Counted from the first letter of the stretch, positions 1-43,860 are shown. The stretch: 43,860 nt of DNA from Chthoniobacteraceae bacterium (GCA_031409655.1 JANNXQ010000095.1:1-43860), one strand, 5' to 3'. Numbers and translations: made by a program. Notes: generated from the sequence alone by a model not told the origin.

Positions 1-690
1 GCTCGGGCCGGGCAGGAGGTCGATGGCCACTTGCCCGAAGGCCTGCCGCTTGGCCTCGACGACGTAGGCATTGCCGGGACCGAAGATCTTCTGCACGGGG
101 CGAATCGTCGCGGTGCCATAGGCAAGCGCGGCGATGGCCTGTGCGCCGCCAACGCGCCAGACTTCTGTGGCACCGGCGACCTGCAACGCGTGGAGCAGCG
201 CCTGATTCACCTTTCCATCCTGACCGGAGGGCGTGGTGACGACGATCTCTGGACAGCCCGCCGCCTGGGCCAGCGTGCAAGTCATAATCGCCGTGGAAAC
301 GAGCGGGGCCGTCCCGCCCGGCACGTAGATGCCGACGCGCTGGAAAGGATCGAAGCGCTCGCCAACAAGCGCGCCCTGGGCATTTTTCATCGTCCAATTC
401 TTCCGCAGACTTTGCTGCGCGAAGCGGAAGACGTTGGCATGTGCTTCCTTGATGGCGGCTCGCGTCGCGGCGTCCACTTTCGGTTTCCCGAGCACCCGCA
501 TTTCGCTCGGTTTCAGCCGCGGTCCGCCGAAGCGCGCCGTGAATTCCAGCAAGGCCGAGTCGCCCTTTGCGCGCACGGCCTCGAAGATCTCCTCCACGGT
601 CTGGCGAACTTGCGGCGTGGGTTCGGCGTGACGCTGCAACGCGGTGAGAGCGGTGGAAAAATCAGCGTCGGTGTGGCGGAGGATGCGCAT
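1..690 (-). CDS. hisD: Histidinol dehydrogenase, N-terminal 230 codons (runs off window start)
   Basis: Not in ORF track. Manual translation from ATG at 690: MRILRHTDADF...VRAKGDSALLEFT...RVGIYVPGGTAPLVST...GGAQAIAALAYGT...KIFGPGNAYVVEAKRQ...IDLLPGPS, the typical HisD motifs. Confidence 0.95.
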   Translation of the reverse strand, partial: MRILRHTDADFSTALTALQRHAEPTPQVRQTVEEIFEAVRAKGDSALLEFTARFGGPRLKPSEMRVLGKPKVDAATRAAIKEAHANVFRFAQQSLRKNWTMKNAQGALVGERFDPFQRVGIYVPGGTAPLVSTAIMTCTLAQAAGCPEIVVTTPSGQDGKVNQALLHALQVAGATEVWRVGGAQAIAALAYGTATIRPVQKIFGPGNAYVVEAKRQAFGQVAIDLLPGPS

Positions 691-801
691 GGCAGCGGTA
701 GTGAGTAGTCGGTCGGCCGTGGTCAGACAACTACGGCGCGGGTCCACGATCTGGCGCAATTTCCCGGATCACGTCGCGCTGGCCCGCCAGCACTCCCGGC
801 C

Positions 802-1386
802 TCACGGCTGGCCGCAGAACTTGAAGAGAAACATCTCCGCGGCGTTGTCCTGCGGGTAGTAGAGCTTGAGGGCGCCGTCGCGATTTTTGAGATCCACCTT
901 CACCGCACAGCTCGCGCGGCGGCAGTGAACCTGATGCACGCCGAGGGTGTCGCCGGCGTACAGTTCACCCCAGACTTCGGCGCGCACGGCGGTCTTCGCT
1001 TTCGTCACCAGCATCTCACTGAGCACCTCATGCTCGTATTCCTGATAGGTGAGCTGGAGCTGCGCGTCGATCGTCAGGTAGTCGAGACCGGGCACTTCAT
1101 CGAGACTCGTCGCCGGACGCTCCGTCCACGTCGAGGTGATGGTCGCGACGCGCACCCGGCCATCGAAGCCCGCATCACGATTGAAGCGCGAGAGGGTATT
1201 GATGGCGCACTTCAAGCGGCCGAAAGGCGGGGCCTCGATGGTGATCCAGACGTGATCGTTGCGCAGCGGATCTTCCTCTTTCTCGACTTCCACGGCGTAA
1301 GGCACGCCGATCACATGCACGAATTTTTTCGGGGAAGTGCGGATGCGCTCGAAGAGCAGCGTGCGGGCGTCGGCTTTACGTCCCAT
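802..1386 (-). CDS. Hypothetical protein, DUF2278/YukJ-like
   Basis: 194 aa; start overlaps the upstream gene end by 11 nt. HVWITI..G.LKCAIN and GVHQVH...DGAL resemble the DUF2278 GIHDIH...DG motif (by recall). Confidence 0.6.
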
Positions 1387-2554
1387 TTCTTTTGGTGCCC
1401 GTCACGGAGCGCCCGGAGCGACCCCGTTTGGGTTTGGTGAGGTCGGTGCGGTGTTCGATTTTCTCGACGCGACCATGTTTGAAATACTGGACCCGCAGCG
1501 CCTCGTAGAGGGCGTCGCGGCGCGCATAGAGCCGCTTCAGTTTGCGGGGCTTCGCCTTGCTCAGGGCATAGGCGGTGATGAGCGGCAGGGTGATCGTCGA
1601 ATCGCAGTAGCAGACGACGCAATCGGGGAGATTCGCCGGGTCGATTTTTCCCCAGCTCACCGCTTCGCCTGGAGTCGCACCGCTCAAGCCGCCGGTATCC
1701 GGACGTGCGTCGGTACACTGCAGGAAGTAATCGTGCCCGCGTTCCTCGATGCCCATGACCTCCTGGATCTGCGGCTCGGTCTGGAGGATGAAATTTTTCG
1801 GCGAACCGCCGCCGAGGATAAAGACGCTCGAAGTCTGCCCGGCGGACTTCGCGCCATAGACGATCGCCGCCGTCTGGTTCACGTCCCGATTCACATCGAT
1901 CGCCAGTCGCGCATCCCGCAGCGACATCGCCGCCACATTCATCCCGATGGAGCTGTCGCCGGGCGAGCTGGTGAAGATCGGAACTCCGTATTGATAAGCC
2001 GCGCTCAGCACGCTGGTCTCCCGCAGGCCGAGTTTTTTCTCCCGCTCATAGACGTACTTGCCGAGCAGATAGTGAAACTCGTCCGTGCCCATCGAGCGTT
2101 GAAACTCCGGCGCCTGGATTGCCTGGCGCACAAAGGCGTCGGTATCGAGCAGCACGTCATAATCAAAGAGCACGTCGTAGATGCGGATGATGCCTTCCTC
2201 GCGCAGCTCGACGTCATTGAGCGAAGGCGACCCTGCATAGAGCGGCATCCCGAGGCCGAAGTGCAGATCGTGGTAGAGATTCGCGCCCGTGGAGATGATC
2301 CAGTCCACGAAGCCCGCTTTCAGCAGCGGGATGATGGCCGATTTTCCCAGCCCTGCCGGGGTGAGCGCGCCCGTGAGCGACATGCCCACAGTACCTTCGC
2401 CCGCGATCATCTTCTCGGTGAAAAGGCGGCAGGCCTCTGCCAGCCGTCCGCCATTGTAGGCTTTGAAGGCGGTGTCGATGAGGTCGGTGACCTTCATCCC
2501 TTTGCGGATCGAGCCTGGTAGCAGGCGCGGGAACTTTTTGTTCAGCGAGGACAT
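1376..2554 (-). CDS. Deoxyhypusine synthase-like protein (probable homospermidine synthase)
   Basis: Motifs [44 protein letters not shown] with catalytic Lys. ATG at 2554 preferred over TTG at 2593. Confidence 0.92.
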
Positions 2555-2660
2555 TTGGGGCACGGAGGCTAGCGCATCGCGGCGGCCCGTCAATGTCTCC
2601 CACCAGACCGATGCGCCCGGGCCGCGAAGCCCGGAGGAGAGAGGAGCCCCGACCGCTGGA

Positions 2661-3341
2661 TCAGGCGTCGAGCCGGTAGCCGAAGCCGCGCACCGTCTGC
2701 ACTTGCTTGCCGACCGGGCCGAGCTTTTCGCGGAGGCGGCGCAGGTGGGTATCCACGGTGCGCAGCTCGATCTCGCTTTCCGCGGGCCAGACCTTGGCCA
2801 GGAGTTCCTCCCGGCTCAGGACGTGGCCGGGGCGCTCCAGGAAAGCGCACAGGAGCCGGTATTCGATCGAGGTCACCTGGATCGGCGCGCCTTTGATCGT
2901 GACGACGTGCTTCTTGCGGTCGATCGCGATGTTTCCCGTCTCGAGCAGGTCGCTGTTCTCGAGAGGATTTGAGCGCCGCCGGAGGATGGCTTTCACCCGC
3001 AGCACGAGTTCCCTCGGGCTGAAGGGCTTCGTCATGTAGTCATCGACGCCGAGTTCAAAGGCGAGGATGCGATCGACTTCGTCCGCCCGCGCCGTGAGCA
3101 GGAGGATGGCGATCGCCGCCGTCGCCGTTTGCCGCTTCAGCTCGCGGCAGACTTCGATGCCGGTCATCCCGGGCATCATGATGTCCAGGACGATGAGCGC
3201 CGGCTCCTCGCGCCGGGCCTGGGAGAGTGCCGTCGAGCCGTCCATCGCCGTGGAAATGCGGTAGCCGGCGGCTTTCAAATTCGTGCCGACGAGATTGAGA
3301 ATGTCGTTTTCGTCGTCGGCGATCAGGATGTGGCTGCTCAT
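2661..3341 (-). CDS. OmpR/PhoB-family response regulator, PhoB-like
   Basis: Receiver domain (ADDE, LDIMMP, KPFS) plus winged helix with [14 protein letters not shown] and TVRGFGY, close to the PhoB recognition helix. Confidence 0.93.
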
Positions 3342-3477
3342 CGGTTCGTGAAAACTGGCAGTGACTTGTCACGAACGTGAGGCGCAGGCGTTACAATGTG
3401 ACGAACTATCCCGGGCTGGCGAGGGGAGCGCTGGGAAGCGCGCGGGGAGTCCGCCACCCCGGAGGAATGTCTTTTGA

Positions 3478-3495
3478 TTGTTACATTGAGGTCGC
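3478..3495 (+). promoter_or_regulatory. Pho-box-like tandem repeat upstream of PEP-CTERM gene 1
   Basis: TTGTTAC-ATTG-AGGTCGC, 11-bp period, about 105 nt upstream of ATG 3602. Confidence 0.4.
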
Positions 3496-3601
3496 GAAGT
3501 CTCCACACGTGCCGGGCAAGTTTATCAGTGAGCCGAAGGCGGGAATTTAGCCCCCGCCCGGCACGGCTCTCCCAAAACCTACAAAGCAATTCCATAAATA
3601 A

Positions 3602-4468
3602 ATGATCAAAGCCCCTAAACTCCTCGCTTTCGCGGCGCTCGCCGTCAGCGGACTCGCAGTCGCTCCTGCGGTCGCGCAAAATCCCGCCTTCGACTACGGC
3701 GACCTCGTTCTAGGCTTCCAAGCCACCGGCGGGACCGGCAGCGGAAGCTACCTTCTCGCCCGGATCGGTGTAGCCAGCATCCTCCGCGATGCGGCTGGCA
3801 CTATTTCCCTCGCCAATATCGGTGCTGATTTGACGACAGCATTTGGCGCCAACTGGTTTGAGCGTACCGACCTTTACGTTGGGGTGGCTGCGATCGGCAG
3901 CAACGATGAATTCAACGGCTATTTCCAGAATGGTGATCCCGACCTTACTCCTTACATCGGGATTCCGCGCCAGTCCGTTGGTGTTGCGGGCACCGCTGGT
4001 TCGTTTGCACCCATCCTCAACGGTGCGGCGACGCAGCAGGCGGCGAGTGCCATCTTCGCGGCACACAGTATCTTCGAGGCCGCTGGCACTGGTACGGTTT
4101 CGAGTATTTCCAAAGGCTTCAATCTTACTGACTACGACGATCAAAACCCGATCGCCGCAGGTGTCCAAGGCACTGCTTACGATGTCTTCGCGGGTGGCAC
4201 GCAAGTCGTCCTCACCGCTGGGTTGTTTGGCAATGTGGGTGGCATCAATGCGGAGGCCGCGCTCGATCTCTACCGCATCCAGCGTTTCAACGACATTCCC
4301 GGCCAGTTTGGTCTCGGCCAGCCGACAGACGTTGGCACCTTCGAAGGCACCGTCGTCATCAATAGTGCAGGCCAAGTTTCTCTTGTCTCGGTTCCGGAGC
4401 CAACGACCTTCGGGCTCCTTTCCGTCGGTGCGGCCATCGTAGGTCTCGCCCGCCGTCGGCGCCGGTAA
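3602..4468 (+). CDS. PEP-CTERM sorting-domain surface protein (paralog 1)
   Basis: Sec signal peptide (AVA-Q); C-terminal VPEP + hydrophobic helix + RRRRR. Confidence 0.93.
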   Translation: MIKAPKLLAFAALAVSGLAVAPAVAQNPAFDYGDLVLGFQATGGTGSGSYLLARIGVASILRDAAGTISLANIGADLTTAFGANWFERTDLYVGVAAIGSNDEFNGYFQNGDPDLTPYIGIPRQSVGVAGTAGSFAPILNGAATQQAASAIFAAHSIFEAAGTGTVSSISKGFNLTDYDDQNPIAAGVQGTAYDVFAGGTQVVLTAGLFGNVGGINAEAALDLYRIQRFNDIPGQFGLGQPTDVGTFEGTVVINSAGQVSLVSVPEPTTFGLLSVGAAIVGLARRRRR

Positions 4469-4512
4469 AAGGAGTGATGCGGTAATTTGCGTCAATAAGT
4501 TATATCGCACAT

Positions 4513-4554
4513 GCCGCTGCATCGCTAATCCCGGTGCAGCGGCGCCTGTTTTTT
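4513..4554 (+). terminator. Probable intrinsic terminator
   Basis: Stem GCCGCTGCATCG/CGGTGCAGCGGC followed by GCCTGTTTTTT. Confidence 0.55.
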
Positions 4555-4767
4555 GCAATTTGAGGTTGGTTAAACCGATCTTTCTGGCGACCGCTGGCAC
4601 GTCACCGAATCGGTGAGCCAGCGTCCCGACTCACTCGAATTCGCAAACCCCAGCTTTGATGAACCTGACGTCCGTCCGATGGTTTCGCTACCGTCCTCGT
4701 TTTGAGCGTTCCGCCAAAACCCAGCACCACTCAGCGCGCCTGAGTCACCTTTTCACCTACCGTCACA

Positions 4768-6606
4768 TTGAATAACATCACCCCGCCCCTTCCAGAAAAG
4801 CGACTGCGCGATCATGAACTAATCATCGAGCGTCACGGCTGGCAGAAATTTGCCCACTGGCTACGGACCCTTCCCGGAAGGCTGTCGGTAGCAATCCTCG
4901 TGGCGGTGATGATCCTCGTCTGGACGGCGCCGACGATCAATCGAGCGGCCAAAGTCTGGCGGGTGAAGAAATTGATCGCACAGTCCCAAGTGGCGCAGAA
5001 GGCGGGTGACGAGGTCGCGGAAACAAGGTTTCTCCAGGAATCCTTGAATCTTTTGCCGGCACACGCACTTACCCTCCGGGCGCAGGCACAATATCATGAG
5101 CGGCGAGGCGAAACCGCAGCGCTGGCCGCTTACCGCCAGCTCCTCGGCAACGAGGACGTTACTACGGATGACGCCGTCCGTGCCTGCCGTCTCGTCGCTT
5201 TGCGGGGCTCGCGGGACATGTGTGAAAAAATCCTTGAGCTCGCGACGCGAATTCAGGGCACGGGCGAACATCCCGCACTCCTCGCACTCCGCGCTCGTAC
5301 GAAGGCGTCGGTCAATGCGTGGAGCGAATCACTGGCTCTTTCAGAAAAGGCCGTCGAACAGGCCAGGAGCGGGGCTTCGGAGAAAATGCTCCTCGCGACG
5401 ACCTTGCTCCGGGCGGCCGATCACGTCGCCGAAGGCGAGGTTTTCCCAATGGCGGAACGAGCCGTCGCTTTGCTCGACGCACTGGCCACGAGCCCGGATG
5501 AAATCGGTGTGGAGGCGCTTAGCGCCCTGATCTCGCTCGCCCCTCAGCCTGCGGCGGTGAAATTGTTTGCTGGCCGCAACGTCAATGCGTGGATAGAAGC
5601 GGCGGAGAGCAATTCGAAAGCCAGCCCGAAGCTGCGCGTTCTGGCCTGGACCCTTCAGTTCGTCGGGAAACGCGAAGAGTCAGAAAAGTCCCTCGCGGCC
5701 TTTCGCGAAAAGTGGCGTGAATCCCCGCTGCCCGAACGTCTTGAGGCGGCCCGCTGGCTGAATCAGAACGGCCATCCGCGGCTGTGCCTCGGACTCACTT
5801 TCCCGGAGAAGGATACTTCGGCGGATTGGTTCCTCGTCCACCTCGACGCCCTCGCGGCCCTTCGCCAATGGCCAGCGTTGCTCGAAAATCTGGACGCCGG
5901 AACTGGTCAGGCGGCGGCGATGTCCGGCGCGCTCCGCTCGCTTTTCCGGATCATTGCGCGTGCGGCATTGCACGAGCCAGTCAATGTCGAAGAGGCATGG
6001 CGTGAAATTCAGCTCCAGCTCCAAGGCGATCCTGTCCCAACACAGTTATTCATTGCCCAATACGCCGAAAAGACCGGCGAATTCAAGCAGGCCGCGACCG
6101 CCTACCAGCGGATCCTTGACCTTTCGACGACTTCATCCCTCGCTCACAATTTGAGTCGGGAAGCGAAGCTTGTCTGTTACACGGGACTTTTGCGCAGCCT
6201 GCCGATTTCCGCGCCCCTCTCGGAGGTGCTACAAATTGTCGAACTACTCGCAAATGAGTTTCCGGAACTCGAAGAAGCGCGCTACGATACCATCTATCTT
6301 CGGACCCTTGCTGGTAAGTTAAATGACGAGGACCGTGCGGAGGTTGCAAAGTTCCTGGCGCGGCCGCCGGTGGCACCGAAGCTCATCGCGGCAGCGGCGC
6401 TCATTGAACTTCAATCGGGGAATGCCGCCGTGGCGCACAAACTCTACGAAGACATCAAAATCGACTGGAACTCCGCGCTCGACCGCGTCAAGGTTGTGCG
6501 GGTCGCCGTGTTGGCAGCCGCTGGTCGCGCGGAGGAAGCGCGGGAGATGCGGGCAAAAATTAAGGAAAGCTATCTGCGCCCGGAAGAAGTGGCCTTGCTC
6601 CCCTGA
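4768..6606 (+). CDS. Membrane-anchored TPR-like alpha-helical repeat protein
   Basis: 612 aa, one N-terminal TM segment, then Ala/Leu-rich helical repeats (e.g. AQYAEKTGEFKQAATAYQRIL). TTG start uncertain. Confidence 0.75.
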   Translation: MNNITPPLPEKRLRDHELIIERHGWQKFAHWLRTLPGRLSVAILVAVMILVWTAPTINRAAKVWRVKKLIAQSQVAQKAGDEVAETRFLQESLNLLPAHALTLRAQAQYHERRGETAALAAYRQLLGNEDVTTDDAVRACRLVALRGSRDMCEKILELATRIQGTGEHPALLALRARTKASVNAWSESLALSEKAVEQARSGASEKMLLATTLLRAADHVAEGEVFPMAERAVALLDALATSPDEIGVEALSALISLAPQPAAVKLFAGRNVNAWIEAAESNSKASPKLRVLAWTLQFVGKREESEKSLAAFREKWRESPLPERLEAARWLNQNGHPRLCLGLTFPEKDTSADWFLVHLDALAALRQWPALLENLDAGTGQAAAMSGALRSLFRIIARAALHEPVNVEEAWREIQLQLQGDPVPTQLFIAQYAEKTGEFKQAATAYQRILDLSTTSSLAHNLSREAKLVCYTGLLRSLPISAPLSEVLQIVELLANEFPELEEARYDTIYLRTLAGKLNDEDRAEVAKFLARPPVAPKLIAAAALIELQSGNAAVAHKLYEDIKIDWNSALDRVKVVRVAVLAAAGRAEEAREMRAKIKESYLRPEEVALLP

Positions 6607-6756
6607 GCGGGGCGAGATGCGGAGTTTCGGGGTATCCCCTGAAGCCGGCACCTTTGCAGGTGGATGGCGCGCTTCCTTTGGCTCCGACAAAACTTAAACC
6701 GCCCCAGCCAGCCTTCTGGCGGGGATGAGTGCTGGCGAAAACGCTAGGCTGTGCGA

Positions 6757-8448
6757 TCACGGTTTGAGAATCGTTGGACCTACCTGCGCGATGACGCCCT
6801 GTAAGTCGGCGAGAGCGGTGCTTTCAGCGAAGCCATCACTCCCGTCCGATAAGTCAGCGGGCAAGTAAGTGGAAAAGGACACGAGCGCCCAGCGATGCTT
6901 CACGTTCCTAAAAGCAGACTCCCAATGAGTCATAAAAACGTGGCCGAAATGGTCGGCGGCAGCGACACCGTGGGCACTCTGGAACCAGAAGACGTGGATG
7001 CCGCGCCGACGCATCATCCGCCCGGTCGGTGGATCTTTCTCGTTCATGAAGAGGCGCAGCATGGTGGCATCGATCTCTCGACCGGCTACTTGCACCTTGA
7101 TCACCCGCTCGTCGAGGATGCGCCAGCCTTGGCCGACTGCGCAAGCTTCCGGCTGGTGCAATCCACGCCCCGCCACCCCATCGAGCACCACTGCGACCTG
7201 TGTGGGCAGGGTCGTGCGGCTCGTGTACATCATGCGAACCATCGTGACGTCGGCGGGGAGGCCACCGGCACCGCGCTCGAGATCGGTGATGGGTAGTTCC
7301 GTGCCTTGGGCCTGACCGATGCTGCGTGGCAGATCCATCGTCACACCCGCTTCGCCGGGGGAATGTTTATTCCCAGCGGAGGCGCAGAAGCCCAGCACCG
7401 CGCCACCGAAGGTCATTGCCACCATTGCTCGCACGACGGTGACCCGGAGGCTGTCGTCCCCCGCGCGATCACCGGGGCCGCTTGGCAGCTCTGCATTGCG
7501 GTTCCAGCGCGCACGCTCGAGCAGCGAACAGAGGCCAAACATTCCGGCCAAGGCCACCGCAAAAACTGTCACGCCGGCGAGTTGATGGAACCAACTCGTC
7601 TCTTCCCCGGTCGGCGTCAGTTTTCCGACGGCGAACTCCTCTCCCAGCCAGACCGCACCGAAAGCGAGCAGCACCAAGCGGACGATGTTCCCCGCGAGGG
7701 CGAGGGGTAAAGCACTGAGCAAGAGCACCCCGCGCGGCAGCGAGCGGCGGAGAAACCAATAACCGGAAAACGCGGCCAGCATGAGCAGTGCGTACAGCGA
7801 ACGAAGCCCGCTGCATGCCGCAGCCACGTCGAGCTTGAAGCGCGCACCCTCCGCGATGGCATTCGGCAAATCGGCAGCGGAAAAGACAGCAGTCCCTCGG
7901 CTGACCGCGGCCAGATCCATGAAACTGAGCAGTTTTGCCGTCAGGCTTGCCGCGATCACGCGCATGGGAACGGCGAGTTGGGAATCAAGGTAGGGATTCG
8001 GCCACATGAAAACCAGAAACATCCAGGGAAATATCAACACCCACATCCAAACCCAGCCACACAACCAGACGATCAAGCCCGCCAGGACAATCTGCGTCGC
8101 GGCAAACCCGAGGGAGACGCTGTCCGCCCTGTAGCCGAACCAAAAAACGAACCCCCCCACCAAGAGAATGCCGAGGCCACTCGCATGTCCCCGCAGAGGC
8201 AAGGTCTCCAACTGCGCACGGCTTCGCCACGCAAGCGCGAGGCTGATCAGCGGAACGAAGGGACAGAAAAGCCACTCCCCTGTTTGATTGGTGGCCAGTA
8301 TCTGCGCCCAGTCTGCGAACACGCTGACTTTCTCCGAAAATTGCCCGATCTTGTAAGGCCACCAAAGGAACAGGAGTGCCATCACCGCGACCGCGGCCGT
8401 CCAGCGCAGCGAGGAGCGGACGAAGGAAAGAGAAGCAGAGGAATGCAT
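6757..8448 (-). CDS. Exosortase fused to a C-terminal EpsI-like domain
   Basis: Multi-TM N-half with the catalytic triad context ACSGLRS, NIVR, FHQ; C-half carries the EpsI-type HQPEACAVGQGWRI motif. Confidence 0.92.
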   Translation of the reverse strand: MHSSASLSFVRSSLRWTAAVAVMALLFLWWPYKIGQFSEKVSVFADWAQILATNQTGEWLFCPFVPLISLALAWRSRAQLETLPLRGHASGLGILLVGGFVFWFGYRADSVSLGFAATQIVLAGLIVWLCGWVWMWVLIFPWMFLVFMWPNPYLDSQLAVPMRVIAASLTAKLLSFMDLAAVSRGTAVFSAADLPNAIAEGARFKLDVAAACSGLRSLYALLMLAAFSGYWFLRRSLPRGVLLLSALPLALAGNIVRLVLLAFGAVWLGEEFAVGKLTPTGEETSWFHQLAGVTVFAVALAGMFGLCSLLERARWNRNAELPSGPGDRAGDDSLRVTVVRAMVAMTFGGAVLGFCASAGNKHSPGEAGVTMDLPRSIGQAQGTELPITDLERGAGGLPADVTMVRMMYTSRTTLPTQVAVVLDGVAGRGLHQPEACAVGQGWRILDERVIKVQVAGREIDATMLRLFMNEKDPPTGRMMRRRGIHVFWFQSAHGVAAADHFGHVFMTHWESAFRNVKHRWALVSFSTYLPADLSDGSDGFAESTALADLQGVIAQVGPTILKP

Positions 8449-8772
8449 AATGGGGAGGCAAGAGAGGTTTCGCGGGCAGTGCCTTAGCTGGTAGCAAAGC
8501 CTCGCCGCTCTGGCGCAAACGGTTTGGCTTCCGCGGATAAGACGGAGAAGTGCCGCAGGCCTGTGAACACCGTGACCAGAGTCTTCATGAGGAGTGGAGT
8601 CGGAGTTACGGAGCGCTCTACTGGAGCGCTAAACAATCTCCAGATTAGCAATGACGGACCGTCCGGTGAAGCGACGATTCGGTGACAACGGCGCGTCCGA
8701 ATGAAGACGAAAGACGATCTTTTCGAGCAGGGAGCAGCAGCCCGCGATGGCGGCCTGCGCAGGAATCTAATC

Positions 8773-8790
8773 CTGTCACGAAAACGTTAC
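8773..8790 (+). promoter_or_regulatory. Pho-box-like tandem repeat upstream of PEP-CTERM gene 2
   Basis: CTGTCAC-GAAA-ACGTTAC, 11-bp period; compare consensus CTGTCAT-N4-CTGTCAY. Confidence 0.55.
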
Positions 8791-8918
8791 TTTGCAGTCG
8801 TGAGACCTCCATGCGCCCCATCCATACCTTGCCCCGATCGAGCTGCCCGGCCCTCCGACAACTCGATCGACCAAACTAGTAACCACATCACATCGCAGCA
8901 ATATCGATAACCATATCA

Positions 8919-9818
8919 ATGAATAACACCTCAAAGTCTCTCGCCCTGGCAGCTCTCGCCTTCGGCGGGCTCGCGCTCTCCTCCGCGAGTGCCCAAAACC
9001 CTAACTTCACCTACGGCGATCTCGTTCTCGGCTTCCAAGCCTCGGGCGGCGTCGGAAGTGGGAGCTACCTCTTCGTCAATCTCGGTGCAGCCGGTCTGAT
9101 CCGTGATTTCACCTCGAACACGCAGTTGATCAACGGCAGTCTATCGGGCCTGGCGAACCAGCTTGGCTTGACCTTCGGTGCAGGCTGGGCCAACCGCACC
9201 GATCTTTTCATGGGCGCGGGGGCGATCGGCAGTAACGATGAGTTCAATGGCTACTTTGGATTCAACGATCCAGATTTGACTTCTTACGTGAGCGTCCAGC
9301 GTTCGAGCGTCGGAACCGCGGGTAACGCGGGTTCCTTTGCGCCGATCCTCAACGGAGCCGCGACGCAGGATGTTGCGAATGGCCTCACCGCCGGACAGGC
9401 CACCTATGAGTTCCAGTCCACGGGCACGATCGCGGTCATCTCGAAAACAGCCAGCTTCACCGACTGGGACGACCAAAATCCCGTCAGCGGAACCACCCAG
9501 GGGACAGCGATCGGTGGCGTTTTTGCCGCGGGCATCCAGACCACGTTTGGTGCCGGGACCTTCGGCAACATTGGCGGCGTCAATGCCGAGGCCGCGCTCG
9601 ATCTCTACCGCATCCAGCGCTTCAACGACATCCCTGGCCAGTTCGGCTTCGGCGCGGCGACGGATCTCGGAACCTACGAAGGCTCCATCCTCATCGACAG
9701 CCTCGGCAACGTCAGCCTTGGCAACTTGGTGGCTGTGCCTGAGCCGTCCCTCTCGCTGCTCGTGGCGGGTGGCATGCTCGGCGTCATCGCGCGCCGCCGC
9801 CGGACCGCAACGGCATAA
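8919..9818 (+). CDS. PEP-CTERM sorting-domain surface protein (paralog 2)
   Basis: Signal peptide (ASA-Q); VPEP-TM-RRRR tail; collinear with 3602-4468. Confidence 0.93.
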   Translation: MNNTSKSLALAALAFGGLALSSASAQNPNFTYGDLVLGFQASGGVGSGSYLFVNLGAAGLIRDFTSNTQLINGSLSGLANQLGLTFGAGWANRTDLFMGAGAIGSNDEFNGYFGFNDPDLTSYVSVQRSSVGTAGNAGSFAPILNGAATQDVANGLTAGQATYEFQSTGTIAVISKTASFTDWDDQNPVSGTTQGTAIGGVFAAGIQTTFGAGTFGNIGGVNAEAALDLYRIQRFNDIPGQFGFGAATDLGTYEGSILIDSLGNVSLGNLVAVPEPSLSLLVAGGMLGVIARRRRTATA

Positions 9819-9892
9819 TTCCCACTGAAACAAAACCACAAGTAAGCAAGCAAACCAAAGCAAGTAACTAGCCCTCAATCCTCAATAAATAC

Positions 9893-11278
9893 ATGAAACT
9901 CAGATTCCTCTTTGCGGCCGCCCTGGCCGTCATTTCCACGGCTGCGCACGCGCAGACCGAATACAACATCACCGGCGCCACCGCGTTCCGGACTGCGACG
10001 ATCAACTCCATCATCAATGGTTACGGGGGCCTTGGTGCCTGCGGCGTCATTCATTCCGGCGCGGCTGGAGCCCAGTCCGGGGCCAACGCCATCTCGTTTT
10101 TCGGAACGTTTGGCGGCATCCCAAACACGACGATCCGCTGCCGCTTCTCCGGTTCCACGGAAGGCATCCGCGATCTCGTGGGCACCATCGTCCCTGGCAC
10201 CCCGAATGACGTGTTCTACTATCCGGACGCGCTCATTCCAGCGATCGGCACGATCACGGCGCTCAACCAGAACAGCAACCCGGTCGGCGCGAATGTCGCG
10301 TTCAAGCCGGACGTCGCTTTCTCCGACGTGCAGCAGACGAACAGCCCCTACCGCACGCCGGTCCTCGGACCAGCCGATTCCCGCGTCGGTGTGGTGACCT
10401 TCGTCTTCTGCAAGAGCGAGGGTTCATCCGCTAACCTGACCAACGTCACCGCCCAAGCCTGGCGGGCCACGCTGACCAGCAACCGCGGCGTGCCGCTGAA
10501 CGTTTACACTGGCCTCGCCGCCGACCAAACCGGTCGTGTGCTTGCCACCGGTCGTAACGACGGTTCCGGCACCCGTGCGGTGTACCTTATCGAACCCGGC
10601 TACGGCGTCTCGAGGCTCGTCAATCAGTTCAAACTCGCGGCGGACGGCTTTAATGGCGTCGGCGCGGGCGTCGGTGGCACGGCCGCTGGCGGCGTCGGAG
10701 CGGGCGGCATCGCCCGTTCCCTGCAGCTCTGGCCAGCAAATGACGCGCAGGACGTGAACAACAACTCGGTCCTCTGGAATACTCTGACCAACGGCAACGG
10801 TGGTTACTTCTCGAGCAGCAATACCTCGCTCCTCCTCCAGGCAAACACCAGCAGCGTGCGCGTCCTTGGGCCCGGTGGCACCGATCTCCCGGTCTCGGGC
10901 AGCTATACTCCCGCCACCTCGGCCGGCAGCCCTCGTGCGATCTCGGTCGTCGGTTTTGTCGGCACGAACGACGGCGTGACCGTCGCGGCCAATGGCGGCG
11001 GCATCCTCAGCTACAACGGTGTGCTCATCACCCCGGTGGCTGTCGGAGTTGACCCGACCGGCCTCGTGCCGGCGGATCGCTACAAGGTGACCAACGGCAG
11101 CTACACCGTGTGGAGCTACGAGCGCCTCTACACTCGCGGCACACTCAGCGTCAACCAGCAGGCCATCGATACGGCCCTCCGCGCCGCCATCCCCGGCGGT
11201 CTTGCGACCAACGGCATCGCCCTCTCGGCGATGACCGCGGTGCGCACCAACGACGGTGATATCGTGACCCAGCCCTAA
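9893..11278 (+). CDS. Exported PstS/DING-like phosphate-binding-fold protein
   Basis: Signal peptide (AHA-Q); ITGATAF, FSD and RNDGSGT correspond to PstS GAGATF, ASD and RSDGSGT; C-terminal YTVWSYERLY. Confidence 0.72.
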   Translation: MKLRFLFAAALAVISTAAHAQTEYNITGATAFRTATINSIINGYGGLGACGVIHSGAAGAQSGANAISFFGTFGGIPNTTIRCRFSGSTEGIRDLVGTIVPGTPNDVFYYPDALIPAIGTITALNQNSNPVGANVAFKPDVAFSDVQQTNSPYRTPVLGPADSRVGVVTFVFCKSEGSSANLTNVTAQAWRATLTSNRGVPLNVYTGLAADQTGRVLATGRNDGSGTRAVYLIEPGYGVSRLVNQFKLAADGFNGVGAGVGGTAAGGVGAGGIARSLQLWPANDAQDVNNNSVLWNTLTNGNGGYFSSSNTSLLLQANTSSVRVLGPGGTDLPVSGSYTPATSAGSPRAISVVGFVGTNDGVTVAANGGGILSYNGVLITPVAVGVDPTGLVPADRYKVTNGSYTVWSYERLYTRGTLSVNQQAIDTALRAAIPGGLATNGIALSAMTAVRTNDGDIVTQP

Positions 11279-11333
11279 TCTGGCTCGCAGCCTGATGCAG
11301 TCCGCGCTTTAACTCGCGGAAGCACTCCTCAAG

Positions 11334-11372
11334 ACTGGCGCCGGGTCAATCCCCGGCGCCAGTTCTTGTTTT
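11334..11372 (+). terminator. Intrinsic terminator
   Basis: Perfect 12-bp stem ACTGGCGCCGGG/CCCGGCGCCAGT followed by TCTTGTTTT. Confidence 0.7.
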
Positions 11373-11387
11373 CACCTCCAAACTGAA

Positions 11388-12161
11388 ATGAACTCCAACC
11401 TTCGCCAGCTCGCGCTGTCGGCCGCTGCCGCCGGCGGTTTAGCGGTCTCCATTTGGCACTTCGTGCCAGCGTCGCCCACGGCCTCGCCCGCGACCGATCT
11501 CCACGCCCGTGGTAATGTCGATGGTCCGACGCCCGGCGCTTCTCCCCTTTCTCTTTCTGAGTCCATTCTGACCCGCGATGTTTCTCCAGCTTCTGAGTCC
11601 GGACCGCACGCACCGCCACGCACATCGGGCGAATCTGGCCGCCCGCCCACGGCCACGATTCCGCGCGAAACGATCTCCACTTCAGTCGGCGCGATCAAAG
11701 CCCAAATTCTGAACCGCTCACGTTCGGCTACGGCCTTGGAGTCCGAAAACCCTATTGTAGAAGCTCCGCTTCGAAGGCTGATCATCGAAACCGCCCCGCC
11801 ATCCGCGCTGGCTGGCCACGCGGCGGTGGCGGGAGCCACTCCGACCTTTGAACTCCAAATCGATCTGGCTCCCGGCGTGAAAGAGCCGATCGCGCTGGTG
11901 GGTTCCTCCGCGGATCTGGCGCCCGCGCAAGCGCGCGCTTTGGCGGCGATCGCCAATGAATTCGTGGACCGGATCGAACAAGCCGCTGGCACGCTCTCGG
12001 ACGAGGACTTTACCGCGACGTGGGCCGAGGAACAAGCCAACGCCGACGCGCAATACCTCGCGATCTTCGGGGCCGAAGCGTACAACCAGAAGCTGGCCGA
12101 GACGGCGGCCAACGCGATCGCCGGAAAGCCGGTCGAGGGGGAGGCCCCGGCGAAGCAGTAG
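11388..12161 (+). CDS. Hypothetical protein with N-terminal anchor/signal, P/S/T-rich linker and C-terminal helical domain
   Basis: 257-aa ORF with a hydrophobic N-terminus, filling the gap between the terminator and the convergent Sel1 gene. Confidence 0.65.
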   Translation: MNSNLRQLALSAAAAGGLAVSIWHFVPASPTASPATDLHARGNVDGPTPGASPLSLSESILTRDVSPASESGPHAPPRTSGESGRPPTATIPRETISTSVGAIKAQILNRSRSATALESENPIVEAPLRRLIIETAPPSALAGHAAVAGATPTFELQIDLAPGVKEPIALVGSSADLAPAQARALAAIANEFVDRIEQAAGTLSDEDFTATWAEEQANADAQYLAIFGAEAYNQKLAETAANAIAGKPVEGEAPAKQ

Positions 12162-12219
12162 TTGGCGGCTCGTTCGTTCCGGAGGCGGATGCGGCTCTGG
12201 AGAGGGCTCCCTGCGTTCG

Positions 12220-13104
12220 TTACCGCGCCCCTTCTTCGGATGTTTTCTTAAAGAGATCTGCCGCGGCGCGTGCCGCAGCCACGTACTCGCCCATGAGCGC
12301 GGGCATTTCCTCGAGTGTTTTGACGGCGGTGATTTCATTCTGATCGGCGGCCAGCGTCACCCACTTGAGAGCCTCAACGCGCCGCGTCAAATCCTCGGAA
12401 CCGACACCTAGAAGATGCCCGAGATTGCTCTGGCCCTTGGCGTCCCCTTGTTCGGCCGCCCGGCGAAACCAATGGATCGCCGTTTCCTCATCGCGGCTCA
12501 CGCCGAGGCCGTCGCGATAGATCACGCCGAGGATATTCTGCGCCCCTAAGATGCCAGCTTCTGCCGCCCGACGATAGCTCTCGCGAGCTTTCCCGTAGTC
12601 CTGACCACGGCCAAACTGCCCGTAAAAATAAGTTTCAGCCTGGGCGTTGAGCGCCTCCGGCAGACCTTTCGCGCCCGCTTCGTCTATCATCCGCAAGCCT
12701 TCCGCGTGATCCTGCGGCAGGCCGCGTCCGTTTGCGGTCACGAGGCCGAGATTGAGCAGCGCGCGCACGGAGCCTTTCTCCACGCCTTGGCGAAACCAGC
12801 GCACGGCTTCCACGTCATCCTTCTCCACTTCCAAGCCCGCTGAATAGAAGTAGCCCATTCCGCCGATGGCGTCGGGAAATCCCTGGTCGGCGGCCTTTTT
12901 CATCCAGAGGTAGGCTTTGGTCGGGCTCTTCGGGACGCCGTCGCCTTTGAGATACGCCCGAGCGAGGAGGAACTGGGCTTCAGCTTCGCCTTGCTCCGCT
13001 TCAGCGAGGGTTTCTTGCGGGGTGCGGGCGGATGAGGAAGCCGGATTTGCGAGCGCTAGGAGGAGCGCGAGCGAGGTGATGGAGGTGGCGCGGAGGAGGA
13101 TCAT
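12220..13104 (-). CDS. Exported Sel1-repeat protein
   Basis: Repeats such as AQFLLARAYLKGDGV and AQNILGVIYRDGLGV...AIHWFRRAAEQG. Start taken at ATG 13104 (signal peptide MILLRATS...); the longer start overlaps tpsA. Confidence 0.9.
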   Translation of the reverse strand: MILLRATSITSLALLLALANPASSSARTPQETLAEAEQGEAEAQFLLARAYLKGDGVPKSPTKAYLWMKKAADQGFPDAIGGMGYFYSAGLEVEKDDVEAVRWFRQGVEKGSVRALLNLGLVTANGRGLPQDHAEGLRMIDEAGAKGLPEALNAQAETYFYGQFGRGQDYGKARESYRRAAEAGILGAQNILGVIYRDGLGVSRDEETAIHWFRRAAEQGDAKGQSNLGHLLGVGSEDLTRRVEALKWVTLAADQNEITAVKTLEEMPALMGEYVAAARAAADLFKKTSEEGAR

Positions 13105-13174
13105 AGGTGGGATGTGAGGTGAAAAAAATTCGTGGTTGCGGAAGTTTGCGTTTTCGCGGCGCGAGCGACGGCGC

Positions 13175-16100
13175 TCACGCAGCCTGTGGGGTGCTGGCGG
13201 CAGCTTTCCTTTTCTTTTCCTCTTCGTCGTCCGGCGGCGGTGCGGCTGGAGGTGGGGCGCTCGGTGCCGGGCTCGCTTCCGGGGCGGAGCCGTCACCGTA
13301 GCCGAGGACTTCGACAGAAATGATGGAAGGAGCTTCCTCCTTTTTCTCCTCGGGCCGCTGTTGCTGGGCTAGTTCGCGGGTGGTGTTGCTGCTGGCGCCA
13401 GCGGCATTCGAGGCTGCGGAGAGTCCGCCGATGTTCGGTGCGCTGACGGTCGGTGCGGTCGGCACACCGCTTGAGGCGCCGCCGACGGAGATATTTGCGA
13501 AGTTTAAGACGGCGGTCGCGGCGATGTTCAGATTGCCGGTCACGCGGATGCCCGCGTCGCCCGCGTCCACCACGCCTTTGGGCGCGATCAGGTCCACATC
13601 CCCCGGCATCACGCCTTCCACGGAAGCGAGCACGCCGATGCCGCCACCGGTCGCGAGACCCCCGAGATCGGTCTGCACATCGGCACTGGTCACATCGATG
13701 ACCACGCGCGTCGGCGGTGCCGTGACCACGGTCTTGGGAGCATTGCCCGCGGCGATGTCGCCTTCCGTGGACCACATGACGATATCGCCACCGCGCAGGG
13801 TGAAGATACGCGCCTGGCCGATATCGACGCTCTGCTCGGTGAAGACCGAGACGCCTCCGCCGGCTTCCGTGACGATGCCGGGGGGCGTGAGCGGATTGCC
13901 GAAAATATCCGACGCCATCGTGACGCCGCCGCCGGGCACGCCGATCGAGATGCTCCCGCCCGTGCTCGTGCGGATGTCGCGCGCGCGGGTGAAGATTTCC
14001 CCTCCGCTTCCGGCGGAGGCGAAGAGCGTCTCGACGGCCAGTTCGCCATCCGCGTAGCCACCCGTCGTCGCGAAATCACGTCCCGCATTGCGCAGGCGGC
14101 GATAGAATACTTCGAGGGCGACGATCGCTTTCTGCTCGTCCGTGAGGGCGCTGGCCTTCGCATTCAGACCGAGCTTGTTCAGATAATTGGACTCGAAATC
14201 ACCGAGCCCTTCGGCCTGTCCGTCGCCGAATGCCTTGAAGTCCATCGAACTCTGAGTAAGCCCGAGCGCCGGCCCTTTGTCCCCGAGTCCCTGGACGCCG
14301 GCGAAGACGAGAAGATCCGCGCCTGCATCGGTCAGGAATGGATTGCGGAGATTGCCGATACTGGTCAGGCCGAGGCCAGTGATTTCGAGGAGGTTCTCGA
14401 CGTTCGCGCCGACGCCGAGATCGAAGGTGCGTCCGGCGAAGACCTCGAGTGCGCCCGGGCCGCTGATCTGCAGATCTCCGGGGAGGGACGTGATATTCGT
14501 CGCGAGCACCGTGCGGCGACTTTCCGTGCCGGCGAGGGAGTTGCCACGGGCGAGATCCGAGGCCGTCGTGCGCAGCCGGGTGTTCTCATTGAAGAGCAGG
14601 AGGTCCCGGCCGGCGGAGACGAGCGAGATGTCCGACGCGTTGGCGTTTTGCAGGTAGAGCGAGACATCCGAGATATCGTTGCTCGCCACGATGCGCGCCG
14701 CTTTCGGCGTGAAGAGTTCGAGCCCCGTGACGTCGCCGCCGAGGGCAGAGATGCGCACCGGATCAGGGTCGCCCGCGTGCAGGATGCCGGTGTCGTGCAG
14801 CGCCCGCTGCCGGTCCACAGTGAGCTGGGTGGCGCCACTTTCATTGAAGGCCAGATCGATCGAGGCAAACGGCAGATCGCTGGACCCCTGGAGAGCGTCG
14901 CGAGCGACGAACGCCTGCAGGCCGAGCGGCGAGGTGATGCCGGCGATACTCGCGGGATCGGCGTCCGAGACATTGAGCGAAGACGAGGCCCACACATTCA
15001 CCGTCCGTGTGGCCCCATCGACAATGCGCGACCCGACGCCGATGGACTGGAGCCCGATCACTCCCTGCGTGGCCGCCAGCTCCAGCGTGCCCTTGGCGGA
15101 CGGGAAGAGATTCATCTCGCCGGCGATGTTCACATTTCCCGCGAAGGCGGTGCTGCGCAGGGTGGGGGCGCTCACGGTGATGCCCGTGTCGAACAGATCC
15201 ACTCTCGTTTCCGCGAGGCGAATCCACGGCTGCGTGAAGGAGGAATTGTTTTCGGCCAGCAAGTTCTGCGTGCCGAGCCACCGGCGAAGGATTGGGGCCA
15301 CGCTGAGCGACCCTGGATCGGCAGCGACCAGACGATGGGTGACGTTTCCGCCGAAGGACGCCACGTTCACCGCAGCGTCCGCGGAGAACGTGTTGAAGTA
15401 AGTCTTGTACCAAAACTTGTTGTTCACGCCCTGCGGCAGGAGAAAGGGATTCGTGACCGGACCGAGGAGGATGTCGCTCCCGGCGCTCACGTCAAAGGTG
15501 GACTTCCCGACGAAGAGCGTCGTCGGCAGCCAGGTCCGGGAATCGGCCGTCGGCCGATCCGTGGTCACCGGCGCGCGGGCGGCATTGGTCTTGATCTCCC
15601 CGCCTGCGCGCAGGATGCCAGACCCGCGCTCGGTGTAATAGACGCCGCCGTCGATGTCGTTCTCCGCCCGCACGGTGACGTCGCCGCCGCCGAGTTCGAG
15701 CAGGCGGCTGGCATCCGGTGCGAGATTGACTCTCGCGACTTCGTCTCGGCCCGCCATCCGCGCGTTGGTTGGCGCCACGGCGTCGGCATTGATGATGTTT
15801 CGTCCCGCGAGCGCCACATTGCCGCCGCCGAGGGCGCCGAAGCCCTGGAAGAAATTGCTGAAGTCCACCCACCACGTCGTCGAGGCAGAACGATCGCCGC
15901 TGCCACCAGGACCGCTGTCGCCAAACAAACCTGTGACCGGATCGACATATCCGCGGCGATAGAGCCAGTTGTTCGGGAGTTGCCGCGAGGAATCTACGGC
16001 CACCTGACCAAAATTATTCAATCCGAAGCGGGCGATGTCGGCCTGCGCGGAGATCGACACATTTCCGCCGGCCATCGAGTACTGTGCCGCGTATGCCTGC

Positions 16101-19100
16101 TGGGCGGTGCCGAGCAGTCCCTGGCCCGGATGACTGGTCGTCGCATACAACTCGACGATCGGCACTGCGAAGTCGTTATCCGCATAGATCTTCATCAGGC
16201 GCACATCGTTCTCGGATGGCATCGGATTATCCGGATCGCTGCCCGGATTGACGTAGATCCGGCCTGAGTAGGGCAGGCGCACGCCCGCAGTGTAGATGCT
16301 CGCAAACTGATTCCGCAGTTGCACGTCGCGACCGGCGGCGAGGGAAATGTCGCCCGCGCCGGTGCGGACGAAGGAGAGCCGGTTTTCGATCGCGCTGCCC
16401 GTCGTCGCGTCCGAGCCCGAGACGAGATTCGTCGGGAGGAACTTGCCGACGAGGATCGATCCCTCGGTGGCGCCGAGCGTGTCGAGCGGACGGAGCCTCT
16501 GGTAATCCGCCGCCTGGACATCCGCGCCCGCGGCGAGGCGGAAGGACCACGACTGCGTGTTCACCGGCAGCGTTGCCGCGATGTCCATGAGTGGGCGCAG
16601 CCAGAGCTGTTGGCCGACAGGCGGAGTTTCGAGGAAGTCGTTCGGCGAAAAATCACCCGCGAAGCCGTCGCTCAGCGCGTTCTTAAATTCGAGGTTGCCC
16701 GCCGCGCGCAGCGTCAACACGCCGGGCGCATTTTTCGGGCCGTAGCGCATCCCGGAGAGGTCCCAGTCGTTTTGGTAATCCTCCGCATCGCTACCGAGCA
16801 CGAGGCCGCCGGTGCGGCTCACGATTTCGATGCCGGGGGCGATCACGAGGGCATTGCTCAGACCCGCATTTGCACCGAGCAGGCGCGTCTCCATCGCGCT
16901 GTAGCCTGCGTTCAGGTAGGCCGTCGCATCGCTGTCGATCGTCTGGAGCAGCGCGTTGTCGAGCAAGCCGCTCGCGGTCTGATCGTACACGCGGAAGCCT
17001 TCGACGAGGATCGACGACGCGCCCACAATACTGCCCGCCAGCGCTCCGACGGCCACTTCGTTGCCGATTCGCGGCGCGCGCAAATGCAGCGTGCCGGTGA
17101 AGTGTCCGCGGAAGGCACTCGAACGGATATTCGTGACGCCCCCCGCGCCGAAGTCGTCGACGCCGAGATCGATGGTCGAACCCGCCTGGAGGTTGAGGCG
17201 TGCGGCCGGATTTGCGACGCCATTGATCGCGGCTCCGGCTTCCAGGCGGATCGCGCCACCTTTCCCCGCGGCGTCGAAATTCGAAGCGTGTGCAGTCAGC
17301 CGCGCGCCGGAAGTCACCGACAGCCCGCCGCCTGCGACCAGGGTAATCTTGCCACCAGTGCGACCCGCAACCGGAGTCGTGCCGCTCGCGTCGATCGTGC
17401 CGCTCACGGTGATCGCCCCCGCATCCGCCGAGAGCGTGAACTCGCGGGCGCGCGAGGTGCCGTCGATGGTCACCGAACCGCTGCGCACGCGGAGATCGCG
17501 TTCGTTGAAGAAACCGCCTGTTTGCAGCGGATCATTGACCGTCGCGTAAGCGCCGATGCTTTTCACATCAAGCAGGAAGGAGCCGGAGCGCGCATCCGCA
17601 GAAGCCTCGCCGAGCAGCGTGCTGCCGAGATTCCGCAGGGTGCCTTGCACCGCACTCACCGCGAAGGTGCCGGCCTCACCGGTGCCGGCGGCGGCGACGG
17701 AAATCTGACTGCCTGCGGCGAGTTCCACATCACCGCGATCGGATGTCAGGATGACGCGGCCCGCATTTGAGTAGCGCGTCGGGTCGTAAAACTGTCGGGT
17801 CGTCCCGGACACGTCGATGGAACCGCCGACGGTCACATCCCCCGTCACTGCACGGAGGGTGAGTTGTCCGCTCTGCAACTGGAGGTCAGCATTCGCCAGC
17901 ACCGAGGCTCCGGTGAACGCGAAGCGCGCACCGAGATCGCCGAGCACCTTCGGAGTGCCGGCGCCTTTCGCGAGCACCAGATCTCCGGTGGCGGTGATCG
18001 CCTGGTTTGCGCTCCGCGCGCCGGTGATGCGGGGCGCAGTGATGGTGAGGTCGCCCCCGGTGGTGAAGGAGCCCGTGCCTTCGCCGAGCACGCCGCCCGC
18101 CGCGTTCAACGCCAACTGATCGTAGCCCGTCACACCGAAAGCATTCACCCCCAGTCGCAGCGTGCCCGCGGCGACTTGCAGCGAACCTGCCGCCGCTGCC
18201 GGTGCCGGGAGCGCCGCGACGTTTGCCGGATTACTGAAGAGCACCTCGCCGGCCTGGATCACGGTCGCCTCGGCTCCTGAGGCGTAGCCGCGCAGACCGC
18301 CCGCGAGGAGTTCGAGCTGCTGGAGCGACCCGCTGCCAAAGGTGCCGCTGCCGTAGAGGTCGATCGTGCGATAGCTGCGCAAGGTGAGCGACGAGACCTG
18401 CTGCACGGCGGCCAGAAATTGCCCGTCGAGGATGAGCTGGGAACTCACGACCTCGCCCGCGAGCGGTCCGGCTTGCGGCTCGAGCAGGATGCTGATCTGT
18501 CCGCTGCCGAGAGTGAGCGATCCCGCGGAGACGAGCGCGCTCGGCTCAATGAGTGTGCCGTAGGTGGAATCAAGTAGCATGCTCCGGCCCGCGACTTTGG
18601 CCCCGGCGCCGAGCGTGAGCAGCGGCGTGGTCGCCGCGGGATTCACATTGCTGCGCTCGATTGCGGCACCGCCCGCACTGACCCGCAGCGCCGCGCCGTC
18701 TCCCGAGATTTGGAAAGTGTCCGCACCGCCCGCGAGCCGGCCTCTGGCCTGGATCGCCGAGCCATCGGTCAAAGTCAGGCCAGCTTTCGAGACGAGGGTG
18801 ATGTCCGATCCGGTGAAGGTCGCGCCCGGATTATCGAGGACGATCTTGCTGGTGCGCACGGTGACTGCGGTGCCGTCGGCCTCCTCCCGCCGGAGCCCGC
18901 CAATCAAGAGACTCTCCGCGCCCCACGATTGGAGGACGCCCGTCTTTAACACCACCTTCGCCCCGTCCGGTGCCGCGCCGCGCCCGCCGAGGAGGAAAAT
19001 ATCGGCCGAACTGCTGATGTCGATGGCGGCCCCGAGCGCACCCGAGGGGCGACCTGTGAGTACGCCGCCTTCGAGCTTCAGCGCCGTGTTGCCGCTGAAG

Positions 19101-22100
19101 GCCAGGTAGCCCGCGTCATTCGGCAGCCGCTGCGGGCGCTCGATCTCAAGCCGGCGGCTCGCTTCGGTAAAGAACGCATTGCCGTGGAATTCATCGTAGG
19201 CGGAGCGACCGCGCAAAACCGCCTGCGGAGCGACTTCGAAGCGCGTGCGCAATCCCGCGACTTCTCCCGGCGCTTGGAAGGCGTTGAGCCGGTAACCCGA
19301 GGTGAAAGTCGCACCCTCTGGCGTGGTGAAGGTGCCGAATGGATCGCCTGCCTGCGCGGTGACGAGCAGCGCGCCGGGCAGCAGCGCGTAGCGGCGCGGG
19401 AGCAGCGTGTAGAGCCCGGCCTCCAGCGAGGGCGTCGCGTCGAGGTGGATCTGGTCGCCGATGTGGAAGCCGCCGCTCGCGCGCGTCGTCGCAGCGAGCG
19501 AAGTGAAGACGCGATCCGCGCGGCTGTTCGGCGTGAAGATGTAACCGGGATTGCCCTGGAGCAGACCCGCACTGGCGCCGGTGGCGAAGGAATTCTCCGG
19601 CGCAAAGGCGGCGCCAAATTTCGGCAGCACCGCAAAGGACTCCGCCACCCGCGACCAGAAGAGCCCGACCTTCGGTTGCTCCCCGCGTGAACTCACCCGC
19701 GCGGAGTAGGTGTTGCCATTGAAGAGCACGAGATCGCCCGCGTCGTAACTCGTCCCGCTGATCCACTCGGTGGAGGCCGTGCCCAGCCGGTCGATGCTCC
19801 CGCCGACGCCCGGCACCCAGCGGAAAGCCGAGAGATCGCCCCCGCCGCGCAGGTCGATGGTGGAGCCCGCGGCGGTCTTCACCGACTGCCCCGCGAGCGT
19901 GACGCTCTTTTCGGGCAGGCCGGCAGCGGTGACGTTCACGCCCCGCGGATCGATCCACGAAAACCCGTCCGGGCTGAGCCCGAAGGGGAAAAGCGCCAAC
20001 GATCCAGAGACGCCGTCAACCGCGGAGACCGAGGTAATGCTGCCCTTCGCGAGCGAAACTTCTGCCGCAACCGGGACCGGCAGCGAACCGCGCGCGAGCG
20101 GATCGAACGGGGAATCGATATCGGCATCCGCGGTGTCGAAATCCGTCAACCCATCCCACCCGAGGGTGATCGTTCCGAGCGGCGCGCGCAGGGTGCCCTC
20201 TTGCCTGATGGTGTGGGCAAAGGCGCGGAGATTTCCCCCCACCGACAGCGGGATGGCCGGAGCGCCGCCGCGCCCGAGGAACGTGATCGAGCCATGACCG
20301 TCTGCCGGATCGTAGGCGAAAAGATTCAGCGTCGAGAGCGTGGTCGGATAGATCTGGTCGGCGCGCAGCGTGAGATCGCCACGGATACTGACCGTGCCAT
20401 TGCCGCGGATATCGCTCGTGGCATCGAAGAGCGCCGTGCCGATATTTTGCAGGGACAAATTGCCGAGATCGATGAGGCCAGCCTGGATCGTGAGCCGGCC
20501 GGAGCCGGAAGTCGGCGGAAGAGCCAACGGCGCTGCCGAAGTGGTGAAGCTCTGGAAAGCGTCCGGAGCGCGGACTCCGGGATTGAGGGGCACCCGGAAA
20601 GGTTGACCGACAGAAACATAAGAGCCGGCGAGCTGGACCCGCGAGTTTGCCTCAATGATGCCGCCCGCCGCCAGGCGCAGCGGGCCGGGGGCATTGATCG
20701 AGACTGGGCCGTCAAAGCGGATGTTCCCGCCGCTCGGCACCAACGAAGTCGCAGGACTTGGCACCAGCTTGGCCCCGAGTTCGAGGGAGTAAAAGCCGCC
20801 TTGGCTAAAACGATCGATCGCGAAGTATCCCATGGCGGGCAGCGCGACACCGCCTGCGCCACGCACGACTTTCCCGACGCCCAAAGCCCCGCTTTTCGGA
20901 ACGACGTTTCCGTCCTGCGTGACGACCAGATTGATGTCGGAGGAACGGTAGCCGCCCGTGATGACACCCTCATTCGTGCGGGGATAAAACCGGCCCGAAT
21001 GAATGGAAAGAGTTCCGCCGATCCCGCTCGCCCCACCCGCGAGGCCGCGGAGGGTGGCATCGGAAAAGAGCATTTGCGAGCCCTCCAGTTCGATGAGGCC
21101 GCCGTCGCTTTCCAAGCGCACGGGCTGGGTCTCCACCCGCCAGAGCGGAGCCGTGAGGCCACTTTGCGCCGGCACGGTGGGCGAGGTCACTGCGCCGAGC
21201 AATGAAGGATGATAGTCCAGCACCCCCGTGGTGCCCGAGACATCGAGCACGGCGCCGCTTTCCGCCACGATGCTCCCGTAAACGGTGATCATCCCGCCAT
21301 CCAGGACGGTGCCCGTGCGCCGGCCAAACGCATCGGGAAGGAGGACGGTGGTCCCAGCCGCGGAGAGGTGCGCGCTCTTCGCGAGGTGGACCGTCGGCAA
21401 GGGCGTGGGATTGCCCAAATTCGACGCCAGCGGAAAGATATCCCGCCCGCGGATGGAGATCGCTCCGCCAGGTGCGCTCAGAGTTCCGCGAACGGTGACT
21501 GTGTCTCCGGAGAGCGCGATGCTCGCCCCGGGATCGGTGAGAATCTGCGCGCCCTGGCTGATGACTAGATCGGCGCGCGCTTCGAGCTTGTTGGGAGTGA
21601 CGCTGTCGTCCGCACCCACCCCGGTAAAACTCACGCTCGTCGGGGTGCGTTCGCCGACGGGCAGGAGGACGGGATTTAGCGAGAAGCTGCCATCGCCGAA
21701 ACCCGAGGCTTGGGCTTGCCAGCGCTCGGCCGCTGGTTCGATGATCGTGCCGGAGGCAATCGAGATGGCCGGGACATACCCGGACGGACCGGTTTCGATG
21801 AGCGGGCCGGTCGGCGCACCGATGCCATTGATCGAGTAACGCGTGAAGCCGCCCTGCTGGAAGAAATCGGGCTGCAGCACGAGCGCTCTGGGAAAGGCCG
21901 AGGTGCCGCCGATCCGCACGATCTGGGAACGCAGAGTCAGCGAACCACCGCTGGCCCCGCCGTAGCCGCGGAGCGTGCCGCCAAGTGCGAGCTGGCCTCC
22001 GATCAGCGCGGGTAGTCCGAGGTCGCGGCCCGTCACAAGGTTGATGCTGCCACCATTTCCGTAAGTGACGCGCCCGCGCTCGCTGATCCTCGCGCCGCCG

Positions 22101-25100
22101 GAGACGTCGAGGGTGCTCCCCACCGCGACATTTGCGCTGAAGGATTCGATGCTGATCTTTCCGCCGTCCAGCACCAGCGGTGCGGAGAGCGCCGCGGGCA
22201 CTCCCACGCGATCGTCCACAAAAAGCCCAGCCGTATTCAGCACCGCACCGGGGGCGATCGAGACGAGGCCGCGATTTGGATTCGGCGCGGGCAGCAGCTC
22301 ATCGGGCCGTTCCTTGCGGAAGTTGGCCAGAAATTCCAGGGAGAGATTCGCAGCCCGCAGGCTCAGGCTCCCACCGGGTGCGGCGAGGTCGCCGCCGATC
22401 GTGATATTGCTGCCCCGCAGCGCAATCGATCCCCCCGGAGCCGCCGTGAGTTTCACGCTGGTTGGGACGGTCACCGTGCCGTCGGGATTCTCCACCGAGA
22501 GATGACCGAAGCCTTCCTCTTCCAAGAGCTCCGGCGAAAGCACCACTTGTCCGAGCCGCGCGGCCGACAGCGCTGCAGGCACGTCGCCCACCATGGTGAA
22601 CTCGCCCACCGCTGGTCCCGGCGACCCTGAGCCGAAAACGACGGCGGGCGGGGTCGGCGAGATGGTATTGACGAGCAAATCGGAGCCCCCGCCTGCGAAA
22701 CGCTGTTCCGCAGTGAACGAGAGGGAGAGATGACTGAGTTCCGGCCTCTCCGCGCGCTGGTGCGGACCGGCGATGGTGATGCCGCGCAGCTTCCCATCGA
22801 CGGCCATGCTCGGAGCGGTGAGGGTGAGCGAGCCACCGGCGGCACCCTCGATGTAGCTGGCCTCAAAATGCGCACCGGAAGCAAACGGGGTGCTGAAAGT
22901 TTCGGTCACTCCCCACTTGCCGTGGTCCACGGAAAATTTCCCCGTATAGACACCCTGATAGACCTGTCCCGGCAGAGCGTTCTCGATCGGCACGAGCCGG
23001 CCTGCCTGGAGCAGTCGCGTCGTTTCCACCATGCCGCCCTCATGGGTGAAGTAACCGCCCGACACGTCGATCGACGCACCCTCTTGCACCACGATCGAGC
23101 CGCCCGCATGCAGCGTGACATTCCCACCGCGCGCGGTGAGTTGCGCGACATTCCTCTGAATCAGCCCGGCTAGGCCGATGGCGTCGCCGAGGGGCGTGCC
23201 CATCCAGTATTGGCCGTTATTTTCCCCAGTCTTGCGCAGGTCGATGGTCAGCGGCACCGCGCGCAGCAGGCCGCCCCGCTGCACCGGAGAGTCAGCCAGT
23301 TCGGAGCCGCGGAATTCCACATCGAGGATGCTCTGGGCGAGCGGCACGAAGACATCGGGCGTGCCGGCGACATTGATCATCGCGGAGGAGTCCACGTAGA
23401 TCTGCCCCTTATCAAAAAGGAAGCGCTGCTTCGTGCCGCTAAACTGCGTGGTAAATCCCGCTTCGATCAAGCCATCGATGCCGAGAGTGGTGCGGTCGCC
23501 ATTGGCATCTTTGTAAGGCCAGGTGCCCGCACTGAAGCGGACGTCGGCATTCGGCGCGAGCATCGTCGCGCGAGCACCGAGGTGAATCGCCAGGCCGTCG
23601 ATATTGATCTGCGATTGCTCCGGCAAGGTGGTGCCCGGCACCGTCTTTTCGCTGGCGTAATCGGGAAGGATGCGGGTCACGCTGTCGATCCCCAGCTTCA
23701 CGACGCCCGACTGTTGAAAAAAGAAGGGGATCCCATTCCCGCCTGCGGCATCGAAGTTGGGATGGCCCACCGCGCCGTAGCTTGCGTTGAGGTCGATGCG
23801 ACCGTTGAGCGTCACCGAGGTCGAACTATCGATCACCCCAAGTTGATTCACCTGGCGTCCGCTCATCGAGACGCTCCCGGTGAAGCTCTCGATGATGCCC
23901 GTATTCGTCGCCGTGCCGCCGCCATCACCCACCGCGCCGACCCACACGTCGAGCCCACGGAGGCTGGGATCGTCACTGGCGTGCGCGGCGACGCCGACCT
24001 GCTGGCCCGCCGCGATGATCGTCTGCCCCGATGGCGTCGAGATCGTGCCTTCGTTCCTGACATTGGACCCGACGAGCATCACGCGCCCGCCATTCCCGTC
24101 GCTACTCACCGGTCCATTGAGCCGCGCACCCGCCTGCACGACCACGTCGCCCGTTTTCACAACGGCGGGCGTGTAGGCCACACTTACCGAGGCGGCTCCA
24201 ACCTTCGCCAGTCCGGCGGCGGTGAAGGTCGCCGTGGCACGCTTGGTCGTCGCGTTCACTGCGAGCGTGTAGTCGGTGCCTGCGCCGAGCTTTGTCCGGC
24301 TGCCATCCGTGGCGAGGAAACTAAACACGGGCGATCCGACCGGCGTATTGCTGTTCGTGAGCGCGACGTTCTCAAGGAGGGTGTAAGTAGGCTCCGCGAC
24401 AGTGAGCCCAAATCCTGGATCGCTGATCGTCGGATTAAAGGCGGGCGTGCCATCCGAGCCGCCCGGCACCGGCAGCGCGGAGAAGAGGAACTGCGCGTCC
24501 TTGTTATTCAGCAGACCCTGCTTGATGAGGTTGTCATTGATCGGCAAGGTCGAAGCGACGAACGCGCGGGTATTCACCTGGCTGGAGCCACCGAAAATGA
24601 TGCCGTTGCGATTGATAACGTAAACGTGTCCGGGTGCTTCGATGGCGCCGAGGATTTGAGATGGCTTGCCGCTCGGGTCGTTGACCTTGTTAAAGGCGGT
24701 CCACTTACTCTGGTCGCTCTTTCCCGCGCTTTGATCGAACTGCAGCGTCGTCTTCTTACCGATGTTGAACGTCTCCCAATTCAGCACCGCCTGTTGCTCG
24801 CTTTGTTTGATGACGACCTTCGTGCGGTCGCCGGTCACCGTTTGAGTGGGCAGCGCGGCACCTTTCCAAAGAGCTGCATCCTCGCTTGCATTCGGCTTGG
24901 AAAGATTGACCGGCACGCCCGTCGCGACTTTCAAGCCACCGACACCGAGGCCATCCGGGACGTTCGGCAAGCCCACCCCGAGATTACTCGGACCCTTGAT
25001 CGCGAGATCGCGAGCTTTCGCCTGCATGGCTTTCACGGCCTGCACCGCAGCCGTCGTCCGCGCGAGTGCGTCGCGCCCATTGGCTCTGGCCAGTTCCGCA

Positions 25101-25294
25101 GCGGGGTTCACTCCTGGAGCCTGTCCAGAGCCGCTACTCTTACGGGCCTGGGCCGCGGAGGCACCGCCCCGCAGAAGATCGCCGGCACCCGCACTCAGAC
25201 TCAGTGCCACGCTGAAACAAACGCCGAGGGCTGCCGCCCGTCGGTAGAGACAGACGGACGCGCGCGGAGCGTCGGGCTGTGGGTGTGGCTTCAA
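13175..25294 (-). CDS. Giant TpsA filamentous-haemagglutinin-family exoprotein (4039 aa) with DUF3739-like C-terminus
   Basis: Signal peptide; TPS domain (LNWETFNIG...PSQILGAIEAPGHVYVINRNGIIFG); long Gly/Thr beta-helix repeats; C-terminal RIFTLRGGDIVMWS...GDVDLIAP.G.VDAGDAGIRV.GN...SIISVEVLGYG. TTG start overlaps the upstream TGA. Confidence 0.93.
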   Translation of the reverse strand: MKPHPQPDAPRASVCLYRRAAALGVCFSVALSLSAGAGDLLRGGASAAQARKSSGSGQAPGVNPAAELARANGRDALARTTAAVQAVKAMQAKARDLAIKGPSNLGVGLPNVPDGLGVGGLKVATGVPVNLSKPNASEDAALWKGAALPTQTVTGDRTKVVIKQSEQQAVLNWETFNIGKKTTLQFDQSAGKSDQSKWTAFNKVNDPSGKPSQILGAIEAPGHVYVINRNGIIFGGSSQVNTRAFVASTLPINDNLIKQGLLNNKDAQFLFSALPVPGGSDGTPAFNPTISDPGFGLTVAEPTYTLLENVALTNSNTPVGSPVFSFLATDGSRTKLGAGTDYTLAVNATTKRATATFTAAGLAKVGAASVSVAYTPAVVKTGDVVVQAGARLNGPVSSDGNGGRVMLVGSNVRNEGTISTPSGQTIIAAGQQVGVAAHASDDPSLRGLDVWVGAVGDGGGTATNTGIIESFTGSVSMSGRQVNQLGVIDSSTSVTLNGRIDLNASYGAVGHPNFDAAGGNGIPFFFQQSGVVKLGIDSVTRILPDYASEKTVPGTTLPEQSQINIDGLAIHLGARATMLAPNADVRFSAGTWPYKDANGDRTTLGIDGLIEAGFTTQFSGTKQRFLFDKGQIYVDSSAMINVAGTPDVFVPLAQSILDVEFRGSELADSPVQRGGLLRAVPLTIDLRKTGENNGQYWMGTPLGDAIGLAGLIQRNVAQLTARGGNVTLHAGGSIVVQEGASIDVSGGYFTHEGGMVETTRLLQAGRLVPIENALPGQVYQGVYTGKFSVDHGKWGVTETFSTPFASGAHFEASYIEGAAGGSLTLTAPSMAVDGKLRGITIAGPHQRAERPELSHLSLSFTAEQRFAGGGSDLLVNTISPTPPAVVFGSGSPGPAVGEFTMVGDVPAALSAARLGQVVLSPELLEEEGFGHLSVENPDGTVTVPTSVKLTAAPGGSIALRGSNITIGGDLAAPGGSLSLRAANLSLEFLANFRKERPDELLPAPNPNRGLVSIAPGAVLNTAGLFVDDRVGVPAALSAPLVLDGGKISIESFSANVAVGSTLDVSGGARISERGRVTYGNGGSINLVTGRDLGLPALIGGQLALGGTLRGYGGASGGSLTLRSQIVRIGGTSAFPRALVLQPDFFQQGGFTRYSINGIGAPTGPLIETGPSGYVPAISIASGTIIEPAAERWQAQASGFGDGSFSLNPVLLPVGERTPTSVSFTGVGADDSVTPNKLEARADLVISQGAQILTDPGASIALSGDTVTVRGTLSAPGGAISIRGRDIFPLASNLGNPTPLPTVHLAKSAHLSAAGTTVLLPDAFGRRTGTVLDGGMITVYGSIVAESGAVLDVSGTTGVLDYHPSLLGAVTSPTVPAQSGLTAPLWRVETQPVRLESDGGLIELEGSQMLFSDATLRGLAGGASGIGGTLSIHSGRFYPRTNEGVITGGYRSSDINLVVTQDGNVVPKSGALGVGKVVRGAGGVALPAMGYFAIDRFSQGGFYSLELGAKLVPSPATSLVPSGGNIRFDGPVSINAPGPLRLAAGGIIEANSRVQLAGSYVSVGQPFRVPLNPGVRAPDAFQSFTTSAAPLALPPTSGSGRLTIQAGLIDLGNLSLQNIGTALFDATSDIRGNGTVSIRGDLTLRADQIYPTTLSTLNLFAYDPADGHGSITFLGRGGAPAIPLSVGGNLRAFAHTIRQEGTLRAPLGTITLGWDGLTDFDTADADIDSPFDPLARGSLPVPVAAEVSLAKGSITSVSAVDGVSGSLALFPFGLSPDGFSWIDPRGVNVTAAGLPEKSVTLAGQSVKTAAGSTIDLRGGGDLSAFRWVPGVGGSIDRLGTASTEWISGTSYDAGDLVLFNGNTYSARVSSRGEQPKVGLFWSRVAESFAVLPKFGAAFAPENSFATGASAGLLQGNPGYIFTPNSRADRVFTSLAATTRASGGFHIGDQIHLDATPSLEAGLYTLLPRRYALLPGALLVTAQAGDPFGTFTTPEGATFTSGYRLNAFQAPGEVAGLRTRFEVAPQAVLRGRSAYDEFHGNAFFTEASRRLEIERPQRLPNDAGYLAFSGNTALKLEGGVLTGRPSGALGAAIDISSSADIFLLGGRGAAPDGAKVVLKTGVLQSWGAESLLIGGLRREEADGTAVTVRTSKIVLDNPGATFTGSDITLVSKAGLTLTDGSAIQARGRLAGGADTFQISGDGAALRVSAGGAAIERSNVNPAATTPLLTLGAGAKVAGRSMLLDSTYGTLIEPSALVSAGSLTLGSGQISILLEPQAGPLAGEVVSSQLILDGQFLAAVQQVSSLTLRSYRTIDLYGSGTFGSGSLQQLELLAGGLRGYASGAEATVIQAGEVLFSNPANVAALPAPAAAAGSLQVAAGTLRLGVNAFGVTGYDQLALNAAGGVLGEGTGSFTTGGDLTITAPRITGARSANQAITATGDLVLAKGAGTPKVLGDLGARFAFTGASVLANADLQLQSGQLTLRAVTGDVTVGGSIDVSGTTRQFYDPTRYSNAGRVILTSDRGDVELAAGSQISVAAAGTGEAGTFAVSAVQGTLRNLGSTLLGEASADARSGSFLLDVKSIGAYATVNDPLQTGGFFNERDLRVRSGSVTIDGTSRAREFTLSADAGAITVSGTIDASGTTPVAGRTGGKITLVAGGGLSVTSGARLTAHASNFDAAGKGGAIRLEAGAAINGVANPAARLNLQAGSTIDLGVDDFGAGGVTNIRSSAFRGHFTGTLHLRAPRIGNEVAVGALAGSIVGASSILVEGFRVYDQTASGLLDNALLQTIDSDATAYLNAGYSAMETRLLGANAGLSNALVIAPGIEIVSRTGGLVLGSDAEDYQNDWDLSGMRYGPKNAPGVLTLRAAGNLEFKNALSDGFAGDFSPNDFLETPPVGQQLWLRPLMDIAATLPVNTQSWSFRLAAGADVQAADYQRLRPLDTLGATEGSILVGKFLPTNLVSGSDATTGSAIENRLSFVRTGAGDISLAAGRDVQLRNQFASIYTAGVRLPYSGRIYVNPGSDPDNPMPSENDVRLMKIYADNDFAVPIVELYATTSHPGQGLLGTAQQAYAAQYSMAGGNVSISAQADIARFGLNNFGQVAVDSSRQLPNNWLYRRGYVDPVTGLFGDSGPGGSGDRSASTTWWVDFSNFFQGFGALGGGNVALAGRNIINADAVAPTNARMAGRDEVARVNLAPDASRLLELGGGDVTVRAENDIDGGVYYTERGSGILRAGGEIKTNAARAPVTTDRPTADSRTWLPTTLFVGKSTFDVSAGSDILLGPVTNPFLLPQGVNNKFWYKTYFNTFSADAAVNVASFGGNVTHRLVAADPGSLSVAPILRRWLGTQNLLAENNSSFTQPWIRLAETRVDLFDTGITVSAPTLRSTAFAGNVNIAGEMNLFPSAKGTLELAATQGVIGLQSIGVGSRIVDGATRTVNVWASSSLNVSDADPASIAGITSPLGLQAFVARDALQGSSDLPFASIDLAFNESGATQLTVDRQRALHDTGILHAGDPDPVRISALGGDVTGLELFTPKAARIVASNDISDVSLYLQNANASDISLVSAGRDLLLFNENTRLRTTASDLARGNSLAGTESRRTVLATNITSLPGDLQISGPGALEVFAGRTFDLGVGANVENLLEITGLGLTSIGNLRNPFLTDAGADLLVFAGVQGLGDKGPALGLTQSSMDFKAFGDGQAEGLGDFESNYLNKLGLNAKASALTDEQKAIVALEVFYRRLRNAGRDFATTGGYADGELAVETLFASAGSGGEIFTRARDIRTSTGGSISIGVPGGGVTMASDIFGNPLTPPGIVTEAGGGVSVFTEQSVDIGQARIFTLRGGDIVMWSTEGDIAAGNAPKTVVTAPPTRVVIDVTSADVQTDLGGLATGGGIGVLASVEGVMPGDVDLIAPKGVVDAGDAGIRVTGNLNIAATAVLNFANISVGGASSGVPTAPTVSAPNIGGLSAASNAAGASSNTTRELAQQQRPEEKKEEAPSIISVEVLGYGDGSAPEASPAPSAPPPAAPPPDDEEEKKRKAAASTPQAA

Positions 25295-25920
25295 GGTTTG
25301 ATCTTCTCGCCGGTAAGTTTGTCGCCGTAATCTTGGATCAGATTTTCAAACTTCACGCGGGTGAGCCCGACGAAGGGCTCTCGTGCGGTGAGCGCGGTCC
25401 CGAGGCCAAACTTCTGGTAACGATCCAGGATCTCATTCCCGAGTTTGAACATTGCAGCGTTCTTCGCCTGGTGGTCCGCGACTTTGCGGTTCAGCACCAC
25501 GACTTCTGCCGCAGCCCGGGCGCGCTTTGCTTCCGTGGCTTCGGCGAGCGCCGCCGCCTTCTTCTGCGAATCCTTCCACTTCTCAAGGGACTCCTGCAGG
25601 CGGGCGATTTCGAGGGATTGGTTCTCCAAACGTTTGTTGAGCCCGTCCATGGCGGCTTGAGACGCCTTCTCCCGCGATTCGCCATCCTTGGTTAGCGCCT
25701 CCACCTTTTCGGTCAATGCCTTGACACTTTCTTCCAGAGTAGCCTTCTCCGCCTGGAGAGTTGCCCGCTCCGTCTCCGCAGTGCGGAGCTGCAGCATTGT
25801 CGCCCGAAGACTGTCGCGCAGCTTGGTCTCGGCGGGATTGGGAGCGTTCGGCGCTTCAGCGGCCATCGCGGAACTGGCCATGAGGCAGGCTAAGAGGAGG
25901 GAAGGGTAAAAGCGGGGCAT
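25291..25920 (-). CDS. Exported coiled-coil protein of the TPS/TonB cluster
   Basis: Signal peptide, long heptad region, C-terminal REPFVGLTRVKFENLIQDY; tightly coupled to both neighbours. Confidence 0.8.
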   Translation of the reverse strand: MPRFYPSLLLACLMASSAMAAEAPNAPNPAETKLRDSLRATMLQLRTAETERATLQAEKATLEESVKALTEKVEALTKDGESREKASQAAMDGLNKRLENQSLEIARLQESLEKWKDSQKKAAALAEATEAKRARAAAEVVVLNRKVADHQAKNAAMFKLGNEILDRYQKFGLGTALTAREPFVGLTRVKFENLIQDYGDKLTGEKIKP

Positions 25921-25923
25921 GGG

Positions 25924-27876
25924 TTAAAATTTTGCGCTGAGATCGAAGAGGATGACGTCGTTCTTGGCCGGTGGGCCGGCGATGCTATCTGCGCTAAACC
26001 ATTTCAAACCGAGGGAGACGTTCTTGGAAATCGCGACGGCGCCGGAGAGGGTGAAGCCTTTCACATTCGTGCCACCGAGGCCGAAGTCCGAGTCATTGAA
26101 GCCATCAATGACCGCATCGGACTCCACGTGGCGGTAGTTAAAACCCAGACCCCAATTTCCGCGCTCCGAAAGATCGGCTGTGCCAACATTCAACCCAACA
26201 ACCCATGCAATATCCCCACCGTCGAATGCGCCTGCGCTGTTAATGCCGCCAGCCGGACCGCGGTTGTTCACCGCGATCTTGTTTATCTCTCCTTTGTTAA
26301 AAGCAAGGTTTTTGATCCACTCGCCTTGCAGAGTGATGCGCACGGGCTCGAAGCCGTCATACGTCAGCTTGCCGGTGATCGCCAGATCTTCGAAGGGCGT
26401 CGCAAGGCCGAAGTATTGGAATTGATTGGTGGTGCCGAAATTGTTGTTCGCATTCGCCACGATGTTTCGCAGCGGGCGGTAGGAATTCCCCTTTTGGGCG
26501 AAGGACGGGCGAGTGTTGTCAGTGTTTCCGGCGTCCTGAGCGTTCAGCGGCGTGTAAGGGTCCGACAGCCGTCCTTCGACGTTCTCAAAGTAGTAATAAG
26601 CGACAGAGCCGCGAAAGCTGATGCCTTTGCCCACTTTAACGTCGGCGCCGAGCTGGCCGCCGTAAAGATACTTGTCGTCACTCTGGAACTTATCCGGCCT
26701 GTTTGAAGAAAAGGTGAAGTCTGTATTGAAGACAGGGAATGCGCCCCCTGCCACAAACGGAGTGACGCCTTTTGCCACTTCGTAGCGTGCGGCAAGCGCC
26801 ACGCCATCGAACCCGACGTCCTCATCCCAAATGATGTCCGTCGAGAAGAATGGGTTGTCGAAACGACCGGCGCTAATCGCGAGGTTCTTGTTCGGTAAGC
26901 CCCCGGCTTCGTAACGGATGAACCCGCGATCCAGCCAGATCGCGTATTTGCTGAAGTTTCCACCCTGGCCCTGATTTGCGAGACCCAGGCTTTGGTTGGT
27001 AGTGACGGGGGAGCTATTTTCGCCTGTGGCGATGCGGAGGCCAACGCTGAAGCCTTCTGTAAGATCAACCCCAACACCGAGCCGCGCCCTAAGCCGCACT
27101 CTTTGACGGTCCTGATCCACATTGATCTGGGGCGAAAACACCGTGCCGCTGACGTCGAACGGTGAACCCGTATTGATCGCCTGGAAGTTTGGGAATGCAC
27201 CGGTGTTGTCATTCCCGTCCGGAAAGGCATCCACTTCCGCCCGGACGCGGACATCGCCGAAGACGTGGAAGCGTTGCGTCCATTCGGGTGCGGCATTCGG
27301 AGCTATCCAATTCTCGGTCTTGGCCTGCGCCAGGACCTCTTCCTTGATCTGTTCGCGCATCTGCTTCTTCACCACCTCCGGGATGTACGTAACGCGCACG
27401 GCGCCTCCCGATGGCATTTGGTCGGGAGCCGGCGAAGCACCTTGCGCGGCGGTGACTGCCTGCTGGACAGCGATCTGCACGATTGCTTCCTGCGAAGCGG
27501 TCGCCTGTTGCCGCGCTTCGTCAGCATCATTTTGAGCCATCTTCATCAGGTCCGCCGAATCATCGGGGCTGAGAATGCCCTTCTGGACGAGTCGATTGAT
27601 AAGATTAATGACAACGCTCTCCGACTTTCCTGCCGGAGCCGGAGCGGCGGCGACGTCGGTCAGTGCTCGATCTGTGTCTGCGGCGGCGGCCGCATTGGGT
27701 GTGGCGGCGAGAAGGATGCGATCAATGCCATCCAGCGCTGGAAGCGGGACCGATTCCGAAGGATCCATGATCCGACCGGCAAAGACCTGCGAAGCTGCGA
27801 TCAGGCACCAGGAAGATGCGGCGAGCAACGCGAAGGGGGGACGGCGGCGGACACATGGAACGGAAAGCATGAGCAA
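25924..27876 (-). CDS. Putative porin (outer-membrane beta-barrel with N-terminal periplasmic region)
   Basis: Signal peptide; INLINRLVQKGIL helical segment; amphipathic strands (RVRLRARLGV, DSDFGLGGTNVKG); terminal Phe (DLSAKF). Alternative start ATG 27870. Confidence 0.85.
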   Translation of the reverse strand: MLMLSVPCVRRRPPFALLAASSWCLIAASQVFAGRIMDPSESVPLPALDGIDRILLAATPNAAAAADTDRALTDVAAAPAPAGKSESVVINLINRLVQKGILSPDDSADLMKMAQNDADEARQQATASQEAIVQIAVQQAVTAAQGASPAPDQMPSGGAVRVTYIPEVVKKQMREQIKEEVLAQAKTENWIAPNAAPEWTQRFHVFGDVRVRAEVDAFPDGNDNTGAFPNFQAINTGSPFDVSGTVFSPQINVDQDRQRVRLRARLGVGVDLTEGFSVGLRIATGENSSPVTTNQSLGLANQGQGGNFSKYAIWLDRGFIRYEAGGLPNKNLAISAGRFDNPFFSTDIIWDEDVGFDGVALAARYEVAKGVTPFVAGGAFPVFNTDFTFSSNRPDKFQSDDKYLYGGQLGADVKVGKGISFRGSVAYYYFENVEGRLSDPYTPLNAQDAGNTDNTRPSFAQKGNSYRPLRNIVANANNNFGTTNQFQYFGLATPFEDLAITGKLTYDGFEPVRITLQGEWIKNLAFNKGEINKIAVNNRGPAGGINSAGAFDGGDIAWVVGLNVGTADLSERGNWGLGFNYRHVESDAVIDGFNDSDFGLGGTNVKGFTLSGAVAISKNVSLGLKWFSADSIAGPPAKNDVILFDLSAKF

Positions 27877-27903
27877 CGGAGGAATGTGGGGCGGCGGGCC
27901 GCA

Positions 27904-28740
27904 TTATTTTTGGCGGCGGGCGTTGAGTCGGAGCTTGATGGGCATCTTCATCCCGGCGGGTGGCGCTTCGGAAAGTTGGACGCCGGGAAGCACTTCGTTC
28001 TTGATCGCTTCGTCCACGGACGGATCGCCGGAGGAACCCATCAGTTGACCGCGCGTGATCTTACCCGAGCCATCCACCCAGATATGGGCGACGACGCTCA
28101 TGCTGGCCGCACGCGTCCGGCTGTTATTGCGCAGAGCCGAAGTGATCGGACTTACTGCCTGACTCGCGTACCAGGCAAACATGTCGCCACCACCCCCGCC
28201 GGTGCCATTGCCACCGCCGCCGTTGCCGCTGCGTCCGAGTCCGCTCATGCCTGGCCCCTTGCCGACGAGCCCGGTGCCGAGAGGCGCGGGCTCGTCCACG
28301 GGCTTCGGCTTCGCGGCTTCAGGTTTGGGCTCCGGCTTCTCCATTGGAGCCTCATCGAGTTTCTTTTCCTCCTGCTTTGGTGGGGGCGGCTGGACCTTTG
28401 GTGGGGGTGGCGGCGGTGGTGGCAGGGGCTGGATTCTGACGACCTGTTGCGGAGGTGCTTTCGGTGGGGCTTTTGGTTTGGCTGTGGCGGGCTTTCCAAA
28501 GATCGCGTAGCCCGCGCCGCCGAGAAGCAGGAGGCCTATGATGATCGGAACGCGGAAGCGCTGGAGGAAGCCGTCCTCATCGTCATCGTCGGGGCGGGGC
28601 GGTTTCGGTGCGCCCTTGCGCGAGGGCGAGTGCTGAAGTGGGCGGTCGATTTGACGCGATACCGCACGAGCGGTCGGCTGCGGGAGTTCCGCGACGGTGC
28701 GAGCCGTCAGTGTTTCAGTGGTATCCAGGTTGTTAGTCAT
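27904..28740 (-). CDS. TonB-like energy transducer
   Basis: Single TM, Pro/Lys/Glu-rich spacer, Gly linker, C-terminal TonB-type domain (IWVDGSGKITR...SSGDPSVDEAI). Confidence 0.85.
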   Translation of the reverse strand: MTNNLDTTETLTARTVAELPQPTARAVSRQIDRPLQHSPSRKGAPKPPRPDDDDEDGFLQRFRVPIIIGLLLLGGAGYAIFGKPATAKPKAPPKAPPQQVVRIQPLPPPPPPPPKVQPPPPKQEEKKLDEAPMEKPEPKPEAAKPKPVDEPAPLGTGLVGKGPGMSGLGRSGNGGGGNGTGGGGGDMFAWYASQAVSPITSALRNNSRTRAASMSVVAHIWVDGSGKITRGQLMGSSGDPSVDEAIKNEVLPGVQLSEAPPAGMKMPIKLRLNARRQK

Positions 28741-28752
28741 GGCGTGAGGCGG

Positions 28753-29157
28753 TTATTTTTTGGAAGGTAGGGTTGCGAGGGAGACTTCGAGGTCGAGCCG
28801 TCCGAGGACGGTGATGACATCCATCACGACCTGGTATTGCGTCTGGCGGTCGCCACGGACGACGGCGGGAAAGATGGGGGTCTTCGCTTTTACCGCGGCC
28901 AGCTTGCTCTCGAGCTGCTCGAGCGTGACGGGGAGCGTGTTGAGAAAGACCTTGCCTTCGTTATTCACCGTGATGGCTTGCATCTTCGGGCCATCGATCG
29001 GCTTTGCTGACGGGGCGCCGGCCTTGGGCAGATTTACCTTTACCCCCTGCACGCCGGCCGTCGTCATGATGATGAAGATCAGCAGGAGGACCAGATACAG
29101 GTCCACCATCGGGGTGACATTGATGTCGTCGTAAGACTTATTGTCGCCCGCTTGCAT
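28753..29157 (-). CDS. exbD: ExbD/TolR biopolymer transporter
   Basis: INVTPMVDLYLVLLLIF with the conserved TM Asp; VVRGD...YQ.VMDV. Confidence 0.93.
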   Translation of the reverse strand: MQAGDNKSYDDINVTPMVDLYLVLLLIFIIMTTAGVQGVKVNLPKAGAPSAKPIDGPKMQAITVNNEGKVFLNTLPVTLEQLESKLAAVKAKTPIFPAVVRGDRQTQYQVVMDVITVLGRLDLEVSLATLPSKK

Positions 29158-29159
29158 GG

Positions 29160-31034
29160 TCAGTCGTTTGCCGTCGGGTAAAATTCCGCGATCTTCGCTA
29201 CGAATTCGTCGATGAAGACCTGCATGTCGCTGATCGCGTCCTTGATCCGTGAGCTAATGTAGCTGTAGGCAAAAAGCGCGGGGATCGCGACGACCAGACC
29301 TGCGACGGTGGCGAGCAGCGCTCCGGCGATACCAGGAGCGATGGAGTTCACCTCGACCTCGCCGGATTTTGCGATGACGGCGAAGGTGATCATCACGCCG
29401 ATGACCGTGCCGAGCAGCCCGAGATACGGGCCGCCGGCGATGCCGATCGTGAGGAAGACGAGGTTACTATTGAGGCGCTGAATTTCGCGCACGAGACCGC
29501 CATCAAGGGTTGTCTTAATCGCCGCGATGGAGCGACCGGAGAGGCCCGTGAAGCCCTCGCGCGCATTGTCGAGTCGATGCCGGATCTCCACTGAGCCGAT
29601 GTGATAGATGTGGTAGAGCGGCGATTGGCGCATGAGTTTCATGGCCTTGCTGTTGGCCGTCCCGCCCATGCTCTTGATGCTTTCTTCGTCGCTGTGGTCC
29701 AGCGCGGTGAGGTCGCTGGAGAGATGTTCCCACTGCTTGAGGAAAGCGGTGGTGGCTTTGCTGACCTTGTTCAAGTAAAGGAACTTTGCGATCGCCACAC
29801 CCCAGCCGATGACGGCGAGGATCGCACAAAGGACGATGACGACCCAGCCGTCGAAGGTGAGCGACTTCGAGATGTCTTTGATGAGGGTGAGATGTTCCGC
29901 GAGCTCACCCTGGCCGCCGTGGCCACCGCCGCCCTCGGCGGTTTCATCGTCGGCGAAGGTGAGTAACTTCGCCGCCTTATCCGCATTGCCCTGAGTGACG
30001 GCGCTAAGTTTGAGCCAGCCTGGTGGGCGCATGGCCTTGGAGATTTGTAACTCGTCCAACTCGCCCACGAACCCAACTCGATCGCCGACGGTGACGGTGT
30101 CTTTCCCGAGCGACGACGGGCTGTTCAGCGCGGGCAGGACGGTATTGGCCGTCGCGTAGCGCTCGCCATCGAGTGAAACGACGATCTGCGCTCCGGTCGC
30201 GACGACGGCGAGATGCCGCCAGGCATTGATTTCGAGGGGCTCGCCGGCATTGGAGCGCTGCGTGCCCGCGGCGCCGATCGCCTCCACGAATGGGACGCCA
30301 TTATCCACCCCGATGATCAAGCCACGGTCCCCATCGCGCCGACTAAAGAGGATCCCGCCAGGCTGCAGCGCCGTGGGTTTGATCCAGGCGGACCACGTCA
30401 GCGCACTGCCTTCCGTCCAGGCCAGCGAAGGCGACCCGGGAATCGTCACCCCGGTGGCGCCGGTCAGGCGCAGGCCGCCGGCGATCAGGGAGCCCGTGGC
30501 CGGTGTGCCTGGACCTTCCGCACTATTTCCCCCGGATGAAGAATCCACCGGAGCGCCAGTTTCGGAGAAGTGATAGACGAGCGCCGTATCCGCGTCGTAG
30601 GTGCCTTTGGGATCATTGGCGGGTTCGGCGTTCGCGTTTCCGTAGTAGAGCCAGAAAGTCGTCTGCGCGCCGGGAGCCACGTCCGGCACTTTTACCCACG
30701 CATAGGCCTCGTAGAGCAGCGAGTCGAAGCGCTCGAGGTGATACTTGAGGACGGTCTTGTCGTCGGCTGCGATGAAGCGGATGTCGCCCCCATCTTCCTT
30801 GGCCGAGCCAAACTGAAAATTGCCGTCGAAGAGCCGGACGAGCACCACACTGGTACCCACGGGATCGGTGATGGCGCCGCCTGCGGGCGTGGTGTCAGCG
30901 GTGACTTTCTTCCGGATCGTCCACTCGGGATTCCACCACGCCTGGGCATTCCCACAGATGCTCAGGAAAGCCAGGACCGCGACGAAAATCCGGGCCGGAG
31001 CGAGCGCTAGAAGTGGGAACGAGGATCTGGTCAT
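29160..31034 (-). CDS. DUF2341 + LamG-like + MotA/TolQ/ExbB proton-channel fusion
   Basis: N-terminal WWNPEW..RK...DIRF...WVKVP...LYYGN (DUF2341); WSAWIKP...WRHLAVV...GELDELQI (LamG); GPYLGLLGTVIGVM and IAPGIAGALLATVAGL (ExbB). Confidence 0.92.
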   Translation of the reverse strand: MTRSSFPLLALAPARIFVAVLAFLSICGNAQAWWNPEWTIRKKVTADTTPAGGAITDPVGTSVVLVRLFDGNFQFGSAKEDGGDIRFIAADDKTVLKYHLERFDSLLYEAYAWVKVPDVAPGAQTTFWLYYGNANAEPANDPKGTYDADTALVYHFSETGAPVDSSSGGNSAEGPGTPATGSLIAGGLRLTGATGVTIPGSPSLAWTEGSALTWSAWIKPTALQPGGILFSRRDGDRGLIIGVDNGVPFVEAIGAAGTQRSNAGEPLEINAWRHLAVVATGAQIVVSLDGERYATANTVLPALNSPSSLGKDTVTVGDRVGFVGELDELQISKAMRPPGWLKLSAVTQGNADKAAKLLTFADDETAEGGGGHGGQGELAEHLTLIKDISKSLTFDGWVVIVLCAILAVIGWGVAIAKFLYLNKVSKATTAFLKQWEHLSSDLTALDHSDEESIKSMGGTANSKAMKLMRQSPLYHIYHIGSVEIRHRLDNAREGFTGLSGRSIAAIKTTLDGGLVREIQRLNSNLVFLTIGIAGGPYLGLLGTVIGVMITFAVIAKSGEVEVNSIAPGIAGALLATVAGLVVAIPALFAYSYISSRIKDAISDMQVFIDEFVAKIAEFYPTAND

Positions 31035-31095
31035 GCGTGGTGAATCGGGCAGAGCCTAATGAGCCTCGCGTTCAAGACGGAACGATGGCGGGAGT

Positions 31096-31113
31096 GTTAA
31101 GATTGGGTGACTA
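31096..31113 (-). promoter_or_regulatory. Pho-box-like repeat upstream of the exbB fusion gene
   Basis: Minus strand TAGTCAC-CCAA-TCTTAAC, 11-bp period, about 60 nt upstream of ATG 31034. Confidence 0.35.
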
Positions 31114-31127
31114 AGCGCCGCTCGCGC

Positions 31128-32771
31128 CTAGAAATCCGCCCACAAACGGAAGGTCACGAGGACATCGTGGGCGTCCGAGGATCCCGCGCTCGTGAGCGGC
31201 ACGCCGGCGTCGAGCGAGCCGTTGAAATGCTCGCGGAATTGAATGCGGCTGCCGAGCCCGACGCTCGCTAGCTCAAAGCGATCCTCCTGCTCCGGCAACG
31301 ACTCGCGGAGCGCGAGCGCCCCGAGATCCGCAAAGGCATAGAAACGCCATTCGCCGTTCTTTTCACTGAGCAAGGAAGGGCTGCGCAGCTCGAGCGAACC
31401 GAAGAGGCCATTGTCGCCGAGCGCCGCGGATTCGAGATAACCTCGGGCTGTGCCCAGTCCGCCGCCGGCAAACTGCTCGCTGTTGATCAGCGGCTGATTT
31501 GCGATCTGCCCCTGCAACTTGCCGAACAGCTCGAATCCCTTTGGCAGGTCGCGAGTGTGCGCAAGGTCGCTGCGGAAGTGGACGAAGTTCCCATCGGCGC
31601 GGAAGCGTTTCGCTTCGAACTCCACCGAGTCGCTGCCGGTCCCGCGGAAGCCGAGGGTCAGATTTGCGCCGAGTTCCGTGGTCATTTTCTTCCCGGCCCA
31701 AGTGGCATTGTACCCGAGGCTGAATGGGTAATAGGTGATCGGCGTCTGGGTGATCGCGCCGGCCAGATTTACATCTTCAGCAAAGTGCTTGTAGTCGAGG
31801 CCCAGGCTCAGGGTGTGGTAAAACGCGTCTCGGGCGGGCAGCGCGATCAAAGCGCGGGCGCCGATGATCTCCCCGCGTCCCGCGACCGCCGCGCCCCCGA
31901 GTGTGGAGACGTTGCTGTCCTGCTTGGTCCCGGACACGATGACGCTGAGCGCGGGAATGTTTTCGAACCGCGCGAGGTAGTAACCGGAGAAGACCTTCGC
32001 ATCGTCGAGGCGCTCGGGCGCGAGTTGAAAGCTCAAACCCAGGGAATGTCCCCGCTGCCACAGGTTCGAATAGCTGATCGATCCATTGACCCGCAGGGCC
32101 GTCGTATCGGCGCTGTAGCGGTTGTTGATTTCGAGGCTCCCATGGAGCGGCAGCGTGTCCTTGACGGTCAGATCGATATCGACGGTCCCCGGCTCCACTC
32201 CCGCCCGCAATTCTGGCGTGACCTTGAGATCGGGATGCTGATTGAGCTTCACGATATCCCGCGTGATGTCGTTGAAGTTCGGCACATTCCCCGGGGCGAG
32301 CGAGGGTGCGCGGCGTTTGATCTCGGCCAGCGAAAAGTAGCGCGATCCTTTCACCCGCAACTGCCCCACCGTCGCCTCCACCACCTGCAGCAGCACCACC
32401 CCGCGCCGCATCTGCTGCGGCGGCACCTGCACCGAGACGGTCTGGAAACCCTTCTCCTTATAGGCAGCCTCCAGCGCCGCTCGCGCCTGCTCGACATCCG
32501 CCTCCGTCCGCCCTGGCCCGAGGAAAGGATAGACGGCCTCGCCGATCTCGATCTCGGACAGCTTCTTCGTCCCGATCACCCGATACTCGCTGATATAAAC
32601 ACCGCGCATGGCTCGCGTCACCTCGTCCTCGACTGGTTTTGAGGCCGCGGGAGGACCCTCCGCCGCGAAAAGCGGTGCCTGAACCAGGAGCACGGCGGCC
32701 AGCGGCAGCCCCGCCCACAGGCAACGGCGGCGACTCCCGAAAGGGTCGCGACGTTTCACTTTGAAAGACAT
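31128..32771 (-). CDS. TpsB (ShlB/FhaC/HecB family) two-partner secretion transporter
   Basis: POTRA motifs (ALEAAYKEKGF, VEATVGQLRVKGSRY), loop-6 motif ARGYLE, C-terminal Phe. Start ATG 32771 gives a signal peptide. Confidence 0.93.
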   Translation of the reverse strand: MSFKVKRRDPFGSRRRCLWAGLPLAAVLLVQAPLFAAEGPPAASKPVEDEVTRAMRGVYISEYRVIGTKKLSEIEIGEAVYPFLGPGRTEADVEQARAALEAAYKEKGFQTVSVQVPPQQMRRGVVLLQVVEATVGQLRVKGSRYFSLAEIKRRAPSLAPGNVPNFNDITRDIVKLNQHPDLKVTPELRAGVEPGTVDIDLTVKDTLPLHGSLEINNRYSADTTALRVNGSISYSNLWQRGHSLGLSFQLAPERLDDAKVFSGYYLARFENIPALSVIVSGTKQDSNVSTLGGAAVAGRGEIIGARALIALPARDAFYHTLSLGLDYKHFAEDVNLAGAITQTPITYYPFSLGYNATWAGKKMTTELGANLTLGFRGTGSDSVEFEAKRFRADGNFVHFRSDLAHTRDLPKGFELFGKLQGQIANQPLINSEQFAGGGLGTARGYLESAALGDNGLFGSLELRSPSLLSEKNGEWRFYAFADLGALALRESLPEQEDRFELASVGLGSRIQFREHFNGSLDAGVPLTSAGSSDAHDVLVTFRLWADF

Positions 32772-32833
32772 GGCTGTGCTGATTTCACCAGCGCCCTTCG
32801 TCTCGCGCTCGCGGCGTGCGGGCAAGCCCGGCA

Positions 32834-32852
32834 CTGTCACAATCCTGTGACA
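32834..32852. promoter_or_regulatory. Palindromic Pho-box-like operator upstream of tpsB
   Basis: TGTCACA-ATCC-TGTGACA is a perfect inverted repeat and also GTCAC-N6-GTGAC on both strands; about 63 nt upstream of tpsB. Confidence 0.6.
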
Positions 32853-32896
32853 CAGAGGGGCAGGCGGCTGGGCGCCGCGCGGGGGAAGAAACGAAG

Positions 32897-32924
32897 TTGA
32901 CAGGCGGAGGCGAATCCCTACCTT
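32897..32924 (+). promoter_or_regulatory. Probable sigma70 promoter for rplA
   Basis: TTGACA-16 nt-TACCTT. Confidence 0.5.
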
Positions 32925-32985
32925 CCGCGTCCCGCTCGCCTCCGCGTTTTCGCGGCGGCGGGCCTTTTTAACCTCCAACCCAACC

Positions 32986-33026
32986 GCAGGAGAGCCCGGT
33001 AAAAACTCCGGATTCGCCAAGACTGC
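32986..33026 (+). promoter_or_regulatory. L1-binding autoregulatory mRNA leader
   Basis: GCAG-GAG-[AGCCCGG..CCGGATTC]-GCCAAGA-CTGC asymmetric internal loop resembling the L1 site of 23S rRNA, 8 nt before the rplA ATG. Confidence 0.65.
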
Positions 33027-33034
33027 AACCGATC

Positions 33035-33736
33035 ATGCAAAAGAAAACCAGCAAGCGCTTCCGCGCCGCCGCCGAAAAGGTGGATGTCAAAAAGACCTAC
33101 GGACTTTCCGAGGCCATCGCCGTGCTCAAGTCGATGCCGGCCCCCAAGTTCGACCAGACCGTGACCCTTTCGATCCGGCTCGGAGTGGACCCCAAACAGA
33201 GCGACCAGATGGTCCGCGGCACCTGCCCGCTGCCCAATGGTTCCGGCAAGAGCGTCCGGGTGCTCGTCTTCGCCGAAGGTGCTTCGGCCCAGGCCGCGCG
33301 GGACGCCGGCGCGGAATTCGTCGGCTATAAGGACATGGTCGAAAAGTGTCAGCAAGGCTTCCAAGCCTTCGATGTCGCCGTCTCCACTCCCGGCTGCATG
33401 GCCGAGGTGCGCAAGCTCGGTAAAGTGCTCGGACCTCGCGGCCTGATGCCGAATCCGAAGACCGGCACCGTGACCGACGACACCGCGAAAGCCGTGCGCG
33501 AAGTCAAGGCGGGCCGCGTCGAATTCAAGCTCGATAAGAACGGCAACGTCGCCATTCCCGTCGGCAAATTTTCCTTCACTCCAGAGGCGCTCATCGAGAA
33601 TGGCTCCGCCGTGCTCGACGCCGTGGTCAAAGCCCGTCCGGCCACGGCCAAGGGCGCCTTCGTCGAAAACGTCACCCTGAGCGCCACCATGCTGCCAGGG
33701 GTGAAAGTCGATGCCTCCAGTTTCATCAAGAACTGA
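33035..33736 (+). CDS. rplA: 50S ribosomal protein L1
   Basis: KFDQTV...LGVDPK.SDQMVRG...LGPRGLMPNPKTGTVT. Confidence 0.99.
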   Translation: MQKKTSKRFRAAAEKVDVKKTYGLSEAIAVLKSMPAPKFDQTVTLSIRLGVDPKQSDQMVRGTCPLPNGSGKSVRVLVFAEGASAQAARDAGAEFVGYKDMVEKCQQGFQAFDVAVSTPGCMAEVRKLGKVLGPRGLMPNPKTGTVTDDTAKAVREVKAGRVEFKLDKNGNVAIPVGKFSFTPEALIENGSAVLDAVVKARPATAKGAFVENVTLSATMLPGVKVDASSFIKN

Positions 33737-33777
33737 TCGGGCCGCCCAGCACTGATACTCTTTAACTCTTACTCTTC

Positions 33778-34425
33778 ATGCATCCCGATAAAGCGACCAT
33801 CGTCGAAGACTTGCAGTCGAAGCTGAACGCCTCGCCGTTCCTCTTTGTGGCTGATTACACCGGTCTGAAAGTCGATCAATTTGCCGAGCTTCGTAACCGG
33901 CTCTGGAACGCTGGCGCCCGCTGCCACGTCGTCAAAAACACCTTCCTCCGCCGCGCCGCCAAGGCTGTCGGTCTGCCGGAACTCAGTGAACTCAAGGGCC
34001 AGACGGCCATCGTCGTCGGCGAAAAAGACGTGGCGGCTGCTGCCAAGGTTCTCAAGAACTTCACGGCGGAGTTCAAGAAGCCCGAGATAAAGACAGGCGT
34101 CGTCGATCGCATCGTCGTCTCGAAGGAGCAGATCGCCACCATCGCCGATCTTCCTTCCCGCGAAGTCCTGCTCGGCACCCTCCTCGGCGTGCTCAATGCC
34201 CCGGCTTCGAAGCTGGTCCGCGTGCTCAACGAACCCGCCTCCTCCCTGGCCCGCCTGCTCAAGGCCAAGGCAGAAAAGGACGAAGCGTCCGCCGGTCCCG
34301 CTGCCCCAGTCGCGGCCGCCGCCCCGGCGGTGGAAGAAGCCGCTCCTGCGGCCGAAGCTCCTGCGGCTCCCGAAGCCTCTGTCGCACCGGAAGCCCCCGC
34401 CGCGCCCGAAGCACCCTCGGCCTAA
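33778..34425 (+). CDS. rplJ: 50S ribosomal protein L10 with Ala/Pro/Glu-rich tail
   Basis: DYTGLKV...LR..L...VVKNT...LPSREVLLG. Confidence 0.98.
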   Translation: MHPDKATIVEDLQSKLNASPFLFVADYTGLKVDQFAELRNRLWNAGARCHVVKNTFLRRAAKAVGLPELSELKGQTAIVVGEKDVAAAAKVLKNFTAEFKKPEIKTGVVDRIVVSKEQIATIADLPSREVLLGTLLGVLNAPASKLVRVLNEPASSLARLLKAKAEKDEASAGPAAPVAAAAPAVEEAAPAAEAPAAPEASVAPEAPAAPEAPSA

Positions 34426-34577
34426 ACTTTCCTGGCTGGCGAAAGCTGGCCGCGAGACTCGGGCGCCGCAATTCGGTGTCCGTGACTTAAACAACCAACA
34501 AATGGTTCCTCGTCGGGCCGGCGGCTGCCGGTCTGAAACCGCCCGGAGCTCCGGGTGACGACGATACCGCAAAAAAA

Positions 34578-34663
34578 GGATGAGGGACGAAGAATGAAGA
34601 ATGAGGGAGCGGCGCGAGTGCGCCTGTCTTCTTCCGCCTTCCGCCTTCCGCCTTCCGCCTTCT
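34578..34663. repeat. Two facing heptamer tandem arrays
   Basis: GGATGAG-GGACGAA-GAATGAA-GAATGAG (34578-34605), then about 4.5 copies of CCTTCCG (34631-34663), around the hairpin GGCGC-GAGT-GCGCC. Confidence 0.8.
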
Positions 34664-34669
34664 GAACAT

Positions 34670-35050
34670 ATGGCAGATACATCCGCACTCGTAGAACAAC
34701 TCAGCGGACTTACCGTTCTGGAAGTCTCTGAACTCGTGAAAGAACTCGAAACCAAGTGGGGCGTCAGCGCCGCCGCTCCGGTGGCCGTCGCGGCCGCTGG
34801 TGGTGGAGCCGCAGCCGCCGCTCCGGTTGAAGAGAAGACCGCCTTCGACGTCGTCCTCAAGGAAGCCGGCGGAAACAAGATCGCGGTCATCAAGGAAGTC
34901 CGCGCTTGCGTCCCTGGGCTCGGCCTCGCCGAAGCCAAGGCGCTCGTCGAGGGCGCTCCGAAGGCGCTGAAGGAAGGCATCACGAAGGAAGAAGCCGAAG
35001 AGATCAAAAAGAAGATCGAAGCGGCTGGAGCCAAGGTCGAAATCAAGTAA
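34670..35050 (+). CDS. rplL: 50S ribosomal protein L7/L12
   Basis: [24 protein letters not shown]...KIAVIKEVR...[11 protein letters not shown]. True start ATG 34670. Confidence 0.99.
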
Positions 35051-35090
35051 GGATCTCCGTGATCCTGCGCGAGACGTTCTCGCGCTTTTG

Positions 35091-35134
35091 CAAATCGCCG
35101 TCCGCGCCTCGTGCCGGGCGGCGATTTGTTTTTT
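35091..35134 (+). terminator. Intrinsic terminator after rplL
   Basis: CAAATCGCCGTCCG...CGGGCGGCGATTTG followed by TTTTTT. Confidence 0.8.
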
Positions 35135-35183
35135 GGCAGCCGATGGCGGGAGCGTGTTGGTGAACGATTCCGCGCTGAAGCGC

Positions 35184-35247
35184 CCAAGGAGCAGGGGCGC
35201 CCTCGCCCCGAGGAGCTACTGGGGGCGAGGGCGCCCCGGCTCCTTGG
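35184..35247. repeat. REP-like inverted doublet
   Basis: CCAAGGAGCAGGGGCGCCCTCGCCCC and its near-perfect inverse (1 mismatch in 26 nt); each arm is itself GGAG + hairpin GGGGCG-CCCT-CGCCCC. Confidence 0.7.
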
Positions 35248-35317
35248 AGGCAGCGTCCTAAAACATTCCCGAGCGAGGTTTTCAAAGCCGATCCGGCTGG
35301 ATATAAACCTGCACTCG

Positions 35318-36766
35318 ATGCCAACTCTCCGAGTTTCAATGACGGTGGACGCTTTTCTTTCCGACAGTGGGCGGCGCTGGCTCGAGACAGAGGTGCTGCC
35401 TGGGTACATCCAGAGCAGTCGCTGGTTTGGCGGAAAGGCCCGGCAACTACAAAGGGTCGAACTGACCGAAGTCATCGCCTTCGATTGCGGGGCCTGCCTT
35501 GCTCTGGCGAAGGTGCACTATCCCAGCGGCCCGCCAGAGACTTACCAGTTGCCGCTCCTCCACTGCGCGCGCGACTTGGGAACATCGGTACTCGCGGAAA
35601 ATCCCGGTGCCCTGGTCGCTGAAACCGGGGATAACGTCCTGCTCGATGCGCTCTTCTTCGCGGGCTTCCGGGCCGAACTCTGGCAGAAAATCTCCGGGGG
35701 GAACGAAGCAGCGCCGGAGTCGCGGGTGCTCTCGGTGGAACAGAGTAACTCGTCGTTGCTCTACGGAGAGAAGGTCTTCGTCAAAGTCTTCCGCCGGATC
35801 CAGGCAGGCGTGAACCCCGACGCGGAGGTCCTCCGCTTTCTTACGGAAGAACGGAAGTTCCCGCAGGTGCCGCGTTTCGTGGGGGCATTGGAGTGGCCGG
35901 TCGCCAGCGGAGAGCGGGCGTTACTGGCCGTCGCCATCGCCGCAGTTCCCAATCGCGGCGACGCCTGGACCTTTGCCCTCGCAGAGGTGGCGCAATTTTA
36001 TGCGCGCGCGGGCCACGGCGAACTCCTCGACGTCGCCCACATCCGAGCGACCGTGGGCGAACAACTCCTCGGCCGAATTGCCCAACTCGGCAGACGCACT
36101 GGCGAATTGCACGTCGCGCTCGCTGGCTCCACCGCGAATCCTGACTTTGCGCCGGAGCCTCTCACGGCTTCCGACTTCGTAGGGCTCCAGCAATGTGTGC
36201 TCAGCCTCTGGGCTGACGTCACGGCGTCCGCGCCAGCCGCACCCGCCGCCGCCCTCGCCGCCGCGACCCCGCTGATCACCAAGCGCGCTCAGGAATTCAC
36301 CGTCCGCCCAGTCGCCGCCACGAAGGTTCGCACCCACGGAGACTATCACCTCGGTCAGGTGCTCGAGACAGGCGATGACTTTGTGATCATCGACTTTGAG
36401 GGTGAACCCGCCCGCTCGATCGCGGAACGTCGGTGCAAGCAATCGCCGCTCCGCGATGTGGCCGGCATGTTGCGCTCCTTGCACTATGCCGCGCACGCTG
36501 CGTGTCCTGATGACTCCGATGAAACAAAAGCCTGGGCGGAAGCCTGGACCGATTTTACCAACCGCGTCTTTCTCGACGCCTGGCTTGAGGCCACTGCGGG
36601 GGCCTCATTCCGCCCGGCGCTGGAAGTCGATCTGTGGTTCCTCCTCGAAGCCTTTCTTCTCGAAAAGGCGATCTACGAAATTCGTTACGAACTCAACAAC
36701 CGTCCGACCTGGCTGCCCATCCCCTTGAGCGGCTTGTGGCGGGTGCTCGGTCGCGCCGCCGCCTGA
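35318..36766 (+). CDS. Putative maltokinase (Mak/Pep2, aminoglycoside-phosphotransferase fold)
   Basis: RWFGGKAR, EQSNSS, HGDYHLGQVL, IDFEGEP, SPLRDVAGMLRS, EKAIYEIRYELNNRPTW. Start 35318 or 35339. Confidence 0.9.
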   Translation: MPTLRVSMTVDAFLSDSGRRWLETEVLPGYIQSSRWFGGKARQLQRVELTEVIAFDCGACLALAKVHYPSGPPETYQLPLLHCARDLGTSVLAENPGALVAETGDNVLLDALFFAGFRAELWQKISGGNEAAPESRVLSVEQSNSSLLYGEKVFVKVFRRIQAGVNPDAEVLRFLTEERKFPQVPRFVGALEWPVASGERALLAVAIAAVPNRGDAWTFALAEVAQFYARAGHGELLDVAHIRATVGEQLLGRIAQLGRRTGELHVALAGSTANPDFAPEPLTASDFVGLQQCVLSLWADVTASAPAAPAAALAAATPLITKRAQEFTVRPVAATKVRTHGDYHLGQVLETGDDFVIIDFEGEPARSIAERRCKQSPLRDVAGMLRSLHYAAHAACPDDSDETKAWAEAWTDFTNRVFLDAWLEATAGASFRPALEVDLWFLLEAFLLEKAIYEIRYELNNRPTWLPIPLSGLWRVLGRAAA

Positions 36767-36797
36767 GCAGAAAAGGGCACGACTTTTGGCCGATGCC

Positions 36798-37040
36798 TCA
36801 GTCGAGATTGTCGAAGGCATCGCGCAGGGCTTGATCGATCTGAGCGCGCCTCCCGGGCGGGGCACCGTCGCGCAGGGCGCTGATGGTCGCGGCATATTTG
36901 CGGATCTCGGCGGCGACCGCTGCCACGGTGGCGCGCACGAAGCTCTGCTCGTAGGTAGGTGCTGCGCTGTTGCGATCCGCCTGCACCGGTCGGATCCGAG
37001 ATCCGCGCTGAATGGAAGGGCTGGAGATTGGGCGGCTCAT
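36798..37040 (-). CDS. Possible small hypothetical protein (80 aa)
   Basis: ATG-started ORF with a helical C-half that fits between the maltokinase and sulfatase genes without overlap; no recognisable motif. Confidence 0.35.
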   Translation of the reverse strand: MSRPISSPSIQRGSRIRPVQADRNSAAPTYEQSFVRATVAAVAAEIRKYAATISALRDGAPPGRRAQIDQALRDAFDNLD

Positions 37041-37203
37041 GGCGGATGTGATGGTCCGGCTCCAAGAGCGAGGGGCGTGCCGGACTTGGGCTTTCGGTGA
37101 TCTCGGAGGCGCATCTTTGTCTCAGTCGGGAGGACAACGGCTGTACCAGAGGATGTCCCCGCATCCAATTTGCCGACCTGGGACGCGTTGCCGCAAATCT
37201 CCC

Positions 37204-39210
37204 ATGAAACAAACCCTCGCTCTCTTTGCTGCCCTGCTCGTCTCCGCTTTCGCCGTCGTGGGCGGAGCTGAATCGCCGAAGGCTGCTGCCAAACCGAACA
37301 TCATCGTCGTCCTCGTTGATGACATGGGGTTTTCCGATCTCGGCTGTTACGGCAGCGAGATCGCCACCCCGAATCTCGACAAGCTCGCCTCGAATGGTTT
37401 GCGCTTTACGCAGTTCTATAACACCGCGAAGTGTCACTCCTCGCGAGTGAGCCTACTCAGCGGTCGCTGGTCTCGGCAGGCGGGAGACGAGAGCCTGCGC
37501 CGCGCGGTGATCATTCCCGAAATGTTAAGGCCCGCAGGTTACTTCACGGCGATGACGGGCAAGTGGCATCTGAGTAAAGAGCCCACCGACTTTGGTTTCG
37601 ATCGTTACTTCGGGCACTTGTCTGGTTCGACGAACTACTATCGTGGCGACAAAACCTTCCGGCTCAATGGCCAGCCTTTTGCGGTCCCGGACACCGGCTT
37701 CTACACGACCGTTGCGAATGTCGATCACGCCATCAACTTTCTCGGTGAAGCGCGGGTGGCGAAGAAGCCGTGGTTTCTTTACGTCGCCTTCAACGCCCCG
37801 CACGCGCCGTTGCAACCCTTGGAGGCCGACTACAAAAAGTATCTCGGACGCTACGACATCGGCTGGGATACGATCCGCGCGGCGCGCGTGGCGAAGCAGA
37901 AAGAAATCGGGCTGCTCCCCAAGGAACTGGAAGCTTCGGCGCGGCCGGATCAGGTGCGCGCGTGGGTGCAACTCACCCCGGAGCAGAAGGCTTGGGAGGC
38001 GCGACGCATGGCGGCTTACGCGGGTTTGATTGATCGGGTGGATCAAGAGATGGGCCGGCTTATCGCGAACCTCAGCAGCGCCGGTGAATTGGATAACACC
38101 CTCATCCTCTTTGTCTCTGACAACGGCGCGTGTCCGTATGATCGCGGTCGTCCGGAGCCGGACGCTGAACCCTATGATCCGAAGACGACCTGGGGTGACA
38201 GTACCGGCTGGGCTTGGGCGCGGAATTCACCCTTCCGCTTCTATAAGCAGAATCAATTTGAAGGCGGCATCTCGTCGCCCGCGATCATGCATTGGCCAGC
38301 CGGGCTCAAAACAATGCCTGGCACCTTCATCACCAGCCCCGCGCATCTCGTGGATGTGCTCCCCACGCTTGCGGAAATCACCGGCACCAAGTTGCCCGAG
38401 TCATTTCCCGGTCGCGAACCCACCGTACTTGCCGGGGTCTCCCTCGCGCCGATCCTGGCAGGACGGGAGATGACGGCGCGTCCGCCGATCCATCTCCTCT
38501 TCTCCAGCGACCGGGGACTGCGCGACGGCGAGTGGAAACTCGTCAGCTTTCAAAGTAACCCGTGGGAGCTATACCACATGCCCACGGATCGCACGGAGCT
38601 GCACGACGTCGCGGCGGAGCATCCCGAGATTGTCGCGCGCATGGTCAAGCAATGGCACGAGATGAGCGCCAAAGTCCTGATGGTTTCTGCGAAGGAAAAC
38701 AAACCGGTTGCCGTCGAAGCCACGCCAAAGGTGAATCCCCAGTGGACGAGATACGACGCGGTGCTCACCGGGGGAAAAGGGAAAGGGAAACGCCCCGCCG
38801 CGAAAGACACGTCCGCCGAACTGCCCCGCGCGCGGAAAGACACGAAGCTCAGGGTTGAGAAGAAGCAACTCGTCCTGACTTGCACTGGCGATGACCCAGG
38901 TCTCGCCTTTGCCAGGGTGGAAGTGACGGCGGTCGGCCCTTACACGCTCACCTTCCGGGTGCAAAGTCGGGCCAGCGGCGAAGGGGAAATCTATTGGACC
39001 ACCGATGCGAAAACGATTTTGCCGAAAGGGAAACATCAAACCTTCGCCGTCGTGCATGATGGTCAGTGGCACGAAATGACCCTCAGCATTGCCGAACTCA
39101 AAGTGCTCCATGGCCTCCGCCTCGATCCGTGCGCCGGCGCGGGCGAAGTGCGCATCGAAGGACTGCAACTCAAGGACGCCAGGGGAACGGCGCTGAAATC
39201 GTGGCCGTGA
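37204..39210 (+). CDS. Exported arylsulfatase with extra C-terminal beta-sandwich-like domain
   Basis: Signal peptide from ATG 37204; PNIIVVLVDDMG, CHSSRVSLLSG, GKWHL, SDNG, WELY. Confidence 0.92.
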   Translation: MKQTLALFAALLVSAFAVVGGAESPKAAAKPNIIVVLVDDMGFSDLGCYGSEIATPNLDKLASNGLRFTQFYNTAKCHSSRVSLLSGRWSRQAGDESLRRAVIIPEMLRPAGYFTAMTGKWHLSKEPTDFGFDRYFGHLSGSTNYYRGDKTFRLNGQPFAVPDTGFYTTVANVDHAINFLGEARVAKKPWFLYVAFNAPHAPLQPLEADYKKYLGRYDIGWDTIRAARVAKQKEIGLLPKELEASARPDQVRAWVQLTPEQKAWEARRMAAYAGLIDRVDQEMGRLIANLSSAGELDNTLILFVSDNGACPYDRGRPEPDAEPYDPKTTWGDSTGWAWARNSPFRFYKQNQFEGGISSPAIMHWPAGLKTMPGTFITSPAHLVDVLPTLAEITGTKLPESFPGREPTVLAGVSLAPILAGREMTARPPIHLLFSSDRGLRDGEWKLVSFQSNPWELYHMPTDRTELHDVAAEHPEIVARMVKQWHEMSAKVLMVSAKENKPVAVEATPKVNPQWTRYDAVLTGGKGKGKRPAAKDTSAELPRARKDTKLRVEKKQLVLTCTGDDPGLAFARVEVTAVGPYTLTFRVQSRASGEGEIYWTTDAKTILPKGKHQTFAVVHDGQWHEMTLSIAELKVLHGLRLDPCAGAGEVRIEGLQLKDARGTALKSWP

Positions 39211-39408
39211 ATTCTTGCGGATGAAATTTGCTGCGGCAGCTTCTCGATGTTTCACCTGCCCGAGGCGGAGAGTGGGTGCTGAAAGCTGAGCCCGATGTGC
39301 AGGTCCAGAGGAACCCGAATGCCCAATGATGCTCCCATCGGCCCCGGCGCCCCAGAACAGCGAGGTTGAGTGATCGGTCCCACCGTGCATCATCCAGATC
39401 TCCCCACT

Positions 39409-40791
39409 ATGAAAACACTTCCGCCTTCCTCCCTCCCCGTCTCCCCAATCACCCGGCGCACTTTCCTGAAAACGGGCGCCGTCCTGACCAGCGGCGTCGC
39501 CGCACTCGGCGCGATGGCCCGCGCCCAAGTGAACAAGAACAGCAAGCTGCGCATCTTCCAAATCGGCGTGGGTGGCGTGGCGGCGATGCAACGCAAGGGC
39601 TTGAAGGATCATCCGATGGTCGAATTTGCGGGATTTTGCGATGTCGATCGCAAGCAACTCGACATGATCTCGAAAGAGTTTCCGAAGGCGTGGCTGCTCC
39701 AGGACTACCGCGAGGCTTTTGCGAAACGGGCGGACGAGTTCGATGCCGTGATCATCGACGTGCCCGATTTTCACCACGCGCCGATGATGCTCACGGCGCT
39801 GAAGCATCACAAACACATCTACGGGCAGAAGCCGCTGGTCCATCAGCTCGATGAATTGCGGATGATTCGCGATGGACTCGCCGCGCGTCCGAAGCTCGTG
39901 ACCCAGATGGGCAATCAGCGGGCGTGCAAGGAAGGGCGCATGCAAGCTGTCGAAGTCTTGCGGGGCAATCAGCTCGGGCGGCCGGTCGAAGCCCATGTGT
40001 GGACGGGGGCGGTGGCGCGGGGCACTTACTTTGTGGAGCCGTGGAGTGAATACACTCCGGCCGCCCCCGTGCCGGATACTTTGAACTGGGATTTATGGCA
40101 TGGCCCGCTCACTTCAAAGTTACCCTACAGCGAAGACCTGGCGCCGAAGCGTTGGCGGGCGTTTTGGGAAACAGGCGGCGGGCAGCTCGCGGATTGGGGC
40201 TGTCACCTGATCGACCTGCTTTACTTTGCCTACGATCTGCCTTCGCCGGAAGCGGTGCTCACCCACACGATTCGCCCGGCAGGCGTCGCCCACTCTTCGC
40301 ACAACCAAAGTACCCTGACCTTCGGCGGTGGCGGGAAGTTTGCGCGGGAGAAATTTGTCCTCCATTACAACGACACGGGGCTGCTGCCGGCCTTCGCTGC
40401 GCTCGGGCTGCCGGAAACAAAGGCTCCTCCAAACCACACCATGGTCGTGTGCGAAGAGGGAACGCTGATGCTCCAGGCGGATGGGAAGATCACGATCTTT
40501 CGCAAGGGGAAGGTGGTGGAGAACGAACCGCTGCCAAAGGTCGAGCCGCGTGACCACTGGAAGGATTGGGCGGATAATTGCCTGGGTGCGATGAAGCCGC
40601 TTTGGACACCTTTCCAGATCGGCTGGCGGATCACAGAGCCCGCGTTGCTGGCCGTAAAGGCGACACGTTATCCGGGAGAAGAACTGCGCTGGGACAGCAA
40701 GGCCTGCCGCTTTACGAATCACGACGCGGCGAACCAGGAAATCGTGGCGCGCACCTATCGGCCGGGCTTCGAACCTCCACAAATCGCCTGA
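39409..40791 (+). CDS. Tat-exported Gfo/Idh/MocA-family oxidoreductase
   Basis: TRRTFLK twin-arginine signal; IGVGG, PDFHHAP, YGQKPL, QMGNQ, WDLWHGP, GGGQLADWGCH. Confidence 0.92.
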   Translation: MKTLPPSSLPVSPITRRTFLKTGAVLTSGVAALGAMARAQVNKNSKLRIFQIGVGGVAAMQRKGLKDHPMVEFAGFCDVDRKQLDMISKEFPKAWLLQDYREAFAKRADEFDAVIIDVPDFHHAPMMLTALKHHKHIYGQKPLVHQLDELRMIRDGLAARPKLVTQMGNQRACKEGRMQAVEVLRGNQLGRPVEAHVWTGAVARGTYFVEPWSEYTPAAPVPDTLNWDLWHGPLTSKLPYSEDLAPKRWRAFWETGGGQLADWGCHLIDLLYFAYDLPSPEAVLTHTIRPAGVAHSSHNQSTLTFGGGGKFAREKFVLHYNDTGLLPAFAALGLPETKAPPNHTMVVCEEGTLMLQADGKITIFRKGKVVENEPLPKVEPRDHWKDWADNCLGAMKPLWTPFQIGWRITEPALLAVKATRYPGEELRWDSKACRFTNHDAANQEIVARTYRPGFEPPQIA

Positions 40792-40853
40792 ACTTAAGAC
40801 GCCCGCAGCACGTCTCCATCAATGCTGATTCGGTGCGGAAATCCAACACGTCC

Positions 40854-42257
40854 ATGACCTCTCGTTTGCTGCCACTTTGTTTTCTGCTCGCCGCCGCCTT
40901 GCTTGGTCTTGTCCCAAATGCCGCGGACGCCGCCTCGCCTCCGAACATCGTCTTTCTGCTCGTCGATGATCTGGGCTATGCGGATGTTGGTTTTAACGGG
41001 GGCAAGGAATTCAAGACGCCGAATTGTGACAAGCTTGCACAGGGGGGTGCAATCCTCGCCGCGCATTATGTCCAGCCCGTCTGCTCGCCCACGCGGGCCG
41101 CGCTGATGACGGGCCGTTACGCAACCCAGACCGGCGTTTACACAATCGTGCGTCCCCATGCAAAGTGGGGACTCCCACTTTCCGAGCGGACGCTCGCGAG
41201 CGCCCTGAAGGACGCGGGTTACGAGACGGCGATCACCGGAAAGTGGCACCTTGGCGAATTCGAGCGCGCCTACCTTCCCACTTCGCGCGGCTTTGATCAC
41301 CAGCATGGCCATTACTTTGGCGCGATCGATTATTTTACCCACCTCCGCGATGGCATTCACGACTGGCATCACGATGACGTGGAAAGAAAAGAAGAGGGGT
41401 ACAGCACGCAACTCGTCGCGCGCAAAGCCTGTCGGCTCATTGCGGAGAGGAATAAAGCGAAGCCGCTATTTCTCTATGTGCCGTTTAATGGCGTTCACAC
41501 TCCTCTACAAGTTCCCGAGAGTTATATGCAGCCATATGCGGCGCTGAAAGAAAATCGGCGTAAGCTCGCGGGCATGCTGTCCGCCGTGGATGAGGCGATC
41601 GGGGAGATCGTCGGCGCGCTTGAGACGGCCGGTCTGCGGGAGAATACGCTCATCGTTTTCTCGAGCGACAACGGTGGCCCAAACCCCGGGGCACTTTCCG
41701 ACAATGGCCCTTTCCGTGCCGGGAAGGGGACGCTCTACGAAGGCGGCGTGCGGGTGTGCGCTTTCGCGAATTGGCCCGGTCACATCCCGGCAGGGGTCAC
41801 GATCAACGAACCGATGCATGCCATTGACTGGTATCCGACGCTGGTCACGCTCGCCAGCGGGTCGCTCGCTCAGAAGCACTCGCTCGATGGTCGCGATGTC
41901 TGGCCGATGCTTTCGCGCGGCGCGAAATCTCCGCACGACGCAATCCTGCTCGTGCAAAGCCCCGAGCGCGCCGCCTTGCGGATGGGCGATTGGAAGTTGC
42001 TAATGAACGCGTCTGAGAAAGATGGTGAAGCTGCTGCGGCCAATGAGTCGAAGGAACGAAAAGGAACCGCCGGAGCCACGGGCGTAGCGCTCTATAACCT
42101 CACGAGCGACATCGGTGAAAAGACCGACCTCGCGGCGACCGAACCCGAGCGGACCGCAGTCATGCAGGCGAAGCTTCGGGAGCTTCTCCGAAACGCCGTA
42201 CCGGAGGGGCAATTGGTCGTGGAAACCGACTCCGCGAAGAAGAAGAAAAACAAGTAA
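40854..42257 (+). CDS. Exported arylsulfatase (ArsB-like)
   Basis: Signal peptide from ATG 40854; PNIVFLLVDDLG, CSPTRAALMTGRY, GKWHLG, SDNGG, KGTLYEGGVRV. Confidence 0.94.
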   Translation: MTSRLLPLCFLLAAALLGLVPNAADAASPPNIVFLLVDDLGYADVGFNGGKEFKTPNCDKLAQGGAILAAHYVQPVCSPTRAALMTGRYATQTGVYTIVRPHAKWGLPLSERTLASALKDAGYETAITGKWHLGEFERAYLPTSRGFDHQHGHYFGAIDYFTHLRDGIHDWHHDDVERKEEGYSTQLVARKACRLIAERNKAKPLFLYVPFNGVHTPLQVPESYMQPYAALKENRRKLAGMLSAVDEAIGEIVGALETAGLRENTLIVFSSDNGGPNPGALSDNGPFRAGKGTLYEGGVRVCAFANWPGHIPAGVTINEPMHAIDWYPTLVTLASGSLAQKHSLDGRDVWPMLSRGAKSPHDAILLVQSPERAALRMGDWKLLMNASEKDGEAAAANESKERKGTAGATGVALYNLTSDIGEKTDLAATEPERTAVMQAKLRELLRNAVPEGQLVVETDSAKKKKNK

Positions 42258-42341
42258 CCGGCAGCGACTTCAGATTTCGCGCAAGTCCCGGAGTTGCCGT
42301 GTTTCCTGGAGTTTGGATCGCCGCAAAGACCGGAAGGAAAA

Positions 42342-42386
42342 TGGAGCGGGTGAAGGGAATCGAACCCCCATATGCAGCTTGGGAAG
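42342..42386 (-). mobile_element. 3' fragment of tRNA-Gly(CCC), probable att duplication of an integrative element
   Basis: Minus strand CTTCCCAAGCTGCATATGGGGGTTCGATTCCCTTCACCCGCTCCA gives anticodon loop, T arm, acceptor 3' strand and CCA; the upstream sequence forms no D arm or anticodon 5' stem. Confidence 0.85.
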
Positions 42387-42767
42387 TTGGTTGTCTGCCT
42401 ATGTATTGTCCCACCCACAGTGTCCCACTATGGTCAAAAAGCGAGCGCGATTACCTTTGGGCGGAAACCAAAATTCATGCGGTCTTGAAATTCGTCGGGG
42501 TGTTTTGGACTCATTTGGACAGGAGTGGCCTCATCTCCTACGGACTCTGTAAAAGCGAGTTTTCGGCCGGTGATGCTTGGCCGCAAACGGTCTGAAATGG
42601 CCCCACTTTTCCGCGCCGGGTTACTTTTTCAGGGTTACTTATCTTTCCGTGCGGGGGTGCTGCGTCCATTCTTCAAAATCATTCCCGCAGCATGCCTGGC
42701 TGCACCCTCCAAGCGGCTCCGCCAGTGGAGCAACTTTCAGATTAGCGTCGAATACACTGAGCGGCTG

Positions 42768-43253
42768 ATGTTGTCACCGAAGACGCAATACAACCTGAAG
42801 AATGCTCAGCAGTATTTTGAGGAGCATCTTTGCGCAGGCGACTATTACAGCGAAGGGCAGAGGATTCGCGGTCAGTGGTTCGGCAAAGGCGCTGAAGCAC
42901 TCGGACTGCGCGGCGATGTGGGTCGCGATTAATTCCTCGCGTTGTGTGAGAACCATCATCTGCAGAACGGGGAATCTTTGACGCAACGCCGTAAGAATGT
43001 CCGGCGCGAGGTGGATGAAAACGGAGCCGAGCGGAATGCGGCAAACCGACGCGTGTTCTACGACTTCACGCTGTCGCCTCCCAAATCCGGTTCCATCGCC
43101 GCCCTGGCTGGCAGTGATGAGCGGACCATCGAAGCACATAACCGAACAGCCGCCGTCGCGATGCGGGAGTGGGAAACATTCGCATCGATCCGCATTCGTC
43201 GTGTCGGAAGTTTTTCGGATCGGGAAACCGGCAATGAGGTTGCCTCGCTTTTC
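42768..43253 (+). pseudogene. MOBF (TrwC-type) conjugative relaxase, disrupted
   Basis: MLS...YF...DYYSEG...GQWFGKGAEALGLRG, in-frame TAA at 42930-42932, then YDFTLSPPKS.SIAAL...AHNR...TGN.VASLF; breaks off before the HUH motif. Confidence 0.88.
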
Positions 43254-43379
43254 GGTGAACGCTTCCGGCAAATGGTCAAGGACATCGGCAAGGCCACCAG
43301 CTGTGACATCCGCCAGATCTGTGCCAGCTTCAGCGTGCCGCGCAGCAGCTTCTATCACGCTGCCGAGCCCACGGCCACC
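43254..43379 (+). mobile_element. IS3-family-like transposase remnant
   Basis: IRQICASFSVPRSSFY resembles the N-terminus of IS3 OrfB; fused in frame to the truncated relaxase. Confidence 0.5.
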
Positions 43380-43860
43380 TACTGAGCCCTCCAAAACAGC
43401 TTCACATCAGATGCCGAGTTATGTTAGTTACGGTTGATGGCAAGAAGATCAACCAAAACAGTGACCGGACGCCGTGAGCGGCAAGAGAAGCGGCGCCTGA
43501 AAGCAGCTGACTTATTCGCGGCGGGCCAGAGCCGCGCGCAGGTCGCCGAAGAGTGTGGGGTCACTTGGCGCTCGGCTCACGAATGGCACCGGGTGTGGAG
43601 CACGGGTGGCGTTGCTGCGCTCAAGGCGACGACGAAGCCGGGGCCGGCTCTGAAGTTCAGCGAGGAGGACGTGGCGGTGCTCGAAAAAGAACTGCGGTGC
43701 GGACCGGTGGCGCATGGCTATGAGAACGATCTTTGGACGTTGCCGCGCGTGGGCCGCCTGGTGAGCGAGACTTTGGCTAAGCAGGCCAGTTCCTCGGAAG
43801 TGTGGCGGCTGTTGCGCCGCATGCGCTGGAGTCCGCAAAAGCCCAAACGCCGGGCGCGGG
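43380..43860 (+). mobile_element. IS630-family element, left part (runs off window end)
   Basis: Begins at a TA (TACTGAG...) where the IS3-like reading frame stops; carries the transposase ORF from 43437. Confidence 0.65.
43437..43860 (+). CDS. IS630-family transposase, N-terminal HTH region (partial)
   Basis: Not in ORF track. Manual translation: MARRS...RRLKAADLFAAGQSRAQVAEECGVT...GGVAALK...GP.AHGYENDLWTLPRV...VWRLLRRMRWSPQKPKRRAR. Confidence 0.88.
   Translation, partial: MARRSTKTVTGRRERQEKRRLKAADLFAAGQSRAQVAEECGVTWRSAHEWHRVWSTGGVAALKATTKPGPALKFSEEDVAVLEKELRCGPVAHGYENDLWTLPRVGRLVSETLAKQASSSEVWRLLRRMRWSPQKPKRRAR

Follow-up and report, generated by a model that had tools for sequence, protein, structure and literature searches.

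The closest described counterpart of the gene cluster analysed here is the pdt locus of Pseudomonas aeruginosa PAO1, in which pdtA (PA0690) and phdA-pdtB-exbB2-exbD2-tonB4-PA0696-PA0701 belong to the PUMA3/sigma-VreI regulon (PMC7035377, PMC4971064, PMC2729926, PMC9769906). PhoB binds the pdtA promoter (PMC4971064), and the TonB set and PA0696-PA0700 are called uncharacterised in PMC7035377. PstS and DING proteins are carried on surface appendages formed under phosphate starvation, partly in dependence on Hxc, a type II secretion system (T2SS), and the two papers on these appendages have 0 occurrences of PA0690 (PMC2242829, PMC3949141). By analogy, the closest model of how such a system might work is HxuA-HxuB-HxuC of Haemophilus influenzae, in which a surface two-partner secretion (TPS) protein captures a nutrient and hands it to a TonB-energised importer in the outer membrane (PMC5422565).

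The window, which is the whole 43,860-nucleotide stretch of Chthoniobacteraceae DNA that was analysed, holds 15 genes in an unbroken run between a homospermidine-synthesis gene (NF001980) and rplA. All were judged real, and gene and family calls bear out the initial annotation of one PhoB-like regulator and 14 envelope proteins between housekeeping genes, in the following order:

2661..3341, minus strand: PhoB paralog without an adjacent kinase (PF00072, PF00486); accessory, recurrent near the locus
3602..4468, plus strand: PEP-CTERM protein 1 (PF07589), with signal peptide, head domain of ~240 aa and PEP-CTERM tail
4768..6606, plus strand: helical, TPR-like protein anchored in the membrane at its N terminus (called from sequence pattern and paralogy); accessory
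6757..8448, minus strand: exosortase with EpsI-like C-terminal part (PF09721, PF11984) and catalytic Cys motif; accessory
8919..9818, plus strand: PEP-CTERM protein 2 (TIGR02595 over cut-off) of the head-domain family, directly upstream of the PstS-fold gene; core
9893..11278, plus strand: PstS-fold protein, 461 aa, with signal peptide and no lipobox (model pLDDT 92.2); core
11388..12161, plus strand: membrane-anchored protein, 257 aa, carrying a Pro/Ala linker and, at its C terminus, a conserved helical domain; core
12220..13104, minus strand: Sel1-repeat periplasmic protein (PF08238); core in verrucomicrobial loci (66/80 loci)
13175..25294, minus strand: TpsA, 4039 aa (PF05860, PF12545, weak PF02839)
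25291..25920, minus strand: signal-peptide coiled-coil protein, after the porin in 19/20 regions
25924..27876, minus strand: Porin_5 beta-barrel with N-terminal helical stalk (PF16930, 654 bits); single copy
27904..28740, minus strand: TonB-type protein (PF13103)
28753..29157, minus strand: ExbD (PF02472)
29160..31034, minus strand: ExbB whose N-terminal part consists of periplasmic DUF2341 and LamG-like domains (PF10102, PF13385, PF01618)
31128..32771, minus strand: TpsB, POTRA plus ShlB barrel (PF08479, PF03865), first gene of the operon

This cluster, present in many verrucomicrobial bacteria, is best read as a variant, with PEP-CTERM proteins, of the pdtAB-exbB2D2-tonB4-PA0696 locus of P. 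aeruginosa. The likeness to that region, proposed earlier from the sequence, is borne out in gene content, as matched through the annotated loci L124 and L127 rather than by alignment to PAO1 proteins. Both have TpsA/TpsB, ExbB/ExbD/TonB, a porin followed by a helical protein, Pho boxes and, close by, a PstS-fold gene. The block tpsB-exbB-exbD-tonB-porin-helical protein with a giant TpsA is found in the window and in 19/20 related regions, it recurs in annotated proteobacterial plasmids, and gene order suggests that the coiled-coil protein is the positional equivalent of PA0697. In contrast to PAO1, the window has no ECF/VreR (VreAIR), adjacent Hxc T2SS, YbjN or PPIase gene, and Pfam and NCBIfam searches confirm the earlier statement that T2SS and ECF sigma genes are missing from it. 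A distinct 461-aa PstS-fold family stands instead of LapA/DING, and the head-domain PEP-CTERM proteins, membrane-anchored protein, Sel1 protein and PhoB paralog are extra. A search of open-access main texts found no verrucomicrobial example of such a combination. Neither a tRNA, an Rfam family, a notable repeat nor a sigma-70 consensus promoter was found at the locus.

The cluster encodes a two-partner (type Vb) secretion pair, with PF05860 and TIGR01901 in TpsA and PF08479 and PF03865 in TpsB, in one operon. TpsA consists of a TPS domain that matches the EtpA and HxuA structures in a structure-sequence search, a long body, a small CBM_5_12-like insert and a C-terminal DUF3739 domain, and the body is conserved along its length (38-69% identity in 100-residue blocks across 27 homologous regions). 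In most of 66 scorable loci, the gene next after that for the PstS-fold protein resembles the gene of the 257-aa protein; Pfam, PDB profile and Atlas searches assigned the protein to no family. Its architecture is like that of lipase foldase (Lif) chaperones; the idea of a Lif-like chaperone gained no support from Pfam and PDB-profile searches, in which the C-terminal helical domain gave no match.

Regulation of the cluster can be read from the following sites:

8773..8793, plus strand: likely Pho box of the PEP-CTERM 2/PstS-fold promoter, scoring 20.3 by a matrix built from other genomes
32833..32853, minus strand: likely Pho box in front of the tpsB operon, score 14.1
31093..31113, minus strand: box-like site before exbB, score 13.3, unconserved (score of at least 10 in 0/26 related loci)
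8668..8688, minus strand: box-like site on the exosortase side, score 11.9, within the top 0.6% of 4659 upstream regions
3366..3510, no strand assigned: half-sites of a degenerate box where the phoB-like and PEP-CTERM 1 genes diverge, best matrix score 5.6
4512..4544, plus strand: terminator-like hairpin after PEP-CTERM 1, 13-pair stem plus T tail, a consensus match only
11333..11364, plus strand: terminator-like hairpin after the PstS-fold gene, 13-pair stem plus T tail, a consensus match only

The matrix was derived de novo by Gibbs sampling on 63 promoters of other genomes, taken before the PEP-CTERM gene, and the motif was recovered in 4/4 runs. It has an 11-bp period and is common to the PEP-CTERM gene, tpsB, canonical phoB and pstS promoters. 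A site scoring at least 10 precedes tpsB in 19/24 related loci, compared with 0/26 for exbB, 0/25 for tonB and, across the organism's own genome, 1.2% of genes, and pst operons carry the box in 5/6 other genomes; in the own genome it also precedes a porin upstream of pstS. The motif is likely a Pho box because it stands before canonical phoB and pstS as well as tpsB. The shared motif of the initial annotation is thus recovered as four strong sites (PEP-CTERM 2, tpsB, exbB and the exosortase side), with the caveats that the exbB site is unconserved and the phoB-like/PEP-CTERM 1 region degenerate, its half-sites aligning in two close relatives (L004 and L005) and a full box occupying the equivalent spot in locus L006. 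Since genome-wide hits (20 sites above 14) show no excess over column-shuffled matrices (6-36), the sites are informative by position and not by number; the best genome-wide site precedes a gene outside the locus that is presumably Dps-like. Boxes of the form GTNAC-n6-GTNAC also fit other OmpR-family regulators. On promoter sequence, PhoB likely activates the cluster when phosphate is short. The local PhoB paralog is 55% identical to the canonical PhoB beside phoR on contig C12, to which it is second for TIGR02154, both falling below the cut-off (246 and 269 bits against 296), and a phoB-like gene lies within 10 kb of the locus in 10/80 loci.

The 461-aa binding protein is the component that speaks most directly to a ligand. 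Its predicted model has the two-lobed type II binding-protein fold of PstS (4lat: Foldseek E 2.6e-9; VIA Z 23.0, rmsd 2.8 over 256 aligned residues), and all Foldseek matches listed at E<=0.001 are PstS/PBP entries. The phosphate-site motifs are present (Thr/Phe loop, Ser, Asp, Arg-x-Asp-x-Ser-Gly-Thr): T30, F32, S88, D145, R221, D223, S225 and G226 are invariant in 75/75 homologs and T227 in 74, positions that we take to correspond to the E. coli PstS ligands. The protein is predicted to bind phosphate, which is the likely ligand of the system. It is not the canonical PstS of PstSCAB, as the window has no ABC genes, PF12849 does not match, and canonical pstS and pstCAB-phoU lie on other contigs (C281 and C99); it is also ~180 residues longer. 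No kinship with DING/LapA emerged: the DING N-terminal signature is absent, the fold resembles that of DING less closely (Z 15.5), and against seven proteobacterial binding proteins from pdt-type loci the profile gave an hhalign probability of 3%. It shares a phosphate-binding fold, a signal peptide and a place outside an ABC operon with the PstS/DING appendage proteins, theirs being made under phosphate shortage (PMC2242829, PMC3949141); the present protein differs in having no DING signature, and an appendage here would be hypothetical. Its placement at the surface is by analogy only.

Both PEP-CTERM proteins have the layout of EpsH/XrtA sorting substrates (signal peptide, PEP motif, membrane helix, basic tail), and the window also shares with those systems a catalytic-Cys exosortase, an EpsI-like domain and a TPR neighbour, so that tailed substrates and a catalytic-Cys exosortase are found together. 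It differs in lying outside an exopolysaccharide locus, in an exosortase that scores below every NCBIfam subtype cut-off and is an unconserved neighbour, and in substrates with an uncharacterised head domain. PEP-CTERM 1 is a duplicate of PEP-CTERM 2 (57-58% identical), and a head-domain family member lies near the PstS-fold gene in 70/80 loci. The family comprises ~1000 clusters with no solved relative; the PEP-CTERM 1 model (pLDDT 90.9) found no Foldseek match at E<=0.001, a best VIA Z of 2.9 among 48161 PDB chains, and Atlas matches below 0.9 and without names, which does not prove a new fold. Proteobacterial PEP-CTERM/PstS-motif proteins (Aquabacterium olei, G522, Methylomagnum) matched the verrucomicrobial families with hhalign probabilities <1%. 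A prediction of a complex between the head domain and the PstS-fold protein scored 0.01 (mark 0.32).

That the exosortase and the TPR-like gene are conserved stand-ins for a T2SS is not supported by comparison across loci. An ortholog of the exosortase adjoins the locus in 1/80 loci (L004) and any exosortase, from several clades, in 6/80; a TPR gene is near in 2/80. The TPR-like protein has no Pfam or NCBIfam match, its label resting on sequence pattern and on a paralog on C98 (49.5%). In 201 genomes of the source organism's order, the exosortase subtype and the porin occur together in 55, the porin only in 37, the exosortase only in 26 and neither in 83. Judged by neighbourhood, neither the exosortase gene nor the TPR gene is core, both being local additions, and the exosortase is not a dedicated partner conserved beside the substrates of the locus. 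The notion that PstS-fold proteins and PEP-CTERM proteins processed by the exosortase are carried out by the motor with the stalked porin (or TpsB), in place of a T2SS, seems quite improbable to us. The genome has ~45 PEP-CTERM genes and six exosortases for one module, and a complete T2SS-like cluster elsewhere (C195); 26 of the 109 genomes without the porin have the exosortase subtype; some head-domain proteins lack the tag; and proteobacteria that have no PEP-CTERM genes possess the core, while one betaproteobacterial locus (G522) has a T2SS and a PEP-CTERM/PstS-like pair together.

The ancestry of the porin bears on the same question. PF16930 is its only match, classic TonB-dependent transporter plug and barrel families having been considered, and no PDB sequence matches. 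Its profile does match pst-operon porins standing directly upstream of pstS in 3/5 genomes tested (E 4e-20 to 7e-30), and by this similarity it is homologous to them; import is therefore favoured over export.

That the two halves belong together, as first proposed, is borne out across genomes: the porin and the PstS-fold gene occur together in 83 of the 201, alone in 9 and 4, and neither in 105, counts in which related genomes are not independent samples, and the halves probably share a Pho box. All same-contig pairs (54/54) lie within 30 kb, and the PEP-CTERM/PstS-fold cassette stays linked to the operon across several orders and orientations. We give little credence to two separate Pho-regulon units, adjacent through shared regulation and joint transfer but not cooperating physically, with the PstS-fold protein as a periplasmic store or sensor. 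Distinct promoters, convergent orientation, terminators and the varying order and orientation of the cassette fit it, as does the fact that the sole apparent head-domain/PstS fusion (L047) is a lost stop codon and not a true fusion, because a second signal peptide is present in it and the PEP-CTERM tail is kept; a search for longer PstS-fold relatives, weak as evidence, found none. Against it, other Pho genes (phoB-phoR, the pst operon) show no such link with the locus, the PstS-fold gene occurs without the module in just 4/87, it stays within 30 kb through rearrangements, and in four loci it forms a single run with tpsB.

A further reading, which we hold to be unlikely though worth keeping in view, is an adhesion appendage: a TpsA adhesin fibre with the head-domain and PstS-fold proteins would bind phosphate minerals or phosphorylated surfaces, and the motor and stalked porin would serve to build the fibre, tension it or let it go, and not to import a solute. 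The head domain is also found at the tip of stalks of Ig, ASH, lectin and TSP3 type and can be repeated up to four times in tandem, as in adhesins; ExbB has its extra DUF2341/LamG periplasmic domains; and PstS/DING appendages promote P. aeruginosa adhesion (PMC3949141). Many of the proteobacterial loci (20 taken, G893 and G872 left out) have the TPS/motor/porin core and no PstS-like gene in range, so that the core can stand alone. The pst-operon kinship of the porin and the invariant phosphate site speak against it. Adhesion and capture are compatible.

We tentatively favour a Pho-controlled surface phosphate-capture apparatus of TpsA fibre, TpsB, private motor, porin, and PstS-fold and head-domain PEP-CTERM proteins, to which we give slightly less than an even chance. 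PhoR-PhoB would activate two promoters, that of PEP-CTERM 2 and the PstS-fold gene and that of the tpsB operon, the local PhoB paralog perhaps relaying the signal in place of the Pseudomonas ECF factor. TpsA would cross the outer membrane through TpsB, as its family does, and any exosortase of the genome could process the PEP-CTERM tail. By analogy with LapA/DING, the PstS-fold protein may fold in the periplasm and leave by a T2SS encoded elsewhere, to be retained at the surface by a putative assembly of fibre and head-domain proteins. The TonB motor would then pull the stalked porin or the fibre, and phosphate or a phosphorus ligand would pass to the periplasm and the canonical PstSCAB. Whereas HxuC is a classic TonB-dependent transporter and its nutrient is haem, here there is a Porin_5 barrel with a private motor and a putative hand-over. 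The classic phosphate porin works without TonB, which counts against the capture apparatus. So do the other porin that the genome already has before pstS, and the lack of a strong box, in a matrix scan of the own genome, at the C195 T2SS cluster (best 6.9) and before PhoD- and PhoX-like genes. The position of the best genome-wide site before a Dps-like gene, the fit of the boxes to other OmpR-family regulators and the many proteobacterial loci whose core has no PstS-like gene in range count against it too.

ExbB-ExbD-TonB and the stalked Porin_5 could conceivably, if improbably, be an unrecognised proton-driven outer-membrane machine, in which a TonB-energised porin of pst-operon descent is fed by a giant TPS fibre loaded with PstS-fold proteins and head proteins of new fold, or exports these proteins. 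If so, this machine would be the scaffold of the Pseudomonas PstS/DING appendages and would provide the first outer-membrane route for one class of PEP-CTERM proteins, whose crossing of that membrane has been described as unknown and is a question on which the locus bears. Through this locus the P. aeruginosa-type system acquires phosphate as its likely ligand, together with a likely regulator and a porin ancestry. With its porin in 92/201 genomes sampled from an order that is abundant in soil and fresh water, and absent from 109, the variant may be a common phosphorus-gathering route for oligotrophic bacteria.

The initial annotation had claimed a run of 15 contiguous genes, and this is borne out, with a homospermidine-synthesis gene and rplA as its flanks on contig C95 of the 6.85 Mb, 63% GC source genome (G000). 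The genes are listed below; intergenic gaps inside the minus-strand block are short.

Genes besides the minus-strand block:
PhoB-like regulator
PEP1, PEP-CTERM protein
TPR-like protein
exosortase
PEP2, PEP-CTERM protein
461-aa protein without a family match
257-aa membrane-anchored protein
Minus-strand block:
tpsB, minus strand
DUF2341-LamG-exbB, minus strand
exbD, minus strand
tonB, minus strand
Porin_5 gene, minus strand
coiled-coil gene, minus strand
4039-aa DUF3739 tpsA, minus strand
Sel1 gene, minus strand

The flanking rplA (window 33035-33736) has no rplK before it; rplK lies on another contig (G000:C32:46952-47365), followed by unrelated genes. The two are adjacent in genomes G470 and G351 and not within 1.5 kb in G306. 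Right of the ribosomal genes, maltokinase-like and sulfatase-like genes (window 35339-36766 and 37204-42257, named by eye) are unrelated to the cluster.

That the PEP-CTERM/PstS-like half and the TPS/TonB half belong together, as proposed from the sequence, is upheld both by gene neighbourhoods and by co-occurrence over 201 genomes of the order. Of 160 PstS-fold loci in GTDB genomes, the 80 best (10-kb flanks, many contigs short) were compared: close to the PstS-fold gene, 70 have a head-domain gene, 66 Sel1, 54 tpsA and 10 a phoB-like gene. A partly overlapping, porin-centred survey (20 regions of 40 kb, 18 genomes) found the tpsB-to-coiled-coil block in 19 regions; 13 carry both a PEP-CTERM head gene and a PstS-fold gene (the cassette), two a PstS-fold gene that has no tagged gene next to it, and five neither. 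On a wider look at these five, the PstS-fold gene adjoins tpsA in two, and another one of the five has the full cassette at a second copy of the module, that is, the block plus tpsA. In some loci the cassette precedes tpsB, in others it follows tpsA or is inverted, and it thus withstands rearrangement. Across the order, whose genomes are kin rather than independent samples, porin and PstS-fold gene occur together in 83 genomes, alone in nine and four, respectively, and are both absent from 105; where they share a contig they are at most 30 kb apart (54/54), the other 29 pairs being on different contigs. They also track each other inside families of mixed presence (13/23 each in the source family). 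For porin and head domain the counts, from the same related genomes, are 67 with both, 25 with porin only, some of which have the domain at lower scores, and three with the domain only. Of 300 genomes taken from elsewhere in the phylum, eight have full-length Porin_5. Set beside this linkage, the reading that the genes are merely co-regulated neighbours seems quite improbable, the least likely of those weighed. The complete genome G409 (C1) has three module copies, near 378, 4412 and 5243 kb, two of them with cassette and phoB-like gene and one of these next to T2SS genes.

The 461-aa protein has a predicted PstS fold. A profile from 75 homologs matches a single sequence in the PDB, that of a phosphate-binding protein (E 9e-5), and the predicted model (pLDDT 92.2) has PstS as its best match (Foldseek E 2.6e-9; VIA Z 23.0, rmsd 2.8, 256 residues), DING proteins matching less well (Z about 15.5). 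Eight residues, T30, F32, S88, D145, R221, D223, S225 and G226, are invariant in 75/75 homologs and, judged by PstS motifs, would be the phosphate ligands. The protein has a signal peptide and no lipobox. No ABC genes were found near its gene, and canonical pstS, pstCAB-phoU and phoB-phoR lie on contigs other than the window's. At locus L047 (9011-11356) a missing stop codon puts the head-domain PEP-CTERM gene and the PstS-fold gene in one frame, which still has the PEP-CTERM tail and second signal peptide.

A link to phosphate also emerges from the barrel. The profile of 28 module porins matches, N-terminal stalk included, porins directly upstream of pstS in three genomes (G409, E 7e-30; G234, 1e-25; G264, 4e-20), and gave no match to the pst porins of G000 and G347. 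This match ties the module barrel to phosphate import and makes a protein-export pore less likely. The TonB-driven exporter of the initial annotation, against which this kinship speaks, is improbable in our estimate, if somewhat less so than mere co-regulation.

PEP1 and PEP2 are 57-58% identical and share a head domain of ~240 aa, for which the predicted model is confident (pLDDT 90.9) and no PDB match was found (best Z 2.9), a result that does not by itself prove a new fold. The profile search returned 1003 clusters at 50% identity. A PEP-CTERM-like tail ends 86 of 146 newly listed proteins and is absent from 60; Ig, ASH, lectin, TSP3 or choice-of-anchor I stalks occur in 17 of 27 proteins chosen mostly for length, and some proteins have up to four tandem head-domain copies. 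Since tail and stalks vary, the constant feature of the family is the head domain, not the tag. An adhesion appendage is an alternative we regard as unlikely, though less so than the exporter.

Untagged head-domain proteins (P0162, P0163, P0165, P0167; loci L018, L026, L030, L045, L062) have in common an ending, without Pfam match, of an Asp-rich repeat and a C-terminal beta domain that carries an F-x-R motif. This ending may be a sorting signal of Verrucomicrobiota used in alternation with PEP-CTERM. Two genes recur near the cassette in freshwater genomes (L020:4425-7451, L081:14497-15597 and about 18-20 other loci), one for a GT2 glycosyltransferase and one for a large membrane protein that has a C-terminal TPR and by eye is GT-C/STT3-like; the head proteins may be glycosylated.

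Exosortase and TPR protein, which the initial annotation noted in place of a T2SS, proved accessory. In the 80 best PstS-fold loci, out of 160, an ortholog of the window exosortase adjoins only one, L004, whose PstS-fold protein is 80% identical; any exosortase is near in 6/80, and in 2/20 porin-centred regions, and these come from at least four clades. In the next relatives, L005 and L006, phoB, a single PEP gene and the PstS-fold gene directly adjoin one another, which suggests that PEP1-TPR-exosortase arose by recent duplication and insertion. The exosortase subtype occurs in 81/201 order genomes, 55 with and 26 without the porin, and 37 porin genomes lack it by this query. The source genome encodes six exosortases and about 45 PEP-CTERM proteins (49 pattern matches, a few of them spurious); it also has five secretin matches, and contig C195 carries a complete T2SS-like cluster. 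Repeated recruitment of exosortases suggests that the tag matters.

A de novo search of 63 head-domain gene promoters from other genomes returned aTGTgACGAAATnGTCACA in 4/4 runs, with two GTNAC half-sites 11 bp apart. Of the shared motif first described before four window genes, sites stand before PEP2 (matrix score 20.3), tpsB (14.1), exbB (13.3) and on the exosortase side (11.9), but the interval between the phoB-like gene and PEP1 reaches only 5.6 and the exbB site does not recur: on promoters outside training, scores of at least 10 were found at tpsB in 19/24 loci, exbB 0/26, tonB 0/25 and porin 2/27. In four of the five loci where tpsB stays below 10, the cassette comes immediately before tpsB. 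Canonical phoB (16.5), pstS (13.0), the porin upstream of pstS (12.2) and a gene we take to be PlcP-like (13.9) each rank in the highest-scoring 0.6% of the genome's 4659 upstream regions, and the box precedes pst operons in 5/6 other genomes, the sixth locus stopping short of the operon start. Genome-wide matches in G000 are no more numerous than with shuffled matrices, and no strong box was found there before PhoD-like, PhoX-like or T2SS genes. On these promoter comparisons the motif is very probably a Pho box. By inspection the PhoB-like regulator of the window, which shares 55% identity with canonical PhoB, retains acceptor Asp and recognition helix. PhoB would control the cluster.

The top genome-wide box (G000:C248:12647-12667) lies 28 bases before a presumably Dps-like gene, and the second-best before a 73-aa Gly/Ser/Lys-rich ORF on C134. 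A second, unrelated TPS cluster (G000:C100:18772-38598) yielded no box; it has several TpsA-like genes, and one frame of 2274 codons has a PEP-CTERM end.

Outside Verrucomicrobiota, DUF3739 is found in 18/401 genomes of the phylum of G493 (Lysobacterales). In the 18 readable of 20 loci, T2SS genes occur in eight and ECF/FecR-like genes and DING-like binding proteins in many, while several carry the core and lack a binding protein within range; in only one, that of G522, is tpsB immediately preceded by a PEP-CTERM gene and a PstS-motif gene, with T2SS alongside. Four of 12 plasmid matches were compared:

Aquabacterium olei plasmid: PEP-CTERM, PstS-motif, tpsB, tpsA, exbB, exbD, tonB and porin genes as a single run
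Methylomagnum plasmid: three secreted proteins, binding protein and phoU at the module
Methylosinus plasmid: ECF set and binding protein at the module
Cupriavidus plasmid: T2SS at the module

The proteobacterial PEP and PstS-motif proteins are at most putative homologs of the verrucomicrobial families. After the module in the proteobacterial locus L153 (G667:C79:23000-42999) come genes that by eye encode a chain-length protein, a tyrosine kinase and an AAA ATPase, an exopolysaccharide-type set such as goes with PEP-CTERM systems. In the alphaproteobacterial-type locus L128 (G720:C1:1735000-1754999), genes that by eye encode a TonB-dependent receptor and a PhoD-like protein lie just upstream of the ECF-controlled module, tying it further to phosphorus scavenging.

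No published account of the verrucomicrobial gene combination was found in the openly accessible literature searched. The cluster is of the same kind as the pdtAB-exbB2D2-tonB4-PA0696 locus, as a variant outside its ECF/Hxc form. The PstS-fold protein would be exported by T2SS and the apparatus would be located at the surface. We tentatively favour, as the most likely reading though by no means an assured one, that the cluster would encode a Pho-controlled surface apparatus for phosphate capture, working in a manner analogous to HxuABC.
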